Assembly: GCF_902459465.1 (NCBI RefSeq)
Contig: NC_047063.1
Span: 744,001-808,000 of the forward strand
Direction of reading: 5' to 3'
Length of the DNA stretch: 64,000 nucleotides
DNA from: Asterias rubens
Taxonomy: Eukaryota
In this document: piece after piece, positions 1 to 64,000 of the stretch
How the letters are laid out: each line of letters starts with the position of its first letter
How positions within the stretch are numbered: position 1 is the first letter of the stretch
Notes under the pieces: model-generated
Database searches by the model: none
The model's input: the letters and a program-made list of their open reading frames with translations, nothing else
What the model was told of the DNA's origin: nothing
Program-made: the position numbers and the translations under genes

Positions 1-205
1 GGGATTCGAACCCACGACCCTTGCAATTCTAGAGCAGTGTCTTACCAACTAGACTACCGAGATTGCCCGGCAGCTAGAGGCAGTTCGAATCCTATGTTTT
101 GGCAGCGGGTTCTATAGAGCGAACAACGGTAAAAACATTAAAAAAATATGAGCCCAAACGTTATTGTCAATTAAGAATAGTTCTGATGTTCAGTCACCTC
201 TTTAA

Positions 206-462
206 AGGCAGTGGACACTATTAGTAATTACTCAAAATAGTTATTTGATTTCGAGACCTCAGAATTAGATTTAGGTCTCGAAATCAAGCATCTAAAAGCA
301 CACAACTTCGTGTGACAAGAGTGTTTTTTCTTTCATTATTATCTCGCAACTTCAACAACCAATTGAGCTCAAATTTTCACAGGTTTGTTATTTTGTGCAT
401 ATGTTGAGATACACCAAGTGAGAACACTGGTCTTTGACAATTACCAATAGTGTCCAGTGTCT
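206..462 (+). mobile_element. Kolobok-like MITE (TTAA TSD, AG..CT termini), internally deleted copy
   Basis: ttaa|aggcagtggacact..agtgtccagtgtct|ttaa; same family as the copies at 36157, 46378, 52614 and 59920. Confidence 0.8.
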
Positions 463-577
463 TTAAAGATAAGGTCAGGGCAGACAGCTTTAAATTCACA
501 ATTTAAAATCTGTCATGCAACACTATTAATTAATACTTCACCCGCTATAGAAATCAATAACCGATAAATCTACTCAC

Positions 578-3481
578 CCCTTTGAGGATTGGATCAGGGC
601 AGCTGGCGTTATTATTGTGGGTAACCCACTCTCCTTCTGCTGTTGTACAAGACTCTCTTAGTTCACACATAGCATTACACCAAACACACTCCAGCTCTGG
701 CCTGGCAGTAACACACCGACTACAATCTGGCTTCAATACTCCACACTTGTAAAGTGTTGCTGTGGCAAAACAAAATTCAGATAAGAATTCTCAATTGTCA
801 TTGCTTCAAAAGACAGGGTCTTAAATTTGGGGCCATATCAAGATCAAATATAGGGCCACTGATTTTCCGTTTCAGAAAAGTGCAAATTCCGTTTGGCAAA
901 AACATGAATTCCGTTTCAGGCACAAAAAATTCCGTTTCATGTTTTTTTAATTAGATAAAAGGTTGTTTAATACCCAGGGACACACTTATTAAAATAAATT
1001 TGCGATAAGTTGCACTGTTGACTTCGTAAAATGTTCATTTGAACTGACAAATTTCAAAAAAATACTTTTTTTTATAATTGTGGATTATTTTGTATACTGC
1101 TGTTCTAAAAAGGTTGCACTGTGACTGCAGTATCAATGCACATGATGTGATAGACTTGATTCCAAGTCTAAAACTGCAGTTGATTCTCTGCATCAGCCAC
1201 ATTGTAGGCTAATGACAGGAGTGTATCCACAAGAGGGCGCTGTTTCAGCATGATCAAAGACTTGGGAACAAGTCTATGGACGTGACCATTCTCCATCCAC
1301 AAACAAAATGTCAGCCATTTTGTTTTCGCTTTGGCGACAGAATGTTGACAGTTTACGGTTTTATTTTAGACCTTTCCGAGATGAAAAAACATTGTATGTG
1401 TTCTTATAGATCATAGGTAAGCTAGTTTGTGTATTATATTGTTGGTAAAAGAGAGGGAGAAAATGCAATTTGGGTGAACAAAAAATGTTTAAAACGTGCC
1501 GCGAATAATGCCCTTCGCTTAACCATGTTAACAACGTGTGTACATCATGTGTGTAAACATTGAGGATGGTGTGAAGTAGAACAGAATGATCCACGGTTAC
1601 GATCTCGTACTTTTTAATGGTCTGATTTCTGATGCCTTTTTAGTTTAACAAAAAGAATCTTAATAAAGAATGCAATTTCAATAGTTTTGGCGTCAAGAAA
1701 AAAAAAAAAAAAAAAAAAAAAATCAAATTTTCTGAAAACCCGTTTTCCGTTTCAAAGGGCGGATTCCGCGAATTCCGTCCGTTTTCCGCGATCGCGGAAA
1801 ATCAGTGGCCCTACAAATAGTGTCCATAATTAATGTTGGATGGACCTAATTTTAACAAAACAAAACATCAAGTCAATAGAGAACTAACTCAGTCAATAGC
1901 AAATCAACACCCTCCCTTACAGGTTCTTATGCCACTGCGGTAAGTAAACCCCCGATTCCAGACCTTGTTTGCCATTACATTCGGCTTAATGGGAGGCAAG
2001 CCCAAAGTTCAGAGATTCTAGCATTACATTGTTGTCTTTCCCTTGACAAGTCACTTAAGAAGTTCTGACAAATAATAATGCATGTGGGAACACAATATTT
2101 TCAAAGGGTCTGGGTACTTTTTGTAGGACACAAAACACAATGTCCACAGATTTACATTAAACTCACACAGTTTCAAGATAATGTTGGTAGAAAGCTTCCC
2201 TTAAAATATTACCATGCTGAGGTGTTGTAGTTTTTGAGAAATGAGTAAAACAAGTCACAATAGATGAACATTATTTTTGCAGGTAAAACATTTATTCGTG
2301 ACATTGTTTTACTAATTACTCAAAAACTGGACATTGTGTTTTGTGTTACAAAAAGTACCCAAACCTTTAATACTGGCATAGAGTGGTTAAGAAGAGGGGT
2401 CTCCATTAAGGGTGAAAAATGTATAGGTTGGCAGGGGCAAAAGGACTCCCCATCAGATAACTATTGATTCAAACTCACCATTATTGTTGAATAAGTCATC
2501 TAGAATGTGAGGGTTATTACTGGTGTCTGTCCATTCAATGGTCAGTTTCACAATCAGCTCTGCTTCATCAGTGGAAGTGTAGGTATACTGTGGAGTAGAA
2601 AACAATCCATGGAAGTTCTAAAAAGTCTAGAGAGTGTGTATTTATAACCAACTTCGCTACCATTGGCAGCGCGCCGTATCACCCGCTAGCTCTGCGTAGG
2701 TCTCTAACCCCTGGGCGGGAAACTCTGATCCGTGTCTTTGATTGGCTATCATATACACGCAAAATTTGAAATGCTGTGCGTCTTCAAAACGCTCTATACG
2801 CCGAAAAAAGATGTACATATTCACTTTGTTTTGTCACGCAACACTGAACATGACTTTTATTACAAACAGCACATCCAGCGTGTGCACGACTAACGCTCAA
2901 CACAGAACGGATCAACCACAGGACTAATTGTAATATCTCTTATATTTGGATATTTTCAAGTTACACTTCCAGGGGTTATGATCCAGCAAGGCATGCTGGG
3001 AAAAGATGGCGCGGCGAGATCGATCACCCCTGGGAATGAGGTTGATTTATAACAACTTTATTTTCCAATCAAACAAAATGGTGTACTTTGTAATGGTTAG
3101 AGGAATAATTTAACTTACAGCTTTCATGTCACACATGATGGTATCATCATTACGCTGAGCAGTTGTACTCTGACGGACTCCCTCGATATCAAAGCTACAT
3201 TCAAAGCTAGTTGTCTAAAAAATGAAGAAGGAAAATGGACAGTGGGAGTAAGTGCAAAGATATCAAACGAGGGAGGTTCTTGTTTCCCTAAAACCCCCCC
3301 ACAATAACAAAAGACCAGACTTTCAATATCTTGAAGGAGAGAGAATAAGGTTGTTGTATTTTCCGTTTAAACAAAAAATTGTATAAATATTATTGTCTGG
3401 TGTATTACACTATCTCATTAGGCCAAGTAAAAAAAGAAACGTGTTTAGCATCCCCGCCCGCCTCCTTTTTACAGGCTGCCT

Positions 3482-3519
<38 letters not shown>

Positions 3520-6500
3520 CACATTTCTTTTTTTTTTGAAAAAGGGTTATTTGAAAAGACCTCAGCTAAAACAATCTGAATGTCTTGTCTGTATATCTTG
3601 ACCAAAATGTTTAATTTATGTATCGTGTGTTTGAGCAGTAGAAAAAACAATGGATATTTGAAGAAAAAAAAATTAAGAATGGCGGCCATCTTGAAATAAA
3701 AAATAAAAAATAAAAAGCCCCTCCTCCTTCCTGTTTTTGAGAAACCCAGACGCTAAACATGTTTGTTTTTTTACTCGGCCTTATGCGATCAATATCTTTT
3801 AGTTCCTCAATCTTTTCAATCCTTTTACGTTTCCTGTATGTCTATTTAATGTGAGCCAACCCCTTTTTTAATGGCAAAACTCTGACTATTGCAAAGTATT
3901 TTTTTTTAATGTTCTGATTATCTCAATACTAATAACTTTACTTGTTTAGACTTAATGGTTTACCTTCTTTTCACAAAGGTCTAAACACAGATATTTGTGA
4001 TTCTACAAATACTATGTGACAAGTAAAATAATTCACATCCAGGTACTTTTTAAATACTCCGATTAGCCCGCCCTCATCGGCCGCAAGACGTCAGAGGGTC
4101 ACTCTTTCCTTTGACGTCGAAGACATAACATCATTTATATTTCTCCGTCTTTAAACACAGGTAATTACTATTCTATTTTCCATTTATTCTCTCCTAGATT
4201 TCACATAAATTCATTTTGCTGTGGAATGCTGATTGATCAATAAAGATATTAAATAACCTGGGTCTGATCAGGTAGATTTGTAGTCATGACTTGTAAACTT
4301 CTTTCAATTCCATTGGGAAGAAGGACTTCAGTATTCTGAGCCAGCAGCTGAGGGCAGGAACCCGGACCCTTGGGTGAAGACAAAGCTGGATTCTAAAGAA
4401 ATCACACCAGATAATTATTTACGAGAAATTATTTCCTTATTTTGAATTGTGTCAAGAACTTATCAACTCCATTAAAAAGATGTTTGAAGAGATAGGAATA
4501 GGATGTTCTTTTATGTATTACTTAAGGAAATTAAAGTGCTCAAATTAGTTTATAACTGGTAAATTTCAGCAACTCAAAAAAAGAAAACATCTTTGATCTT
4601 ACGTTTTGTCCTGTAATGATGATTTCATTGTCTCCTGAGCAAGTAGAACTAACATGAGTGCATCTATTCTCAAAGACACACCAATCACAGGCCCATTGAC
4701 TACCAACACAAGATACACAACTACAACAAACACAAATACAAAACAACAATATAAACAATTGGCAAAAGAAATACAACAAAATAAAAAATCTTAATAAAAA
4801 GTTATTTGAACAAAATTAAAGCTTTTTATTTTTACAAACCAAATTGCAACAAAGAAGAAGAAATTAATGTTCTTACGAAGTATGAGTGGAGCATTCATAG
4901 AAGTAGAAACTTGTATCCACAAAACTGACTGATGTTTCACTGGAATGGATGCTTAGTGTAACCTGAACAGCATCATCTGCAAAATGGAACATTCATAAAA
5001 AGTTGTATGTTTATTTTATTTTAACAACAACAATAGCAACAAATGGCCCTAGTTTAGTGTTTGACTTACCTCCTGGTTGAATTGGTGGTATCCTATTACC
5101 AGGTGGGGAGACACATCTAAGATCCTCATTAGTCTTTGTAGCTTGAGATACGTAGGATCCAAACCAACACTCATATGTCATGTTGGTCAGTAAGTCTGGT
5201 AACTGCTCTACACTCACAGTAATCTAGTAAATAATACAATTTGTAGCAAATAAGATACACAGTTGTCATAATTATAACATACAATTGAACATCTTGTATA
5301 TGAGCCTACAGCGTATATTAATTTTGATTTTTACCCATATACGCCGATGTGTTTTAGCACTGTATACTCATCAGTACTTACCCAAGTTCTGTTTAAAAAA
5401 ATCACAGGCATATTGCTCGGGTGGGATTCGAACCCACGACCTTTGGAATTCTAGAGCAGTATCATACCAACTAGACCACCGAGATTGCCCGGTGGCTAGA
5501 GGCAGTGCGAATCCTATGTTTAGCAGTGCAGCGAGTACTGCAAATGATATAATAGATGTTAAATTTGCATCGGGGATAAAGCGTAGTCTTAATTTTATGG
5601 TTCACACAGTTTAAATTAGACTTGGGGACTTGATTCTGTATTTCTGAGCATCTGACAATAGCTTTTGTTTACACACAAATAACTGCAAACTTTAAACGGT
5701 CAAAAAGAACTCTCAGGGGAAGCTTTTCTTGAGAGCGTTTGTGTCCATAGGCTGAGGGCTTGCGCCCCCAACTCAAACGACACCATCGCTACACGATTAA
5801 TAGGGTCATTTTTACCTAGTAAATTGTTTCTAAATAGTTCACCATTACAGAGTGAGCCTAAATAATTCACACTGTGAGTGAACCTGAAATTAGTGGCACA
5901 GATATAGGTGTACATGTATGTGAGAATAAAGGGAAGTGGGATATTCAGATCAAAAAGCCACTTAACCTAAATTCATAAAACCACAATCATGCAATATTGA
6001 TATCATTGCGGAAGAATGCCAACTTCTGCCAAGTAGTACTTCCTGTATTGGCAAGTTGTTTTGAGCCAAGCAGCTGTATGGAAATGCGCAAATGAAATGA
6101 ACATGTCGGTAAGCAGAAATACATTACTCTTACCTGTTGTTCTGTAACAGTGATTGGTAGATTGTTATAAGGATCCACATTGGTTATCTCAATACACTGT
6201 GCAGTATTGTAGTCTAACCATCGGGTAGACACATCAGGCATCTTGCATTCGGAATACAGGGTGCATCTATATAAATAAAAAATTAAACATTGATAACTCA
6301 ACCAACTGCTTGAAAAGAACCATAGTCAAAGACTCTACAGGGACTGTAAACACAGTTGTCAGAATGAATTTTCAGTGGATTTAAAAGAGAGCAAAATTAA
6401 AGCAGCTTTTTACCTGCAAGTTAAACAGTAAGCGCCGAGAATTTTCCATGTTTTCAATTCTGTTTGAGGAGTCGAAATCGGGGAGCCATCAGTTCGCGCG

Positions 6501-9500
6501 AGAGCAGTGATCTCGCAAGAGCGCTATCTCAGCGCGTGGGGCCGATTTAACGACTTGTCCACAAGTCTAGGATTTCTGTTTTCCTCTTTAAAAAATACTT
6601 TGAATAGCAAAACCTTGGCCATGAGACACAGTGCTGATTGGATCAATCGCAGGGATTCAGTGCTGGATGCTGGGTCTGATTGGACTTGCCTCCAAAACAT
6701 AATGGGGGAATACAATGTTTGAAGACTCTGGAGGCTACATATTTCCTTTATTACAATGCAAGTCCATAAAAGGGGATTACCCAATCACACATATGGCAGA
6801 ATTCCAGCATTTTGATACCACAGCCTGTTCTCGTTGTGTGGGAGAAACAAAGAATTGCACTGAGAGTGAATGCTGTGTGCCCGCCTCGCAGGTAAGTATG
6901 GGTGGCCTTTGCTCTGGTCATCCAATGGGTGCGTTCGTTTAGCTTCCCTGGGTTGACCCCTGTGTGTGGCGTTTTTTTTTTTCTTCCCAGGACGAACGTG
7001 GGTAGTTATCTGCACACGTTCGTCCTGGAAAAAGAAAACGCCACACGAAGCTAATCGAACGCACCCAATGTGACAAGAAAATACAAAATGGACATCGCCC
7101 GGCATGAATTAGGGAATACATGTATCCAGTGCCTGCTGGTCTAGTGCAGGGTATACAAACTCAGGTTCTCCATCATGTGTACTAGCCACAATTCAACACA
7201 ACATCTTATTCGTACAAGATACAATACTTACTGTCTTTGCAGAGTACACCAGCCACAGTATGGGTCTCCATCCATCCCTGCATTCGTACCAATACACGTC
7301 TCACACGTTGTATACTGACCACAATTCTCAACACGCATCTTCAAAAACTGTATTGTTCGAACGGAAAATAATTCAAAATATGAAAAAAAAGTAGTTAGGA
7401 ATTTCACATCCAGATGAAATAGAATAGAAATGTAGAATGATGAAAACTATTTTCTACTCCCTGCTGAATCTTTTAAGATCTTTCAAGGAAAAACGTAGAC
7501 AGTTTGACATTACATACTTATCATTAAAATGTACCTTTTGTTCAGTGAGTATGTACATCTCTCTTGTTGTATCATTAATCTTGACATCTTTAAGAACTGA
7601 TCCAGTAATATCAAGGTCTACTCTCTCATACAGTCTGGCTGAGGTCTTGCTCTGGATGTGAACCTGTAACACAGACAAAACAGAGGCTTGCTAGTTTTTA
7701 CATGTATCTATCCACCATTCATAAATACCCCGAAAAGTTTATTCGTTCTGATTGGCCAAAAGGAGATCACTAGGCTTGTTAAATGTGCAACCATAGTCAG
7801 AGTATGTCAAACTTGTGGCAAAGAGGGCGCAATTGGATTAGTGCCATGATTGTGCATATTTCATGAAGAGTTAAGTTGGTAGGTTGTTTAGCTCGTCCTG
7901 TGCATGTATGAAACTTGTGTCTAATAGTTTAAAATTTAACTGTGCAAGTTCGAAACTGGCGCAAGGAGCTACTATAGCACAAAACATGAAAAATTCAACA
8001 AGGACAGTTGAGGTAAGATGAGGCTTAACAGTGAGGTTTGTTCTGAAATTTTAATGAGTTTTGTTGACAATGGAAAGGTATTTATGAATGGGAAAAAAAG
8101 AAGGGTGACTCATAGTCTTGAATTTTCTTTTAAACCCTTCTAGGGCTGTGGCCATTCAATAAAGGGCCTCACCCTTATCACACAGTGACAACCCTGTCAG
8201 TTTGAAGTGAATGTTCAAAACCTTGTATTAATCTGTTATTCCCTTTAATAAAAGAAAGCATAATTGAATGAATTGACACATAATTCTGTATAAATAGCTT
8301 AAAAAGATGTGAATCATCTCATGAAAGCATTTAGTCTGGATTTCTAAGATTAGCAATAAAAATCGTGCTAAGCTTGAACTTTGAATCGGTTTCTTCTTTT
8401 GTGTTTTTTTAAGGTGTAAAAAAGTATTTTGTTCACAAAAACAGACTTACTTTTAAAAGCTCCCCACTCGAGTCAGATCCAATGATTGCTACAGTGTGGT
8501 TCATCTCAGTGGTTGTAATGATGGAGGACATCAGAGTGTCTGTAAATAAATGTATATTAAATATCAGACTATTACAGGCTAGATTTAACAACCATTTACT
8601 GATGAATTATATCACCCAGCCTTAGTAATATAGAATGTGGAATATAACAAAAAAATTGCTATTGAATCTTACAATATGAATAGCACCTGACTACATGAAT
8701 AGAAGGTACTTTGTTAGTGACAATAATAGTTTTTTCATGTGTATTGAATTTTCAAAAAGCAAACGCTACTGAAAACTAATAAGCCTATGACAGTTTATTA
8801 AAAACATTGCTTTGTTTCATTTGAACATGAGATTTCCAACACAGCGATGGATGCATATTGCATGCTTTTATCAATATAAGGTTTGAGCCATCAGCAACAG
8901 AATGACACAGATACCCATCTGGACTAACCTAGAATTAGAAGAATTTAAAGTTGTTTCTAATATAGGGCAAATGATTTTCAGCCATCGCGGAAAACAGACG
9001 GAACTCGCAGAATTCGCCCTTTGAAACGGAAAACGGGATTTTCAAGAGAAAAATAAGGTTGTTTTTAGTTTCATGTTCTTTAGGCCAAAGCTATTGCAAT
9101 TGCATTTTTTACAAAGGATCTTTTTGTTAAACTAAAAAAAGCATCAGAAATCAGACCATTAAAAAGTACGATATCGTAACCGTGGATCATTCTATTCAAC
9201 TTGATTAGTATATGCAATTTCCATCCAGTACACACGTTGTTAACATGCGGAGGGCATTATTCAAGGCACCTTTTTTACATATTTTTTTTCACCCAAAATT
9301 GCATTTTCTCCCTCCCTTTTACCAACAATTATACACAAACTAGCTTACCTATGATCTATAAGAACACATACAATGTTTTTTCATCTCGGAAAGGTCTAAA
9401 ATAAAACCGTAAACTTTCAACATTCTGTCGCCAAAGCCATAGACTTGGTCCCAAGTCTGTGATTATGCTGAAATAGCGCCCTATTGTGGTAACACTTCCG

Positions 9501-11744
9501 CCATTAGCCTACAATGCATGCAATGTGGCTGATGCAGAGAAACAACCGCACAGTTTTTAGACTTGGAATCAAGTCTATCATGTCATGTGCATTGATACTG
9601 CAGCCACAGTGCAACGGCTGTTACATGTTTCTGTTGCATCGATCAGCAGTATACAAATTAATAAAATAAAATAAAATATTCTTTTTTAGTATTTGTTTTT
9701 TAAATGTCAGTTCAAATTAACATTTAGGAAGTCAGCAGTGCAACTTATCCAAAATTTAGGTTTATAAGTGTCTCCCTGGGTATTAAACAACCTTTCATCT
9801 AATTAAAAAACATGAAACAGAATTTGTTGTGCCTGAAACGGAATTCATGTTTTTGTCAAACGGAATTAGCACTTTTCTGAAACGGAAAATCATTGGCCCT
9901 ACTAATACCTGATAGTTCCAGAACAGCAATGGATGATTTTACATTAATGCCTTTAGCATACTTGTATGGTTGGATGTCCCCTTCAATAGGATGACACAGA
10001 AATGGATCTGGACCAACCTAGACAAGAAAAATATCAATGATTAGTCTCAATCCATACAAATTTAGTTTTTACAACAGCTCTAACCAAAGGGAGCAAGACA
10101 ATACAAAAACAAACGCAACTGTATTATTCTGTCCAAGACAAAAATAACTATTAAAAATATCATGATTTATGTTTTCCTTGTGTTTGAGGAAACCAATAAT
10201 ATTTTTACAAAAGTAACATTGAAATATTATTGTTGTTTAGTTAATTAACTTAATTGAGAAATAACTAATACAATTAGGATATCTGTATATACTATACATA
10301 AAACAAATTGTCAATTTCCTGGTTTAGAGACATGTCAAACAATATAATAAAAACACATACTTGTTACAAGTGGACAATTGTATGATTATTTTCAAATTTA
10401 TCATTTAAAGTCGTCTTTCTGGTCTTACAAATGTTTTAGGAAAGAAAAATTTAAATTCTTTATAATATTGCTTTAATTAAACCTTCCTTTAGGCTTCACT
10501 GAAGGTATCTTTGATTTCCCTCATCTTAATTTTGCACATAACTTGAGACCCAAACTTAGTGGCCATATACTCACTGATAATGTATTACATCTGGATCCGA
10601 ACAAGTACTTCACTAAGTAGCCATCTCCATCTTCAATACATCCCCTGACTGCTTCCTTGAAGGCATCTAAAATATCACTCATCTTATACACACACAATGC
10701 TGACTGATCAATAGGTACATCACTAGTCCCATCAGCTCCTTCATTCTTAGCAAACACAGCATACAACACCATGTCCTCAGCATTCAAACCTAATGATACA
10801 GCAAGATCCTGACCTGCTGGGCCAATATGAGCAGCTTGTACCAAACTGTACACACTACCATCTGATCCTTGGCATTGTAGGGTGATTTCTGTGTAAGAGT
10901 CAAAGGATGGACTGGTCTGACAGACTCTGTTCATTTTAGAAACAAAGACATTGGAATCAAAATTCTCCTCTTGAGAAGTGATGAAGTATGTGAATCCTTC
11001 ATATGAGAAACCAGCTACATAATTGAACGGGAATGGGTTCTGTTTATAAGAATTATCAAATGCAGTAAACGAAGAATACCCTGTGCCTGATGGAGATATC
11101 AACAACACATCTGTACTATTAAGGATTCTTCTGCTGACTGGTGGGATTTGTGTATACCCAACCTCCTCATTGGAGTAAGTCACAGCTACATACAACCAGT
11201 CTCCTCCATCTGGCCCTGGTCCCATTGGTCCATCAGTTCCTGGTGCAATCAAACTCACAGTAGACAACTCTCCAAAACCAGCAACACTAGACTCTGGTTG
11301 AAACAACACACCAGTCAAATCATCTGGATTCCTGAACTGACACTTTCCTTCATTCTCACTTCCACATGTAATCAACCGATTCTGATTATCTAATATCAGG
11401 ATTTTATTGTAGTTGGTGAATATATCACATCTATCCTCTCCTAGTTCTTGACATGTACTAACATTCTGTAGCAGATTCAATGAACTATTTAGTCTGTATA
11501 AGTAGTTGACAGCTCCAACATACACAGCTCCATCAGGGCCAGATAGAGTGAAATGATTGAATTTAGCATTGTGGTTACCAGATGGATCATTGAGAGGTCT
11601 AGGAGGATGAGGATTACTGAATGAAGCAATGTGATAAGATGACAGATCTCCTTGCCATTCAGCTGATACAACACTACTTAATAATCCCAGCAGGATCAAA
11701 CATACAGCCAACCAGATGGTTACATGGCTCCTCTGGGCCTCCAT
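578..11744 (-). CDS. Inverted plexin-family paralog (one V exon + constant exons); 3' part continues beyond position 1
   Basis: Exons on the minus strand: 11744-10575 (V), 10017-9909 (A), 8539-8451, 7663-7535, 7347-7232, 6266-6134, 5223-5070, 4976-4877, 4720-4603, 4392-4258, 3214-3119, 2587-2479, 759-578. The constant exons match the plus-strand exons in length and phase (109, 89, 129, 116, 133, 154, 100, 118, 135, 96, 109, 182), with no stop seen. Completeness outside the window is unknown. Confidence 0.88.
851..1813. mobile_element. Non-autonomous TIR element, TAGGGC termini, 6-bp TSD (hAT-like)
   Basis: TIRs tagggccactgattttccg / cggaaaatcagtggcccta; flanking duplication caaata; homologous along its length to 8963-9901 in the opposite orientation. 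Confidence 0.85.
5335..5600 (-). mobile_element. Dispersed SINE-like repeat with tRNA-like A/B boxes
   Basis: The minus strand reads gtctagttggt..ctgctctagaatt..gtcgtgggttcgaatccc; related copies at 1-110, about 12690-12870 and about 19930-20090. Confidence 0.7.
8827..8928 (-). pseudogene. Decayed exon B homolog in the inverted paralog
   Basis: Starts VSPDGYLCHSV after a ttctag acceptor. The ASIAVLEIS end is in a different frame, the length is about 102 nt instead of 109, and the donor is degenerate (gttcaa). Confidence 0.7.
8963..9901. mobile_element. Second copy of the 6-bp-TSD TIR element, inserted between exons A and B of the inverted paralog
   Basis: Termini tagggcaaatgattttc / gaaaatcattggcccta; TSD ctaata at 8957-8962 and 9902-9907. 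Confidence 0.85.
10575..11744 (-). CDS. Variable-type Sema exon of the inverted paralog, intact
   Basis: 390 open codons from MEAQRSH; donor gtgagt at 10574; strong acceptor (tttgtttgcatttcaatgttacag) ending at 11813, about 70 nt upstream of the ATG. Confidence 0.9.
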
Positions 11745-13016
11745 ACTCAACCTCATTAAATCTTCCTTTTGTGGTCACCACGTAGAGTTTATGCTGAATT
11801 CCTTGCAGCTTTCTGTAACATTGAAATGCAAACAAAACTCTATTTTTAATGTAAATAAATAAATAATACAACATCCTTTCTTAGCTCTTGTCCTTATACA
11901 ATAAGTACCGATATGTTTTTAGTGTTGAACTTTCAGAACATAGTGATAGGTAACTACCAATCGCCTCACATGTTTCATGCACAAAATCTAGACACAAATT
12001 TCAACGGGCTCCACAAAATAAAGACTGTTTTGTTATACCTCCATACTGAAAGTTATTTTGATGCCTCATGTTTAAATGGCACAAGCCAAACAGTACCAGA
12101 AGCACAGCTCAGAATCTTCAAAAAGTCATAATAATGCATTAATTTATTGCAATCAATTTCTTTCTAGTTTGTACTTGCTGAATAATGTAATTCTTCACTG
12201 CAAAACTCAAGTAATAGAAGCAGGCATATTTAGAGTGCTATGACATTAGGTACCACAGCGCTTTAAAAGAAACAGAACAATAAGCAAATAAATTCTGGCA
12301 CTAAAATGTTGGAAAAGTGTGTCTTAAAACAATCAACCATTGAGCATTCACATTTTGAGAGGTTTCTTGTAAACTTCAAGGCACTAACTTCAAGTTAGTT
12401 TCAATGATCCAGAACATACACAAAAGTTGGCTTATCCTGTTTACTCAAATGGAACTAAACCAGGAAAACTCACAAATAGGAACTACCATTTATAATATCA
12501 ATATTACCATGCACAAAATCCTTTTAAAAGCTTTTAGTTTGCATCCACAGAGCTGCCAGCATTTGTATCTTGCAATCTAATCAGGGAGATTTTGTCCAAC
12601 ATACTTTATTTTTTTTGGAGATTATTTGTTTTTACACATACACTGATTTGTGTTATAAACCATGTATATTCAGTAGACCTTCTTTTCTGATTTCTGTGAA
12701 AAAAATCCACCCTTTAGTTGGGTGGGACTTGAACCCACAACCTTTGCAATTCTAGAGCAGATGTCTTACCACTAGACCATCAAGGTTCCCTGAAAACTAC
12801 ATGTAGAGGCAGTTTGAATCCAATAGTTTAGCAGCGAAAAAAAAAAAAAACATTCTTTATCCCGATGCAAATTTACACTAAATCAGAGAGATTAGAATAA
12901 CACTCAACATAACAGAAGAAACTTTTCCATAGTCAGGGAGATTTTCAAATTGTTCATCAGAACATACAAAAATTGGTTTCTTCTCAGGGAACTTTCTGCA
13001 GAATCAGGAAGAAGTA

Positions 13017-13625
13017 TAATAATAATAACAATAAGACATTTGTAAAGCGCCTAATGCAAAAGCCTCTAAGCGCATTACAGAAACAATAAAATAAACAATT
13101 AGAGAAATATACAAGATACAAATAGGCAAATTACAAAAAAGAAGCTTTAAACAAATGAGTTTTCAACAAGGACTTAAAACATTGTAAAGTATTAGCTTGG
13201 CGAATATGCACAGGAAGACTATTCCAAAGAAACGGTGCGGCGTAAGAAAAAGATCTGTGGCCATAAAAAATGGAAGAAGCTCTAGTAGCAGAAAGCAATG
13301 ACTGTTGAGATGATCGTAGAGTCTGAGTAGGGGAATAATGATGAACAAGTTCAGATAAATAAGCAGGAGATTGACATGTTTGAGCCTTGAAAGTTAACAG
13401 AAGAATTTTGTAAACTGTTCGAAACTTAACTGGGAGCCAATGCAAATTGCATTAGTACAGGTGTAATATGGTGAGAACGAGGCAGACAAGAAACGAGGCG
13501 AGCAGCAGTGTTCTGTACACGTTGAATTTTAGCAAGATCTTTATCGGGGAGTCCATACAGAAGTGAATTGCAGGAATCAAGTCTCGTAGTGACGAAGGCA
13601 TGAACAAGACGAAGTATAGTACACA
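13017..13625 (-). mobile_element. 5'-truncated L2/CR1-group LINE, 3' end of ORF2 plus tail
   Basis: Frameshifted reading LVHAFVTTRLDSCNSLLYGLP..IQRVQNTAARLV..HITPVL..HWLPVKFR..YKILLLTFKA..RSFSYAAPFLWNSLP..FKSLLKTHLF, followed by a 3' tail ending in (ATT)n. Confidence 0.9.
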
Positions 13626-16600
13626 AGTTATTTTAAAAACCATGACAACCATGATTAGGGCCTTGGTCAATGAAAGTTCGCTGATACAGTTTCTTGTTAC
13701 CGCCCCCATGGAACATTGGGGTAGAAAAAGGCCAGATTTTGTGAATTTTATTTTAATTAATTGAAAAAACACCTAAGGCTTCTATTAACAAGGCGGCACC
13801 TCATTTTTTGCCAGGGGACCACCAACTTTGCTCTGAAGGTTTACACGGATCAAAAACGTAATTTCCAAGACTGAGTGCTGGTTTTTTGTAAGTTTGAAAA
13901 TTAATTATACATTCATAAACGGCTCAGTTTGCTAATCCTATTGGGGGAGAGCTTGTCACGTGGGGGTGTTTAAGCGGTTAAATGACTAGCTAGATTCGAA
14001 TATAACTGGTTGTTTTTGGATATATATTTGTGGGGGTTAGCCCACAAACTTGTTCCCATGGGTGATCAATCTCGCCGTGCCATTTTAGCCCATGAATATG
14101 AGGATGCATACTACACGCACCAATATTCGAAAACTGTCTCAGTCATGAAAATGTGACACACATACGTACGGAGCTCAAGGACATCGGAAAACCAAAAAGA
14201 CATTTATGAATGGGAATATAAGAATAGTTACTCGCTCTTAAACTACTATTTAAAACCTTGCAAGGTCATGGCCAGGCAATATTTAAGGCCCTCGCCTTGA
14301 GCTCGGGCCTTTATCGGACCTTTATCGCACGACAACAACCCTGTCGTTGTAAATTTTGCCTTTTATTCCCTGATTAAAATACAAGATGAAATTTGTACTT
14401 TCTTGCTCAGTTCATCAGCCAGGAACAAGAACAAGGAAACACTAAGAACAAGGAAATTATGGTATGGTTGCAAACACAAAATGAAAATAAAAACTTTAAA
14501 CATTGTATCATGTGTGTAATCAGTCTTTCCATCTTTTTTTATATGAAGAATGTCACAGCTTCATGAGCTATATGAATAAGTACCGATTTCTTCTCAGCCT
14601 AACTTAAAGCCATTGGACACTTTTGGTAAACAGTATTGTCCAAGGCTCACACTTTGTGTATCACAACTTCTATATATTAAATAACAAACCTGTGAAAATT
14701 TAGGCTCAATTGGTCATCGGAGTCGGGAGAAAATAACGGGAAAACCCACCCTTGTTTCCGCATGTTTCGCCGTGTCATGAGATGTGTTTAAAACAATTCC
14801 ATAAATTTCTCGATATTGAGAATTGATATTGTTTTAATGTCTGTACCGAAAGTGTCAGAAAAAAAAAGTGTTTTAATGTTTTTTTTTACATCCATAATGA
14901 TGTATGCAAAATGTATATTCCCCTCGTCAGTAAGGGTAGATCATACAATGCATCAACATTATTTGTTTAGACCTTATCTGGTGACCTTTAGCACTGCATT
15001 CATGTAGTCTGGTAGTATCATTCTTACAGCCATGTTGTGAAATAGCTGACTAATCATGAGTTCAACAAAATGATATTATTGTGGTATGAGGGTGTTTACC
15101 TTAGATACGTGCTAGTTCTCTGAACCCAAGTACTCTATTGTCAGGGTTGTTATTTATTATTAATAGTAATGATGTACCAGGCAGTGATGTTGGGTGGTAG
15201 GGTTAGAGAGATCTTATGACAAGGTCCCTTAACCCTTGCCACCTTCCAGCTCCCCTCCCCACCCCCATCCATGTTATTGAAGGAAACTATTATCGATTAT
15301 AATTACACTGTATGCTAAAAATATTATCTACGACAAAAATACAATAATTTATTTACAGTAAACACAAAGGAAACAAAAACGCGATAATATTTTCCAGTAC
15401 ACTTTTTTTGTTTGGAAATTAGGACTACATCCCACGAATGTATCATTTTCTACTGGCCATACACAGCTTAATAATGCATGGTTTATGTGTATAATGTTCC
15501 AAGATTTGTATAATGACTACGTAAACCCTGCCTGTTGTTAGCTGACGACAAATACATTAAATCCAATGGATCATTTTTGTGACACAAAGTTGTTAACAAT
15601 AAAGATACAACTTGTGCTGCTGGTGATGAATTGCCTGGTGATACAGGCAACATCAGCCAAAAGTGGTATTAAAAAAAACAACCATCTTCAAATAATAATA
15701 GTGGCTTCTAACATACGATCATGGAGTGCTAAAACCAGTCACTCAGTGACGCTCAAGGTGCCTCAACATTCATTATTTTTCTTGCAAGGTGTGTCGGACT
15801 ACATCTGAATTATGAGACCTCCTCATTTGACGTAGCATCATGAATGGTTTACAAGGTGGCGCAATATGCAGCCAATCATACCAAGAACACTGGTCACAGG
15901 GAAAAACCCCTTCTCTTTTCGACAAGTGCACTGGGTTATTTTACTTGCATTACACAGCACACAAGACAATGGCTCCATACACCCCATCTGAAGCACCATG
16001 GTTTTAGTGTTTTGCTTTTAAACGGACATATGTGTTAAATAAAAAATGGATGTCTGCAAAGTCTCGGACCAAGACTGTTTGAGACCTGGGCCCAATTTCA
16101 TAGCGCTGCTTAGCGGTCGATTTTGTGCTTACTTTGCGATTGCACTTCATAACGCTGCTTAACCGAAAGCACACAAACAGACATGCTAACCTTCTGGTGC
16201 TTACCACACGAAAACATATGACGCCACAATGCAATAAGCCCGCCCAATTCTTCTGCTAACCTGTGAAATATGCTTTCACCTTAGCAATTTTTCTGCTACA
16301 GTAAGCACGCAAATTTGCGTACCGAAATTGGGGCTATGCACAAGACTGAGACATTTCAAGACCTCAAAATTTACTGGACCTGAAAAATATTGTCTCAAGA
16401 CAGCAACCTTGGTCAACACCTGTATGTAAACAAAGCTTGTTTATGTGCGCTTATGCCTACCTTAGCAACATTCGACATGTTGTCTGACTGCACTCAGTTT
16501 AACACTGTTTTGTTGTCGGAAAATTTACCAGAAATAGCCTCTTCTGAGACCTTACCAAGACTTTTTCAAAACTCCAAAGTGTTTGAAGTTGGTTATTTGA

Positions 16601-17592
16601 ATAGCCGTTTTTGGTTTATGGTACAAGCACTAGCGTATAGTCTTAATTTTAATTACAAAGTTTTATGAAACAAAATTAAGTTTATATTTTGGAAGTTATC
16701 TTTGCCCATGTATAATAGATGTTTCATTGTCCATGTAAAAAAAAAAAAAAAAAAGGAATCAGCTAATCGATTGAAACTACAGATGCGACCCGATTTGTCT
16801 TCCACTTCAAACCAGAAGTTGAAACAAAAAAATATTTTTAGAAAAGCCAGAGTTTCAGGTTGACAGGTAAAACTTTAAGGATGTTATCATAAGATTAACC
16901 TAAGTTTCTAGTTTCACTTTGGTTTGTCAAAGTTTTAATACATGAAATAGGCACATCCTTGTTGAATTGAGGGCCCCCTCACTTGCGCAAACTTTTACTT
17001 AAAAATTGTTTGCAAAGTGTAAAAAGTAATTAATCTTGGTCTCGGTCTTGGTCTCGGTCTCAGTCTCAGTCTAGAATAGGGAAGGTTAGATCTTGAATCC
17101 AACACGGTTGATTAATGAATAAATCCAGTTGTCATGGTTGTGTTCTACGGCGCTGTGGGCACTGTATGCATTGCCTTGAAACACACACCCCAGTCGACTC
17201 ATTATAATATAGCCCTTGTAGGACGTCAGTCAGTGCCACTATGCAACGGAGCAGTCCAACCTAGGCTAACCACATTCAGCATTGACACTCCTGACACTGA
17301 AGGGCAGTTACAGAATCAGCTAACTCTAACAACATTGAAGTATCCGCCAATGATGACAATAAAATATGACGTTTGTACATTTGGCAGTCAGTTTTGAACT
17401 GTAGTATAGTAGACAATATGGTTGTTGGAGTATGACTGCCACTGGCACTAGCCAGCTTATAGCTAGGCACTTTATTATTATTACTGTCTTTATTATGCAC
17501 TGTTGAGTCACTGGCTATGTATTACATTACTATTAATTCCTACGTCATGTACTACTAGAACTATATGAGGTTCGTTCGGCTATCGTCTCTTA

Positions 17593-17721
17593 GGCCGTGT
17601 CCGAAACGACGACTTCGGCTACAGCTACGTCTAGATCAGCGCGTCTACCAGTGTTGAAGAATAGGCAGATGCGCGCGATCTAGCCGTAGCTGTAGCCGAA
17701 GTCGCCGTTTCGGACACGGCC
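17593..17721. mobile_element. PIF/Harbinger-like palindromic MITE nested in a second palindromic element (about 17553-17800)
   Basis: TIRs ggccgtgtccgaaacg / cgtttcggacacggcc with TTA flanks; outer inverted repeat ctagaactat..gaggttcgttcggctatcgtctc. Confidence 0.7.
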
Positions 17722-17938
17722 TTATACTGAGAGACGATAGCCGAACGAACCTCCATAGTTCTAGATAGCCGAACGAACCTCTCATTCATAGTTCTAGGAG
17801 TACGTCATGTACCTTGTGTACATCTACATACATGATGATGATGATGATGAGTGCACACAAACACACCACACGAAATAGACAAACCTTTTAAGAATTACTG
17901 AACGTGTTTCTGATAAAATACGAATGTTTTGCCCTTAC

Positions 17939-18110
17939 CTAGATCCTCACGGTGTACACTCACACATACCAACACAGTAGGTAATTTACACAAAATGGCA
18001 AAAAAACAGCAAGAAAGAGGAAGACGAAACAGACGCACACCACTTCGACCACTCGACCATGCAAAACTAAAAGCAGACGACAAATCTATGACGTCACACC
18101 ACCCGGAAAT
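17939..18110 (-). promoter_or_regulatory. Candidate promoter and non-coding first exon of the inverted plexin paralog
   Basis: TGACGTCA at 18089-18096, CCGGAAAT at 18103-18110, and a strong minus-strand donor ctag|gtaagg at 17938. The V exon at 11812 has an acceptor that needs an upstream donor. Confidence 0.35.
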
Positions 18111-21100
18111 AACTTTTGGAATGTTGCATTTTTACAGGGTGGATACAGAAGCAAAACTTAATCAAAGTTGCAATCTAGTTGACAAATATTACTTACTTGC
18201 TATTATTTTTACATATAAATTAATAAAATAAAGCATTCAATGTCCTTTATAATTCTTAACTCACGTGAAGTAATTTAACTAAACAATAATCCCGTTTAAA
18301 ATAATGCAGTACCCCCTTTGAAAAGTGGTACGATCTGATGTAAAGTTAAACTTTTCTACTAGTCATACAGGGACCGTCTTAGATGTTGAAAATGTTTTAA
18401 AATGTCAGCAGAGGCATAACAAATGCAGTGTGCCAAAATAAAATAAAAACGTTATTCTCTTCTATCAAAAGTCGGAAGAAGTATGCAGGAAACAAATTAT
18501 TGGCACAGTATGTAAACACTTCATGTTATTTGAGATCACACAAAAATAATGACTTCCTCTTACTAAGTTTTTACTCTTCACTTAGTGCAGCTGTATTATG
18601 GTTGTGTAATAGGTTTATCAGACTGCTTTATCGAGGACAAACTAAGCAAATTCTGCCCGTCCACTTTGGCATCTATTGATTTTGCTACCTCCTCCGTGAT
18701 AGTCCCATCAACAAGGGGGGGGGGGGGAATAGGTAAACCAAAGGGGGTTTCCCTATCACCAAAAAGAATTAAGAGTCCAAAGGTCATATTCGTCATTGTT
18801 TGAACTATATTTTGTTTGAGGGCCTTCAGAAATCAGTACACAGGCCGTTTCCCATTCTGTTTAGTTTCGACTGTATGTTTCAAAAGATCTCAAGTTCCGC
18901 TTCATTTACTCCAAATAATAGGGTAAAGTCAAAGGTAGCCTATACGTCGTTGTATGGCCTGCCAAAGCACCCCGGCCAACCGTGCGCGCGCCTGGGAACG
19001 AATCGAGACTACGGTGGCCCATAAAAACATTGGCAATTTCTGAAGAAGTCAATTTATGTAGCTTTTCGACAGATATTTATTTGCTATTCGATTTTAATTG
19101 AAATTTGATTTTATTATTTGTAAAACAAAAGCAATATAATTGAAATTTCCATGTACATGTACATGGTTATTAGTAGTGTATGCAATGTGATGTGGCAACA
19201 TTGAGGGCGCTATTTCAATTTAATGGTACAACAGCAACATTATGCCGTTTCCTAATAAGGGCCTGCCAACATAAATTGATGAGTGTAATCCCCTAGCATT
19301 TATAAAACTAAGCCACTACCCAAAAGGAATTTATCCACAAGCTCTCTCTCTCTCTGATTGTTTTCAGATTTTCTAAAAATATTAATAGGGAGTCAAAACA
19401 AAGCATTACAAAATATACAACAACTTTGAGGACACTTTTTTGATGCAAAAAGTATCAAGTCTATAACCCACACAATATGTAGAATTCCTTCATTCATATT
19501 TTATTAATATTTCTATATTCAAGACTGACAACACATATAATACAGACATACACCAGAATCTTATTTCTATCAAATAAAGTTTTTATAAAGTGAGCTTCTT
19601 GTAAAATGTGTTGCCGAGTTTGATTATATTGGGTTTCTGTTTGTGTTTTAACATACACTCTACCATAGTTCTTTAAGAGACAAAGATTTTGTACTCAAAT
19701 AACCACTTTTATTTTGGTAATAAATTTATATTAATGTAAGTAAAACTTAGGAGAGTTAATTCGATTTAATCGTTTAAATAATTAAACATAAAGCTATATT
19801 GTCAAAACGATCACCTTCTTTGGCGAAACTGTCAGACTGTAAAAAATGTGTTAAGGGTACACAAAAATTCCTGTTAAAGAAATATTCAATAGTTAAATTT
19901 TTATCAGGGACAAAGAATTTTATTTGGTATTACCCTTACACCGATGTGTGTAAGTAATGTATATTCAATACTTTCCCCGAGTTCTGTGAGTAAAACAAAC
20001 ACAAGCTCATTACTCAGGTAGGATTCAAACCCAAAACCTTTGCCAATAGAACAGATGTCTAACCAACTAGACCATCGCGATTGCCTGGCAGAAACATTCA
20101 TTGAATGTACTCTTGATGTCAGACAATATTTCCAGGATCAAGGGTTAGAATTATATGCAAATAAATCATCCAGGGAAAAGACAAGATAGTTCATTTAAGT
20201 AAAACAAAAAAAGGGGGGACAAAGGTAGTAAGACTGAATAAAAAAATTACCATGTTTTCAAATGAACCTCTATTTAGTGATCCCACAGTTTTGCCAACTA
20301 GTATTGGCAAAAGGATTGGCAACGCTCACCACTGCAAATTTAAATAATTCATTTTTAACACATTCTATTAATTTAGCCAAATCAGATGAGCTTAATATCA
20401 TTCTTCATAGCGACAGGTTTCAGCGTATTGTTAGTGGCAAATTTGTGCCACACCAGTTGGAAAATGTTGGGTTAGTCAAGGCTGCCCTTATAAACAAGTG
20501 ATCAATGTTTGTAAACACAAAACAAAATGGTCCATTGAACACCTTTTACAATAAATTTAAGCTCATTAGTGAGATTCTAAGTTCGGTACATTCTCCAGAG
20601 AGTTAAAACTTTTTAGTCTAACTTCTATTCTCACATTCAACACAAATAAATGAGAAAAAGTATTGCAAATACATGTAAAAACAAAAAAACAAAAGTCAAG
20701 AAATAATACAACTTTCACAGTACTCTGTCATAAAAAGAACAGATAATCAAATTCTGGATCTTGTGACTGTGCATCGAATGGCCAGGTTAAAAGTATGTGA
20801 AGCAAGTTCCAACGCGATTTAAAATCACTTTTAACTGCAAGAAAATAACAAAACAAAGAGAACATAAGAAATAGGGAAATTTGATAGATAACTCAAAATG
20901 AAACAGAGCTGATGATGATCGGTAAAATGTTTTGAAACTTCATCCCCGATCAGTAGTTCCTACATAATTTGGGCATAAAAAGTAAGAAAATGGTAAGCAA
21001 GGTTTTGAAACTTAACATAGTAAAGATACAGTCTAATCAAGTAAGGTGAGGAATCTCTCTTATAAGTTGATATGGTCCGAAAATGTTTTGATTCTAGTCC

Positions 21101-22082
21101 CGGTTCAAGACCCTCCTGTTGATGAGAACCCTACCACAAGAGGGTGCACTTTTATCATAAACTCTCATTACAGGATAGTGGTTCTCTGAGTGAAAGCAGT
21201 TTTGTGGTTGATAACGCTCTATTGGTGAGGGGAATAATCAACAAAGAAGTAGAACTTTCTAGATTTTAAACAACAGGAGCCCCTTGAACATTGTGTGGAT
21301 CAGTATGCTCTGATCCGCTTCAGAAATAAAATTGAATTAAAATCACAGGAAAATGATATTTAAGCAGGTTATAAATCTAAACTCAAAATGTGCAGCTCGA
21401 AATAAAATTAGATTTCATTTTCTAAGTATACACACTTGCACATGATAAACAGTCACACATTCTTATTACTTAGTGGAAGTAAAGACCTTTATCATGCGGA
21501 CACCATTCTTGTATAATCCCCCGTATCCAGTATTACTAATGTATACTGGTTCAAAAAATACCAAAGGGCACCAGACTAATTGCCCTTGCAGCCTCACATT
21601 GGTTACACTAATCTCGAAGGGAGAAAAACAAATTGGATGCCCCGTGATGAAGGTCTATTTACGGATCCTGCAGAGTCTAAAAACATTGTAGAATGTTATT
21701 GTTTATTAATACCATGAAATACTGAAATACAATCTAAATGCAATCACTTCAAATTATTCTAGGACTGATTGAGAAAAATTGCCAAAATATTTCTCCTTGA
21801 GTAGAATTCATAAGTTGATTTATGAAACTTAAAAATCAACCAGAACCATAACTGAATTGGTAGGCCTACATGGCAAGATCTTTGTTTTCATTAAGCTTGT
21901 AAGCTGAATATATCACTCAACACCTTTGTACACTAAGCATCATGTAGCGGAAAACCAGTCACCTTTGTTTATTTGTTATTAGTTTGGCTAGTGTAATGCA
22001 CTGCTAAGCAAACCATCTTATGCATGCTTACCATTAAGCAAGAAGTTCAACCCTTCTTGAAAAAGTCCCTTTTTAAATAATA

Positions 22083-22528
22083 GAGAGGTTTCGCAGAGTC
22101 ACCGATACTCTTATGTGAAGGTATACGTCATAATACGTCATCACTTTTTGAGGTCCATGTGACGTATAACCGTTGTACACAAGTTAGAATAGTCGCTCAA
22201 AACGGGAATCTGTCACCATACACGTAGGTAAACAACGAGTATATTTTTTTCATGCTTTTGTAGCGGATTGTTATTTTTTAACATACCAGGTTTTCAGAGG
22301 TATCATACATGGATGTAGTTTGACATTTTTTAACCACCATGCTTCAGAAAAAGAGAAATGGCGATTGTCCATGGGTGCAGCCATTTGGTTAATAGCGCCC
22401 TCTTGAGCCTCAAGTTGAGGGTATTCGTTAGAATTTTGCGAAACAAATTGACACAGCTCACTTGACGCGAACATGTACGGTTCGTCCTCTGTATGCGTAT
22501 TCGTATCTGCGACTCTGCGAAACCTCTC
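22083..22528. mobile_element. TA-flanked MITE
   Basis: TIRs (ta)gagaggtttcgcagagtc / gactctgcgaaacctctc(ta). Confidence 0.7.
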
Positions 22529-25500
22529 TAATGATCTCAGATGTATTTTGTTATTGTAACGGATATGACTCATTGCACATTTAGCCATTTTTACGTCACC
22601 TGGAACGCCCCCTGCACCGTAACATACGGGGAGTCTGAACTCCCTAAATAGCACCACCAAGTTTTATCATGGGCAGTGACCTCAGGTGATTCGGGCCAAT
22701 ACACTAACATTTACACCAAAGTCAAAACAGCTTTTTGTTACAGCTACCAACATTTCATGTTCAATTAGCAGACTGTCAATCAGTTACAAAGTATCTAACA
22801 GGAATATGAAACAAAATAATGCCGTCCGTATTGTTTCTTTTACAGTAACTGTCAACATTAAACTATATTTCCAAGACCACAGCAAACTGTGACCAGCATT
22901 CAGCCAACAACATTGTAATGAAATGTTTGTGGAAGTAAGGTTATCAGAAAGCAAGGAGGTGTAACAAAAATGTATTTTTAACAACCACTTCCTGCTTTTG
23001 CCAGTACCTTAAATAGCTTTGATGGCGGTTCAATACCGGTAATTGGTAGGCCCTATTTAGTATCTTTAAAAATGACCAATGCTTATTAGCATATAATACA
23101 TACACGTTCTATTGTCTAGTGGTTTCTTGAATTGCAAAACTAACTACTTTTTCGATATCAAAATGAAGAACGCACAATGTCTAAGATTGACCGTTAATAT
23201 TAATTTACAATTAGATACAGTATTTTCATTTCAAGAACCTCATGTAACGAATATATAAAAAAACGTGCAAATTTATCCTCCCCAGTGCTGTGTTAATTGC
23301 AAAATGCTTACAGAGTTGTATTTAAACACAAAGTGCACTGTACAGAAGAATATTAAGCGTTTTTAGCCAAGGATTTGTGTACAGGTAAGGGGTGTCTTTG
23401 CTGGATATGCCACTACACTGAAACAGCAAACTCTTACCAAATGCCTTTCTAGCCAAGGTTGTGTCTGGCTACGGCTACGACTGTTGCTTAGGGTGTTGCT
23501 AAGGATATCCTATACTTCAATACATGATGACATGGAAATCTAGCCCTAGCCATAATTGTAGCTGCCAATTTGTAACAGGGCCTTGTAACTGATCACCCAA
23601 AGATTTAAACTTCCACCCGGGCCCAATTCCAGTAAATATTTTCTGCTTACAGATCAGCCGTAAGCAGAAGTTCTATTTCATAATCGCTGCTTACCCCCAA
23701 CAACCGCCTACCCTTAACAGAGCAAAAGACACGCTAGCTTATGAGCGGACATTGTTAGCCAACAAGCGTTGCACGCAACAACGCAAACCCATTCTGAATG
23801 TGCATACATGCATGAATTCTGCTTAAGTAAACTCTAAAATGTGCCTACCATAAACAGCTATACGAAACTGGGCCATGGTCAGAGAAATTTTGTAAAAACA
23901 AAAACTATTTAAATACTGAGGGTTCATTCCCAGTTACTTGCCCCAGTTATCAAATCTTGAAATGAAATTTGATGAACTAGAAAGATATGAATTGGTCCAC
24001 TTCTTTCAGTCTGTGTATCTACAATAGACTTGCTTTGTAAGGTTCACATTAAGAGCTTCATACCTAAAAATCAACATAAAATCTTTCAAACTGACATGTT
24101 TTCATTCCAAAGACTGGCGTGTGTCTATTAACTGTCTGTATTATAAAAGCTGTTTGACTAAACTGAGAGGTTTTTCCAGATAAAAAATATTATTTAGGCT
24201 GCAGCTAACCAAGGTCATGTGAGATTTAAATGGTAAAAAGTGCTAGAACGTGCTTCAAAAACAAAACAAGCCCCAAACCCAAATGGCAGTAGCTGACAAA
24301 AAACATATCATGCAGTACAAAAACATTCATTACTGTAATAATCAATATTTCTAAATAATTAAACCCATTTAATTGACAGTTTTCTGAAGTTGTCAAATGA
24401 AGTTTTGTTATATTTTCTATTTTAAAGCGCAAAATTGGATCGGATGTATCAGCAAATGGACAGTTATGGTTACACACACAATTGTTTCCTCAGTCCCAAA
24501 TATCTACAATCAATAATGCTGAAAGTCAACTGGTATATAATTCACTTGTTGGTTTATCCAAGGTGCTTCTTGGCCACCACAGGCCAACTTCCTAAAATCT
24601 GTAAGCAGACGCTTTCTGTTTACCAAGCAGCTCTTAGCAAAATTTCCATTCCGCCATGTTTGTTCACAGTTGGCCAAGCAAAAAAGAACGCTTATAACGC
24701 TAACAGCGCGCGAGGGACCAAGCAATGCAATCTATCGGGTCGCATTCAATTCGCATGCTGTCAAATTTTCTTGAATGCTCATGCGCTTGATTGGAGGACA
24801 AATTTGCTTACCGGTAAACTGCTTTATTGGAGTTAATTTTAAAGCAAGAAATAATGCTCAGAAAATGTTTCTGATAAGTGAGATTTAGAAGGGACTCAAG
24901 CACAGCACAAACAGTATACATTGGGCATGAATTTCAGAACAATTTTGACTAGACCACAGGTTTCAGCCATATTTTATGAAGTATGCAGACGTGCAGCTTT
25001 TGATTTTAAACAATTAAACAAACAAAAACTGCACAAATATCTGTACAGCGGTTTTTGGTTTCTCAAAAACCGGAGTTTAAAGATGGGCAAGCTAGAAACA
25101 CTCTCTCTTCGGTGGCGATGACATCAGATTCCTGATACATGAACTACAATCATTACATCTTGCTCAAAGAGGCAAATGTTTAGTATATAAAGTCACAATT
25201 TCATAGAGCTGCTAAAAGTACGCACAGAGCATTGGTACATGAACAGGCCCCTTTGCATACGACATAACAAGACCAAAACAGCGCCATCACAAACAGAGCC
25301 AAAACTGACGCAGCTCTAAAAAGAATTGGCCCCAGATCATCAGATGTGGCTGTTTGTAAGAATGAAGAGTGCACTTCAACAGAGCAAAAATCTTATGCCC
25401 TTTTCGTCTTTCGATAATTGTTGTATCAACAGTAATTATGGATTTTTCTGAAAGTAGAGTAGAAGCTGATTTATATATATATTGACTTTTTAAGGGTTAC

Positions 25501-25800
25501 GCGCTCAATAAATGACTGTTACAGAGGAGTTCATACAAAGTTTGTTCATCAAATTGCGATACGCAACTTGAAAAGAAAAAACATTAAACAAACAAATACC
25601 TTCCCCATGAGAAAATATAGCACACCATTCCATGCTAGGTTTGATTGGCTCACCCCTTTACACCACACTGTAAATTACACAACTCTTTTTGGTATCCGGT
25701 TTATGTATACGAGGTGGATGGTTATGTACAATGAAATACCTAGTTGAAGTCCTGGTTGACCCTTAACCCTTGACCTTTACACGTGACCCAGACTATGATG

Positions 25801-28800
25801 CTAGTGGCTTCCCCCTGACTTGGAATGTTGTATCAACCATTGCAGTGTGATATCTGAGAAGGAAACCAGAAAGATAGGAATTACAAATATCTAATTGTAT
25901 AACAGCGACAACCTTAGCGGACCTCGCCCTGCCTTCTACACCCACGAAAAACAGCACGTGACCTAAGAAGTAAATATAAAAAGAAAAATATTTTGGGAGG
26001 AGTGTTGGCTGAAAAAGAGCTGGTGTGGTCTCCACTGATCAACCCTTCGAATAACGTACCCCACTCGTCCCCAGGAGAATGTACGATTGCTGTTGGTGAT
26101 GCAAACCAGCAGGCCAGCTATCTCCTGGGCATGAGGGGGGTATGCTGTTCGAAACTTTGAAACCACATCGGCACTTTTTCAGAGCCAACACATAGCAAAG
26201 TGACAGTGGGTACCAACAGCATCTCTGGCCGACAATACAATGAACAGGCATAAAATGACATAAATAACCCAACAGTTCACAAACAACATGCTGGTAAAAA
26301 GAAATTTAGGGGTCAAAAACAAAAACCACCCCAATTAACAATACAGTAAAACACACTTATCGTGCGCACTAATATGCAAAACACATTATTGCACAATCAC
26401 ATTTAATGAAATCATTGGAGAGTTGTAAGGGCTCCCTATATCATGATGGCAACTCAATACTTTATATGTATTTGAACATTTTGTGCAACCTCCTAGGGTA
26501 AAAGCTGCCATAGAATTGTCTATGGTGATTTAATTGTAATTTAATGTGACATCAAAAGTTTTCAAAAACATCTGTCAGGGAAGTCAAGAATTCAACAATT
26601 CTAGATGTAAACTAAATTTTTGTAAAACGTGTTTAATAAAACTTGAATGAAATGATGCTGTGCAGTGCCTGAAGTGTCCTATTTGTTAAGATTAGATTTA
26701 ATTTTGGAGCATCAAGTATCAAATATCATACATGGCAAAATAAAGTGTGAAACGTAGCAAGTGTTCAACCAATCAAATTACAAGGATCTACCTAAAAATA
26801 TATTCATCCACTGAAAGTTGGGACATTTTAAGGTCATTATCAACTTGGAAATCAGGACAGTCACCGTCGATTTTACCAAACTCTTCCTAACTTAAGATTA
26901 ATCTTAAGACATAGGATGAGTTAGGTTTTGTAACCATAGATGTAAGGATGCATCTTAAGTTAGGATGGGTTACTCGTCCAAACTCGAGATAGGACTAATC
27001 CTAGCGTTTCGTGAAACCGGTTGAAGGAAAGACAGGACAGTTCTAGGAAAGGTTTGTAATCTCTTACCTATGTTTTCTTTCTCTTTACATGAGATGGAAT
27101 AGCAACAGATCTCCCTATCTTGGATGGCTGAAAGGTTCATCTTCTCTATCAGTTGCTTCTCATCAAGAGCATTGGGCAAGTCTCTCTTGTTACCGAGCAC
27201 TAATACCTGCAAGGAGACAAAAGGAAATAAAAATTAACAGTTCTATTTTATAACAAGTCATCTCTTTGTAGAATAAATTTCTTGTTATTATTGTTTTGAA
27301 AATGGGACACACATTTAAGCGATTAGCACTCAGCTGTGGACCTGCAAGACACCTCTGAAGAGAAGATGTTGAAGAATTGTGTAAGTTATAGATGTGGTGG
27401 AAAAACCCAATATAGGAAAGCATTCACTCAATCTGGTAGGGGCTGAAAAACCCACTCCGTATGCAAGGCTTTGGTCCTGGTGAAAACACTGGAATGATGG
27501 CGCAAAAACAAAAAATACTTGTATATTGCACATGTATTGACCAATAAGGTTCTCAATTAATTATGTAAATAATGGGGTATTTTAGCTAAAAATCAACTCT
27601 AGCGCAGCAAGGTTCATTCAAACGAGCATCATCCATGAACAGACAAAGAGAGGGCTCAAATCCAGAAGAAATGTCCTCAGTGAAACTAACAAAGTGAAGC
27701 TTCTAACACCAAAGTAGCCTCACAGGAAGAAAGGCTTACATGTCAAATTGACAAACAGAATAAATGTTAACAACAAAACATGAAGATGATGACAAAGAAG
27801 AAAGATTTGTAATCTGTACAAATCCCTTGCACAAACGCTGAGAAAACTACACATATCTTTCCTTTCAACCGTTTTGGGAGTCAAACTGTACAAAAAGAAA
27901 GTGACTCCCAAAGGACTGAAATAGTAGACCGGCATTTTGCAGAAAGATGCATTCTTCATTGTATGAGGGATCAACTATTTGTTCAAGCACTTACTGGGAT
28001 TCCTTGTAATTGTGGTTTGTCGAGGAGGTTGTGTAACTCATTTGTGGATGCTTCTAGTTTGTCATGGTCAGCGGCGTCTACCATGTATCTATAATGAAAA
28101 ACACAAACATTTTAAGTCATTCAGTTTTCAAAAATGTTAATATTATTTTTTACAATAAGTATGCTAAACAGTTGTTGATGGTTAACAATCACATTTTGTA
28201 AACATTAATCCTGACCACTCAATACCATGTGCATAAAATAAAGTAAGCCATGTCTTGATGAATGCTCAGTACACAGTTAACCCTCCTACTGTTTAACCAT
28301 TCAATATCATCTGATGGCTTTGAATGACAGAACCAATTTGCGACCATGCAGTTTGATATTATGAGGTGAATGCACAGTCGCTAATCAACCCAGTGACAAG
28401 CTTATTTTTAAAAGAATATAAATTCAAGCAATAACTTACACAATACAATTTACTCCTCTGCAATATCTTTCCCACATGCTCCTGAACCTTGGTTGACCTC
28501 CAATGTCCCAAAGCTTGAAGGAAATAAAGAAAGAAAGATAGATTTAGGTTAATAATAATTTGACAAACATCTTTAAACACCTGAACCGTGAAATTGAAGA
28601 GTTGTAATTCTATTCCATGTGTATTAGATGACAAATCTGTATTGCTATGGTCACAGATACAACATGGGTTAATTTATTCAATAAATTATGCAAGGGTCAA
28701 TTTTGTCACTAGTTTAGCGTACAAAGACTCATCAAGAGAGCTTTGGTCTAATTCAAATTCAATAATCTACCTATATTTACCAACTTACTACATTACTAAT

Positions 28801-31232
28801 AATATAATATTAAAGTCTTATATAGCGCACGTATCTACCAAACAAGGTACTCAAGGCGCTGAGTATAATACAAACTTTTAGAAAGATAGCTTATTGCAGT
28901 GATGAATTTTGAGACCCAATTAGTTAGCATCTTATAAGGGTTTACAAGGTGCTACAACGCATACAGCAGCCACAGCCAGGAACACCAGGGCGAACCCCTT
29001 CTCTTTTCGATAAGTGCACTGGGTTCTTTTACATGCGTTACCAGGGCTGTATGCTTCGTTTTTGAAAGGGCAAGGGCACCAAGGCATTTTCTCTTTGGCA
29101 AAGGGCACCCTATGAGGAAAATGTAAATTTCTACTGGAGCATTTCAAGGGCACCAAGGCAATGGCAAGGGGCAACGGAGGCAATCGCCTCCGTTGCCTCC
29201 GTGAAGTATCAGGCCTGCGTTACATAACACATGGTACCAACGGCTTGACTCCCATCGGATTGACGAATGCAATGGTTTTTAAGTGTCTTGCTTTTTAAAG
29301 GACACAAGAGTCACGGCTTGGAATTCGAATCCACACTCTGCTGTTCAGAAACACTAGAACTTGAATTCGGTGATCTAACTGCTCGGCCACAACACTTCCA
29401 ATTACAACATGGAATTACATGAAGGCCATGGACTCTGTTGCGACTGGTCTTGACCATGATTTCCCTTCTGAAGGTTACCATAGCCTTTAAGATTTTCCAA
29501 TGGAAGTGCCCTCTGCAAAATGGAAATGGCGTTGCACTCTCAAGATGAAAATATACAATTTAGTCACTAGTTTTGATATATGAATGCAACTCAACAGTTA
29601 TGGTCAGTCCAACTTACTTTTTAAATAGGCTAGCCACAATAACCACCAAATAACAAACCGAACAGATAAGCAGATAAAAATAAAAGAAAATGAAGATTAA
29701 GCGTTTATTTTACACCTACCTTGATTGTGACATTTCCCTTGGTAAGCTTTCTCATGTTGAATCCTACAGTTGGGATCATATCTTCGTTGAATTGACCGGA
29801 CTGAAATTCCAGAAAAACAAGAATGTTTCAATATTAATACAACATCAAAAATAAAAGAAATTAGCATGTAATCTACAATCACAACTCATATTGCACCCTA
29901 AGACTTTATATTTACCCGCCCATATGTTGATTTTGTTACAATGACAATGATTACAAGTTTCATGGTGGTTCAGTTTCAATGGGACTGGAGGATTTAGGAT
30001 GGTTAAGGTTATGCTACATATGAGCTTAACATAATTGCAATGATTGGAGCCGTCTATTTAGTGCCATATATTCAAAACTCCCTCTGATTCTGCGCTCTTA
30101 TTTTCGTAGTTTATATTAATTAAATCCGAATCAATATCTTACTTCCTCAAAATTTTAGGTAATTTACTCGTCGTATATTATAATATTAATAAGTTAAAAG
30201 ATTGTGGTGAAAATCTGCACCTTTTTTTAATAATATTCTAGGCCTATGAATGTATGGTGCAGTGCAAATTGATTTGAAGACTAAGATTAGAAAATTGCCC
30301 TGATTGTTAGCATGCAGTGCCGCAGTGGACCCCGGGATCCTGCATTGCAAAGAGATGTCAATTTATGATTCCCAACCAATGCCAGCAGTAGAGCAATCGA
30401 CAGCAAGGGAAGTACCAACTGTACTTTAGAATTCCATCGATATTAGTTTCATTAAAAAAAAAAATGCAGATTGAAATATTTCAGCATGATCGGACATAGG
30501 ACTGCATTGTTTCTCGGCCTAGAGCCAAGGATAAGAAGTGGATCGACTTTCAATGGGAGACTTTCTGGGACTATAGAGGGCAGCAGACTTACCGGGTAAA
30601 TCCATTGTTCTCAGAATTATGCGCATGTTCAGAACTACGTAAACAATGGAAATTTACCGGGTATGTCTGCTGCCACCTAGTGTTGGAAAGTCTCCTATTA
30701 TTCATGAGAATATTTCAGACACTTGCAAAACTCAACAAGTAAAATGTCCAAAATGTGTTGCTTCTCTCCTCGATATGATGTGATAAATATCTAAGATTGA
30801 TTAAATTATCAACTTAGTTTAACTAGCTCCTCTAAGCCTACACTTAAAGTCCCTTTTTAAAGGCTAGAGAGTAAATAAAATTATACACGATCAGTATGAA
30901 AATATGAAAATGTGAACATGGTGAAATTGAAAATGTAAATTATCACACTTCTCAATAAGGCCTACTTAAAATTGCAGAACAGTGATTGTTCAGTATAATT
31001 TTCAAGTGCTTATTTGTAAAGTTCTCATTTCTTAAGCTATATGTTGTAAGTAATTAACAAACACAATAAACATGACATGTTGAGGGTTGCAACATAACTA
31101 ATGACTCACCGATATCACATTAACGAACGTTGTCTTGCCTGAGTATTGCAGCCCAACTAACGTCAGTTCCATCTCTTCCTTCCAAAACAGGCTTTTCAGC
31201 CAGTCCAAAAATCGGTTTATTGCCGCTATCAT
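25801..31232 (-). CDS. ARL8: ADP-ribosylation factor-like GTPase 8 (Arl8), 187 aa, 6 coding exons
   Basis: Exons 31232-31110, 29800-29720, 28513-28440, 28088-27995, 27206-27068, 25853-25801 (564 nt, all GT-AG). They translate to [148 protein letters not shown], which closely matches vertebrate ARL8A/B as I recall them. Confidence 0.97.
28797..29396 (-). mobile_element. tRNA-derived SINE with L2-like 3' tail (interrupted by the 29042-29217 insertion)
   Basis: On the minus strand: A-box-like tggccgagcagttag, B-box-like ggattcgaattcc, and a tail ..gcgctatataag..attattatta resembling the LINE tail at 13017-13080. Confidence 0.75.
29042..29217. mobile_element. Short CAGG-terminal TIR element nested in a SINE, 6-bp TSD
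   Basis: Ends cagggctg..caggcctg, duplication cgttac. Removing the insert restores a sequence matching the related uninterrupted segment at about 15905-15960. Confidence 0.7.
30553..30699. repeat. Palindromic MITE-like element in ARL8 intron 1
   Basis: Outer aatgggagactttc / gaaagtctcctatt, with an inner imperfect palindrome (ggcagcagacttaccgggtaaat..atttaccgggtatgtctgctgcc). Confidence 0.6.
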
Positions 31233-31897
31233 GTTTGTGTGCCTTTATTGACGACCGTGCATAAATTCTTTGGATTGAGCACCCGAAGAATAACTCACTA
31301 ATGTCTGGAAAATTTATGTAAACCGTGCTAAAGCTTAGATATTTGGCAGGACAAACGAGTACAATGTCAGGATTCCTGGCAACCTATGTGTACACACTCT
31401 AGCGTATTGGGTTGAACTTCCGTCATCTCATAAGGTCAGTGAACTTTGCCCTTTTCCTCGTGACTGGATGACGTCAGAGTTCATCACGGGGGATTCGCTC
31501 CCATCATACAAACGGGTTTCAACACTTTATTAAACCTAACTAAACATGAATGATATTCTAGTCTTTGATCCGTTACACTAAAATAGAAGAGTGAACACTA
31601 CCAGAGAGCAAAAATCACATGTTATTTCCTTACAAAAGATGTCATCATAACGGAAAATAGAAAAGTTGTACCGCCCTCTGTTGAATCAAAGCTCGATGAA
31701 GTACCCGACGACTTTTCTGAGCAAAGACATACCTTTCAAATTCACCCAAGGATTTCACATTATCACTTCAGACTAGGTTTACTTTGAATTAAATGCGTTC
31801 AATTTCGTTTTCTTATTCAGATTCTCGTTTCCATCACGTTGTTCTATTTTCTCTATCGGGCTTTCAATACTCCTATCGACCAGTTAATTACAAACGA
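31233..31897. promoter_or_regulatory. Candidate bidirectional promoter between ARL8 and the V array, with a possible plus-strand non-coding leader exon
   Basis: CpG-enriched relative to the flanks; ACTTCCG (ETS-like) at 31416-31422; TGACGTCA (CRE) at 31469-31476; donor-like ga|gtaagc at 31898. Motif-level evidence only. Confidence 0.4.
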
Positions 31898-33182
31898 GTA
31901 AGCAGCCGACAGTCGCTCCTTAATCTAACACTCAAATAATTACCACGCTTTTCCGTTTTGTTTTCAACAAATCATTACATCATTCTTTTTTGTCTTCTTT
32001 CTAGCAATATTGTTCCTCTTGCTGTGGTGTTACCCCGCGCGCATGAAAGTTAACCCGGTATCAAGTCAACACTATTTTACTCTGTATCTACAAAACGTTT
32101 TGCCATAAAACAAGGGCAAACAAATGATACAGGCTGTCAAAAATAAGATAACTATAATGCTGCAAGAAAACGCACAGTAAGGCGTAAAAAAAAAAAAACA
32201 TTCCACGACAAAACTGAACTTAATTCATCAGAGCCCGTTCTGAAAATATCCCAAACTCCTAATGAACTCCCCTTTTAAAGTGGATATATAAATAGCTTAA
32301 CGAAAAAAAAAGTACAGATATTTTAATGCTTCTATTTTATTTCTTATATTTATTATAATAAGTCGATGACTACGACGAGGCTATGCAATGGTTAATTAGT
32401 TTCCAACACACACATGTACACATTTTACTATAAGATTGGACCGTATTCTCGGTCTACTAGCTATGCCCACCCGATGCTATCCGGTAATTGTTTCTATGGA
32501 AACATTAAAAACAAAAAACACTGCACAATCAAACTGTCTGGTTTCTTATATAGCAACGTTTTTCAGTTTCTGCTAATATTAGAGTATCACTGTTGGTTTA
32601 TATCATTGTTGTAAGCACCTTGGAGTATGGAATTTTATGAAAGTGCAGTAAAGCCATGGACCGAAAACGGCCAGTTTCAGACAGCGGTGTTTGCGAAATG
32701 CGTAACCCCTCAACATTCAAAGTACATGCCTGAACTTTTCTTCCAGTTGGGTGAACGCACGCCCCACCCTGCCACTGGCTGAAAGGGCTGTATTTGTTGT
32801 TATTTTATGTCAGATTACTTCCGTCTAGTATCGTGCTCGACTGCAGAGAATACCTGGCTCTCTTCGCTAAAGTTTTTGGCCGCCATCCTTCACCAAAGTG
32901 TTGCCTACGGTTTCTGGGATCGAATCCCACCGATCACGTATTCCGATTCGGACTCAAGACTCTGAAATTGCGGAAACAAAACATTATCCCCAGCCAATGG
33001 CCAGTTCCACCTTGAATGTTTTAAGTAGAGCCTTGTACAATATTTAAAATTAAAAAGCTACTGCAAAAGTGTTCTTAAAAAAATTGAGAGATCTTTCTCC
33101 AGCCTTGCGTTCGTCATCCTGTGCCTGAAACTTTGTACAGCTTTGGAAGCAACAAAAGAGCAAAGGAAGCTTCTGGTACACT

Positions 33183-34349
33183 ATGGAGGCCCAGAGGAGC
33201 CATATGACCATCTTGTTGGCTGTATGTTTGATCCTGCTGGGATTATTAAGTAGTGTTGTATCAGCTGAATGGCAAGGAGATCTGTCATCTTATCACATTG
33301 CTTCATTCAGTAATCCTCATCCTCCTAGACCTCTCAATGATCCATCTGGTAACCACAATGCTAAATTCAATCATTTCACTCTATCTGGCCCTGATGGAGC
33401 TGTGTATGTTGGAGCTGTCAACTACTTATACAGAGTGGATAGTTCATTGAATCTGCTACAGAATGTTAGTACATGTCAAGAACTAGGAGAGGATAGATGT
33501 GATACATTCACCAACTACAATAAAATCCTGATATTAGATAATCAGAATCGGTTGATTACATGTGGAAGTGAAAATGGAGGAAAATGTCAGTTCAGGAATC
33601 CAGATGATTTGACTGATGTGTTGTTTCAACCATACCCTAATGTTGCTGGTTTTGAAGAGTTGTCTACTGTAAGTTTGATTGCACCAGGAACTGATGGACC
33701 AATGGGACCAGGTCCAGATGGAGGAGATTGGTTGTATGTAGCTGTGACTTACTCCAATGAGGAGGTTGGGTATCCAGAAATCCCACCAGTCAGCAGAAGA
33801 GTCCTTAGTGCAGACGCATTGTTGGTATCCCCAGCAGGCACAGGGTTTTCTTCATTTACTGTGTTTGATACTTCCAATCTGAAGAATCCAATCCACATTA
33901 CATATGTAACTGGTTTCTCATATGATGGATTCACATACTTCATCACATTTCAAGAAGAGGATTTTTATTCCAATATCTTTGTTTCTAAAATGAACAGAGT
34001 CTGCCAGACCAGTCCAACATTTGACTCTTACACAGAAATCACCCTACAATGCCAAGGATCAGATGGTAGTGTGTACAAAATGGTACAAGCTGCTCATATT
34101 GGCCCAGCAGGTCAGGATCTTGCTGTATCATTAGGTTTGAATGCTGAGGACATGGTGTTGTATGCTGTGTTTGCTAAGAATGAAGGAGCTGATGGGACTA
34201 GTGATGTACCTATTGATCAGTCAGCATTGTGTGTGTATAAGATGAGTGATATTTTAGATGCCTTCAAGGAAGCAGTCAGGGGATGTATTCAAGATGGAGA
34301 TGACTACTCAGTGCAGCACTTGGAAGGATCCATCTGTCCATCATTATCA
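33183..34349 (+). CDS. Variable exon V1 (signal peptide + Sema domain N-terminal part), intact
   Basis: ATG at 33183 (MEAQRSHMTILLAVCLILLGLLSSVVSA, hydrophobic signal peptide). 389 open codons with plexin/Met-type Sema motifs (VYVGAVNYLYR, NYNKILILD, LITCGS, SKMNRVCQTSPTFDSYTEITLQC, SALCVYKM). Phase-0 donor gtgagt at 34350. Confidence 0.9.
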
Positions 34350-36156
34350 GTGAGTATGAGTATAGTCACCTTTAACCACCCCGTATACTTCAAGCTTTCA
34401 AGTTATGTGCACGTTTATGATAAGGGACATAATATAAATACCATCAGGATAATGTTTTCAATTTGAAATCAAAACGTTGGATGCAATATATCTTAAAGTA
34501 TTGTTTTAACATTCCAACATTATCGTCAGTCCATGCGAAAGAGGCATTTAAGAACAATAAGTTAAAGCAAAAATAATCAGTTCAAAATTAATCTTGAAAT
34601 TATACATTTGCCTGTAAAGCAACAACAAATAAGTATCTTTAATAACCTTCTTCTTTTGGAAGAAGATCATGCAAGCACACAAGAAGTATAATACCGCCCT
34701 CCCGTGTATACATAAAGCATATTATCGCAAACAAGATTAATGTAAAGGTTTCTCTAACCTTCAAAACATTAGTGCATTTATGCATATTGCTCTGTTTGTA
34801 GGAGGAACTATTTGAAGCAAATTTCCATTTGTTTTTTTAATGAAAAACATTTAGTATACTTTGAAATGTAGAGACAAGCATTTTTGTGACGAACTGGCAC
34901 TGTCGCCCTTGCCCGTCACACATGCGTCCGTGAGACATGGACGCTACCTTTTGTACAGGCATTATGCCAATCGTTTACGTCACAACAACAGACTGAAACC
35001 ACGCCGTTTTTAATTTCAGTTTAAATGAACTGGCAAAAGAAAATTCTACATGTTGACGGGTGATTCTTTCTTTTGAAAGCTAATTTATTTCCCTTTTACT
35101 CGAGATAAAAAAAGCAACTTAACATTTAAATTAAATTTCGATTTTAAAAATGGCCGAACTTCGAAACTTAATTTGCAAAACAAATTGTTTTTATCTATTT
35201 CCTTTTATCTGCTCGAACTCGTGAGGGCGGCGAGGTTGAGCGGCGACTTCTCTGCATTTAAACTCTGCATGGTGTTAATACAAAATGTGGTTTTCGAGGT
35301 GAGATGGGGGATGGTGAGAATGTTTCACAAGTTTTCTCGAAGAATATATATTAGAACTCCATGTCCCATCTGACATTAAGCGTTAGAGTAAGTTTACATT
35401 TAAAAGAAAAAAATAGTAAAAGGAAACAAAATGGCGCTCAACAGCGCACCTCAACTATCATTTTGGGTTTACATTAAATTTTGTTTACTGCTAAACCACG
35501 ACATAAAACCGTGGTTTATTTTATATAGGCCTACATGAAACTTCGTAATTTCCTACAAGGAAGTATTTGTTTAAAACATGGAAAGATGGAGGCAAAGTTG
35601 TGTCTATTGGAATATCGACAGGGAACAAAGTTTACAGAAACTGTTCCATTCTTATGACAGGGGTGTTGTAGATCAAAAAGTGGATAGTATTATTGAAAAT
35701 GTATCAAAAGTTAAAACCATTTAAACGTTTCATGTTCTACGTTAACAATCAGTAATTGAGGAAGTACACAATATGGTTTACCGTGTCCCATAAGAGACAC
35801 TTAATGCCCAATAAAGAACTTCCAGAAAAGTTCCAGTGTGCGGCGTGTTGTGCGTTTTTGATAATTTATTATTCAGTTTTGTAATGCACATAAACATTAT
35901 ATGCTTGAACGCATGTTACAACAACGTACTTGAACAATAATTGCTCGGGTCGTCAACCTTTTCTGTCATTCTGGTACAACATACAACCTGATCGCAGACG
36001 AAAGACAAGTTGCAGGCCGCTCGCAAACGGAAGGTGAAGGTTTTAAAGGTAAGAACTCCGTTTTGAAGCCTGAGCTGAGAGAGCTCATTATGACTCTAGT
36101 ATAATAAATTAGAAATCAATATAATTCTGGGGAAATAAAAGTGAATCTTGTGTTAA

Positions 36157-36545
36157 AGGCAAAGGACACTATTGGTAATTACTCAAAATAATCATAAAAC
36201 CTTTCTTGATAACGAGTAAATGGGGAGAAGTTGATAGTATACAACATTGTGACAAACAGCTCCCTCTGAAGTGACGTAGTTTTCGAGAAAGAAGTAATTT
36301 TACACGAATTTGATTTCGAGACCTCAGATTTATAGAACTTGAGGTATCTAAATCAAGCATCTGAAAGCCCACAACTTCGTGTGTGTGACAGGGGTGTTTT
36401 TTTTTCTTTCAGTAATATCTCGCAACTTCGACGACCGATTGAGCTGAAATTTCCCTCTTCTGGTCACTCAAAGTCCCTCGGGGGAATAGACGTACACTAG
36501 TTACCTCATTGCCAGTCAATATGTGTATAATAGTGTACAGTGTCT
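36157..36545 (+). mobile_element. Kolobok-like MITE upstream of V2
   Basis: TTAA on both flanks; the homologous site upstream of V4 (about 42315-42325) is empty. Confidence 0.85.
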
Positions 36546-36899
36546 TTAAAGGCAATAGATCGGGCTTTAAAGTAATATGTAACCCTCCTTACAAACCACA
36601 TGTTGTCTAATTATAATAACTATGGGGAAAGAAACTCAACTTTATCCTAAATAAGACAAGACGAATAAGCAGCTTTTTAGTTTTAGTTTCTGGCGTTTGC
36701 TTGTGTGTTTTGGGGCAATGTAATAACTTATATAACACCGTTGTGTGTTTTTTTCAGAAACTTGCGAGATATATCATGAGACAAAGCTGATGGCTGGTGT
36801 TACTGCGTTCACCCATGTTTGTACACTCACTGTGATTGAGTCTTCAGTCGTTTAAGTTTGTATCTCTGGCAGAAAGACACAAAGCGTACATTTAGTACT

Positions 36900-38072
36900 A
36901 TGGAGGCCCAGAGGAGCCACGTAACCATCTTGTTGGCCGTATGTTTGATCCTGCTGGGATTATTCTTAAGTAGCGTTGTATCAGCTGAATGGCAAGGAGC
37001 TGTGTCATCTTATCACATTGCTTCATTCAGTAATCCTCATCCTCCTAGACCTCTCAATGATCCATCAGGTAACCACAATGCTAAATTCAATCATTTCACT
37101 CTGTCTGGCCCTGATGGAGCTGTGTATGTTGGAGCTGTCAACTACTTATACAGACTGGATATGTCATTGAATCTACTACAGAATGTTAGTACATGTCAAG
37201 AACTAGGAGAGGATAAATGTGATATATTCACCAACTACAATAAAATCCTGATATTAGATAATCAATATCGGTTGATTACATGTGGAAGTGAGAATGGAGG
37301 AAAGTGTCAGTTCAGGAATCTAGATGATTTGACTGATGTGTTGTTTCAACCAGGGTCTAATATTGCTGGTTTTGGAGAGTTGTCTACTGTGAGTTTGATT
37401 GCACCAGGAACTGATGGACCAATGGGAGATGGTCCAGATGGAGGAGATTGGTTGTATGTAGCTGTGACTTATGCTACTGAAGAGGTTGGGTATACAGAAA
37501 TCCCGCCGGTCAGCAGAATAATCCTTAGTACAGATGGGTTGTTGATATCTCCATCGGGCACAGGGTATTCTTCATCTACTGCATTTGATGTTTCCTATAC
37601 TCGTGATCCATTCCAAATAACGTATGTCGTCGGTTTCTCATATGATGGATTCACATACTTCGTCACATTTCAAAAAGAGGATCTTGGTTCCAATGTCTTT
37701 GTTTCTAAAATGAACAGAGTCTGTCAGACCAGTCCAACATTTGACTCTTACACAGAAATCACCCTACAATGCCAAGGATCAGATGGTAGTGTGTACAGTT
37801 TGGTACAAACTGCTCATATTGGCCCAGCAGGTCAGGATCTTGCTGTATCATTAGGTTTGAATGCTGAGGACATGGTGTTGTATGCTGTGTTTGCTAAGAA
37901 TGAAGGAGCTGATGGGACTAGTGATGTACCTATTGATCAGTCGGCATTGTGTGTGTATAAGATGAGTGATATTTTAGATGCCTTCAAGGAAGCAGTCAGG
38001 GGATGTATTCAAGATGGAGATGGTCACGCAGTGCAGTACTTTCAAGGATCCTTCTGTCCATCCTTCCCGATG
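36900..38072 (+). CDS. Variable exon V2 (signal peptide + Sema), intact
   Basis: ATG at 36900, 391 open codons, same framework as V1, phase-0 donor gtgagt at 38073. Confidence 0.9.
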
Positions 38073-39355
38073 GTGAGTTTTCGTTTGCTGGTTACTTTCA
38101 ACCAGTTTAAACCCCATATTATGCAATGCTGTGTATGAATATGATCATTAATAATAGATGCCATCAGGGATTACAATGTTTTCAACTTGAAAACCGATAC
38201 TTTAAGTCATGTTTAATTAAAGTATGGGACAAGTTATGTTATATTAACGCCGTTATAATCGTCAGTCCAGAAAGAGGAATATAGGATCTTAAGTAAATAG
38301 GTTTTTGACGAATGATCAGCTTTAATTAAGGTAAATAAAATACATTTCCCTGTAAAGCAACACCTAACTGTTCAATGTACTGTTTTAAGTTTCCTTATAA
38401 GAACAGTCTTCTTTGAAAGATGATGCGATCACAAAAACAGCATACCACCCTCTCATGTAAAGCATGTGATTATTGCAAACGAAATCAATGTTAAAGTATC
38501 TACGACTAGGAGGAAAAATAAAAATGCTCTGACCGTCAAATAATACTTCTTGCATGCATATTGCTACGTTTTAGGGGAAAACATTGAAAGCACACGTCCA
38601 TTCTGTTGTCAGTGATAAAAATTGATTTATTGGTATATCTTAGCTGTAAAGACAAGCATTATAGTAATTTTGATTGAATAATAGACTCTGATTGTGAACG
38701 GGCACTGTCGCCCCACACCCTCCACACGCACGTGCACAAAGATCACGGTGTTTGCAAATTGCGTGACCCCTCCATATGCAATGTGCCAAAATGTAGTTGT
38801 CATCGAAAGTTTGTTCAAAATAAAATATATAATTGATGCCTGCACTCATGACTGACCTTTGCTTCCAGTTGGGTGAACAACATTGGGCCTACCTGTCATT
38901 GTGTGCATAGACTGTTTCTATTCCTTTCGTCATTTTTTCTTTTAGGCCTAGTACGCTATTTCCGTCTCGTATTATTGTTTCGACTGCCGAGTATTCTGGC
39001 TCTCTTTCGCTGAAGTTTTTAGGCCGAAATCATCAACAAAGTGTTGTTTACGGTTACTGTAGTAAGCCCGCCCGTCACGATTTCTGATTATGACTCAAAT
39101 AACTCTGGAATCGCGGAAACAACATTATCCCACCAAAAGCCAGTTTATTCACTTTAGTTTCTAGCAGACATTTCGTGAATGTTGTGCTTTTATTTGTGCT
39201 TGTTTTGTATAGTTTAAAATTAACAAAGCTACTGCAAAGGAGTTCTTAAAAAGTTTGAGAGATCTTTCTCCAGCCTTGCGTTAGTCACCATGTGCCTGAA
39301 ACTTTGTACATAGCTTTGGAAGAAACAGAAGAGAACAAGTAACTTATGTAACACT

Positions 39356-40516
39356 ATGGATGCCCAGAGGAGCCACGTAACCATCTTGTTGGCTGTATGT
39401 TTGATCCTGCTGGGATTATTAAGTTGTGTTGTATCAGCTGAATGGCAAGGAGATCTGTCATCTTATCACATTGCTTCATTCAGTAATCCTCATCCTCCTA
39501 GACCTCTCAATGATCCATCTGGTAACCACAATGCTAAATTCAATCATTTCACTCTATCTGGCCCTGATGGAGCTGCGTATGTTGGAGCTGTCAACTACTT
39601 ATACAGACTGGATAGTTCGTTGAATCTGCTACAGAATGTTAGTACATGTCAAGAACTAGGAGAGGGTAGATGTGATATATTCACCAACTACAATAAAATC
39701 CTGATATTAGATAATCAGAATCGGTTGATTACATGTGGAAGTGAGAATGAAGGAAAGTGTCAGTTCAGGAATCCAGATGATTTAACTGATGTGTTGTTTC
39801 AACCAGTGCCTAATGTTGCTGGTTTTGGAGAGTTGTCTACTGTGAGTTTGATTGCACCAGGAACTGATGGACCAATGGGAGATGGTCCAGTTGGAGGAGA
39901 CTGGTTGTATGTAGCTGTGACTTACTCCGATGAGGTTTGGTGTATCCCACCAGTCAGCAGAAGAATCCTTAGTACAGACGGATTGTTAATATCCCCAGCA
40001 CCATACCCAGGATCGTCTTCATCTGTTGCATTGGGGTTTTCTTATAATCGCAATCCATTCCCAATAACGTATGTAACTGGTTTCTCATATGATGGATTCA
40101 CATACTTCATCACTAATCAAATGGAGGATTTTGGTTCCAATGTCTTTGTTTCTAAAATAAACAGAGTCTGTCAGACCAGTCCAACATTTGACTCTTACAC
40201 AGAAATCACCCTACAATGCCAAGGATCAGATGGTAGTGTGTACAGTTTGGTACAAGCTGCTCATATTGGCCCAGCAGGTCAGGATCTTGCTGTATCATTA
40301 GGTTTGAATGCTGAAGACATGGTGTTGTATGCTGTGTTTGCTAAGAATGAAGGAGCTGATGGGACTAGTGATGTACCTATTGATCAGTCAGCATTGTGTG
40401 TGTATAAGATGAGTGATATATTAGATGCCTTCAAGGAAGCAGTCAGGGGATGTATTCAAGATGGAGATGACTACTCAGTGCAGTACTTGGAAGGATCCAT
40501 CTGTCCATCATTACCA
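39356..40516 (+). CDS. Variable exon V3 (signal peptide + Sema), intact
   Basis: ATG at 39356, 387 open codons, phase-0 donor gtgagt at 40517. Confidence 0.9.
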
Positions 40517-42705
40517 GTGAGTATGAGTATGGTCACCTTTAACCACCCCGTAAACTTCAAGCTTTCAAGTTATGTGCACGTTTATGATGAGGGACATAAC
40601 ATAAATACCATCAGGATAATGTTTTCAATTTGAAATCAAAACGTTGGATGCAATATATCTTAAAGTATTGTTTTAACATTCCAACATTATCGTCAGTCCA
40701 TGCGAAAGAGGCATTTAAGAATAATAAGTTGAAGCAAAAATAATCAGTTCAAAATTAATCTTGAAATTATACATTTGCCTGTAAAGCAACAACAAATGTA
40801 CTGTTTTAAGTATCTTTAACAACCTTCTTCTTTCGGAAGAAGATCATGCAAGCACACAAGAAGTATAATACCGCCCTCCCGTGTATACATAAAGCATATT
40901 ATCGCAAACAAAATTCATGTAAAAGTTTCTCTAACCTTCAAAACATTAGTGCATTTATGCATATTGCTCTGTTTGTAGGAGGAAATATTTGAAGCAAATT
41001 TCCATTTGTTTTTTTAGTGAAAAACATTTAGTATACTTTTAAATGTAGAGACAAGCATTTTTGTGACGAACTGGCACTGTCGCCCTTGCCCGTCACACAT
41101 GCGTCTGTGAGACATGGACGCTACCTTTTGTACAGGCATTATGCCAATCGTTTACGTCACAACGACAGACTGAAACCACGCCGTTTTTAATTTCAGTTTA
41201 AATGAACTGGCAAAAGAAAAACCTACATGTTGACGGATGATTCTGTCTTTTGAAAGCTAATTTATTTCCCTATACCCGAGATAAAAAAGCAATTTAACAT
41301 TTAAATTAAATTTCGATTTTAAAAAATGGCCGAACTTCGAAACTTAAAAAGCAAAAAAAATTGTTTTTATTTATTTCCTTATATCTGCTCGAACTCGTGA
41401 GGGCGGCGAGGTTGAGCGGCGACTCCTCTGCCTTTAAACTCTGCATGGTGTAAATACAAAAATAAATGTGGTTTTCGAGGTGAGATGGGGGATGGTGAGA
41501 ATGTTTCACAAGTTTTCTCGAAGAATATTATGTAAGAACTCCATTAAGCGTTAGAGTAAGTTTACATTTAAAAGAAAAAAATAGTAAAAGGAAACAAAAT
41601 GGCGCTCAACAGCACACCTCAACTATCATTGTTGGGTTTACATTAAATTTTGTTTACTGCTAAACCACGACATAAAACCGTGGTTTATTTTATATAGGCC
41701 TACATGAAACTTCGCAATTTCCTACAAGGAAGTATTTGTTTAAAACATGGAAAGATTGAGGCAAAGTTGTGTCTATTGGAATATCGACAGGGAACAAAGA
41801 GTTCAAAAACTGTTCCATTTTTATGACAGGGGTGTTGTAGATCAAAAAGTTGGTACTAATTTTGCAGTGGTATATATAGTATTGAAAATGTATCAAAAGT
41901 TAAAACTATTTAAACGTTTCATGTTCTACGTTAACAATCAGTAATTGAGGAAGTACACAATATGATTTACCGTGTCCCATAAGAGACCCTTAATGCCCAA
42001 TAAAGAACTTCCAGAAAAGTTCCAGTGTGCGGCGTGTTGTGCGTTTTTGATAATAATTGAATATTCAGTTTTGTATATGCGCATAAACAGTATGAGTGGA
42101 AGCAGGTTACAACAACGAACTTGAAAAACCTTTTTCCGTCACACTCTGGTCCAACATTGTCCCTACAACCTGATCGCAGACGACAAACAAGTTGAAGGTG
42201 GAGGTTTTACAGGTAAGAATTATGTTTTGTTGCGTGAGCTGAGAGAGCTCACTATGACTCCAGAGATAATAAATTAGAAATCGATATAATACTGGGGAAA
42301 TGAGAGTGAATCTTGTGTGAAGGGCCATAGATCGGGCTTTAAAGTAATATGTAGGCCTACAAACCACACGTTGTCTAATTACAATAACTATGGGGAAATG
42401 GAATCAACTTTATCCCAAATAAGGCAGGAGGCTGTTTTAGTTTTAGTTTCTGGCGTTTGTTTGTGTATGTGTTTTTTTTTGCAAAATTATAACTTGTATT
42501 ACACGGTTGTGTGTTTTCCAGAAACTTGCGAGATATATCATGCGACAAAGCTGCTGGCTGGTGTTGCTGCGTCCACCCATGTTTGCACACTCACTGTCAT
42601 TGAGTCTTCAGTTGTTTAAGTTTGTATCTGCGGCAGAAAGACACGAAGCGTACATTAGAGTCAGGAGCCCCTATTGAACCTCCCTGGTCTGGAACATTCA
42701 GCACT

Positions 42706-43850
42706 ATGGAGGCCCAGAGGAGCCACGTAACCATCTTGTTGGCTGAATGTTTGATTCTGCTGGGATTATTAAGTAGTGTTGTATCAGCTGAATGGCAAGG
42801 AGATCTGTCATCTTATCACATTGCTTCATTCAGTAATCCTCATCCTCCTAGACCTCTCAATGATCCATCTGGTAACCACAATGCTAAATTCAATCATTTC
42901 ACTCTATCTGGCCCTGATGGGGCTGTGTATGTTGGAGCTGTCAACTACTTATACTAATTGGATAGTTCATTGAATCTGCTACAGAATGTTAGTACATGTC
43001 AAGAACTTGGAGAGGATAGATGTTATATATTCACCAACTACTTATATAGATATTAGATAATCAGAATCGGTTGATTACATGTGGAAGTGAGAATGGAGGA
43101 AAGTGTCAGTTCAGGAATCCAGATGATTTGACTGATGTGTTGTTTCAACCAGGGCCTAATGTTGCTGGTTTTGGAGAGTTGTCTACTGTGAGTTTGATTG
43201 CACCAGGAACTGATGGACCAATGGGAGATGGTCCAGATGGAGGAGACTGGTTGTATGTAGCTGTGACTTATTCTGCTGAGGTTGGGTATAGAGCAATCCC
43301 ACCAATATCAAGGCGAATTCTTAGTGAAGGATCTTTATTGGCAGCACTTGATGGTAACACATTTTCATCAGTTGTTCCCTTTTCTACACCGATACAAATA
43401 TCGTATAGATCTGCTTTTTCGTTTGGCGGCTTCACATACTTCATCACTTCTCAAAAGGAGGATTTTGGTTCAAATTTCTTTGTTTCTAAAATGAACAGAG
43501 TATGCCAGACTAGTGAATATTTGGATTCTTACACAGAAATCACCCTACAATGCCAAGGATCAGATGGTAGTGTGTACAGTTTGGTACAAGCTGCTCATAT
43601 TGGCCCAGCAGGTCAGGATCTTGCTGTATCATTAGGTTTGAATGCTGAGGACATGGTGTTGTATGCTGTGCTTGCTAAGAATGAAGGAGCTGATGGGACT
43701 AGTGATGTACCTATTGATCAGTCAGCATTGTGTGTGTATAAGATGAGTGATATTTTAGATGCATTCAAGGAAGCAGTCAGGGGATGTATTCAAGATGGAG
43801 ATGACTACTCAGTGCAGTACTTGCAAGGATCCATCTGTCCAGCATTACCA
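42706..43850 (+). pseudogene. Variable exon V4, disabled
   Basis: Premature TAA at 42955-42957 (tac taa where other copies have tac aga). A net -4 nt change near 43041 (ttatata replaces aataaaatcct) shifts the frame. The rest is open to donor gtgagt at 43851. Confidence 0.88.
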
Positions 43851-44212
43851 GTGAGTATAACGATCCTGTAACTACCCCCTTACACTTCATGTTTTCAAAT
43901 TGTGTGCACGTTTATGATAAGGGACATGATACCATCAGGGTAATGTTTTCAATTTGAAATCATAACGTTGGATGCAATATATCTTAAAGTAATGCTTTAA
44001 CATGTCTACATTTATCGTCAGTCCAGAAAGAGGCATTTAAGAATATTATGTTCAAGCAAAAATAATCAGTTCAAAATTAAGTATTGACATTATACATTTT
44101 GCCTGTAAAGCAACAACAAACTGTTCAATGTACTGTTCTTAAGTATCTTTAATAACCTTCTTTTGGAAGAAGATCATGCAAGCACACAAGAAGTATACCG
44201 CCCTCCCGTGTA

Positions 44213-45298
44213 TGTACGTACCGGTTACAAACCTATGTTCCGACACCCCTATGTTCCGACACGCCTATGTTCCGACACCCCTATGTTCCGACACCCCTAT
44301 GTTCTGACAACTCGGCCTATATTCCGACACCCCTATGTTCCGACACCCCTATATTCCGACATCCCTATATTCCGACACCCCTATGTTCCGACAACTGAAC
44401 TTATGTTCCGACACTCCTATGTTCCGACACCCCTAAATTCCGACACCCCTATGTTCAGACACCCCTATGTTCCGACACCCCTATGTTCCGACACCCCTAT
44501 GCTCCGACAAGTTATTTTCGCACATTATTACTCTGTTGATCAATAACAAAAACACATCTTGTAATACAGGTTCCCTGGCGAATTTTGCCCGGAATAGGTT
44601 TGAACATCATAAATTGAATTTTTACTGATTTTAAAAGTGATGGAGTCAAATTAAGATAATCGAATCACACATGATTCGGTTGCTTGTTGTGGTTATAAAC
44701 ATGAGTTAGGTCTATAGCTCCCCGAGTTAGCTGGCAATGAAATAATGGGTACTTTGCTATTGTTAGATGCGTGTCCGTGTTTTTAACATTTCATGAGCCT
44801 TCAATTTATTGCGCCGATGTGTACTTTCTTACATTTGCGCCCAACAACAACAAAAATAAATAAAAATAAACAAATAATAATAATAAAGTAAAAATAATAA
44901 TATTAATAATAATAACACATTAAGTCATACCACCCCCTCCATTACTCAGTCCTCTTCAAAATAAATCAAAGATGCTATTTTTTAATAGCAGAGTAACACT
45001 TCTCATATAAATTAGACTCCTCTGGGGGACTACATAGGTTACCGGTACATTTATGGACTAAATTGCAGTCGGGTGTAGTTTCTTAAAAAATGGCTCACAC
45101 AAAACGTTGTTGCAGGTTGTCGGAACATAGGGGTGTGTGAACATAGGGGTGTTTGGGTCGTTGGAATATAAGGGTGTCGGAACATAGGGGTGTCGGAATA
45201 TAGGTTGAGTTGTCGGAACATAGGAGGAACATAGGGGTGTCAGAAAATAGGGGTGTCGGAACATAGGGATGTCGGAATATAGAGCAGTCACCTACGTA
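44213..45298. mobile_element. Foldback-like insertion with inverted subterminal arrays of a 16-bp unit (CCTATGTTCCGACACC)
   Basis: Direct tandem array at about 44232-44510 and a reverse-complement array at about 45117-45281, with tacgta at both ends. It is absent from the homologous spacer positions after V1 (about 34710) and V3 (about 40887). Confidence 0.7.
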
Positions 45299-46377
45299 AC
45301 ATAAGTTGATTATCGCTAACAAAACTTAACGTAAAAGTTTCTCTATAGCCTTCAAAGCATTAATGCATTTATGCATATTGCTCTGTTTGTAGAAAGAACT
45401 ATTTGAAGCACATATCCATTTTTTTTTTTTTTTTAATAATTATTTAGTATACTTTGAAATGTAGAGACAATCATTTTTGGACGAACTGGCACTGTCGCCC
45501 TTGCCCGCCACACATGCGTCCATGTGAGACATGGACGCTACCTTTTGTACATCCCCGACAGGGATATTTGTAGGAACTCCATGTCCCATCTGACATTAAG
45601 CGTGAGAGTAAGTTTACATTTAGAGAGTAAAGAAAACAAAATGGCGCTCAACAGTGCACCTCAACTATCATTGTTAGGTTTACGTTGAATTATTTTTATT
45701 GATAAATAAACCACGACAATGCACCGTGGTTTTACATGAAACTTCGCAATTTCCTACAAGGAAGTATTTTTTTAAACATGGAAAGATTGAGGCAAAGTGG
45801 TGTCTATTGGAATATCGACAGGGAACAAAGAGTTCAAAAACTGTTCCATTTTTATGACAGGGGTGTTGTAGATCAAAAAGTGGGTACTAATTTTGCAGTG
45901 GTATATATAGTATTGAAAACGTATCAAAAGTTAAAACCATTTAAACGTTTCATGTTCTACGTTAACAATCAGTAATTGAGGAAGTACACAATATGATTTA
46001 CCGTGTCCCATAAGAGACACTTAATGCCCAATAAAGAACTTCCAGAAAAGTTCCAGTGTGCGGCGTGTTGTGCGTTTTTGATAATTTATTATTCAGTTTT
46101 GTAATGCACATAAACAGTATATGCTTGAACGCATGTTACAACAACGAACTTGAACAATAATTGCTCGGGTCGTCAACCTTTTCTGTCATTCTGGTACAAC
46201 ATACAACCTGATCGCAGACGAAAGACAAGTTGCAGGCCGCTCACAAACGGAAGGTGAAGGTTTTAAAGGTAAGAATTCCGTTTTGAAGCCTGAGCTGAGA
46301 GAGCTCATTATGACTCTAGTGATAATAAATTAGAAATCAATATAATTCTGGGGAAATACAAGTGAATCTTGTGTTAA

Positions 46378-46764
46378 AGGCAAAGGACCCTATTGGTAAT
46401 TACTCAAAATAATCATAAACCTTTCTTGATTACGAGTAATGGGGAGAAGTTGATAGTATAAAACATTGTGACAAACAGCTCCCTCTGAAGTGACGTAGTT
46501 TTCGAGAAAGAAGTAATTTTCCACGAATTTGATTTCGAGACCTCAGATTTATAGAACTTGAGGTATCGAAATCAAGCATCTGAAAGCCCACAACTTCGTG
46601 TGTGTGTGACAGGGGTGTTTTTTTCTTTCAGTAATATCTCGCAACTTCGACGACCGATTGAGCTCAAATTTCCCTCTGCTGGTCACTCAAAGTCCCTCGG
46701 GGGAATAGACGTACACTAGTTACCTCATTGCCAGTCAGTATGTGTTTAATAGTGTACAGTGTCT
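46378..46764 (+). mobile_element. Kolobok-like MITE upstream of V5 (same insertion site as the V2 copy)
   Basis: Same flanks and the same unusual 3' segment as 36157-36545, so it was duplicated with the spacer. Confidence 0.85.
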
Positions 46765-47097
46765 TTAAAGGCAATAGATCGGGCTTTAAAGTAATATGTA
46801 ACCCTCCTTACAAATATAATAACTATGGGGAAAGAAACTCGACTTTATCCTAAATAAGGCAAGACGAATAAGCAGCTTTTTAGTTTTAGTTTCTGGCGTT
46901 TTCTTGTGTGTTTTGGGGCAATGTAATAACTTATATTACACCGTTGTGTGTTTTTTCAGAAACTTGCGAGATATATCATGAGACAAAGCTGATGGCTGGT
47001 GTTACTGCATTCACCCATGTTTGTACACTGTGATTGAGTCTTCAGTCGTTAAAGTTTGTATCTCTGGCAGAAAGACACAAAGCGTACATTTAGTACT

Positions 47098-48150
47098 ATG
47101 GAAGCCCAGAGGAGCCACGTAACCATCTTGTTGGCCGTATGTTTGATCCTGCTGGGATTATTTAGAGGTGTTGTATCAGCTGAATGGCAAGGAGATCTGT
47201 CATCTTATCACATTGCGTCATTCAGTAATCCTCATCCTCCTAGACCTCTCAATGATCCATCTGGTAACCACAATGCTAAATTTAATCATTTCACTCTATC
47301 TGGCCCTGATGGGGCTGTGTATGTTGGAACTGTCAACTACTTATACAGACTGGATAGTTCATTGAATCTGCTACAGAATGTTAGTACATGTCAAGAACTA
47401 GGACAGGATAGATGTGATACATTCACCAACTACAATAAAATCCTGATATTAGATAATCAGAATCGGTTGATTACATGTAGAAGTGAGAATGTAGGAAAGT
47501 GTCAGTTCAGAAATCCAGATGATTTGACTGATGTGTTGTTTCGGCCAGGTGAAGGGACAAGCGGAACAGAACAGAACGTTGCTGGTTTTGGAGAGTTGTC
47601 TACTGTGAGTTTGATTGCACCAGGAACTGATGGATCAACTGGACCAGGGCCAGATGGAGGCGACTGGTTGTATGTAGCTGTGACTTACTCCAATGAGGTT
47701 GGGTATCGACATATCCCACCAGTCAGCAGAAGAGTCCTTAGTGCAGACGCATCGTTGATATCCCCATCAGGCACAGGGTATTCTCCATTTACTGCGTTTG
47801 ATATTTCTTATAAACAAAACGCAGTCCCATTTAACTATGTATCTGGTTTCTCATATGATGGATTCACATACTTCATCACTTCTCAGAAGGAGGATTCTGG
47901 TTCCAATGTCTTTGTTTCTAAAATGAACAGAGTCTGTCAGACCAGTCCAACATTTGCCTCTTACACAGAAATCACCCTTCAATGCCAAGGATCAGGTAGT
48001 GTGTACAGCTTGGTACAAGCTGCTCATATTGGCCCAGCAGGTCAGGATCTTGCTGTATCATTAGGTTTGAATGCTGAGGACATGGTGTTGTAATATGCTG
48101 TGTTTGCTAAGAATGAAGGAGCTGATGGGACTAGTGATGTACCTATTGAT
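47098..48150 (+). pseudogene. Variable exon V5, in-frame stop, 3' end lost by fusion to V6
   Basis: ATG at 47098. A 3-nt insertion gives ttg TAA tat gct (48091-48093) versus ttg tat gct in the other copies. After ..DVPID (48150) the sequence jumps to the RLDSSL position of another V copy. Confidence 0.85.
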
Positions 48151-49071
48151 AGACTGGATAGTTCATTAATCCTGATACAGAATGTAAGTACATGTCAAGA
48201 ACTAGGAGAGGATAGATGTGATATATTCACCAACTACAATAAAATCCTGATATTAGATAATCAGAATCGGTTGATTACATGTGGAAGTGAGAATGAAGGA
48301 AAGTGTCAGTTCAGGAATCCAGATGATTTGACTGATGTGTTGTTTCAACCAGGGTCTAATGTTGCTGGTTTTGGAGAGATGTCTACTGTATGTTTGATTG
48401 CACCAGGAACTGATGGACCAATGGGAGATGGTCCAGATGGAGGAGATTGGTTGTATGTAGCTGTGACTTATGCTACTGAAGAGGTTGGGTATACAGAAAT
48501 CCCGCCGGTCAGCAGAAGAATCCTTAGTACAGATGGGTTGTTGATATCTCCATCGGGCACAGGGTATTCTTCATCTACTGTATTTGATGTTTCCTATACT
48601 CGTGATCCATTCCAAATAACGTATGTCGTCGGTTTCTCATATGATGGATTCACATACTTCATCACATTTCAAAAAGAGGATATTGGTTCCAATGTCTTTG
48701 TTTCTAAAATGAACAGAGTCTGTCAGACCAGTCCAACATTTGACTGTCACACAGAAATCACCCTACAATGCCAAGGATCAGATGGTAGTGTGTACAGTTT
48801 GGTACAAGCTGCTCATATTGGCCCAGCAGGTCAGGATCTTGCTGTATCATTAGGTTTGAATGCTGAGGACATGGTGTTATATGCTGTGTTTGCTAAGAAT
48901 GAAGGAGCTGATGGGACTAGTGATGTACCTATTGATCAGTCAGCATTGTGTGTGTATAAGATGAGTGATATTTTAGATGCCTTCAAGGAAGCAGTCAGGG
49001 GATGTATTCAAGATGGAGATGACTACTCAGTGCAGTACTTGCAAGGATCCTTCTGTCCATCCTTCCTGATG
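48151..49071 (+). pseudogene. Variable exon V6, 5'-truncated V2-like copy fused to V5
   Basis: Lacks its own ATG and signal peptide. Variable islands are almost identical to V2 (YATEEVGYTEIPP..STDGLLISPSGTGYSSST.FDVSYTRDPFQITYVVGF). Donor gtgagt at 49072, and the downstream flank matches the V2 flank. Confidence 0.85.
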
Positions 49072-50269
49072 GTGAGTTTCGTTTGCTGGTTAAGTTTAAA
49101 CCGACATACATGTATGCAATGCAATGTGTATGTTTATGACCATTAATAATAATATAGATGCCATCAGGGATGATAATTTTTTCAACTTGAAAACCGATAC
49201 TTTAAGTCATGTTTAAATTTTGTTGTCAGTGATAAACATTGATTTTTGGTACAGGTATTTAGCTGTCGTAAAGACAAGCATTACAGTCCTTTGATTGAAT
49301 AATAGACTATGATTGTCTAATGAACGGACACGGTCGCCCTCATACCCTCCACACGCACGTGCACAAAGATCATGGGGTTTGCAAATTGCGTGACCCCTTA
49401 GATTAGTCATGAAGTCAAGACGGTAATTGTTAAGCGCGGTGTGTAGTTACAGCGGTGTAGCTACGGGGACGATACACACACCCTCGATCCCAGTATGTGT
49501 GTGTGAGCCATAGAGCTATATAATAGCTCTATGGTGTGAGCAGAGCTGCCTCGCGCTACCTACGACTGTTGCATGTGTAACATCGCACTGTGACCGTTGC
49601 ATGAAAGGCAGACAAATAGGCAGCGCCTAACGACTTGTCATCAAGTCTACCCCTGGATATGCAATGTGCCAAAATGTAGTTGTCAAAAGTTTGTTCAAAT
49701 AAAATATATAATTATTGTTGTTGCAATAAAAACGAACATTACGCCTGCTCTCATGCCTGACCTTTGCTTCCAGTTGGGTGAACAACATTGGGCCTACCTG
49801 TCATTGTGTGCATAGACTGTTTCTATTCCTTTCGTTAGTTTGTCTTTAAGGCCTACTAAGCATGGTACGCTATTTCCGTCTCGTATCTTTGTCTCGACTG
49901 CCGAGTATTCTGGCTCTCTTTCGTTGAAGTTTTTAGGCCGCCATCATCAACAAAGTGTTGTTTACGGTAACTGCATGAAGCCCGCCCATCACGAATTCTG
50001 ATTATGACTCAAATAACTCTGGAATCGCGGAAACAACACTATCCCACCAAAAGCCAGTTTAATCACTTTAGTTTCTGGCAGACATTTCGTGAATGTTGTG
50101 CTTTTATTTGTGCTTGTTTTGTATAATTTAAAGTTAACAAAGCTACTGCAAAGGAGTTCTGAAAAAGTTTGAGAGATCTTTCTCCAGCCTTGCGTTAGTC
50201 ACCATGTGCCTGAAACTTTGTACATAGCTTTGGAAGAAACAGAAGAGAACAAGTAACTTATGTTACACT

Positions 50270-51576
50270 ATGGATGCCCAGAGGAGCCACGTAACCATCT
50301 TGTTGGCTGTACGTTTGATTCTGCTGGGATTATTAAGTAGTGATGTATCAGCTGAATGGCAAGGAGATCTGTCATCTTATCACATTGCTTCATTCAGTAA
50401 TCCTCATCCTCCTAGACCTCTCAATGATCCATCTGGTAACCACAATGCTAAATTCAATCATTTCACTCTATCTGGCCCTGATGGAGCTGTGTATGTTGGA
50501 GCTGTCAACTACTTATACAGACTGGATAGTTCATTGAATCTGCTACAGAATGTTAGTACATGTCAAGAACTAGGAGAGGAATGTGATATATTCACCAACT
50601 ATAATAAAATCCTGATATTAGATAATCAGAATCGGTTGATTACATGTGGAAGTGAGAACGAAGGAAAGTGTCAGTTCAGGAATCTAGATGATTTGACTGG
50701 TGTGTTGTTTCAACCAGGGCCTAATGTTGCTGGTTTTGGAGAGTCGTCTGTGGGTTTGATTGCACCAGGAACTGATGGACCAGTCGGACCAGGGGCCGAT
50801 TTCACAAAGATCTAAGATTGATCGTTACTGCAAATCAATCGTAGTTGCTAAGTAAAATGTGATGTCACAATACAAATCACTATGGTGATACTGACAATTT
50901 GTCTTGCGATGAATTTGATTGCTTTGTGAAATCGGCCCCAGGGCCAGATGGAGGAGATTGGTTGTATGTAGCTGTGACTTACTCCAATGAGGTTGGGTAT
51001 CAAGCAATCCCACCAGTCAGCAGAAGAATCCTTAGTAAAGAAAGGTTGTTGATATCACCATCAGGCCTGGGGGTTTCTTCATTTATTGCATTTGATGTTT
51101 CCAATCTTAAGACTCCAATCCACATTACATATGTATCTGGTTTCTCATTTGATGGTTTCACATACTTCATCACTTCTCAAGAGGAGGATTTTGGTTCCAA
51201 TATCTTTGTTTCTAAAATGAACAGAGTCTGTCAGACCAGTCCATCCTTTGACTCTTACACAGAAATCACCCTACAATGCCAAGGATCAGATGGTAGTGTG
51301 TACAGTTTGGTACAAGCTGCTCATATTGGCCCAGCAGGTCAGGATCTTGCTGTATCATTAGGTTTGAATGCTGAGGACATGGTGTTATATGCTGTGTTTG
51401 CTAAGAATGAAGGAGCTGATGGGACTAGTGATGTACCTATTGATCAGTCAGCATTGTGTGTGTATAAGATGAGTGATGTTTTAGATGCCTTCAAGGAAGC
51501 AGTCAGGGGATGTATTCAAGAAGGAGATGGTCACTCAGTGCACTACTTGGAAGGGTCATTCTGTAGTAGATTTCCA
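50270..51576 (+). pseudogene. Variable exon V7 (closest to the constant region), disrupted by a MITE
   Basis: ATG at 50270. A 146-bp insertion plus 3-bp duplication at 50793-50941 introduces TAA (50813-50815) and a frameshift. The downstream half is open to donor gtaagt at 51577. Confidence 0.88.
50793..50938. mobile_element. PIF/Harbinger-like MITE inside V7
   Basis: TIRs gggccgatttcacaaag / ctttgtgaaatcggccc; 3-bp TSD CAG. Removing it restores ggaccagggccagat as in the other V copies. Confidence 0.88.
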
Positions 51577-52140
51577 GTAAGTGTATGGTTCACTACATTA
51601 CCGGACGATCCCAGGTTATTTTTGTGATATAGATGCCTTCAGGAAAGTCAAGGGAGGTTTTTCTTTAAAAGGCATTGTATACAAACAGATTTTAAAAACG
51701 TTAAGCTTAACATGTTTAAATTTTCAAATCAAACTGTTTTCTTTGGTTTTGGTTTATTTAATCATTCTTTCTACAAATACATGAAAACAGAATCATAGTA
51801 CTACTTATATATTCATTGTTTTCTATATGTAATTCGTTTATTCTTCAAGTAAAGAAGATAAACAAAATTTTAAACAACTCAACATTTGTTGTTTTCTATG
51901 TTCAAGTAAAACAATTATGTCTATTGTAGTGGTTTGTTGTGTTGCAAAAACATAGTAAAAAAAATATTTGTCATAATATTTGTCTGCTTTCTTTGAAATC
52001 ACTGGACTGGATGTCATATTATTTATAACAATTAACATTGTGTTAATGAACAAAATGAATTAGCCACCAGGTGCTTGTATGTAGAACGAAGTTAAAGTTG
52101 TGGATTGAGGCTAAAATATTTATCTTGTTTTATTGTCTAG

Positions 52141-52249
52141 ATTGGTCCAGATATGTTTTTGTGTCATGTTTTTGAAGGGGACACTATAATATACAGGAAT
52201 GCTAAAGGCATCAGTGTAACAGCATCCAATGCTGTACTGGAACTATCAG
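52141..52249 (+). CDS. Alternative constant exon A (109 nt)
   Basis: tctag acceptor; IGPDMFLCHVFEGDTIIYRNAKGISVTASNAVLELS+G; donor gtacat; phase 0 to phase 1. Confidence 0.8.
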
Positions 52250-55200
52250 GTACATCAAATGAGACATCAAATTTTCTGTTCTTCTATTTCTAGGTCAGTC
52301 CAGATATGTTTCTGTGTCATCATTTTGAAAATAGTAACCCAGTATACAAGTATGCTAAAGGAATTGATGTAACTTCATCAAATGCTGTACTGGAACTTTC
52401 AGGTATTAATAAGATACTGCATTACCTAAACAATCAAAATGTTCTGGTTTCAATTTAAAAGGGCAGTTAAACATCGACTCTCATCGCAATCAAATTTTTA
52501 ACAGTCTTAAACGCTTGTTTTATTTTGACTGCTCACTTTCCTCTGTGCAATTGTATTTGATAGTTAGTCTTCTTGATACAAATTATCAGTAAGTAAATTT
52601 TAAAAATATTTAAAGGCAGTGGACACTATTGGTAATTACCCAAACAAATTATTAGCATAAACCTTACTTGGTAACGAGAGGCTGAGAGTATAAAACATTG
52701 CTATAAACGGCTCCCTCTGAAGTAACGTAGTTTTCGAGAAAGAAGTAATTTTCCATGAATTTGATTTCAAGACCTCAGAATTAGATTTTGAGGTCTCGAA
52801 ATCAAGCATCTGAAAGCACACAACTTCATGTGACAAGGGTGGTATTTTTCTCTCATAGTTATCTCGCAACTCAATTGAGTTCAAACTATCACAGGTCCGT
52901 TGTTTTATGCATATGTGAGAAGACTGTTCTTTGACAATTACCCTTAGTGTCAAGTGTCTTTAAAGTGTTGTCCCCTGTGTGTTTGCAAGTTAAATGTTTT
53001 TTTGATAGTTTTAACTTGTTCTCTTTTTTACAGGACCATAAAGCTGTTGAGCTGATATTAAGTATCCTTTAAAAATATGGTTTTTTTTTTAATAAATTAA
53101 TGTACATTGTTTTAATATTGTCATTTCAAGACACTCTGATGTCCTCCATCATTACAACTACTGAGATGACCCACACTGTAGCTATCATTGGAACTTACTA
53201 CAGTGGGGAACTTTTAAAGGTAAGTATATTAATTTTGTTAATGTATATTTCTTTCATTTGTTTCTTGCATCAATAAGAGGATGCTTCCATCTTGGCGTTT
53301 GTGCAATTGGCAGCTTCCAGACCAAATCAAATAAACAAAACTGAAATTGTTATCATCCATCACCTTTAGAAGTAATTCATTATTCTTTCCTTGGAAAATG
53401 TGGGTAGGAACTACTAGGCGGGTAAATACATTTAACGCAATTCCAAGTATACATAGAAAGTTAACACAAACAAATAAAAACTTGGGTGGGTTTAAAATAT
53501 GAAACTTTAAAACACTGCTAATTATTGACTGTTGTGGGTCTCAAGACCGGTCTCCCCCTCGGACCTTCAGGTCTTGGTCTCGGATTTCGACTACAACACT
53601 GAACGTCTAACCACTCCTTATTTACAAGTGTTTGACCATAAATTATTATTGAAAATCAACCCGCTTACAACCACAAACTTTACCGTAAAAGAATATATTT
53701 TAAAAATTTACACACAAACATGCACACGCAGCAATGTTTCCGCCTTCTGGAAACAGTGATATGGAGCAAAAGGAAGGGACAGAAAACAGACAGAAGATGA
53801 AAACATTGAACAAAGGAAAGTGATTTCAAAAGGACAAAGGAAGGGTGGGGTATAAGGACTTTGCAAGTGTCAAACACAAACTTTACAATGATGACCTGTA
53901 ACTTTGGTATAACAAATGACAGCACAAATCTATGATTCAAGATTAAACATTATCCCAGGTTAACTATTCATATTATGCAAGATGGACCCATTGTATGCCT
54001 ATCTTTAAATTGTTGTGTTACAGGTTCACATCCAGAGCAAGACCTCAGCCAGACTGTATGAAAGAGTAGACCTTGATATTACTGGATCAGTTCTTAAAGA
54101 TGTCAAGATTAATGATACAACAAGAGAGATGTACATACTCACTGAACAAAAGGTACAATATATAAAGATGCAAGGACCATGCAAATGTTATTTTTTAATT
54201 TACCCCAAGCATATAATTTGACTTCATCTTTTTAAATATGTTTTGATTTGGACTGTATAGTTTCTGAAGATGCGGTTTGAGAATTGTGGTCAGTATACAA
54301 CGTGTGAGACGTGTATTGGTACGGATGCAGAGATGGATGGAGACCCATACTGTGGCTGGTGTACTCTGCAAAGACAGTAAGTATTGTATCTTGATTGGTT
54401 AACAATGCATGTTGAGAGTTATTACATATGCAGGGAGGGATGGAAACGTCAGCTGAATTAACAAATTTGGATCACCTCAAAAATAACTCTGTATGTATAT
54501 TATTAATACCTGTTTAGATGTACCCTGTATTCTGACTGCAAGATGCCTGATGTGTCTACGCGATGGTTAGCCTACAATACTGCACAGTGTATTGAGATAA
54601 CCAATGTGGATCCTTATAACAATCTACCAATCACTGTCACAGAACAACAGGTAAGAGTAACTGCTTACTGACTTTTGCATTTCCATACAGCTGGTTGGCA
54701 CAAACAATTGCTAAACACAGGTTCTGAGTATTGCTTAGCACAAATGGACGTTCCTCCAAGATGCTATTAAGATTACATAATTGTGACTTGATGGCTTGCT
54801 GTACTGAATGTCTCCTTCAGCCTCCCCTCTTTCTCTCAAATCCACCTGTATACCAATTGTATATTTACTAGGTTACTGTGAGTGTAGAGCAGTTACCAGA
54901 CTTACTGACCAACATGACATATGAGTGTTGGTTTGGATCCTACGTATCTCAAGCTACAAAGACTAATGAGGATCTTAGATGTGTCTCCCCACCTGATAAT
55001 AGAATACCACCAATTCAACAAGGAGGTAAGTCAAACGCTAAACTAGGGCCATTTGTTGCTATTGTTGTTAAAATGAAATAAACATACAACTTTTTATGAA
55101 TGTTCCATTTTCCAGATGATGCTGTTCAGGTTACACTGAGCATCCATTCCAGTGAAACACCAGTCAGTTTTGTGGATACAAGTTTCTACTTCTATGAATG

Positions 55201-58200
55201 CTCCACTCATACTTCGTAAGAATATTTTATGTTCGCTCTTGCTTTAACTTTGATACTTCAGAAGAATATTTTCTGTTTGCTCCAGCTTTTCATATGACAC
55301 TCCAATTATGGTACGCAAAATGTCTTCATTGACTTTGGTAATGATAAAGTTTATTGAGTTCCAAATTACTGAGTTTCAAATTCTGTGATGTGGTTAAAAT
55401 TGTTGATACTTTGTCCATTAGCATAGTACACTTCTCTAACCCATAATCCCAATCATCAGCTTTGTTGTTTTGTATTTGTGTTTGTTGTAGTTGTGTATCT
55501 TGTGTTGATAGTCGATGGGCCTGTGATTGGTGTGTCTTTGAGAATAGATGCACTCATGTTAGTTCTACTTGCTCAGGAGACAACGAAATCATCATTACAG
55601 GACAAAACGTAAGATCAAACTCTATCACAAATGTAGTCTTTTCCAAATACTGATATCTAACAGTTAAACAAACTGAAGATCAAGGTGTTGTCTACAAAGA
55701 CATGAAACCATACATGAAATATGTTTTCAATAACATGTATGAGGTGTTATTGAGTTGTTCTGAAACATTTGAAGATCAATGAAAAAATGTATGTTAGTCA
55801 ATGATTTGATATTTTTTCTTTAGAATCCAGCTTTGTCTTCACCCAAGGGTCCGGGTTCCTGCCCTCAGCTGCTGGCTCAGAATACTAAAGTCCTTCTTCC
55901 CAATGGAATTGAAAGAAGTTTACAAGTCATGACTACAAATCTACCTGATCAGACCCAGGTTAGTTAGTATCTTTATTGATCAAACAGCGTTCAAAGGCAA
56001 AATGAGTTAAATTTCCGAGGCAAAAAGTGATTTTACAGCCAACACCAAGCAGAAGGATTGCAATTTTTGGTCTACTTTATGGCAATGAAACAAACTCTTT
56101 AATATACCCTGTCCTTACTCTATGAATATAAATTTAACTGTGTTAATGTATAAAGTCTTCAATGTATGAAAAAGAAAGCAAACAAACATAAGTTATGCTT
56201 ATAGAATACAGGAAGTGACTGTTGAAAATTACTATAATTAATAGTGCTCCACTTTGAAATAACAAAGCAATTAATTACTATTCCACATGATAGTTTGGTA
56301 ACAAAGAGGAGATAGTTTTCTGTGCATTTTGTAAGTGCTACATCATGAAGTATCCCATTTATTGTGTGAATTACACCAACAACAAAAAAACACTTCAGAA
56401 ATAACAGCAATCACAGCCTAAGATTACAAAAACCCAGACATTGGAGAGAAGGAACTAAGAGATAGAAAAACAAAATGAAGTAACTTCATAGGAAAAACTA
56501 AAACAAAAGGCCCAGAATGAGTAAGTACTGAAATAAATTGTCAACATCTCGTGTTGCTGAGCACTTTGAAAGGAGCGGCAGTTTTAGCATAGCATAGGTA
56601 TAGTACAAATGCTGGTCTGAGACAAAGAAAGGATACAGAGAAGAAAAACAAAATTACAAAATAAAAAGGCCCTCATAAAAAAAACCATTTGAAAAGTGTT
56701 GTATCAATAGCTTCATGTTGTTTTTATCAAATCTTTTAAAACTCCCCAGAACAAAATACCTAACTACCTGTCACATTGTCTCTCTATCTGAAATTACAGG
56801 GGTCTGGCATTAAAGACAAATTATGGTGTAAAAGTATTTATACTAAGCTACCTGTTCAAACAGAATTGATTTGACTTCTGTGAAAATAAAAACAGCACAA
56901 ACCTTCTTAGAATGAACGCCTTGTAACTAACATTTGTCTCTTCATCTCTTAGACTTCTAGCTTTGAATGTAGCTTTGATATCGAGGGAATACGTCAGACT
57001 ACAACGGCACAGCGAAATGATGATACCATCATGTGTGACATGAAAGCTGTAAGTTTTCTCAAGCCATTTCGCAGAATTATTTGAAATTGGAAAGCCAAAG
57101 TATCATTATTGAATCAGACGCCAAGAGTTGAGTTGAACTTTGTTTGATATCAACCCATTTGTACTCCACAGTATACCTACACTTCCACTGATGAAGCAGA
57201 GCTGATTGTGAAACTGACCATTGAATGGACAGACACCAGTAATAACCCTCACATTCTAGATGACTTATTCAGCAATAAAGGTGAGTTTGAGTCAAGGATG
57301 TGGGGTGGGGATACAGGCACTTCCATACACAAAAGAGTCTAACTTATAGAATTTTACCCTAAGTAAGCTGTGGTCAAGTGGTTAGACTGCAGGACTTGCA
57401 ATCACAAGGTTGTGGGTTCGATTCCCCCAGTTAACCGCTGATTTCACAATGACTAGAATAAATATTGTCGTCTAGTTAATGAATCAAAATTTCTTGATTT
57501 GTGTAATTCATAATCATAGACGTTAAACCAATGTTTGTGAGAGAGAAATTGGCTGTTGCCAGCTTGGTGTTTATATCCCTTGTGGGAGTTGGCCAAGTTC
57601 CCTTGATGGGAAGATCATTCAAACAAACAAACAAACAAAGACCCTAGCATACAGTAGCTAGGATCCCATAAGGGGTATGTTGCTGACTGAGTTCTCTCTG
57701 GACTGTAATGGTTTTGTTTAGTACAAAAAAAATTGGGCCATCTAGCATTACAATATAAAAAACCTAACAATCGTAAGATAAGTTGATTTTGATCATGAGA
57801 TGCCTTCCAACCCAACCTGTTCCCTCCAGCATTCTAATCGGAGACAAAGGTAACCTTTCTAAAGCATCTTTCTTTTAATGGTTTATAAATAAGACATGCA
57901 AAGAAAGATTTTAAACTTGTACTTTTTGCTACAGCAACACTTTACAAGTGTGGAGTATTGAAGCCAGATTGTAGTCGGTGTGTTACTGCCAGGCCAGAGC
58001 TGGAGTGTGTTTGGTGTAATGCTTTGTGTGAACTAAGAGAGTCTTGTACAACAGCGGAAGGAGAGTGGGTTACCCACAATAATAACGCCAACTGCCCTGA
58101 TCCAATCCTCCAAGGGGTGAGTAGATATAATATAAGCTTCTGATTACAACTATGGAGTAACTGGCGATGTCAACTGACATGACCCTATCATCCAAGAAGC

Positions 58201-61200
58201 AAGTAGATACCAAGTACATTGATTTTGACAACTAGGTGAGGGTCTGTACTATTTTGTTAACGACACTGCGAGACTAGTTAAAGAAGGAAACACCTGCAAT
58301 GAATGTGGAGGAATGTGACCCATACCCGAAACATTTTTCTGTAACTGTAAGTGACTTGTTGACTTGATTTTGTTTTGATTGTTTAGGTGTATCCATTGAG
58401 TGGACCAATAGAAGGTAACACCATAGTATCTGTAATGGGTACAGATATTGGCACAGGGTTCCATACTGTACTGAATGTGATGATTGGAGACCAACAGTGC
58501 CATCTGGATGGACTGGAAGCCTATTATGAAATAGGCACCAGGTAAGAAGTTTTACAAAACCATCTTAGATGGACTAGAGGCTTACTTTGTACTCGGTTGG
58601 AGGTAAGTGTTTGATCACACTGTTGAACGCTGAGTTTGTGTAATCTTTTGTTTGTTTGTTTATTTGTTTATAGAGGTGTAGGTGTTTGTTTGTTTGTTTG
58701 TTTGTTTGTTTGTTTGTTTGTTTGTTTTTTAGAGAGGGGTGTCTTCACAGCCACAGCTTAGCCATTTTATTTTACCATTGTGATCACTTTGTTCTTAAAA
58801 AGTTAATATATTTATTATTGTGGATTAGCGGGATTTGAAACCTCACATTGTCCTTTTTGTTCGACTCCAGCTGCACCAGCATTGTAAACAAAATAATTAT
58901 GGTATAACAAATGAAAGATATTTCTAACAAGACGTTTTATAGATTCTTCAGTTATGTAAAAAAGAAATATAATCTTACCTTATTCCACAGTGTAAGTTGC
59001 CTAACTCAATCAAGAGTTGAAAGTGTTGTGCCGGTATCTCTTACAGTCAGGGGAGGTGATGGGACAACACTACAGGAAAGCAAAGGAAATGTCAACTTTC
59101 AATATAGGGTAAGTTTGATTACAACTCTGATGGGGTCTGAGTGTCTGTAAAACTTGGAACTGTTGAAAATAAATCAACATTAAGTTTTGAAATAAAAGTC
59201 CATTCAACATGGGATCTATTTTCTATTTTCTAGTCCTAGATTGCATTTCAATCAATCGCTCAAGATTATTTGAAAACAAGATACAAAAAATAAGTGTTTC
59301 TTTTCCAATGAGATCAATATAACAATTGCTTGTTGACAATTAGCAGGACACATGGTCTGCTCGATGTTTAGTGTCTACTTTATTTGTTTTTTGTGATTCT
59401 GATTTTCCTGCCAGGTTCCATCTATTACAAGTTTCAGTCCTCGTTTTGGACCAGCAGCTGGTGGGACTCGTTTAACAATCAACGGAATGGCTCTAAATAC
59501 AGGACGGAATATTCAGGCATTCATTGGTGATAAAGCTTGCAATATAAAAAGGCAAGTAAAGACAAAACAATTAAGTCATAGAGGTTGAGCCTGTTCGTCA
59601 GAGATTTGTTTTGATTAGTCTTTTAAATTGAGGTCTGATCAGAATCACACCATTAGTCAGTTGGTTAAGAAAAGTCTTTTATAGTGATGTGTCATTGGTT
59701 GTATATTTTTGATTTACTTCACAGCCCAGTGACAGAGACTGAAGCAGTGTGCACAAGCTCTGAGGGGTCTGTTGGGCAGACAGAAGTTCTCAAGATGTCT
59801 TTTGATGGATCAGATAAAACAAGCGAGGTGTACACTTTCAGCGACAACCCGGTCATTACTGAAGTCAGTCCAACCACCAGTATATATTCGTGAGTACATC
59901 TACAAACAATAGTTGTTAAAGACAGAGGACACTATTGGTAATTGTCAAAGACTAGTCTTCTCACTTGGTGTATCTCAACATATACAAACAAAATCAGACC
60001 TGTGAAAATTTGAGCTCAATTGGTCGTCGAAGTTGCGAGATAACAATGAAAGAAAAAACACCCTTGTCACACGAAGTTGTGTGCGTTTAGATGGTTGATT
60101 TTGAGACCTCAAATTCTAAACTTGAGGTCTCAAAATCAAATTCGTGGAAATTTACTTCTTTCTCGAAAAACAACGCCACTTCAGAGGGAGACGTTTCTCA
60201 CAATGTTTTATACTATCAACCTCTCCCCATTACTTGTTACCAAGTGAGGTTTTATGGTGATAATTATTTTGAGTAATTACCAATAGTGTCCTATGCCTTT
60301 AATGACACTATATTTTTCTGTTGAAATTTTTCAATTGACCACAATCTTCAATTTGTGTCTTATAAGGCTGCAGTTTCACAAGTAAGTTGAAGCTAAATGG
60401 GTCAACAAATTGGAAATCTCATTGAAAGCAATGAAAAATTTAAATGTAAAAATAACCTCATTATTTCCTAATCAGATTAGTTTAGCTACTTTTATCCTGC
60501 AGTTGTTTACCCTTTGATTTTATTGTCAATACTCAGTGGCGGTCGGGAGATGGTTGTCAGAGGGACTCATCTAGACACTGCCCAGATGGCTTCACTTGTT
60601 GTTACAGTTGCTTCTCAAATCTATAAAAGATCTATTGGCAGTGAGGGACTCAACATTAATGAGTTTGTGGAGGTGAGTCAACATAAAAATTATACTATAA
60701 CATTTTCCCATCTTACATCTCGACAATTTCAAAGATTAAATGTTAATCACAACAGGACTTTTAACAAATAGTTGTTTTACAAATTTTGTTTTTCAAGAGT
60801 TGTGCTGTGGAAGGCTCAGAGTTCATGCGCTGTACAACTCCCAATATAACATCAGCCGTAAGCAGATCTCAATCCAAACATACTGTGACATTTGGCTTCA
60901 TTATGGACGGTGTGAGTGACCTCTTAACGTGGTCAGAAGACAACGATGTTGACTTGGAGTTCTTTCCTGATCCAGAGTATGATGAGTTTGAAAACAATTT
61001 ATATGACAAGATGGACAATTTGTTGAAAATCAAGGTAAAGTAATGCTCACGGATTCTAAAACTGGAAAGTATAGTTTCCTTATACCTAGTGGTTTAAGAT
61101 CTACAAAATAACTTTAAACTGCGTTGCTGTCATATTGTTAAGGGTTTCATATTTGTTTATTTTCTTCAAAATTTGTACAACGTGTTTATGATTTGAGTTT

Positions 61201-64000
61201 ACAGCTAAAAGAGTTGTGTGTTTTTTCCAACAAAGACTGGTTCAACCAGCCATTTCAATTATCAGTGCAAGGATTTCTTCGGTTTTCTTTTTTTTTGTCA
61301 TGTAAATGAATCCCTTGCCATTTTTATTGTTGTCTTGAAAAAATAGTGTTCTATCTTCATTTATTGGTATACTGTTTATTTAAAGGGTAAGTTTATCAAC
61401 AAGGCAATCACTGAATCAGAAATCATCATTTATGTTGGACCAGTGAGAAGTGACGTAACCTTCATTGAAGAAACAGCCCTTGGTTGTATTTTACCCAAGG
61501 AGCAACCACCTGCAGGGGACTTCACCGGCCAAGACAAAGAGAGAGGTCTTCCTGTGGTCTGGGTAAGTCTTAAGAGAAACCTCTGTTGCCATAAAGAAAC
61601 AACCATCTGAACTACAATTCATGAGCCAAGACAAAGAGAGAGCGCTCCAGAAGAAACCTCTCTGTTGCTATTTATTCATGAAACAACCATCTGCCTAGAA
61701 CTTCAAGGGTCAAAACAAATGCAGAGGACTCCTCGTAGTCTGGGTAAGTCTTAAAAAAAATCTCAGTTGTGATCTACCAAATAAGAAACAACCATCTGAC
61801 AATGAGTTATTGCATTAAGACACATAGACAGGGCTTTCTTAAGTCTGGGCAAGTCGTAACACAAATCTTAGTTTTAAGTTAACACATTGTAGAATGAAAG
61901 AACCATTACAGAGTGCTTTCTGCATCTTGTAAGACAAAACTCACTTGGAACTCACTTGAGAAATAACCTCCTTATAAGAAGACTTTATGAAGTAAGATAA
62001 AGGGGTGAGATGACTCAAATCTCAGTTGTACTTATTCTGTGCAATTCTTAACATATTTTAATCTCCTTTTCAGGTGGTTCACAGCAACCTTGAGTTCCGC
62101 ATTGGTTACATCAAATATAGTTCAGCCATTTCAACTATTACTATTCTAGCGGTTATCGGAGCAGTGACTTTCATCATCTTGGTCTGCATAGTTATAGTCC
62201 TGACGATTAGGCTGAAGAGAGCCAGGCGAGATGCTGATCTTCTGGTCTTAAAGAAAGACCTTCTTGAAGATGTTAAGAAAGGTCAGAATTAAAGTTCACA
62301 GAATTTACTTTATTGATTATATGACCAGGGGACAATTTTTTAGTTGAAGCTGATAGTGATATATGCAGACAATTTGTGCTAAGCTAGGTTTCTCTGCTAA
62401 AAAGCACAAAGAAGTAGTAAATCAGTGACAAACATCGGCCCAAAAGCTGTTAAGCAGTTTTCTCTGCTAAGCAAAAAGAGCAATAAAAAAAAAAGATTGG
62501 GGCACCAGTTGCCACAACAACTTTATGAGATGTTGGCTGGCTACCTGTTTCTACTGAGCAAGTTTTATGTTCTAAGTAAGTTACAGTTCCAAAGCGGCTG
62601 TGCCTCACAGGGCAAATGAAGCTTTTAATAAAGATAATCAGTTTATCACATCCACATTGAACAGGATCATACTTTAATAACAATTTGAAAAACAGGACTC
62701 TCCCAGAGAAAATTTGACATTCTCCGATTGACAAGTGACGTTGAAGAGAGTGGGATGCCATTTGTGAGTCACCGTGACTATGCTACTAACATGCTGTTCA
62801 TTGGACAAGAGGTTCGACCAACCACAACAGATCAAGAGGTAACATTGATCAACACAAGAGACTGCAAGATCCTCTGAATCAGAGACCTGTCATTAAGTCC
62901 GATGAAGTAGGATCTTGAGTAATAATTTAATAATCTATGAACTTATTATTGCGCTCTCTCCAGGACCAGCCTGTTCGAGAGCGCATAACAATTTAACACA
63001 ATACCAGTAAAAAAAATTTAAATTATGAAAATTAATCCATACGAAAACAATCAAATGCGAAATTGCATAAAAAATCCATTAAAAAGTTACAGTTATCCAT
63101 TAAAAAAGTTACAGCAAATAACAAAAATCCATATCTCAAGTCTATACTCCCAAGGGTCAGGTGCAGGGCCTAATTTCATAGAGCTACTCTAGGCAGAAAG
63201 TTCTCTTGTAAGCAGAGAACACTGCTTACAAAATCCCCGCTTAGCAAGAATGAGCAGGAAAGCAGTCACAAATTGTATGCGATAATAGTATTTTGGCTGG
63301 TAACTTTATTCTGGTAAGCATAATTTAGTTTTGCTCAGCTTATTTTTGTGCTAAAGCAGCTCTATAAAAATGGGCCCTGTTTCTAGAGTCCTTAATAAAA
63401 GTGAATCTGACGTCAGGTTGCCAGACCACTTGACTTATTTATAAACTCTTTCTCAGGAACCACAGTTGACAACAAACCATCACATGCTAAATATAACTTT
63501 TGCTGCAAATCTTTATCCTGACCAGTAATTCTACTCATGACTTAGTCCTTTGAATTCCTGTTTTGAAAATCTTCAAAAGTGGTGACACCAAACACCAAGG
63601 GCCAATTTCACAAAAAGCTTTGTGTGTGAGAATCTTATTAATTACTCAGCACAGTGTAATGATGCAATTCAATTCACACCTAGATGTACTCTAGTGTTTT
63701 GTGAAATTGAACGCAAGGACTCAACAAAAGGAACAACACCAAATCCAAAGTATTTACTATATAACCCCTTCCAAAGAAACAGTAAAGTTAGAGCAAAATG
63801 CAAACAGCAAACAAACCTCACCAAATAAAGGAAATACAGAAATTTATCAGAGTGATCAACATTGTTGCACCTTTAACTGTTGAATTTAAAATTTGATGCT
63901 TAGGAACCATATTGCAGTTTGTCTAAAAATCATTCATTTTTCATTCTGTGCATAGTACGGTGAACATGCTATGGTTGAAGAAGCCATGATGATGTTCTCT
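52141..64000 (+). CDS. Plexin-family receptor, constant region (Sema C-terminus, PSI-TIG-PSI-TIG-PSI, 4 IPT, TM, start of plexin-type cytoplasmic region); runs off the window
   Basis: Exon chain read by hand, all phases consistent: 52141-52249 (A) or 52294-52402 (B), 53131-53219, 54024-54152, 54261-54376 (PSI: CGQYTTCETC..DPYCGWC), 54518-54650, 54872-55025, 55116-55215, 55491-55608 (PSI: CVSCVDSRWACDWC), 55824-55958, 56953-57048, 57172-57280, 57935-58116 (PSI: CSRCVTARPELECVWC), 58387-58541 (IPT: VYPLSGPIEGNT), 58991-59108, 59415-59551 (IPT: FSPRFGPAAGGTRLTING), 59725-59889, 60537-60672, 60798-61034, 61386-61562, 62074-62281 (TM: ITILAVIGAVTFIILVCIVIVLTI then RLKRARR), 62696-62838 (DILRLTSDVEESGMPFVSHRDYATNMLF, like plexin DINELTSDLD..GIPFLDYRTYAMRVLF), and 63956 to window end (YGEHAMVEEAMMMFS). 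Total to 62838 is 2946 nt = 982 codons with no stop. Subfamily cannot be assigned by eye. Confidence 0.92.
52294..52402 (+). CDS. Alternative constant exon B (109 nt), paralog of exon A
   Basis: tttctag acceptor; VSPDMFLCHHFENSNPVYKYAKGIDVTSSNAVLELS+G; donor gtatta; same length and phase as A; only 44 nt downstream of A. Confidence 0.8.
52614..52959 (+). mobile_element. Kolobok-like MITE in a constant-region intron
   Basis: ttaa|aggcagtggacac..agtgtct|ttaa. Confidence 0.8.
57361..57480 (+). mobile_element. tRNA-derived SINE-like head
   Basis: tggtcaagtggttag (A box) and gggttcgattccc (B box) with no convincing acceptor stem; intronic. Confidence 0.5.
58683..58726. repeat. (GTTT)n microsatellite
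   Basis: Direct reading. Confidence 0.95.
59920..60298 (-). mobile_element. Kolobok-like MITE, reverse orientation
   Basis: TTAA flanks; internal sequence is the reverse complement of the 36157 family. Confidence 0.8.
63166..63377. mobile_element. GGGCC-terminal MITE (Harbinger-like)
   Basis: Imperfect TIRs gggcctaatttcatagagct / agctctataaaaatgggccc; similar termini near 16088-16333 and 23618-23875. TSD not confirmed. Confidence 0.55.

What the first reader, a model, noticed from the sequence alone, without database searches (positions are those of the whole stretch)
33183..62838. Plexin locus with clustered variable Sema exons and a single constant region (protocadherin/sDscam-like architecture)
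Seen: seven tandem copies of a signal-peptide+Sema exon (V6 is 5'-truncated). All except fused V5 end in a phase-0 gt(g/a)agt donor at the same protein position. No constant-exon homologs are visible in the spacers, and a single 982+ codon constant chain begins in phase 0 at 52141/52294. The inverted paralog shows the same exon type splicing to exon A in an ordinary one-V gene. Established: clustered protocadherins, UGT1 and chelicerate sDscam make isoform repertoires from variable 5' exons joined to shared constant exons, whereas the plexins I know have one Sema coding unit per gene. Inference: this locus makes several receptors with different ligand-binding heads on one signalling body (3 intact V x 2 A/B = 6 isoforms in this haplotype, plus the paralog), possibly for self/non-self, immune, gamete or neuronal recognition. 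I do not recall this being described for plexins but could not search the literature.
Basis: partly seen in the sequence, partly recalled or inferred. Interest (0 to 1): 0.95.

Follow-up and report, generated by a model that had tools for sequence, protein, structure and literature searches.

The report
Sea-star plexin with alternative Sema exons
A sea-star (Asterias rubens) plexin receptor gene has a row of seven interchangeable first exons, three of them intact, each encoding most of the ligand-binding head, in front of one shared receptor body; this layout is known from protocadherins, and I found no paper describing it for plexins.

Summary
Window 33183-51576 holds seven tandem copies of a plexin first coding exon (signal peptide plus about 390 residues of the Sema domain).

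- V1-V3 are intact.
- V4 has a 4-nt deletion.
- V5 has an inserted TAA and is fused to the 5'-truncated V6.
- V7 carries a 149-nt MITE.

All free copies end in a phase-0 GT(G/A)AGT donor. The spacers hold no constant-exon homologs. One constant chain follows. It starts with two 109-nt exons, A and B, that are 44 nt apart.

The window is Asterias rubens chromosome LR699093.1. In A. amurensis, three tandem relatives each carry three intact V exons and an A/B pair. RefSeq isoforms there join different V exons, and either A or B, to an identical body. An Acanthaster planci gene has two alternative V exons.

All 13 indel runs among intact V exons are in frame, against 3 of 36 in the spacers. Hypervariable islands sit in a homogenised framework.

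Direct RNA proof at this locus is missing: the gene was almost silent in the runs I could lay. Promoter choice, per-cell usage and biological role remain untested. I found no paper describing this.

The parts
33183..34349 (+). V1: intact variable first coding exon (signal peptide plus N-terminal ~389 aa of the Sema domain); phase-0 GTGAGT donor after 34349
   Evidence: (Pfam Sema)
36900..38072 (+). V2: intact variable exon, one codon longer at its 3' end; GTGAGT donor
   Evidence: the NCBI model P0003 uses this exon
38946..38951 (+). Acceptor plus GCC TAG. This is the end of the NCBI 392-aa V2 model, which joins the V2 donor to a mini-exon upstream of V3. It could be a cryptic or non-productive splice.
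39356..40516 (+). V3: intact variable exon; GTGAGT donor
42706..43850 (+). V4: variable exon disabled by a 4-nt deletion at 43042; the donor is kept
47098..48150 (+). V5: variable exon with an in-frame TAA inserted at 48091-48093. It has lost its 3' end and donor through fusion to V6.
48151..49071 (+). V6: 5'-truncated variable exon (starts at codon 84) fused to V5; GTGAGT donor
50270..51576 (+). V7: the variable exon nearest the constant region. It is broken by a 149-nt MITE-like insertion at ~50789-50937. GTAAGT donor.
   Evidence: very high repeat depth at 50800-50999
32816..33182 (+). Upstream region of V1. It stands for the conserved block in front of every V exon. The motif A(C/A)AAAGCT(A/G) lies 115-161 nt before each of the six ATGs, at 33052, 36781, 39223, 42545, 46983 and 50137. 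This is a candidate promoter or leader.
   Evidence: no transcription start data
52141..52249 (+). Exon A, 109 nt, the first alternative constant-side exon. It encodes part of the blade-5 extrusion of the Sema domain.
52294..52402 (+). Exon B, 109 nt, a duplicate of A placed 44 nt downstream. Its features point to mutually exclusive use.
   Evidence: A. amurensis isoforms X1/X2; 36-44-nt gaps in three relatives
53131..53219 (+). Exon C, the first exon shared by all predicted isoforms (rest of the Sema domain)
54015..62838 (+). Remaining constant exons inside the window: end of Sema, PSI and IPT/TIG domains, the transmembrane helix at ~62074-62283 and the start of the cytoplasmic domain at 62689-62838. 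The gene runs on beyond the window.
   Evidence: Pfam list of the NCBI 2233-aa product
575..11744 (-). Inverted paralog: one V exon (11744-10575), one A-like exon (10017-~9909) and further constant exons. It runs off the window start.

Best explanation
This is a plexin gene of the echinoderm-specific 'plexin-B-like' expansion. Its first coding exon has been multiplied into a tandem array, so it most likely works as a variable-first-exon cluster.

Proposed mechanism, in steps:
1. Transcription starts at the conserved upstream block of one V exon.
2. That exon's phase-0 donor is spliced to exon A or exon B. Only one of the two can be used, because they lie 44 nt apart and each is 109 nt long; using both would shift the reading frame.
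3. Downstream V exons lie inside the first intron and are removed with it.
4. The result is a set of receptors with the same PSI/IPT stalk, transmembrane helix and GAP domain. They differ in a hypervariable stretch of the Sema propeller (V residues ~190-265, around blades 3-4) and in the V tail and A/B segment of the blade-5 extrusion.

In this A. rubens haplotype only V1-V3 are intact, so up to six productive isoforms are possible. V4-V7 are dead copies left by rapid birth-and-death turnover.

What is shown: the anatomy, selection on the reading frame, the island/framework pattern, the same layout in relatives, and RefSeq isoform models in two other species. What is inferred: actual V1-V3 to A/B splicing in A. 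rubens, one promoter per V exon, and differences in ligand specificity.
For: - Anatomy.
- Identity: the window is A. rubens LR699093.1, and NCBI calls a 2233-aa product with Sema, PSI, TIG, Plexin_cytopl and RBD domains. An AF2 model of the head has pLDDT 85 and matches plexin Sema-PSI structures at TM 0.78.
- Relatives: three tandem A. amurensis genes each have 3 V exons plus an A/B pair.
- RefSeq isoforms of one A. amurensis gene, XP_071784051/52/53, are V@7674+B, V@7674+A and V@12440+B. They are identical from about residue 450 onward. A second gene uses V@4104+A and V@6528+B.
- A. planci: two V exons 73% identical to each other, both intact, are used by isoforms X1 and X3.
- Selection on the frame: 9 of 9 A. 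amurensis V exons are open. All 13 indel runs among intact V exons are multiples of 3, against 3 of 36 in the spacers.
- Divergence pattern: framework pS is 0.04-0.07, and island pS is 0.18-0.53 within each gene's V set (mean dS about 0.8 over all 13 V exons). Exons are more diverged than their flanking spacers: 93.2% against 94.9%, and 90.9% against 96.1%.
- Upstream elements: conserved blocks lie before every V exon in both spacer classes and in both species.
- A/B pair: the gap is 36-44 nt in all four genes.
Against: - No RNA junction was seen at this locus. In about 1.6-1.9 Gb sampled from each of three A. rubens RNA-seq runs, plus one contig set, exons A and B had depth 0-0.17 and exon C about 1. 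No V-to-A/B joint or informative loose end was listed.
- Reads on V6 and V7 carry fixed differences. They lie mostly in framework stretches shared with other copies, so they say nothing about this gene.
- No junction-spanning ORF from transcript assemblies turned up in the protein collections.
- Four of the seven V exons, including the three nearest the constant region, are dead.
- NCBI annotates V1-V4 here as separate short genes and starts the plexin gene at the defective V5.
- The RefSeq isoforms are gene models, and I could not inspect the evidence behind them.
- The constant region is only 83-85% identical to each A. amurensis relative, so there is no clean one-to-one ortholog.
Confidence: 0.65

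Rival explanations
1. Spare pseudo-exons. The 5' exon has been tandemly duplicated by unequal recombination, but each gene uses only one V exon. The others are unused copies, kept looking intact for a while by gene conversion from the working copy and then decaying.
For: - Four of the seven V copies here are broken, by three different kinds of lesion.
- The framework is strongly homogenised, with pS 0.04-0.07. Conversion could therefore passively preserve open frames.
- No transcripts were detected.
- Copy number differs between sister species, 7 against 3.
Against: - The island segments escape homogenisation: pS is 0.18-0.53 within each gene's V set and mean dS is about 0.8 over all 13 V exons. 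Yet all their indels are in frame, 13 of 13 against 3 of 36 in the spacers.
- All nine A. amurensis V exons and both A. planci V exons (73% identical to each other) are open and keep their donors.
- RefSeq models use at least two V exons in each of three genes.
- In this haplotype the proximal copies are the dead ones, so a single-V gene would have to use a distal V exon anyway.
Confidence: 0.2
2. Stand-alone genes. V1-V4 are independent short genes encoding secreted Sema fragments of about 390-430 aa, as NCBI annotates them. They end by intron read-through or at a small downstream exon.
For: - NCBI calls V1 (427 aa), V2 (392 aa, spliced to a GCC-TAG mini-exon at 38946), V3 (425 aa) and V4 (294 aa) as separate genes.
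- Each V exon has its own ATG, signal peptide and conserved upstream block.
Against: - The exon ends inside the blade-5 extrusion. Such a product lacks strand 5d and blades 6-7 of the seven-bladed propeller, so it should not fold.
- The read-through tails are unconserved between copies.
- Every copy keeps a phase-0 consensus donor at the same codon.
- Identical 'V-only' models in Patiria and S. purpuratus turn out to be the first exon of an ordinary gene whose annotation was split.
Confidence: 0.05
3. Assembly artefact. The array, or part of it, comes from haplotype stacking or mis-joining of repeats in the A. rubens assembly, and some lesions (for example the 4-nt deletion in V4) are consensus errors.
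For: - Tandem repeats of about 3 kb are hard to assemble and polish.
- The V5/V6 fusion and the single-indel defect in V4 are the kind of feature that errors can create.
- I could not lay DNA long reads.
Against: - The copies differ by 5-15% and belong to two spacer classes, which is far more than allelic divergence.
- The island segments differ by in-frame indels.
- An independent assembly of A. amurensis shows the same multi-V plus A/B layout three times.
- The V7 insertion is a bona fide high-copy repeat with terminal inverted repeats.
Confidence: 0.07

Closest known systems
Vertebrate clustered protocadherins (Pcdh alpha/gamma)
   Same: - A tandem array of large variable 5' exons, each encoding the signal peptide and the recognition part of the ectodomain.
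- Each variable exon has its own conserved upstream element.
- No constant exons lie between the variable exons, and one shared set of constant exons follows.
- Gene conversion homogenises part of each variable exon, while specificity-determining segments stay diverse.
   Different: - Here the variable exon encodes only about three quarters of one domain, the Sema propeller, which constant exons complete. In Pcdh the variable exon encodes the whole ectodomain, the transmembrane helix and part of the tail.
- The array is small, 3 to 7 exons.
- Promoter choice, stochastic expression and homophilic binding are untested. Plexins are semaphorin receptors, not homophilic adhesion molecules.
Chelicerate sDscam (Yue et al. 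2016, PMC4835542)
   Same: - It is an invertebrate receptor family with tandemly arrayed 5' cassettes joined to constant exons through alternative promoters.
- There are several paralogous clusters per genome.
- The variable part is the N-terminal recognition domain.
   Different: - The fold is Ig, not Sema.
- sDscam has tens of cassettes per cluster.
- Its isoform use was shown by RNA data and its homophilic specificity was shown by experiment. Neither is available here.
UGT1A locus
   Same: Alternative first exons with their own promoters encode the substrate-binding half of the protein. They splice to common exons that encode the rest.
   Different: UGT1A is an enzyme, not a receptor. It shows no hypervariable island pattern and no mutually exclusive exon pair.
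Echinoderm Plexin-B / Met-LP expansion (Junqueira Alves et al. 2019, PMC6374515)
   Same: - It is the same protein family: the best full-length matches outside Asterias are A. planci and Patiria 'plexin-B-like' and Met-LP proteins.
- That paper reports eight Plexin-B and four Met-LP genes in A. planci and notes tandem duplication.
   Different: The paper counts genes. It contains none of the words isoform, exon, splic- or alternative. It does not describe multiple first exons per gene or the A/B pair.
Sterically enforced mutually exclusive exon pairs, where the intron is too short to splice
   Same: - Exons A and B are duplicates of equal length (109 nt, not a multiple of 3).
- They are separated by 36-44 nt in four genes.
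- RefSeq isoforms contain one or the other.
   Different: Mutual exclusion has not been shown by reads at this locus.

Membership tests
Plexin | N-terminal seven-bladed Sema domain | tested here: met
   Pfam Sema on V1-V3. PDB sequence matches to plexin A and plexin B Sema domains with E down to 2e-52. The AF2 model of the relative's head has pLDDT 85 and a Foldseek TM of 0.78 to Drosophila PlexA and mouse PlxnA2.
Plexin | PSI and IPT/TIG repeats, one transmembrane helix, and a cytoplasmic plexin GAP domain with RBD | tested here: met
   The window exons cover residues 390-1375 of a full-length relative, including the transmembrane helix. The NCBI 2233-aa product of this gene carries PSI, TIG_plexin, TIG, Plexin_cytopl and Plexin_RBD. 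The cytoplasmic part lies mostly beyond the window.
Variable-first-exon cluster (Pcdh / UGT1A / sDscam type) | Tandem variable 5' exons, each with an ATG and a donor, with no constant exons between them and one constant region downstream | tested here: met
Variable-first-exon cluster (Pcdh / UGT1A / sDscam type) | Each variable exon has its own promoter | tested here: inconclusive
   Conserved blocks and motifs lie 115-262 nt upstream of every V ATG, in two spacer classes and two species. No transcription start data are available.
Variable-first-exon cluster (Pcdh / UGT1A / sDscam type) | Transcripts join different variable exons to the same constant exons | tested here: inconclusive
   For: RefSeq isoform models in A. 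amurensis (two genes) and A. planci. At this locus, read laying found no joints because the gene was almost unexpressed.
Variable-first-exon cluster (Pcdh / UGT1A / sDscam type) | Stochastic or cell-specific choice of variable exon, giving each cell an identity | not testable with these tools
   This needs single-cell or in situ data.
Mutually exclusive exon pair | Duplicated exons of equal length where using both or neither breaks the frame, separated by an intron too short to splice | tested here: met
   109 nt each with a 44-nt gap. The gap is 36-44 nt in three A. amurensis genes. A. amurensis isoforms X1 and X2 differ only in this exon.
Echinoderm Plexin-B clade (Junqueira Alves 2019) | Groups phylogenetically with A. 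planci Plexin-B1-B8 and Met-LP rather than with Plexin-A | tested here: inconclusive
   The best non-Asterias matches are A. planci and Patiria plexin-B-like and Met-LP proteins, at 52-56% identity over the V exon. No tree was built against the paper's named genes.

The most novel reading that the evidence does not exclude
Sea stars may run a diversified recognition-receptor system built on plexins. It would consist of a fast-turnover tandem family of plexin-B-like genes, each with several alternative Sema-head exons and an alternative A/B extrusion exon. Hypervariable 'cassette' islands at the presumed ligand-binding edge would be kept diverse and shuffled by gene conversion. The system would be read out by promoter choice, giving cells or individuals distinct receptor repertoires. 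Possible uses are immune, allorecognition or gamete recognition, perhaps paired with the expanded echinoderm-specific secreted semaphorins.
Probability: 0.15. Interest if true: 0.9.

Novelty: new variant of a known kind. Interest (0 to 1): 0.7.

Why it matters
Plexins are textbook one-head, one-gene guidance receptors. A plexin locus that offers several ligand-binding heads on one signalling body would be a further independent use, after protocadherins, UGT1A and chelicerate sDscam, of the variable-first-exon strategy. It would be the first on a Sema propeller.

The locus combines three layers of variation:
- alternative first exons;
- a sterically exclusive exon pair;
- hypervariable islands in a homogenised framework.

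Together with gene-family expansion, these make it a tractable case for asking how receptor diversity evolves outside the Ig and cadherin folds. It could also show what the large echinoderm semaphorin/plexin expansion is for.

On the practical side, genome annotators currently split these loci into 'plexin-like' fragments. V1-V4 are called as separate genes here, and similar splits occur in Patiria and the sea urchin. This inflates gene counts for the family.

Tried and rejected
1. RNA read laying on 48000-53999. Exons A, B and C were essentially uncovered and no junctions were found. This is uninformative rather than negative.

2. Share of words in RNA runs for V1-V3. Only 0.15-0.16 was held, and framework words are shared by all V copies, so nothing can be concluded.

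3. Search for junction-spanning transcript ORFs in the 5.8-billion-protein collection, with V1 and with a junction-centred query. None came from Asterias. The one spliced fragment (P0270) starts after the junction and belongs to another species.

4. V-only short 'plexin-like' models in Patiria, Amphiura and S. purpuratus as evidence for deep conservation of multi-V arrays. I rejected this: the three loci fetched (L002, L009, L008) each show one V exon followed by constant exons, so these are split annotations.

5. P0004 (462 aa) as a possible transcript. It is a 3.1-kb genomic scaffold with intron read-through.

6. One-to-one orthology between the V exons of the two Asterias species. There is none: identities are 83-95% in all directions and the exons are mosaics. 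The constant region also has no clean ortholog, at 83-85% to each relative.

7. Classical positive selection. Island pN/pS is 0.5-0.8, not above 1. High pS in the islands points instead to old segments moved around by conversion.

8. Residue-level mapping of the islands onto the published semaphorin-binding interface. The primary structure papers were not held. I can only say that the island spans strands 3d-4b and their loops in the model. The V tail and the start of A/B align near mouse PlxnA2 A396, an interface residue according to PMC4308982. That alignment is approximate.

9. A link to the coelomocyte 'plexin-A4' surface marker of A. rubens (PMC13409769). That protein is XP_033645926.1 (1862 aa), a different plexin.


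Full report
**What is in the sequence**

The window is Asterias rubens chromosome LR699093.1, at about 744-808 kb (locus L001 position 10001 equals window 42706).

tblastn with the first copy finds seven + strand copies of one exon type and one inverted copy. Each full copy starts with an ATG and a signal peptide, and runs for about 387-391 codons of the Sema domain (Pfam Sema). Each ends at a consensus donor in phase 0 at the same protein position: GTGAGT in V1, V2, V3, V4 and V6, and GTAAGT in V7.

V1 (33183-34349), V2 (36900-38072) and V3 (39356-40516) are open throughout. The other four are disabled:
- V4 has a 4-nt deletion at 43042.
- V5 has a TAA inserted in frame at 48091-48093. At 48151 it runs into V6.
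- V6 lacks its first 83 codons.
- V7 is split by a 149-nt insertion with terminal inverted repeats at about 50789-50937. Read and contig depth over this insertion is far above that of the flanks, so it is a high-copy MITE-like element.

**The constant part**

A full-length relative (P0241) maps onto the window from 52141 to 62838. It covers residues 390-1375 without a gap, and no constant-exon match lies in the spacers 34350-51900.

The chain opens with two duplicated exons: A at 52141-52249 and B at 52294-52402. Each is 109 nt and has AG and GT sites, and they are separated by 44 nt. Exon C follows at 53131-53219. Because 109 is not a multiple of three and 44 nt is very short for an intron, using exactly one of the two is the only productive choice.

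The - strand paralog has one V exon (11744-10575), one A-like exon and the usual following exons.

**The array is not an artefact**

The copies differ by 5-15% in nucleotides and fall into two spacer classes. They carry different lesions. An independent assembly of the sister species shows the same layout three times (see below). I could not lay long DNA reads, so the exact copy number and the single-indel lesions remain unverified.

**RNA at this locus**

It was dominated by three repeats. Depth on exons A and B was 0-0.17, and on exon C about 1. No V-to-A/B joints or useful loose ends were listed.

The few reads on V6 and V7 carry fixed differences: 48296 A>G, 48879 A>G, and a TAG codon inserted after 50580. 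They lie mainly in stretches that are nearly identical in all V copies. They probably come from other copies or alleles.

The gene was simply not expressed in what I could sample. This test neither supports nor refutes the interpretation. Protein-collection searches found no transcript-derived ORF crossing the junction.

**Evidence from relatives**

In Asterias amurensis (CP134953.1, 29.17-29.30 Mb) at least three tandem plexin genes each carry three V exons, then an A/B pair, then the constant exons. All nine V exons are open. The A/B gap is 36-44 nt in each gene.

RefSeq gives isoforms for these genes:
- First gene: X1 is the first V exon plus the B-type exon. X2 is the same V exon plus the A-type exon. 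X3 is the third V exon plus the B-type exon. The three proteins are identical from about residue 450 to the end.
- Second gene: X2 uses its first V exon with the A-type exon, and X1 uses its second V exon with the B-type exon.

In Acanthaster planci, one plexin-B-like gene has two V exons 10 kb apart. They are 73% identical to each other and both are intact, in front of a single next exon. Isoforms X1 and X3 use one each.

These are gene models whose supporting reads I could not see.

By contrast, the many short 'V-only' plexin-like models in Patiria miniata and Strongylocentrotus purpuratus are not extra V exons. Each of the three loci I fetched shows one V exon followed by the rest of a gene that the annotation had split. 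So the large first exon is ancestral, while the multi-V state is shown only for Asterias (four genes) and Acanthaster (one gene).

**Selection**

Among 13 intact V exons, all 13 distinct indel runs are multiples of three. In the spacers of the same duplication units, only 3 of 36 are.

The exons consist of a framework that is almost identical across copies, genes and species, with pS 0.04-0.07. Within it sits a hypervariable island at V residues ~190-265, where pS is 0.18-0.53 within each gene's V set (0.31 among V1-V3 here) and mean dS is about 0.8 over all 13 V exons. There is also a variable tail of about 20 residues.

Island pN/pS is 0.5-0.8, so simple positive selection is not demonstrated. 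Instead, old divergent segments persist and are exchanged patchwise while the rest is homogenised.

The exons are more diverged than their own flanking spacers: V1/V3 exons are 93.2% identical against 94.9% for the spacer, and V2/V5 exons are 90.9% against 96.1%. This is the opposite of what is expected for ordinary exons or for decaying copies. Clustered protocadherins show a comparable contrast between homogenised and diversity-retaining segments; that comparison rests on my own knowledge, not on a test here.

**Where the variable parts lie**

An AlphaFold model of the relative's head has pLDDT 85 and pTM 0.89. It matches plexin Sema-PSI structures at TM 0.78.

By strand order, the island spans the end of blade 3 to the start of blade 4, including a long, low-confidence loop. 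The V exon ends inside the blade-5 extrusion. Exons A and B encode the remainder of the extrusion and lead into strand 5d.

By approximate sequence alignment, the V tail and the start of A/B lie near mouse PlxnA2 A396. That surface residue contacts Sema6A directly, and its mutation abolishes binding (PMC4308982). This suggests, but does not show, that the variable parts touch the ligand.

**Upstream regions**

Every V exon is preceded by a conserved block. The motif A(C/A)AAAGCT(A/G) lies 115-161 nt before all six ATGs, and these account for six of its seven + strand occurrences in the window. TAGTTTCYNGC lies 201-262 nt before five of the ATGs, and those five are its only occurrences. The blocks are shared by both spacer classes and both species. 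They are candidate promoters, but no start-site data exist.

**Annotation and alternatives**

NCBI calls V1-V4 as separate short genes and starts the plexin gene at the defective V5. The V2 model joins the V2 donor to a GCC-TAG mini-exon at 38946.

A stand-alone product would lack strand 5d and blades 6-7 of the propeller, and the read-through tails are not conserved. I therefore regard these models as artefacts or non-productive transcripts.

The pseudo-exon rival, in which only one V exon is ever used, fits the four dead copies here. It does not fit the in-frame indels, the nine intact copies in the sister species, or the old intact pair in Acanthaster.

**Family context and literature**

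The protein belongs to the echinoderm-specific plexin-B-like/Met-LP expansion described for A. planci (PMC6374515). That paper does not mention exons, isoforms or splicing.

Full-text searches found no description of clustered variable Sema exons in plexins. The searches combined plexin with variable or alternative first exons, protocadherin, Asterias and isoforms.

The closest described systems are clustered protocadherins, UGT1A and chelicerate sDscam (PMC4835542).

The constant region is only 83-85% identical to each A. amurensis relative. Copy number differs (7 against 3 V exons). Together these point to rapid birth-and-death evolution.

**Verdict**

The interpretation as a variable-first-exon plexin locus is the best explanation (about 0.65). 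It rests on anatomy, frame conservation, the island/framework pattern and isoform models in two other sea stars. It still lacks direct junction reads in A. rubens.

Functional ideas about self/non-self or immune recognition are open.

It is a new variant of a known kind of genomic device, on a protein family where I did not find it described.

Noticed in passing
window 50789-50937: A 149-nt MITE-like element with terminal inverted repeats (GGGGCCGATTTCACAAAG ... CTTTGTGAAATCGGCCCC) is inserted in V7. Its depth in RNA runs and contigs is far above that of the flanks, so it belongs to a high-copy, transcribed repeat family.
   Followed up: partly
window 52610-52963, 36153-36452, 46374-46671, 60006-60302 (inverted); also 49400-49800: A repeat family has four copies in the window: two in V spacers and two in constant-region introns. 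A second repeat lies at 49400-49800. Both have very high RNA read depth (hundreds to thousands) with many internal joints, so they swamp read-laying on this locus.
   Followed up: no
window 4866-5245 (-) vs 54851-55226 (+): A 380-nt patch is 96% identical between the inverted paralog and this gene's constant region. The neighbouring matches are only 79-81%. This suggests recent gene conversion between the two inverted genes.
   Followed up: no
window 44163-44546: An ORF-like stretch in the V4-V5 spacer translates to tandem repeats of about 10 residues (PMFRHPYVPT-like). It is probably a minisatellite.
   Followed up: no
window 38946-38951: A strong polypyrimidine/AG acceptor is followed by GCC TAG, 405 nt upstream of the V3 ATG. 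NCBI's V2 model uses it. It may be a cryptic exon that terminates read-through from V2.
   Followed up: partly
window 851-1813 vs 8963-9901 (inverted repeat on the same strand pair): Two ~1-kb segments, 79% identical and in inverted orientation, lie inside the introns of the inverted paralog.
   Followed up: no
Patiria miniata JADOBP010000024.1 (e.g. L002) and the list: About twenty Met-LP-type receptors (plexin ectodomain plus tyrosine kinase, ~1450-1710 aa) lie on one Patiria chromosome. Their heads are 74-92% identical to each other. Several are split by the annotation into a V-only model and a kinase-bearing model.
   Followed up: partly
Patiria miniata L009 14122-18668: A 1197-aa OTU/DUF6589 ORF, probably a transposon, sits in the first intron of a plexin-B-like gene, between its V exon and the rest of the gene. 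This caused the annotation to split the gene.
   Followed up: no
window 47098 onward (NCBI 2233-aa product): The RefSeq/GenBank plexin model for this gene starts at the defective, fused V5/V6 exon. It must therefore skip an in-frame TAA and carry a partly duplicated Sema domain. The model is probably wrong at its 5' end.
   Followed up: partly

What the first reader, a model, noticed from the sequence alone, without database searches (positions are those of the whole stretch)
33620..34349. Hypervariable islands in a homogenised framework, apparently on the ligand-binding face of the Sema propeller
Seen: long stretches are essentially identical among all eight V copies even at silent sites (e.g. 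SYHIASFSNPHPPRPLNDPSGNHNAKFNHF and AAHIGPAGQDLAVSLGLNAEDMVLYAV). Differences, including indels, cluster in about five islands: after LFQP (YPN / GSN / VPN / GEGTSGTEQN / ESS); after AVTY (SNEEVGYPE / ATEEVGYTE / SDEVWC / SAEVGYRA); the SRR..L-to-GFS segment (SADALLVSPAGTGFSSFTVFDTSNLKNPIHI vs STDGLLISPAPYPGSSSSVALGFSYNRNPFPI vs SEGSLLAALDGNTFSSVVPFSTPIQI); the FIT..SN loop; and the exon end (DGDDYSVQHLEGSICPSLS vs DGDGYLVKYLFGSRCNTLS). Established, from memory of Sema6A-PlexinA2 structural work: interface residues around D193, F221 and A396 lie in the loops after YFPT, before FDIFYIYGF and at the end of the CY..GEG extrusion. Inference: my by-eye alignment puts islands 2, 3 and 5 on those loops, implying diversified ligand specificity under positive selection. 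Coordinates given are for V1.
Basis: partly seen in the sequence, partly recalled or inferred. Interest (0 to 1): 0.87.

Follow-up and report, generated by a model that had tools for sequence, protein, structure and literature searches.

The report
Variable loop patches in starfish plexin exons
In the starfish Asterias rubens, repeated copies of the first coding exon of a plexin receptor are nearly identical except for one block of about 95 codons and the exon end, which encode loops where plexins are known or thought to bind ligands; the pattern is real and is shared with other sea stars, but it looks like old sequence that escaped copy-correction between repeats, not unusually fast protein change.

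Summary
The window is an Asterias rubens plexin locus with eight copies of a 389-codon signal-peptide plus Sema (blades 1-5) exon. Variable sites are strongly clustered (index of dispersion 5.8 against 0.78 in permutations). The framework is 94-98% identical at nucleotide level, although the flanking introns of different copy classes cannot be aligned. The same profile recurs in nine intact copies of A. amurensis (rho 0.68) and in Patiria miniata paralogs (rho 0.66).

Synonymous divergence rises along with non-synonymous divergence, about 10-fold. dN/dS in blade 3-4 loops (0.62) equals that of loops elsewhere (0.68). The main island has omega 0.49, significantly below 1. The islands are therefore old sequence that escaped exon-restricted gene conversion, and cassettes have been swapped between copies.

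Site models support only a small positively selected class (about 3% of codons; codons 151 and 199). Alignment places the PlexinA2 D193, F221 and A396 equivalents inside islands 2, 3 and 5, and an AlphaFold model puts most island residues in blade 2D-4D loops and the post-extrusion-helix segment. No coordinates were available to test which face they lie on.

Four of the eight copies are broken, and one belongs to an inverted neighbouring gene. The closest analogue is regional gene conversion in clustered protocadherins. The scan's first-stage notes had already flagged this locus.

The parts
33183..34349 (+). V1: intact 389-codon variable first coding exon. It encodes the signal peptide, Sema blades 1-5 and the start of the extrusion, and ends at a phase-0 GTGAGT donor.
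   Evidence: ORF and donor. Pfam Sema and PDB plexin-A hits. AlphaFold pLDDT 88.3, Foldseek TM 0.71 to Drosophila PlexA.
33741..34028 (+). Central un-homogenised block of V1 (codons 187-282; strands 3B to 4D and their loops).
   Evidence: Tree length 1.84 against 0.16 for the framework. pS 0.26-0.28 in both loops and strands over codons 149-283, which include this block. 4-fold-site divergence 0.17-0.22 against 0.036.
33624..33647 (+). Island 1 (codons 148-155, 2D-3A loop, after LFQP). It holds codon 151, a candidate positively selected site.
   Evidence: Loop 149-161 has dN/dS 2.06 (CI 0.78-7.6). NEB P=0.96 at codon 151. V5 carries a 7-codon insertion here.
33699..33719 (+). Small island in the 3A-3B loop (codons 173-179).
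   Evidence: pN 0.12. pLDDT 57 in the model. Rozbesky et al. 2019 state that the blade-3 3A-3B and 3C-3D loops of class 2 semaphorins align with the MET-HGF beta interface (PMC6695400).
33759..33788 (+). Island 2 (codons 193-202, 3B-3C loop, after AVTY). It holds the PlexinA2 D193 equivalent (residue 195) and codon 199.
   Evidence: Alignment to PlexinA2. NEB P=0.97 at codon 199. Segment omega 0.55.
33801..33920 (+). Island 3 (codons 207-246: end of strand 3C, the long 3C-3D-4A loop region, and strand 4A). It holds the PlexinA2 F221 equivalent (residue 222). Two deep structural classes exist, a long form and a short form with a 5-residue deletion.
   Evidence: Omega 0.49, significantly below 1 (2dL 15.5). 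The short-form clade has bootstrap 100 and includes V4 together with five A. amurensis copies. pLDDT is below 50 at residues 217-219.
33945..33974 (+). Island 4 (codons 255-264, end of strand 4B and the 4B-4C loop; the 'FIT..SN' loop).
   Evidence: pN 0.09-0.10. Codon 258 has NEB P=0.71.
34299..34349 (+). Island 5 (codons 373-389, after the extrusion helix and up to the splice donor). It holds C385 and the PlexinA2 A396 equivalent (about residue 388).
   Evidence: Omega 1.33, not significant. NG86 dN/dS 0.95. Profile alignment of the Cys. A396 interface role.
10575..11744 (-). Vm: intact V exon of a second, inverted plexin paralog. Its constant exons lie at 10017..560 on the minus strand.
   Evidence: tblastn with A. 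planci plexin. 100% match to the N-terminus of A. rubens XP_033647296.1, 1960 aa.
36900..38072 (+). V2, an intact V exon. It is annotated in RefSeq as a stand-alone 392-aa 'plexin-A2-like' gene.
39356..40516 (+). V3, an intact V exon.
42706..43850 (+). V4, a broken V exon (TAA at codon 85, 4-nt deletion near codon 113). It is the only A. rubens copy in the window with the short-form central block.
47098..49071 (+). V5 (truncated, with an inserted in-frame TAA at 48094-48096) fused at 48150/48154 to 5'-truncated V6.
50270..51576 (+). V7, a V exon interrupted by a MITE at about 50797-50942 (16-nt terminal inverted repeats, CCAGG target duplication).
52141..52402 (+). Duplicated 109-nt exons A (52141-52249) and B (52294-52402), which follow the V exons and continue the extrusion.
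   Evidence: Splice sites read. A- and B-type exons are used alternatively in A. amurensis RefSeq isoforms X2 and X1.

Best explanation
The V exons are alternative 5' coding exons of tandem echinoderm plexin-B-class genes. They are old duplicates whose coding sequence has been homogenised by exon-restricted gene conversion, except for two parts: one block of about 95 codons (strands 3B-4D with their loops) and the last ~17 codons (after the extrusion helix).

These two parts retain old, diverged sequence lineages, some clearly older than the split of the two Asterias species. They are occasionally swapped between copies as cassettes.

They encode one sector of the Sema propeller. That sector includes the positions aligned to PlexinA2 semaphorin-contact residues. 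Each V exon therefore most likely gives the receptor a different ligand-binding surface on a common scaffold.

What is shown: the clustering of variation, the excess of both silent and replacement divergence, the cassette mosaicism, the conservation of the pattern across sea stars, and the location mainly in loops (the largest island also spans strand 4A).

What is inferred: that selection keeps the blocks diverse, that they set ligand specificity, and that a few codons (151, 199) are under positive selection.
For: - Framework identity is 94-98% for all pairs, although flanks of different classes are unalignable.
- Island pS is 0.27 against 0.077 in the framework. 4-fold divergence is 0.17-0.22 against 0.036.
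- dN/dS is the same in blade 3-4 loops and in other loops, 0.62 against 0.68, with about 10 times more divergence.
- Segment omegas are 0.45-0.55.
- Incongruent blocks: V6 against aL1a has p=0.000 at the exon end with a 93% identical downstream flank, but p=0.161 in the central block. V3 against aL1b has 0.000 against 0.205.
- A deep long/short dimorphism is shared by both species.
- The same variability profile appears in A. amurensis (rho 0.68) and in Patiria miniata (rho 0.66).
- All 13 unbroken copies keep an open frame and a phase-0 donor.
- RefSeq isoforms of the A. amurensis ortholog start with different V exons.
- Loops that vary family-wide outside blades 3-4 are invariant here.
- D193, F221 and A396 equivalents fall inside islands.
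- Constant exons of the two paralogs in the window are also a 78-98.7% patchwork.
Against: - GC3 is not raised in the framework (0.31 against 0.34 in the central block). That signature of biased gene conversion, used for protocadherins, is absent.
- Frameworks do not cluster by species, and within-species divergence equals between-species divergence. Homogenisation is therefore not demonstrably ongoing.
- Four of the seven copies in the + gene are broken.
- RNA reads gave no V1-specific coverage and no V-to-A/B junction in A. rubens.
- No 3D coordinates were available, so 'binding face' rests on sequence alignment and loop assignment.
- The variable loops lie on both faces of blades 3-4.
Confidence: 0.66

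Rival explanations
1. The islands are hypervariable because positive (diversifying) selection, or a locally raised mutation rate, drives rapid amino-acid change on the ligand-binding face.
For: - Site models prefer a class with omega above 1: M2a vs M1a 2dL 8.5, p=0.014; M8 vs M7 p=0.0014; M8 vs M8a p=0.0035.
- Codons 151 and 199 have posterior above 0.95.
- The 2D-3A loop has dN/dS 2.06 and the exon end 0.95-1.33.
Against: - Silent divergence is raised as much as replacement divergence.
- Omega of the largest island is 0.49, significantly below 1.
- dN/dS in blade 3-4 loops equals that of other loops.
- Only about 3% of codons fall in the selected class.
- The LRTs use branch lengths fixed from M0 and remain exposed to residual recombination.
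- The flanking introns are at least as diverged as the islands, so no rate acceleration is needed.
Confidence: 0.15
2. This is a neutral by-product. Conversion tracts simply stop where divergence is already high, and loops tolerate change, so the islands carry no specificity function. The array is a decaying set of partial duplicates.
For: - Island dN/dS is no higher than in other loops.
- Four A. rubens copies are pseudo-exons.
- V repertoires are not 1:1 between congeners; the nearest cross-species central-block p is 0.13-0.18.
- Expression in the sampled RNA runs is low.
Against: - Omega is below 1 within the block, which shows each variant is constrained.
- 13 copies stay intact with their donors.
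- Other loops that are equally variable family-wide (codons 29-58, 139-148, 329-348) are fully homogenised.
- The same sector is variable in Patiria, a different order of sea stars.
- Annotated isoforms use alternative V exons.
Confidence: 0.17
3. This is an assembly artefact. Collapsed or chimeric assembly of near-identical repeats creates the apparent mosaic.
For: The V5-V6 fusion and the hybrid flanks of V7 are the kind of structure that misassembly can produce. No DNA reads were laid across them.
Against: The island-and-framework pattern is reproduced in nine intact copies of an independent chromosome-level assembly of another species. It is also reproduced in Patiria proteins.
Confidence: 0.02

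Closest known systems
Clustered protocadherins (regional gene conversion in variable exons; Noonan et al. 2004, Wu 2005, Yu et al. 2007 PMC1852091)
   Same: Both are tandem variable 5' exons spliced to shared constant exons. Part of each variable exon is homogenised even at silent sites, while the recognition-determining part (EC2-EC3 in protocadherins) escapes and stays diverse.
   Different: The protein family and fold differ: a Sema beta-propeller rather than cadherin repeats. The un-homogenised part here is an internal block plus the exon end, not one end of the exon. There is no GC3 rise in the converted part. V numbers are small (3-7 per gene) and several copies are broken. The protocadherin papers report diversifying selection in EC2-EC3, which is only weakly seen here.
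Echinoderm plexin-B / Met-LP expansion (Junqueira Alves et al. 2019, PMC6374515)
   Same: It is the same gene clade. The nearest named relatives are A. planci 'plexin-B-like' and P. miniata proteins with a plexin ectodomain and a kinase tail. That paper reports expansion of plexins and of secreted Sema-SI/SP ligands in a starfish.
   Different: In the passages found, the paper counts genes. No mention of arrays of alternative Sema-encoding exons, their homogenised framework or localised variability was found.
PlexinA2-Sema6A and Drosophila PlexA-Sema1b head-to-head complexes (3OKY/3AL8, 6FKM)
   Same: The V1 model superposes on these plexin Sema domains (TM 0.67-0.71). The A396 contact position aligns to the exon-end island.
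   Different: Sequence identity is 25-28%. The ligand of the starfish protein is unknown. The variable loops lie on both propeller faces of blades 3-4 and also include loops that correspond to the MET-HGF beta contact.
UGT1A-type multiple variable first exon clusters (PMC1885805)
   Same: Variable first exons, reportedly each with its own upstream region, are joined to common exons, and the variable exon encodes the substrate- or ligand-recognising part.
   Different: UGT1A is an enzyme, not a receptor. I did not read that paper beyond its abstract.

Membership tests
Plexin (Sema-PSI-IPT receptor with plexin cytoplasmic domain) | N-terminal seven-bladed Sema domain related to plexin/MET | tested here: met
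   Pfam PF01403 at 29.8 bits, above the 23.7 cutoff. Profile against PDB: PlexA E=3.9e-130, PlexinA4/A2 about 1e-99. Foldseek TM 0.71.
Plexin (Sema-PSI-IPT receptor with plexin cytoplasmic domain) | PSI and IPT domains, a transmembrane helix and a plexin-type cytoplasmic region downstream in the same gene | tested here: met
   tblastn with A. planci plexin maps the exons from 52270 to 62838. These include the TM segment at 62074-62202 and the juxtamembrane 'MPFVSHRDYATNMLF' at 62716-62838. The rest of the cytoplasmic domain lies beyond the window.
Variable-first-exon cluster with regional gene conversion (protocadherin type) | Several tandem variable exons, each able to splice to one shared constant region | tested here: inconclusive
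   All intact V copies end at a phase-0 GT donor. RefSeq isoforms of the A. amurensis ortholog begin with aL1a or aL1c, and those of the neighbouring gene with aL3a or aL3b. No junction reads were obtained for A. rubens.
Variable-first-exon cluster with regional gene conversion (protocadherin type) | Part of the variable exon is homogenised at silent sites while the flanks are diverged | tested here: met
   Framework identity is 94-98% and 4-fold divergence is 0.036, while flanks of different classes are unalignable.
Variable-first-exon cluster with regional gene conversion (protocadherin type) | Raised GC3 in the converted region | tested here: not met
   GC3 is 0.31-0.32 in the framework against 0.34 in the central block.
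Positively selected hypervariable recognition loops | dN/dS above 1, or clearly above comparable regions, in the variable segments | tested here: not met
   Omega is 0.45-0.55 in segments 148-282 and 1.33 (not significant) at the exon end. Blade 3-4 loops give 0.62 against 0.68 for other loops.
Positively selected hypervariable recognition loops | A class of individual codons with omega above 1 by site-model likelihood-ratio tests | tested here: inconclusive
   M2a vs M1a p=0.014 and M8 vs M8a p=0.0035. About 3% of sites fall in the class, with codons 151 and 199 the clearest. This is an approximate in-house implementation on 13 sequences, with recombination only partly handled.
Semaphorin-binding surface of plexins | Variable residues coincide with residues that contact the ligand in solved complexes | tested here: inconclusive
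   The A396 equivalent lies in the exon-end island and its contact role is documented. The D193 and F221 equivalents lie in islands 2 and 3, but their contact role could not be verified. No coordinates were available for distance measurement.

The most novel reading that the evidence does not exclude
Sea stars may use arrays of alternative Sema-domain exons as a recognition-diversity system built on a plexin, comparable to protocadherins or Dscam. Each cell or cell type would choose one V exon and so display a distinct ligand-binding sector. The expanded echinoderm-specific secreted semaphorins would be the matching ligands. Broken V copies would serve as a reservoir of cassettes, copied by gene conversion into the functional exons.
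Probability: 0.12. Interest if true: 0.85.

Novelty: new member of a known kind. Interest (0 to 1): 0.55.

Why it matters
Plexins are normally single-form receptors whose ligand specificity is fixed per gene.

Here the ligand-binding domain is encoded by interchangeable exons. These exons differ almost only in one sector of the propeller, and this arrangement is conserved from Asterias to Patiria. If the exons are used as alternatives, one gene can produce receptors with different binding surfaces on an otherwise identical body.

That would give a concrete handle on two questions. The first is why echinoderms expanded both plexins and secreted semaphorins. The second is how specificity is encoded in blades 3-4 and the extrusion.

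It also adds a non-cadherin, non-immunoglobulin example of the 'homogenised scaffold, preserved recognition patch' mode of evolution.

Tried and rejected
- **Single-sequence AlphaFold** of Patiria P0158 failed (pLDDT 31) and wasted one of two jobs.
- **Interface residues.** I searched the held literature for PlexinA2 contact residues. Only A396 could be documented. Janssen et al. 2010 is not held.
- **RNA evidence**. No run holds more than 49% of V1's words. At 97% or more likeness, reads cover only the framework parts of V1. No V-to-A/B junction was listed. Expression of this gene is too low in the runs sampled, and both read-laying runs are used.
- **GC3** as a conversion signature was negative.
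- **Species-specific clustering of frameworks**, the classic sign of concerted evolution, was not seen.
- **One-to-one orthologs of the central blocks** between the two Asterias species were not found among the nine copies fetched.
- **Generic loop tolerance** as the whole explanation was rejected. Loops that are equally variable family-wide outside blades 3-4 are invariant here.
- **Recent duplication** as the cause of framework identity was rejected, because the flanks of different classes do not align.
Full report
**What is there.**
The window comes from Asterias rubens. The V1 ORF matches a protein on a 25.66-Mb contig whose other proteins carry that species' name. The nearest named relatives outside the genus are Patiria miniata and Acanthaster planci 'plexin-like' proteins.

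tblastn finds eight copies of a ~389-codon exon that encodes a signal peptide and most of a Sema domain.
- V1 (33183-34349), V2 (36900-38072) and V3 (39356-40516) are intact.
- V4 has a stop at codon 85 and a 4-nt deletion.
- V5 has an inserted TAA, stops at codon 346, and is fused to V6, which begins at codon 85.
- V7 is split by a ~146-nt MITE.

The eighth copy, Vm (11744..10575, minus strand), is the first coding exon of a second, inverted plexin gene. Its constant exons run from 10017 to 560, and it matches A. rubens XP_033647296.1 over 390 residues.

Downstream of V7 lie the duplicated 109-nt exons A and B. After them come further Sema exons, PSI and IPT exons, a transmembrane exon and the start of a plexin cytoplasmic domain.

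I projected a codon alignment onto V1. It shows 262 variable nucleotide sites of 1167. In 30-nt bins the index of dispersion is 5.77, against 0.78 on average and 1.67 at most in 10,000 permutations.

Smoothed replacement diversity defines islands at codons 148-155, 173-179, 193-202, 207-246, 255-264, 277-282 and 373-389.

Outside the islands every pair of copies is 94.0-98.1% identical at nucleotide level. Inside them identity is 65-83%, apart from V2-V6 at 96.6%.

**The framework is homogenised, not young.**
Upstream and downstream flanks fall into classes. Within a class they are 73-96% identical. Between classes BLAST finds nothing, and Vm's flanks match almost nothing either. The copies are therefore old duplicates whose exon sequence has been made alike, which is the signature of exon-restricted gene conversion.

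The same patchiness extends to the constant exons of the two paralogs in the window, which range from 78% to 98.7% identity exon by exon.

**Replication in other sea stars.**
Three loci of A. amurensis chromosome CP134953.1 (29.17-29.30 Mb) carry nine further V copies. All are intact and all have phase-0 GT donors. They sit in three groups of three, each ahead of a full plexin gene.

The window's + gene is the ortholog of the L001 gene. Its non-exonic sequence differs by 5.9-7.2%.

The replacement-diversity profile of the nine A. amurensis copies correlates with that of the four intact A. rubens copies (Spearman 0.68). Eight Patiria miniata paralogs show the same profile at protein level, with the maximum at V1 positions 189-248 and 369-389 (Spearman 0.66).

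**Is it positive selection?**
Mostly not.

Silent and replacement diversity rise together along the exon (rho 0.61-0.70). Even with islands defined by pN, which biases the ratio upwards, pooled dN/dS is 0.67 (CI 0.50-0.91) against 0.33 in the framework.

I then used the AlphaFold secondary structure as an independent partition:

| Region | pS | pN | dN/dS |
|---|---|---|---|
| Blade 3-4 loops | 0.282 | 0.191 | 0.62 |
| Blade 3-4 strands | 0.261 | 0.107 | 0.36 |
| Loops elsewhere | 0.023 | 0.016 | 0.68 |
| Strands elsewhere | 0.051 | 0.016 | 0.31 |

The variable sector thus has about ten times more change of both kinds at an unchanged ratio. Conserved strands inside the block, such as ITYVTGFSYDGFTYF, keep their amino acids but have pS of 0.28-0.40. 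This shows that codons ~187-282 escape homogenisation as one block.

Maximum-likelihood omega was estimated per segment on the 13 intact sequences with segment-specific trees:

| Codons | Omega |
|---|---|
| 29-147 | 0.32 |
| 148-186 | 0.45 |
| 187-206 | 0.55 |
| 207-246 | 0.49 (2dL 15.5 against omega=1) |
| 247-282 | 0.50 |
| 283-370 | 0.72 |
| 371-389 | 1.33 (not different from 1) |

Site-class models share parameters over these partitions. They prefer a small selected class. M2a against M1a gives 2dL 8.5 (p=0.014), with 3.1% of sites at omega 3.6. M8 against M7 gives p=0.0014, and M8 against M8a gives p=0.0035. Posterior probabilities exceed 0.95 only at codons 151 and 199, with 258 at 0.71 and 108 at 0.52.

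These are my own implementations, with relative branch lengths fixed from M0. They should be read as suggestive only.

**Old lineages and cassette swaps.**
The central-block tree has a 100%-supported deep split. On one side is a short form with a 5-residue deletion: V4 plus five A. amurensis copies. On the other side is the long form. The dimorphism therefore predates the species split.

Blocks disagree with one another. V6 and aL1a are identical over the exon end and share a 93% identical downstream flank, yet differ by 16% in the central block. V3 and aL1b show 0% against 20.5%. V4 and aL3b show the reverse, 13% central against 25% at the end.

Among the nine copies fetched, no A. rubens central block has a near-orthologous partner in A. 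amurensis. The nearest p is 0.13-0.18.

Frameworks do not cluster by species. Their divergence is the same within species (0.019-0.026) as between species (0.023). At 4-fold sites it is 0.036, about half the orthologous intron divergence. I cannot fully explain that last point.

GC3 is not raised in the framework.

**Where the islands sit.**
An AlphaFold model of V1, built on a 131-sequence alignment, has mean pLDDT 88.3 and pTM 0.85. Its best structural match is Drosophila PlexA (TM 0.71, rmsd 2.9 Å), followed by PlexinA4, PlexinA2 and MET.

From the strand order I assign the islands as follows:
- Codons 148-155 fall in the 2D-3A loop.
- Codons 173-179 fall in the 3A-3B loop.
- Codons 193-202 fall in the 3B-3C loop.
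- Codons 207-246 cover the end of strand 3C, the long 3C-3D-4A connection (pLDDT below 50 at 217-219) and strand 4A.
- Codons 255-264 fall in the 4B-4C loop.
- Codons 277-282 fall in the 4C-4D loop.
- Codons 373-389 fall in the segment after the extrusion helix (354-375).

The variable residues thus occupy one sector, blades 3-4 plus the extrusion, on both propeller faces.

Loops that vary strongly across the plexin family but lie in blades 1, 2 or 5 (positions 29-58, 139-148, 329-348) are invariant among the Asterias copies. Generic loop tolerance therefore does not explain the distribution.

**Relation to known ligand contacts.**
In the HMMER alignment to 3al8_B, adding 30 to the chain index reproduces a D at 193 and an F at 221. 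These align to V1 residues 195 and 222, inside islands 2 and 3.

The profile alignment puts V1 C385 opposite the conserved Cys three residues before A396, which places the A396 equivalent at about residue 388. A396 is described as a surface residue that directly contacts Sema6A, and the A396E mutation abolishes binding (PMC4308982, PMC4938514).

I could not confirm the contact role of D193 and F221 in the held papers.

Rozbesky et al. 2019 state that the blade-3 A-B and C-D loops of class 2 semaphorins align with the main MET-HGF beta interface. The corresponding blade-3 loops of V1 are also variable here. This clade includes receptors with a plexin ectodomain and a kinase tail. An HGF-like mode of binding is therefore not excluded. 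Because no model coordinates are returned by the tools, I could not compute distances to a docked ligand.

**Are the V exons used?**
Public annotation of A. amurensis gives isoforms of the orthologous gene that begin with aL1a (with either a B-type or an A-type 109-nt exon) or with aL1c. Isoforms of the neighbouring gene begin with aL3a or aL3b.

Other copies, including A. rubens V2, are annotated as stand-alone short genes.

In A. rubens RNA runs, coverage of this locus is very low. Reads at 97% or more likeness cover only the framework parts of V1, and no V-to-A/B junction was listed. Usage in A. rubens therefore remains open.

**Comparison with what is known.**
Expansion of plexins, Met-like receptors with plexin ectodomains, and secreted semaphorins in a starfish has been reported at the level of gene counts (PMC6374515). 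I found no description of arrays of alternative Sema exons or of their localised variability.

The evolutionary mode matches clustered protocadherins. There, regional gene conversion homogenises part of each variable exon even at silent sites, while EC2-EC3 escape and carry the diversity (PMC1852091).

I therefore file this as a new member of a known kind. The first-stage notes of this scan had already flagged the locus architecture, the mosaicism, the A/B exons and the broken V7. I re-derived each of these here.

**Verdict.**
The reading as a localised, probably ligand-facing diversity patch is plausible. The claim of positive selection is reduced to a few candidate codons. 'Hypervariable' is better replaced by 'not homogenised'.

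Noticed in passing
window 50797-50942: A MITE-like insertion of about 146 nt splits V7. It has 16-nt terminal inverted repeats (GGCCGATTTCACAAAG) and a CCAGG target duplication. The same element has very high word depth in RNA contigs.
   Followed up: partly
window 48094-48154: V5 carries an inserted in-frame TAA and is then joined in frame, after codon 346, to V6 starting at codon 85. This looks like an unequal-recombination product, or possibly a misassembly. It was not checked with DNA reads.
   Followed up: no
window 36128-36679, 49394-49787, 52546-52939: These are short interspersed repeats with very high RNA-seq depth on both strands and many unrelated loose ends. They are presumably high-copy transposable elements in the spacers and in the intron after exon B.
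   Followed up: no
window 560-10064 (-) versus 52093-60305 (+): Constant exons of the two inverted plexin paralogs form a patchwork. Some exons are 96-98.7% identical (54010-54157, 54851-55226, 57158-57295, 57924-58129). Others are 78-81% identical (the A/B exon, 54515-54793, 55462-56008). The minus-strand gene seems to have a single A/B-type exon (10064-9906).
   Followed up: partly
window 33183-34349 (framework parts): 36-49% of V1's 31-mers occur in RNA runs under four organism labels. In addition, 4-fold-site divergence of the framework between A. rubens and A. amurensis (0.036) is about half the orthologous intron divergence (0.059-0.072). This may indicate constraint on silent sites.
   Followed up: partly
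L001 7674-13600; L002 10001-17192; L003 4104-11152: A. amurensis has three clusters of three intact V exons ahead of three full plexin genes within 125 kb. RefSeq isoforms use different V exons and mutually exclusive A-type or B-type exons. The middle copies are annotated as separate short genes.
   Followed up: partly
window 49535-51704 versus L001 9267-10531 and 12955-13728: V7's upstream region and 5' half match the aL1b unit (96.5%). Its 3' half and downstream flank match the aL1c unit (89%). V7 therefore looks like a deletion or recombination hybrid of two ancestral V units.
   Followed up: no
window 34211: RNA contigs of runs X1 and X3 match V1 from 34211 onward but continue upstream into unrelated sequence (a loose end of 171-255 nt). 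The source was not identified.
   Followed up: no

What the first reader, a model, noticed from the sequence alone, without database searches (positions are those of the whole stretch)
47500..47900. V exons are mosaics: variable segments are shared patchwise, including with the inverted paralog
Seen: V5 has a V2-type leader (MYLWQKDTKRTFST..LLGLF), a V1-type RRVLSADA segment, a V4-like VGYR.IPP, and a FTAFD.SYKQN..PFNYV segment otherwise found only in the inverted copy (FTAFDNSYKQNPFPFNYV, about 36 kb away). V7 shares SNLK.PIHITYV with V1. V2 and V3 share STDGLLISP but then diverge. Inference: segmental gene conversion or unequal exchange shuffles loop cassettes using the identical framework as homology, so disabled copies could act as sequence donors, as in chicken Ig pseudo-V or trypanosome VSG systems (germline at least).
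Basis: partly seen in the sequence, partly recalled or inferred. Interest (0 to 1): 0.72.

Follow-up and report, generated by a model that had tools for sequence, protein, structure and literature searches.

The report
Patchwork plexin exons in starfish
In the starfish Asterias rubens, the repeated first coding exons of a plexin receptor gene are patchworks of older sequence blocks. They were most likely shuffled between copies in the germline, as happens in other repeated receptor genes, and nothing here shows shuffling in body cells.

Summary
The window is Asterias rubens LR699093.1:744001-808000. It holds seven tandem copies (V1-V7) of a ~1.17 kb exon encoding the signal peptide and the N-terminal Sema domain of a plexin. 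An eighth copy (Vinv) heads a divergently oriented paralogous gene.

Two are weak evidence. 'LLGLF' in V2 and V5 is not homologous at the nucleotide level. STDGLLISP is widespread and probably ancestral.

The mosaic pattern is real across the family:
- About half of informative site pairs are incompatible.
- Compatible sites are clustered along the exon (PHI z = -5 to -7 with 18 copies from two species). Sixty tree-like simulations never went below z = -2.4.
- Segment trees conflict: V5 joins V1 in one block and Vinv in the next.

V5 has a V2-like flank, an insertion shared with a paralog about 80 kb away, a V1-like tract, a Vinv-like cassette and an A. amurensis-like patch. For V5 alone, the statistical support is only moderate.

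The best explanation is germline ectopic gene conversion or unequal exchange among old cassettes. The variable block has dS 0.3-0.7; the framework has dS about 0.05.

The pseudo-V donor and somatic ideas are untested. This is a new member of a known kind. Sibling notes in this scan already cover the locus architecture.

The parts
10575..11744 (-). Vinv: intact first coding exon (signal peptide + N-terminal Sema) of a divergently oriented paralogous plexin gene (RefSeq model P0220, 1960 aa). It carries the SYKQNPFPFNYV cassette shared with V5.
   Evidence: downstream exons at 1-10 kb match the constant exons at 52-58 kb; N-terminus of P0220 is 100% identical to Vinv
33183..34349 (+). V1: intact V exon with a GTGAGT donor at 34350. 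It shares the RRVLSADA tract with V5 and the SNLK.PIHITYV cassette with V7 and Am1a.
36900..38072 (+). V2: intact V exon. Its 5' and 3' flanks are the closest relatives of the flanks of the V5/V6 composite.
   Evidence: (P0001 100%)
39356..40516 (+). V3: intact V exon. Its cassette (APYPGSSSSVALGFSYNRNPFPITYV) recurs, 98% identical, in a marine metagenome contig that has different neighbouring segments.
42706..43850 (+). V4: broken V exon (stop at codon 84, 4-nt deletion). It belongs to the deeply diverged 'type II' cassette lineage, which is intact in A. amurensis (Am3b/c, Am2a/b, Am3a).
47098..48150 (+). V5: truncated, disabled V exon. It has an in-frame TAA at 48091-48093 and no splice donor. 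This is the mosaic copy of the finding.
47550..47570 (+). V5 patch B: net 18-nt insertion (GEGTSGTEQ), homologous to a 27-nt insertion in the V exon of A. rubens plexin P0222, which lies outside the window on the opposite strand.
47713..47752 (+). V5 patch E: 40-nt tract identical to V1 (encodes IPPVSRRVLSADA).
   Evidence: segment tree (V1,V5) 86/92
47797..47841 (+). V5 patch F: the FD.SYKQN..PFNYV cassette. Nearest relative is Vinv (85%), against 65-75% to the other copies.
   Evidence: segment tree (Vinv,V5) 97/93, AU rejects V5+V1 with p = 0.016
47881..47907 (+). V5 patch G (SQKEDSGSN): identical at the protein level to A. amurensis Am3b/Am3c, and 97% at the nucleotide level over the segment.
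48150..48151 (+). Out-of-register junction. Exon position ~1053 of V5 is joined to exon position ~250 of V6, with at most 1-2 nt of microhomology.
48151..49071 (+). V6: 5'-truncated V exon (no leader), 94% identical to V2 including the downstream flank. Donor GTGAGT at 49072.
50270..51576 (+). V7: V exon disrupted by a 136-nt MITE-like insertion (50798-50933) and small deletions. It shares cassette F with V1/Am1a and segment D with V5/Am2c.
45574..47097 (+). V5 5' flank of the 'class A' type: 92-99% identical to the V2 flank and also related to the V4 flank.

Best explanation
The V exons are evolutionary mosaics made in the germline.

The setting (shown): the plexin family lies in a cluster of paralogous genes. 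Most genes carry one to several alternative first coding exons.

The proposed mechanism (inferred): the exon 'framework' has stayed nearly identical between copies and offers homology for ectopic pairing. Short-tract gene conversion, and occasional unequal or non-homologous exchange, then move blocks of the variable region from one copy to another. That region spans about 90 codons plus the exon end. Tract ends fall inside the variable block, so old, deeply diverged cassettes are recombined into new combinations.

V5 is the clearest product. It sits in a V2-like unit, judged by both flanks of the V5/V6 composite, but its exon body carries patches whose nearest relatives are four different copies: P0222, V1, Vinv and A. 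amurensis Am3b/c. It ends in an out-of-register junction with V6. That junction is best read as a recombination or repair event resolved non-homologously.

Shown: the incongruence, the clustering of compatible sites, the shared indel and the junction.
Inferred: the molecular mechanism (conversion versus crossover), its timing and its direction.
Not shown: any somatic activity or any donor role of the disabled copies.
For: Family-wide signal:
1. 42-53% of informative site pairs are incompatible and compatibility is spatially clustered. PHI p = 0.002-0.005 for the 8 window copies. z = -6 for 18 copies, z = -4.4 to -4.9 inside the variable block of type I copies, and z = -11 to -15 within A. amurensis alone.
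2. Sixty no-recombination simulations on the real tree with the real spatial rates gave z >= -2.4, against an observed -7.4 and -5.4.
3. Segment trees give (V1,V5) 86/92 in block S2 and (Vinv,V5) 97/93* in S3. The starred S1 clade {V2,V3,V4,Am1a,Am3b,Am3c} is incompatible with the 100/100 type I / type II split of S2 and S3.
4. AU tests reject V5+V1 in S3 (p = 0.016) and V5+V2+V6 in S1-S3 (p = 0.003-0.044), although the V5 flank is V2-like.
5. Multi-nucleotide cassette alleles occur in all four combinations. For segments D x F these are Am1a, Am3a, V7 and V5/Am2c.
6. A shared insertion groups V5 with P0222, while P0222's cassettes D-F group with V2/V6.
7. Significant shared tracts lie inside the variable block: Am1a-Am2c (global p ~0.01), Am1c-Am2c, and V7-Am1b.

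Age of the cassettes:
8. The variable block has dS 0.3-0.7 and the framework dS 0.04-0.07 in the same exons.
9. Exons of old paralogs are 96-98.7% identical while their introns are unalignable.
10. Orthologous cassettes differ by only 2-9% between species (V1-Am1a 95%, V3-X5 98%). The block is therefore old rather than hypermutating.

Assembly check:
11. A short-read unitig matches 47678-47872 exactly, and an independent A. amurensis assembly shows the same kind of mosaics.
Against: - No rise of GC3 in the framework relative to the variable block (0.30-0.35 vs 0.32). That rise is the signature used for protocadherin conversion (PMC1852091).
- No species-diagnostic sites, and equal within- and between-species framework distances. 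There is no detectable homogenisation since the A. rubens / A. amurensis split.
- For V5 taken alone the tests are only moderately significant: triplet tests do not survive Bonferroni correction, the V1-V5 run test gives p = 0.14 once gap columns are counted, and AU p = 0.10 for V5+Vinv in S2.
- Part of the listed sharing is ancestral retention (STDGLLISP) or coincidence (LLGLF).
Confidence: 0.85

Rival explanations
1. There was no exchange. The copies diverged on a single duplication tree. The patchwise similarities are retained ancestral states plus homoplasy at fast-evolving loop codons.
For: Some listed motifs are indeed ancestral or coincidental: STDGLLISP is widespread and LLGLF is non-homologous. 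The overall level of incompatibility (0.42) can be reproduced by high site rates alone (0.45 in simulations). Single-triplet tests for V5 do not survive multiple-test correction.
Against: The spatial clustering of compatible sites is not reproduced by any of 60 tree-like simulations. Starred splits in adjacent blocks are mutually incompatible. Shared patches include synonymous positions, a 40-nt identical tract and a homologous multi-codon insertion. The V5 flank and exon body have different nearest relatives.
Confidence: 0.07
2. Assembly artefact: V5 and the V5|V6 junction are chimeras produced by mis-joining or mis-polishing near-identical repeats.
For: The copies share 95-100% identical framework stretches. 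Logan unitigs of the best DNA run hold only half of the sampled words. No listed contig is shown to bridge 48150|48151.
Against: A 195-nt short-read unitig matches 47678-47872 with 0 differences and spans both the V1-like and the Vinv-like patches. Contigs of another individual (spacers 1-3% different) cover the V5 block, with only one listed difference. The same kind of mosaics occurs in the independently assembled A. amurensis genome. V5 has many private changes not found in any other copy.
Confidence: 0.03
3. Somatic diversification: disabled V copies serve as donors that are copied into an expressed V exon in body cells, as with chicken Ig pseudo-V genes or trypanosome VSG mosaics.
For: Half of the A. 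rubens copies are disabled yet retain framework identity. A plexin-A4-like protein is reported among A. rubens coelomocyte surface proteins, although the paper's protein was not matched to this locus (PMC13409769).
Against: There is no evidence of any kind for somatic variants. The mosaics are in the germline assembly, recur in other individuals and species, and their cassettes are millions of years old. Several V exons are intact with their own ATG and donor, and two A. amurensis genes have annotated isoforms with alternative V exons. This is a different way of using an array.
Confidence: 0.02
4. Convergent selection: the same loop motifs were selected repeatedly in different copies because they bind the same ligands.
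For: The exon-end segment has dN/dS of about 1.
Against: Variable-block dN/dS is 0.4-0.6 with strongly elevated dS. Shared patches are shared at the nucleotide level, including synonymous sites and indels.
Confidence: 0.03

Closest known systems
Clustered protocadherin genes (variable first exons with regional gene conversion; Noonan et al. 2004 as cited in PMC1852091; fugu, anole and Xenopus clusters in PMC1852091, PMC2764143, PMC4978886)
   Same: - A tandem array of large paralogous 5' exons, each with its own start codon, signal peptide and splice donor, lies upstream of shared constant exons.
- Part of each exon is kept nearly identical among paralogs while another part stays diverse.
- There is evidence of exchange between paralogs.
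- In A. amurensis, isoforms of one gene start with different V exons.
   Different: - The V exon here encodes only about two thirds of one domain (the Sema propeller), not a whole ectodomain plus transmembrane segment.
- Arrays are short (1-7 exons) and the whole gene is itself duplicated several times.
- No GC3 rise and no lineage-specific homogenisation since the species split.
- Promoter choice and splicing are not shown in A. rubens.
Patchwork evolution by interlocus gene conversion in MHC class I/II, KIR and similar receptor families (own knowledge)
   Same: Short tracts move old sequence motifs between paralogs. The result is a combinatorial patchwork with motifs shared across species and conflicting segment trees.
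   Different: Here the units are alternative exons and paralogous genes of a plexin. Allelic polymorphism and selection on the patches are not measured.
Sea urchin Sp185/333 (SpTransformer) gene family (PMC3342357)
   Same: It is an echinoderm gene family whose members are mosaics of shared sequence 'elements'. Recombination or gene conversion among clustered members is discussed as a source of diversity.
   Different: It is an unrelated protein family with small two-exon genes. The mosaicism there is defined by presence or absence of elements, and immune function has been shown. None of that is tested here.
Chicken Ig pseudo-V gene conversion and trypanosome VSG mosaic formation
   Same: Arrays contain disabled copies that share framework homology with functional copies. 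Mosaic products are made of segments from several copies.
   Different: Those systems act somatically or clonally on a single expressed acceptor and need dedicated initiation (AID, or breaks at the expression site). Here the mosaics are germline, old and shared between individuals and species. No acceptor/donor asymmetry is shown.
Echinoderm plexin-B / Met-LP expansion (Junqueira Alves et al. 2019, PMC6374515)
   Same: The same gene family. Expansion of plexins and of plexin-ectodomain tyrosine kinases in Acanthaster is described there. The nearest Patiria relatives found here carry kinase domains.
   Different: In the passages read, that paper counts genes and does not mention arrays of alternative Sema exons, hypervariable blocks or mosaicism.

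Membership tests
Plexin family | N-terminal Sema domain followed by PSI/TIG repeats and a cytoplasmic plexin GAP domain | tested here: met
   Pfam Sema hit on the V6 ORF. Best solved relatives are Drosophila PlexA (E = 5e-42) and mouse/human plexin-A1/2/4. Full-length models over these loci carry Sema, PSI, TIG_plexin, Plexin_cytopl and Plexin_RBD.
Variable-first-exon receptor cluster (protocadherin / UGT1A type) | Tandem paralogous 5' exons upstream of one set of constant exons | tested here: met
   Seven V copies lie at 33-51.6 kb on the + strand and the constant exons start at about 52.1 kb.
Variable-first-exon receptor cluster (protocadherin / UGT1A type) | Each variable exon has its own start codon, signal peptide and 5' splice site | tested here: met
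   Met for V1, V2, V3 and Vinv, which have an ATG, a leader and a GTGAGT donor, and for 9 of 9 A. amurensis exons. V4-V7 are broken.
Variable-first-exon receptor cluster (protocadherin / UGT1A type) | Alternative splicing of each variable exon to the first constant exon | tested here: inconclusive
   A. amurensis RefSeq isoforms of one gene begin with Am1a (X1/X2) or Am1c (X3). Those of another gene begin with Am3a or Am3b. In A. rubens, V1-V4 are annotated as stand-alone ORFs and the full-length model starts at V5. The RNA reads laid here showed no V-to-constant joints among those listed.
Variable-first-exon receptor cluster (protocadherin / UGT1A type) | A promoter in front of each variable exon | not tested
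   Only two conserved classes of upstream flank were seen.
Germline interlocus gene conversion in a multigene family | Phylogenetic incongruence along the sequence, with clustering of compatible sites | tested here: met
   PHI tests, simulation control, segment trees and AU tests.
Germline interlocus gene conversion in a multigene family | Paralogous exons far more alike than their flanking introns or than their own variable parts | tested here: met
   Exons are 96-98.7% identical while introns are unalignable between the two window genes. Framework dS is 0.04-0.07 against 0.3-0.7 in the variable block.
Germline interlocus gene conversion in a multigene family | Raised GC3 in converted regions (GC-biased conversion) | tested here: not met
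   GC3 is 0.30 and 0.35 in the framework and 0.32 in the variable block.
Germline interlocus gene conversion in a multigene family | Concerted evolution: paralogs more alike within a species than between species | tested here: not met
   Framework distance is 0.038 and 0.027 within species and 0.033 between. There are 0 near-diagnostic sites in 1365 columns.
Somatic gene-conversion diversification with pseudogene donors (chicken Ig, VSG) | Sequence of the expressed copy differs between cells of one individual | not testable with these tools
   This needs UMI-controlled amplicon or single-cell data. The single reads call allowed gave only contigs and low RNA depth.
Somatic gene-conversion diversification with pseudogene donors (chicken Ig, VSG) | One expressed acceptor with silent donors, and one-way transfer from donors | tested here: inconclusive
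   Several intact V exons have their own ATG and donor. Direction of transfer could not be inferred for any tract.

The most novel reading that the evidence does not exclude
The sea-star plexin cluster may be a diversified recognition-receptor system of the protocadherin/Dscam kind. Alternative Sema-domain exons would give one receptor gene several ligand-binding faces. Germline shuffling of old loop cassettes among functional and disabled exons, and across paralogous genes on both strands, would be the process that renews the repertoire under selection. The disabled exons would then be a reservoir of cassettes rather than mere debris.
Probability: 0.15. Interest if true: 0.8.

Novelty: new member of a known kind. 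Interest (0 to 1): 0.5.

Why it matters
Plexins are normally conserved, single-ectodomain receptors for semaphorins. Here the part of the Sema domain encoded by the first coding exon exists in many versions per genome. Those versions are built from a limited set of old cassettes recombined in different ways in two Asterias species.

If the exons are used alternatively, as the A. amurensis isoform models suggest, this would be a third solution to receptor diversification after Dscam and the protocadherins. It would sit in a deuterostome invertebrate, with gene conversion as the source of new combinations.

The result also has practical value:
- Gene trees of these plexins built from whole exons are unreliable.
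- The A. rubens annotation of this locus (a 2233-aa model starting at the disabled V5, and stand-alone 'plexin-like' ORFs) needs revision.

Tried and rejected
1. Unfiltered 3SEQ-type triplet scan. It was dominated by V4, whose private changes cluster in the variable block. I replaced it with a scan restricted to parsimony-informative sites.
2. Sawyer-type run test on gap-free columns. The apparently significant V1-V5 run was inflated because mismatching columns that hold gaps in other copies had been dropped. With gaps as a state, p = 0.14. The earlier value is withdrawn.
3. Framework-wide run tests. These are confounded by rate heterogeneity and were not used.
4. GC3 test for biased conversion: negative.
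5. Test for species-specific homogenisation: negative.
6. RNA evidence for V usage from read laying: inconclusive. Depth was low, reads cross-map between V2 and V6, and the joints table was filled by a high-copy repeat.
7. AlphaFold model of P0220:1-565 from a 34-row alignment: mean pLDDT 52.7, with residues 25-230 below 50. It was too poor to map the cassettes onto loops, so the 'loop' part of the claim was not tested.
8. The 2233-aa A. rubens model that starts at V5 could not be retrieved as a sequence. How it bypasses the TAA is unknown.
9. DNA of metagenome protein P0017 was not available. It combines a V1-type 3' part with a Vinv/V5-type cassette.
10. Direction of transfer for the V1-V5 tract: neither A. 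amurensis nor the other copies carry RRVLSADA, so it could not be polarised.
Full report
**What is there.** The window is Asterias rubens chromosome record LR699093.1, positions 744001-808000. The V2 exon is 100% identical to RefSeq 'plexin-A2-like [Asterias rubens]', and its ATG at window 36900 equals record 780900. A tblastn search with the ORF under the finding shows eight copies of a ~1.17 kb coding unit. The unit encodes a signal peptide plus the N-terminal two thirds of a plexin Sema domain. Pfam gives a Sema hit, and the best solved relatives are Drosophila PlexA (E = 5e-42) and plexin-A1/2/4.

| Copy | Window coordinates | State |
|---|---|---|
| Vinv | 11744-10575, minus strand | intact, ATG to GTGAGT donor |
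| V1 | 33183-34349 | intact |
| V2 | 36900-38072 | intact |
| V3 | 39356-40516 | intact |
| V4 | 42706-43850 | stop at codon 84 and a 4-nt deletion |
| V5 | 47098-48150 | in-frame TAA at 48091, no donor, fused at 48150\|48151 to V6 |
| V6 | 48151-49071 | starts at exon position ~250 |
| V7 | 50270-51576 | interrupted by a 136-nt insertion |

Vinv is the first coding exon of a divergently oriented paralogous plexin gene. Its later exons (1-10 kb, minus strand) match the constant exons at 52-58 kb, and RefSeq model P0220 joins Vinv to the next exon.

**Check of the observation.** At the nucleotide level three of them need qualification.
- The 'F' in LLGLF arises from an inserted TTC codon in V2 and from a TTA>TTT change in V5, so it is not a shared patch. 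The V5 5' flank, however, really is V2-like: 92-99% over 1.1 kb.
- STDGLLISP is also found in A. amurensis Am1a, Am1c and Am2c and in a metagenome contig. It is best read as the ancestral state.
- SNLK.PIHITYV is the cassette type of the orthologous A. amurensis array (Am1a/b/c). V1-V7 sharing may therefore be by descent.

The other claims hold. V5 shares a 40-nt identical tract with V1 (47713-47752, RRVLSADA). It also shares the SYKQN..PFNYV cassette (47797-47841) with the inverted copy only: 85% identity, against 65-75% to the rest.

**Is it more than chance?** Among the eight window copies there are 98 parsimony-informative columns. They group V5 with V1, with Vinv, with V4 and with V2 in different places, and V7 with V1, V4 and Vinv. 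About half of all pairs of informative sites are incompatible, and compatible sites are clustered (PHI p = 0.002-0.005).

To gain power I fetched nine intact V exons from three arrays of the A. amurensis cluster (CP134953.1, 29.17-29.30 Mb; L001-L003). I also fetched one exon from another asteroid assembly and one from a marine metagenome.
- With 18 copies, PHI gives z = -6.
- Inside the variable block of the 'type I' copies, z = -4.4 to -4.9.
- Within A. amurensis alone, z = -11 to -15. No permutation was as extreme in any of these.
- As a control I simulated 60 data sets without recombination on the ML tree, keeping the real spatial pattern of site rates. The overall incompatibility was reproduced (0.45 vs 0.42) but the clustering was not. 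Simulated z stayed at or above -2.4, against an observed -7.4 and -5.4, and 3-5% of simulations reached p <= 0.05.

**Segment trees.**
- In block S2 (all.aln columns 733-880), V5 joins V1 (86/92). In S3 (881-990), it joins Vinv (97/93, starred).
- A starred clade {V2,V3,V4,Am1a,Am3b,Am3c} in S1 is incompatible with the 100/100 split that separates a deeply diverged 'type II' lineage (V4, Am2a, Am2b, Am3a, Am3b, Am3c) in S2 and S3.
- On the eight-copy alignment, AU tests reject V5+V1 in S3 (p = 0.016) and V5+V2+V6 in S1, S2 and S3 (p = 0.003, 0.044, 0.035). V5+Vinv in S2 is 10.9 lnL worse but not formally rejected (p = 0.10).
- Cassette alleles defined by >=88% nucleotide identity occur in all four combinations. 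For segments D and F these are Am1a (a,a), Am3a (a,b), V7 (b,a) and V5/Am2c (b,other).

Triplet tests for V5 reach only nominal p of about 0.001. A run test that first looked significant for V1-V5 was an artefact of dropped gap columns, and I withdraw it.

- The V5 'private' 18-nt insertion (about 47550-47570, GEGTSGTEQ) is homologous to a 27-nt insertion in the V exon of another A. rubens plexin, P0222. That exon lies at L008 8013-9203, about 80 kb to the left of the window on the other strand.
- P0222's cassettes D-F are V2/V6-like and its exon end is Vinv/Am3b-like.
- V5's SQKEDSGSN segment matches A. amurensis Am3b/c (97%).
- A metagenome protein (P0017) combines a V1-type 3' part (FQEEDFYSNIF, VYKMVQ) with a Vinv/V5-type cassette.

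So V5 has at least five segments with five different nearest relatives.

**The V5|V6 junction.** Both flanks of the V5/V6 composite are colinear with the V2 unit. The upstream flank is 92-99% identical, and V6 plus the downstream spacer is 94% identical. Between them, exon positions 250-1053 are present twice, and the two versions are only 86.5% identical. The second version (V6) is V2-like; the first (the V5 body) is not.

The left transition is in register somewhere in the uninformative framework. The right one (48150|48151) is out of register, with at most 1-2 nt of microhomology. I read this as one of two things:
- a recombination or repair event that began by homologous pairing with another V exon and was resolved non-homologously; or
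- an intra-exon duplication whose first copy was later overwritten.

Either way, sequence from other copies entered a V2-like unit. This step is inference.

**Age and dynamics.**
- In the same exons, synonymous divergence is 0.04-0.07 in the framework and 0.3-0.7 in the variable block. dN/dS is 0.4-0.6 in the block and about 1 at the exon end.
- Orthologous cassettes differ little between species: V1-Am1a 95%, V7-Am1a 91%, V3-X5 98%. The block is therefore old rather than hypermutating. This agrees with the earlier follow-up on this window (s1-180004).
- Between the two window genes, exons are 90-98.7% identical while introns do not align. Orthologous introns of A. rubens and A. amurensis are about 89-91% identical.
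- This pattern fits exon-restricted homogenisation that spares the variable block.

Two expectations of ongoing conversion fail. GC3 is not raised in the framework. There is no species-specific homogenisation: within- and between-species distances are equal and there are 0 diagnostic sites. Exchange is therefore slow on the time scale of the species split. A few recent events are visible: V2/V6, Am3b/Am3c and the 40-nt V1-V5 tract.

**Assembly and expression.**
- A 195-nt unitig from the best DNA run matches 47678-47872 without a difference and spans both the V1-like and the Vinv-like patches.
- Contigs of another individual, whose spacers differ by 1-3%, cover the V5 block.
- No listed contig is shown to bridge 48150|48151.
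- RNA evidence was inconclusive.
- In the A. rubens annotation, V1-V4 are stand-alone ORFs. A 2233-aa full-length model starts at the V5 ATG. It must skip the TAA and is about 190 aa longer than its A. amurensis orthologs, so I consider it doubtful.
- In A. amurensis, isoforms of the orthologous gene begin with Am1a (X1/X2) or Am1c (X3). Isoforms of a second gene begin with Am3a or Am3b. This is the only support found here for alternative use of V exons.

**Comparison with known systems.**
- The architecture and the pattern of a homogenised part plus a diverse part resemble clustered protocadherins, for which regional gene conversion among variable exons is documented (PMC1852091 and the papers it cites).
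- The patchwork of old motifs resembles MHC/KIR-type interlocus conversion (own knowledge) and the element mosaics of sea-urchin Sp185/333 (PMC3342357).
- Expansion of plexins and Met-LP kinases in echinoderms is known (PMC6374515). The nearest Patiria relatives found here indeed carry kinase domains.
- Four full-text searches returned no paper whose title or abstract describes arrays of alternative Sema exons or their mosaicism.
- The chicken pseudo-V and VSG analogy concerns somatic or clonal mechanisms, for which there is no evidence here.

**Verdict.** The reading 'segmental exchange shuffles cassettes' is supported for germline evolution. The 'disabled copies as donors' and somatic readings remain untested. 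The phenomenon is a new member of a well-known kind, set in an unusual and apparently undescribed locus that sibling notes of this scan already cover (s1-179997, s1-180004).

Noticed in passing
window 50794-50937: The insertion that breaks V7 is a MITE-like element (50798-50933). It has perfect 12-nt terminal inverted repeats (GATTTCACAAAG / CTTTGTGAAATC) and a duplicated GGCC on both sides. Its unitig depth is about 4e5 in the DNA run, so it is a very high-copy family.
   Followed up: partly
window 49318-49689: There is a second very high-copy interspersed repeat in the V6-V7 spacer (unitig depth about 1e5). It has many internal length variants in the reads.
   Followed up: no
window 47098 onward (L006 20199, L007 14393): The RefSeq/GenBank full-length plexin model of this gene (2233 aa) starts at the ATG of the disabled V5 exon. 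It is about 190 aa longer than its A. amurensis orthologs and must skip the TAA at 48091. V1, V3 (read-through), V2 (392 aa) and V4 (294 aa) are annotated as separate short 'plexin-like' genes.
   Followed up: partly
L001 7674-13597; L003 4104-11140 (A. amurensis CP134953.1): RefSeq isoforms of one A. amurensis plexin gene start with different V exons (X1/X2 = Am1a, X3 = Am1c). A second gene uses Am3a or Am3b. All nine A. amurensis V exons examined are intact, against four of eight in A. rubens.
   Followed up: partly
window 1-10574 (minus) versus 51577-60000 (plus): Exons of the two paralogous plexin genes are 90-98.7% identical at the nucleotide level while the introns between them do not align at all. 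The first constant exon (52093-52411 vs 10064-9900) is an exception at 78-79%.
   Followed up: partly
V-exon framework, all copies (all.aln columns 91-690, 1001-1233): Framework divergence is the same within A. rubens, within A. amurensis and between them (0.027-0.038), with no species-diagnostic site in 1365 columns. Orthologous introns are about 9-11% different. Neither simple concerted evolution nor simple divergence explains this.
   Followed up: partly
L008 8013-9203 (A. rubens LR699093.1, about 0.68 Mb, opposite strand): Another plexin gene of the cluster (P0222, 1972 aa) has a single V exon that is itself a mosaic. Its insertion is like V5's, its cassettes are like V2/V6 and its exon end is like Vinv/Am3b. 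A further 1953-aa plexin gene lies next to it.
   Followed up: partly
window ~26900-31232, minus strand (L006 1-4333): An Arf/Ras-family small GTPase gene (187-aa product) lies between the two divergently oriented plexin genes.
   Followed up: no
window 44230-45282: A block of ~90-bp repeats in both orientations sits in the V4-V5 spacer. There are many mutual blastn hits at 76-85%.
   Followed up: no
Patiria miniata proteins P0035, P0176-P0192: The closest Patiria relatives of this V exon (50-56% identity) are about 18 genes on one chromosome that combine a plexin ectodomain with a tyrosine-kinase domain (Met-LP type). Their N-terminal regions are 74-92% identical to each other. Several short Sema-only models lie on the same chromosome.
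   Followed up: no

What the first reader, a model, noticed from the sequence alone, without database searches (positions are those of the whole stretch)
52141..52402. Second diversity layer: duplicated 109-nt exons A/B separated by a 44-nt intron (mutually exclusive signature)
Seen: two paralogous exons of identical length and phase, both open with intact splice sites, 44 nt apart. Including both or neither would shift the frame of 53131 onward. They differ mainly in the segment after the conserved Cys (HVFEGDTIIYRN vs HHFENSNPVYKY), which directly continues the last hypervariable island of V. Established: a very short intron between alternatives (steric block) plus frame incompatibility are classic mechanisms of mutually exclusive splicing. 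Inference: V x A/B combinatorial assembly of one surface loop.
Basis: partly seen in the sequence, partly recalled or inferred. Interest (0 to 1): 0.75.

Follow-up and report, generated by a model that had tools for sequence, protein, structure and literature searches.

The report
Swappable exon pair in starfish plexin
A starfish plexin receptor gene carries two alternative copies of one 109-base exon only 44 bases apart, so each mRNA can keep just one of them, which gives the receptor two versions of a surface loop that Sema domains use for binding partners; it is a clean new example of a known splicing trick, not a new kind of mechanism.

Summary
Exon A (52141-52249) and exon B (52294-52402) are both 109 nt, in the same phase, with AG/GT sites and 44 nt between them. 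They are 75% identical. Including both or neither gives a stop codon.

The gene is an Asterias rubens plexin with about seven alternative first (V) exons.

- **Sister species:** the A. amurensis orthologue keeps the same pair and the same 44-nt spacer. Its RefSeq isoforms X1 and X2 differ only in this exon, and X3 joins another V exon to B.
- **Paralogues:** two neighbouring genes have the same pair with 36- and 40-nt spacers, and models of one of them use either member.
- **Intron sizes:** 111 other introns of these genes are at least 88 nt.
- **Selection:** framework codons of A and B are under purifying selection (dN 0.10, dS 0.55). The loop codons are not (dN 0.63).
- **Decayed copy:** in the window's inverted paralogue, a 939-bp transposon split a former 35-nt spacer, and the second exon has decayed.
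- **Protein position:** the exon encodes the end of the blade-5 "extrusion" loop and the next strand.

I obtained no junction reads in A. rubens, so exclusivity there is inferred. It is a new member of a known kind (mutually exclusive exons kept apart by a too-short intron).

The parts
52141..52249 (+). Exon A: 109 nt, phase 0 in and phase 1 out. It encodes IGPDMFLCHVFEGDTIIYRNAKGISVTASNAVLELS.
   Evidence: It is 95% identical to A. amurensis L001:8914-9022, which RefSeq isoform X2 uses. Its acceptor is strong (94th percentile) and its donor CAG|GTACAT is weak (4th percentile).
52250..52293 (+). 44-nt spacer intron between A and B (GT...AG). It holds the pyrimidine tract of B's acceptor and presumably B's branch point.
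   Evidence: It has the same length and 43/44 identical bases in A. amurensis. It is half the length of the shortest of 111 other introns, which is 88 nt.
52294..52402 (+). Exon B: 109 nt, same phase as A. It encodes VSPDMFLCHHFENSNPVYKYAKGIDVTSSNAVLELS.
   Evidence: It is 92% identical to L001:9067-9175, which RefSeq isoforms X1 and X3 use. Its acceptor is at the 59th percentile and its donor CAG|GTATTA is the weakest of all scored.
53131..53219 (+). Next constant exon (89 nt). It completes the split codon left by A or by B.
33183..51576 (+). Array of about seven alternative first (V) exons, each encoding a signal peptide and most of the Sema domain. V1 is 33183-34349, V2 36900-38072, V3 39356-40516, V4 42706-43850, V5 47098-~48150 (runs into V6), V6 48151-49071, V7 50270-51576 (reading frame broken). 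All have phase-0 GT donors.
54024..62838 (+). Downstream constant exons of the same plexin gene (19 further exons inside the window). The reading frame is open with either A or B.
9909..10017 (-). Exon A' of the inverted paralogue (A. rubens XP_033647296.1). It is 109 nt and is the only copy used in that model.
   Evidence: 100% match to P0192.
8963..9901 (.). 939-bp element with terminal inverted repeats (17 nt, 94% complementary), flanked by a TATTAG duplication (9907-9902 and 8962-8957). It sits inside what was a 35-nt spacer between A' and the second exon copy.
8820..8928 (-). Decayed second exon copy (psi-B) of the paralogue. The acceptor and the first ~17 codons (VSPDGYLCHSVADGSNL) are still recognisable. 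After that come indels, and the donor is lost (CAT|GTTC).
8451..8539 (-). Constant exon C' of the paralogue.

Best explanation
A and B are a tandem-duplicated pair of mutually exclusive exons in a starfish plexin gene. Each mature mRNA carries one V exon, then A or B, then the constant exons. Exclusivity is enforced in two ways. (1) The 44-nt spacer is too short to be spliced out. The branch point for B's acceptor must lie within about 25 nt of A's donor, so the spliceosome parts that recognise A's donor and B's branch point cannot both bind. Choosing A's donor blocks B, and choosing B's acceptor leaves A inside the V-to-B intron. (2) Any mRNA with both or neither is frameshifted into an early stop and would be degraded. 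The weak donors of both exons leave the choice open to regulation. The swap replaces about 12 residues at the end of the blade-5 extrusion loop of the Sema domain, directly after the variable end of the V exon. V choice and A/B choice together therefore set one loop region. Shown here: the anatomy, the frame logic, conservation in the sister species and in paralogues, the selection pattern, and predicted isoforms of the sister species. Inferred: the steric mechanism, actual use of both exons in A. rubens, and any effect on ligand binding.
For: Anatomy and frames.

Orthologue: A. amurensis has the same two exons and a 44-nt spacer. RefSeq isoforms X1 and X2 (2039 aa each) differ only at residues 390-421, and X3 joins another V exon to B.

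Paralogues: L002 and L007 carry pairs with 36- and 40-nt spacers. L002 models use the first or the second member.

Intron sizes: exact gene models give 111 other introns, minimum 88 nt and median 432. In the human survey, a donor-to-branch-point distance under 50 nt is the criterion for steric interference (PMC5740500; PMC6071210).

Protein: every related protein has this 36-37-residue segment exactly once.

Selection: for A versus B, framework codons give dS 0.55 and dN 0.10, and loop codons give dN 0.63 and dS 0.53.

Decay control: the paralogue's second copy, separated from the first by a transposon insertion, has indels and a lost donor.

Splice sites: acceptors are strong and donors weak.

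Structure: both isoforms model to the same fold, with residues 370-409 as loop and 409/410-424/425 as strand. The model matches solved plexin Sema domains at TM 0.75-0.80.
Against: No junction read was obtained in A. rubens. Two A. rubens RNA runs had zero depth over 52002-52502. The contigs laid on the next exon carried paralogue-type letters at 53170 and 53196. Only run X16, from a related organism, showed depth over the pair, and mostly over B.

The RefSeq isoforms are computational models whose transcript support I could not inspect. No full-length A. rubens protein for this gene turned up.

A. rubens and A. amurensis are only about 3% diverged, so conservation between them is weak evidence by itself. 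The exon tree is unresolved, so a single origin of the pair is parsimonious but not shown.

I did not measure the smallest intron this species can splice beyond these genes.
Confidence: 0.75

Rival explanations
1. Only one of the two exons is used in A. rubens. The other is an unused relic that has not yet decayed, and the sister-species isoform models are over-predictions.
For: There was no RNA coverage of A or B in the A. rubens runs laid. In X16 the depth lies mostly over B. The paralogue shows that one copy can be lost.
Against: A and B differ at dS about 0.55, yet both keep frame, length, AG/GT sites and a conserved framework (dN 0.10). Six exons in three A. amurensis genes do the same. 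The one copy known to be unused has clearly decayed.
Confidence: 0.1
2. The exons are mutually exclusive, but the choice is enforced mainly by something other than the short spacer, such as competing RNA structures or splicing factors plus nonsense-mediated decay. The 44 nt would then be only a leftover of the tandem duplication.
For: Frame incompatibility alone would remove double inclusion. Many human mutually exclusive clusters rely on it (PMC5740500). The weak donors suggest factor-dependent regulation.
Against: The spacer stays at 35-44 nt in four independent copies, while other introns in these genes range from 88 to 2053 nt. The local RNA fold is no better than shuffled sequence (z = -0.01). 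The one copy whose spacer was enlarged lost its second exon.
Confidence: 0.1
3. A+B co-inclusion or double skipping is common and acts as an unproductive-splicing switch that lowers expression, rather than as a way to make two proteins.
For: Both outcomes give early stops.
Against: A 44-nt intron is half the smallest intron seen in these genes. The protein-level selection pattern on both exons argues that both are translated.
Confidence: 0.04

Closest known systems
Mutually exclusive exon pairs kept apart by steric hindrance (classic case alpha-tropomyosin exons 2/3, cited from my own knowledge; human survey PMC5740500; mechanism summary PMC6071210)
   Same: Two adjacent homologous exons of equal length and phase. 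The donor of the first lies too close to the branch point of the second (the whole spacer is 44 nt, against a criterion of under 50 nt). The exon length is not divisible by three, so double inclusion is out of frame.
   Different: Here the entire intron is tiny, not just the branch point placed far upstream. The pair sits in a plexin Sema domain and directly follows an array of alternative first exons. Splicing was not measured.
Arthropod Dscam1 variable exon clusters
   Same: Tandem duplicated exons chosen one at a time diversify the binding surface of a cell-surface receptor. More than one variable position combines in one mRNA.
   Different: Dscam clusters hold many exons and rely on competing RNA structures (docking and selector sites). 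Here there are only two exons, no notable RNA structure, and the other variable position is a choice of first exon, not a second internal cluster.
Clustered protocadherin / UGT1A type loci (variable first exons spliced to constant exons)
   Same: The upstream V array in this gene has that layout: each V exon has its own start codon and signal peptide and a donor into shared exons.
   Different: As far as I know, those loci have no mutually exclusive internal exon immediately after the variable exon. The A/B pair adds a second, splicing-based layer.
Expanded plexin-B / Met-LP family of sea stars (Acanthaster planci; PMC6374515)
   Same: This is the same protein family. The closest relatives outside Asterias are the Acanthaster plexin-B-like and Patiria Met-like proteins, and the same exon is present in them.
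   Different: The Acanthaster and Patiria genes I fetched have this exon once only. The paper does not mention alternative exons.

Membership tests
Mutually exclusive exon cluster from tandem exon duplication | Neighbouring exons with sequence homology | tested here: met
   82/109 nt and 24/36 aa identical; tblastn E=4e-14.
Mutually exclusive exon cluster from tandem exon duplication | Same (or similar) length and same reading phase, with intact splice sites | tested here: met
   Both exons are 109 nt, phase 0 in and phase 1 out, with AG...GT on each.
Mutually exclusive exon cluster from tandem exon duplication | The protein needs the encoded segment exactly once | tested here: met
   All homologous plexins and Met-like proteins carry one copy. 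Both or neither gives a stop codon.
Mutually exclusive exon cluster from tandem exon duplication | Transcripts contain one or the other, never both | tested here: inconclusive
   A. amurensis RefSeq isoforms X1, X2 and X3 fit this, but they are predicted models. No junctions could be read in A. rubens. The junction pattern was absent from metagenome contigs.
Steric-hindrance type of mutual exclusion | Distance from the upstream exon's donor to the downstream exon's branch point is too short (under ~50 nt) | tested here: met
   The whole spacer is 44 nt (36, 40 and a former 35 nt in paralogues). The shortest of 111 other introns is 88 nt. The criterion comes from PMC5740500.
Steric-hindrance type of mutual exclusion | Lengthening the spacer allows the two exons to be spliced together | not testable with these tools
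   This needs a minigene or genome edit. The transposon-split paralogue is only suggestive.
Plexin | Sema domain, PSI and IPT/TIG repeats, and a cytoplasmic plexin GAP domain | tested here: met
   Pfam Sema hits the V exons. The orthologue P0176/P0186 carries Sema, PSI, TIG, Plexin_cytopl and Plexin_RBD. Its Sema-PSI part matches Drosophila PlexA at E=6e-61 by sequence and TM 0.75-0.80 by fold. The window ends before the cytoplasmic exons.

The most novel reading that the evidence does not exclude
Asterias plexins of this cluster form a combinatorially diversified receptor system, in which the choice of V exon times the A/B choice yields up to about a dozen ectodomains per gene across several genes. 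The variable extrusion loop would be tuned for recognition specificity, such as cell-cell or self/non-self recognition by coelomocytes, in the manner of Dscam or clustered protocadherins. The nonsynonymous excess in the loop codons between sister species would then reflect diversifying selection.
Probability: 0.15. Interest if true: 0.8.

Novelty: new member of a known kind. Interest (0 to 1): 0.55.

Why it matters
Plexins are usually seen as a small, conserved family of guidance receptors. Here a lineage-specific plexin cluster has two stacked ways of varying its ligand-facing Sema domain: a choice of first exon and a two-way exon swap in the extrusion loop. Sema domains generally use that loop for partner contacts (PMC3405059). 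The pair is also a very clean natural case of the "intron too short" rule. It has four independent copies with 35-44-nt spacers, plus one copy in which a transposon enlarged the spacer and the second exon died. That makes it a good system for testing the rule outside the few vertebrate and insect examples. The A. rubens gene models at this locus should also carry both isoforms.

Tried and rejected
- **Read laying.** X15 behaves like DNA. The joint and loose-end tables were filled by a very abundant repeat at 52600-52950. A narrower stretch that avoided the repeat would have been better.
- **Run searches.** Only two runs hold any sampled words of the pair.
- **Short spliced protein fragments.** A third protein search for fragments spanning V/A/C or V/B/C found only two read-through fragments from genomic contigs.
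- **Junction pattern.** The exact pattern (A or B joined to the next exon) had no match in metagenome contigs.
- **Exon tree.** The tree of 13 exon copies was a star, so it cannot date or order the duplications.
- **RNA structure.** A local fold as a possible selector of the exons was no better than shuffled sequence.
- **Apparent gene decay.** I suspected the A. rubens gene might be decaying, from apparent stops in tblastn and a one-base shift. This was an artefact of matches running across short introns. The rebuilt 21-exon reading frame has no stop.
- **Ligand interface.** I did not find residue-level plexin interface data in the papers I could read, so I make no claim that A/B residues touch a semaphorin.

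Full report
**What is at the coordinates.** The window is animal DNA (36-40% G+C).

- At 52141-52249 and 52294-52402 lie two 109-nt open segments. Each is preceded by a pyrimidine tract and AG and followed by GT. Between them is a 44-nt GT...AG spacer.
- The two segments share 82 of 109 bases and 24 of 36 codons.
- Nine of the 12 amino-acid differences fall in residues 10-20, just after a conserved Cys.
- Joined to an upstream V exon and to the next exon (53131-53219, 89 nt), A alone or B alone keeps the frame. A+B runs into a TGA inside B. Skipping both runs into a TGA in the next exon.
- With either exon the frame stays open through 21 downstream exons (2955 nt).

**What gene this is.** Upstream, seven repeats of about 1.1-1.2 kb (33183-51576) each encode a start codon, a signal peptide and most of a Sema domain. 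Each ends at a phase-0 GT donor.

The first-exon protein finds plexins. The nearest are an expanded sea-star family named plexin-B-like, plexin-A4-like or Met-like. That expansion has been described for Acanthaster planci without mention of alternative exons (PMC6374515).

On the minus strand of the window lies an inverted paralogue. Its exons match Asterias rubens XP_033647296.1 at 100%.

**Is the segment needed once?** In every related protein I examined (Asterias, Acanthaster, Patiria and more distant plexins) the segment equivalent to A/B occurs exactly once. It lies between the variable end of the first exon and the conserved ...TLMSSIIT... motif. B's YKYAKGI is the family's usual form. 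A's YRNAKGI is derived.

**Evidence from the sister species.** The A. amurensis orthologue (locus L001) has the same two exons and a spacer of the same 44 nt. Only one spacer base differs.

- RefSeq gives three isoforms of this gene. X1 and X2 are both 2039 aa and differ only at 12 positions within residues 390-421. X2 carries the A-type exon and X1 the B-type. X3 starts from a different V exon and carries B.
- I rebuilt these models exactly from the DNA.
- They are predicted models, and I could not see their transcript support. From my knowledge of NCBI's pipeline, alternative isoforms are normally issued only with transcript evidence.

**The same design in paralogues.** The A. amurensis cluster spans 28.99-29.32 Mb of one chromosome.

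| Locus | V exons | Copies of this exon | Spacer |
|---|---|---|---|
| L001 (orthologue) | at least 3 | pair | 44 nt |
| L002 | several | pair (second exon 112 nt) | 36 nt |
| L007 | several | pair | 40 nt |
| L003, L006, L008 | one each | single | none |
| Acanthaster L004 | two | single | none |
| Patiria L005 | one | single | none |

For L002, the models join one V exon to the first member and another V exon to the second. The pair thus appears to be specific to the Asterias lineage. A 13-exon tree is unresolved and cannot say more.

**A natural experiment inside the window.** In the minus-strand paralogue, exon A' (10017-9909) is followed by GTATTAG. Next comes a 939-bp element with 17-nt terminal inverted repeats (8963-9901). 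It is flanked by a TATTAG duplication, followed by 28 nt ending in TCTAG, and then a second exon copy starting at 8928.

- Removing the element and one TATTAG restores a 35-nt spacer much like the 36-nt one of L002.
- The second copy still reads VSPDGYLCHSVADGSNL..., but then has indels and a CAT|GTTC in place of the donor.
- The annotated protein uses A' only.

This shows that the pair predates this paralogue. It also shows what an unused copy looks like, in contrast to the intact A and B. Which came first, the insertion or the loss of use, cannot be told.

**Why the spacer matters.** Exact models of three cluster genes give 111 other introns, with a minimum of 88 nt and a median of 432 nt. 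RNA contigs confirm 90-nt and roughly 106-108-nt introns just downstream.

The spacers of 35-44 nt are half the smallest of these. A donor-to-branch-point distance under 50 nt is the published criterion for steric interference (PMC5740500). "Intron too short" is a recognised mechanism for clusters of exactly two exons (PMC6071210). The branch point for B must lie inside the spacer, within about 25 nt of A's donor. That is an inference, because I did not map a branch point.

Scored against a matrix built from the 111 introns, the A/B acceptors are strong (59th-99th percentile). Their donors are among the weakest (0-5th percentile), which is typical of regulated exons. The local RNA folds no better than shuffled sequence (z = -0.01), so I see no sign of a structure-based selector.

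**Selection.** Between A and B, the framework codons (1-8 and 21-36) give dS 0.55 and dN 0.10. Codons 9-20 give dN 0.63 and dS 0.53.

- Both copies have therefore been kept as coding sequence for a long time, with the loop free or driven to change.
- Between the two Asterias species, all four changes in A's loop codons alter the protein. So do five of the seven nucleotide changes in B's loop codons, and both changes in B's framework codons. The flanking intron differs by about 3%.
- The counts are too small for a formal test.

**Where it sits in the protein.** AlphaFold models of residues 1-545 of the orthologue were built with A (mean pLDDT 81.6) and with B (77.6). They give the same picture: strand 342-352, helix 353-369, a long loop 370-409 with a short hairpin, then strand 409/410-424/425.

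- The model matches solved plexin Sema-PSI structures at TM 0.75-0.80, and by sequence at E=6e-61 to Drosophila PlexA.
- A helix plus a long disulfide-braced loop inserted after strand C of blade 5 is the "extrusion" that marks Sema domains, plexins included (PMC4308982; PMC3405059).
- The V exon ends at residue 389, and A/B encodes 390-425.
- The RON paper states that the extrusion takes part in partner contacts in semaphorins and plexins. I did not verify contacts for these residues.

**RNA evidence in this species.** This was the weak point.

- Only two runs held any sampled words of the pair.
- In the one read-laying run allowed, the A. rubens RNA runs X1 and X2 had zero depth from 52002 to 52502. 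Their contigs on the next exon carried A at 53170 and G at 53196, which are paralogue letters.
- X15 covers introns evenly and looks like DNA.
- X16, from a related organism, had depth 13 and 38 in the two bins covering the pair and about 1 or less in the bins before it. It carried the gene-specific T at 53196 in about 60% of depth. This fits expression of the orthologue with at least exon B.
- The joint table was filled by a repeat at 52600-52950 and listed no joint at A/B.
- A search of metagenome contigs for the spliced junction found nothing, and a search for short spliced protein fragments found none.

Use of both exons in A. rubens is therefore inferred, not shown.

**Verdict.** The pair is real and old relative to the split of the two Asterias species. 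Both copies are maintained by selection, and the layout allows only one per mRNA. The sister species' annotation uses both. The most likely mechanism is steric exclusion by the 44-nt spacer, backed by frame incompatibility.

This is a new member of a known kind. I found no paper describing mutually exclusive exons in a plexin Sema domain or in echinoderm plexins. What lifts it above routine is the stacking on a variable first-exon array and the transposon-split control copy.

Noticed in passing
window 52600-52950 (copies also at 36225-36332 and 46444-46551): A short repeat in the intron after exon B reaches summed contig depths of 10^5 to 10^7 in all four runs, with many internal joints and loose ends. 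It is a very abundant, probably transcribed, interspersed element, and it swamped the read-laying tables.
   Followed up: no
window 8963-9901: A 939-bp element with 17-nt terminal inverted repeats (TAGGGCAAATGATTTTC / GAAAATCATTGGCCCTA) and a 6-bp TATTAG target duplication. It looks like a non-autonomous DNA transposon. I did not classify its family.
   Followed up: partly
window 60787-60788: The acceptor of a constant exon is TG here, where A. amurensis has AG. An in-frame AG lies 9 nt downstream, so A. rubens may make a protein three residues shorter at this point, or the base may be an allele or an assembly error.
   Followed up: partly
window 53170: The window has C (Thr, giving ...EMTHT...). 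The A. amurensis orthologue, most Asterias paralogues and every RNA or DNA contig laid there have A (Asn), which forms a conserved N-x-T glycosylation motif. It is either a private change of the assembled individual or a loss of a conserved sequon in this gene.
   Followed up: no
window 44195-44541 and 45098-45298: Two arrays of a 16-nt unit (CCTATGTTCCGACAC and its reverse complement) sit in inverted orientation about 600 nt apart, in the spacer between V4 and V5. They look like the ends of a mobile element.
   Followed up: no
window 47098-49071: V5 runs straight into V6 at about 48100-48153. The 3' end of V5 is fused in frame to codon ~84 of V6, which suggests an unequal-crossover junction inside the array.
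   Followed up: no
protein P0197 (ENA assembly ERZ23498367, 577-nt contig; no DNA served): An unidentified contig encodes a truncated copy of the same exon (VDPDNFLCDPF...), followed about 20 codons later by a full copy (VDPDMFLCHPFEKASRVYRYAKGIDVTSSNAVLELS). Another sea-star genome may hold a partial duplication of this exon.
   Followed up: partly
Patiria miniata proteins P0155-P0174: Most of the closest Patiria relatives combine the plexin-type ectodomain with a tyrosine-kinase domain (the Met-LP type of PMC6374515) and exist in about 20 copies on one chromosome. A. rubens 'plexin-A4' was reported as a coelomocyte surface marker (PMC13409769), but the accession was not given in the text, so I could not link it to this locus.
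   Followed up: no
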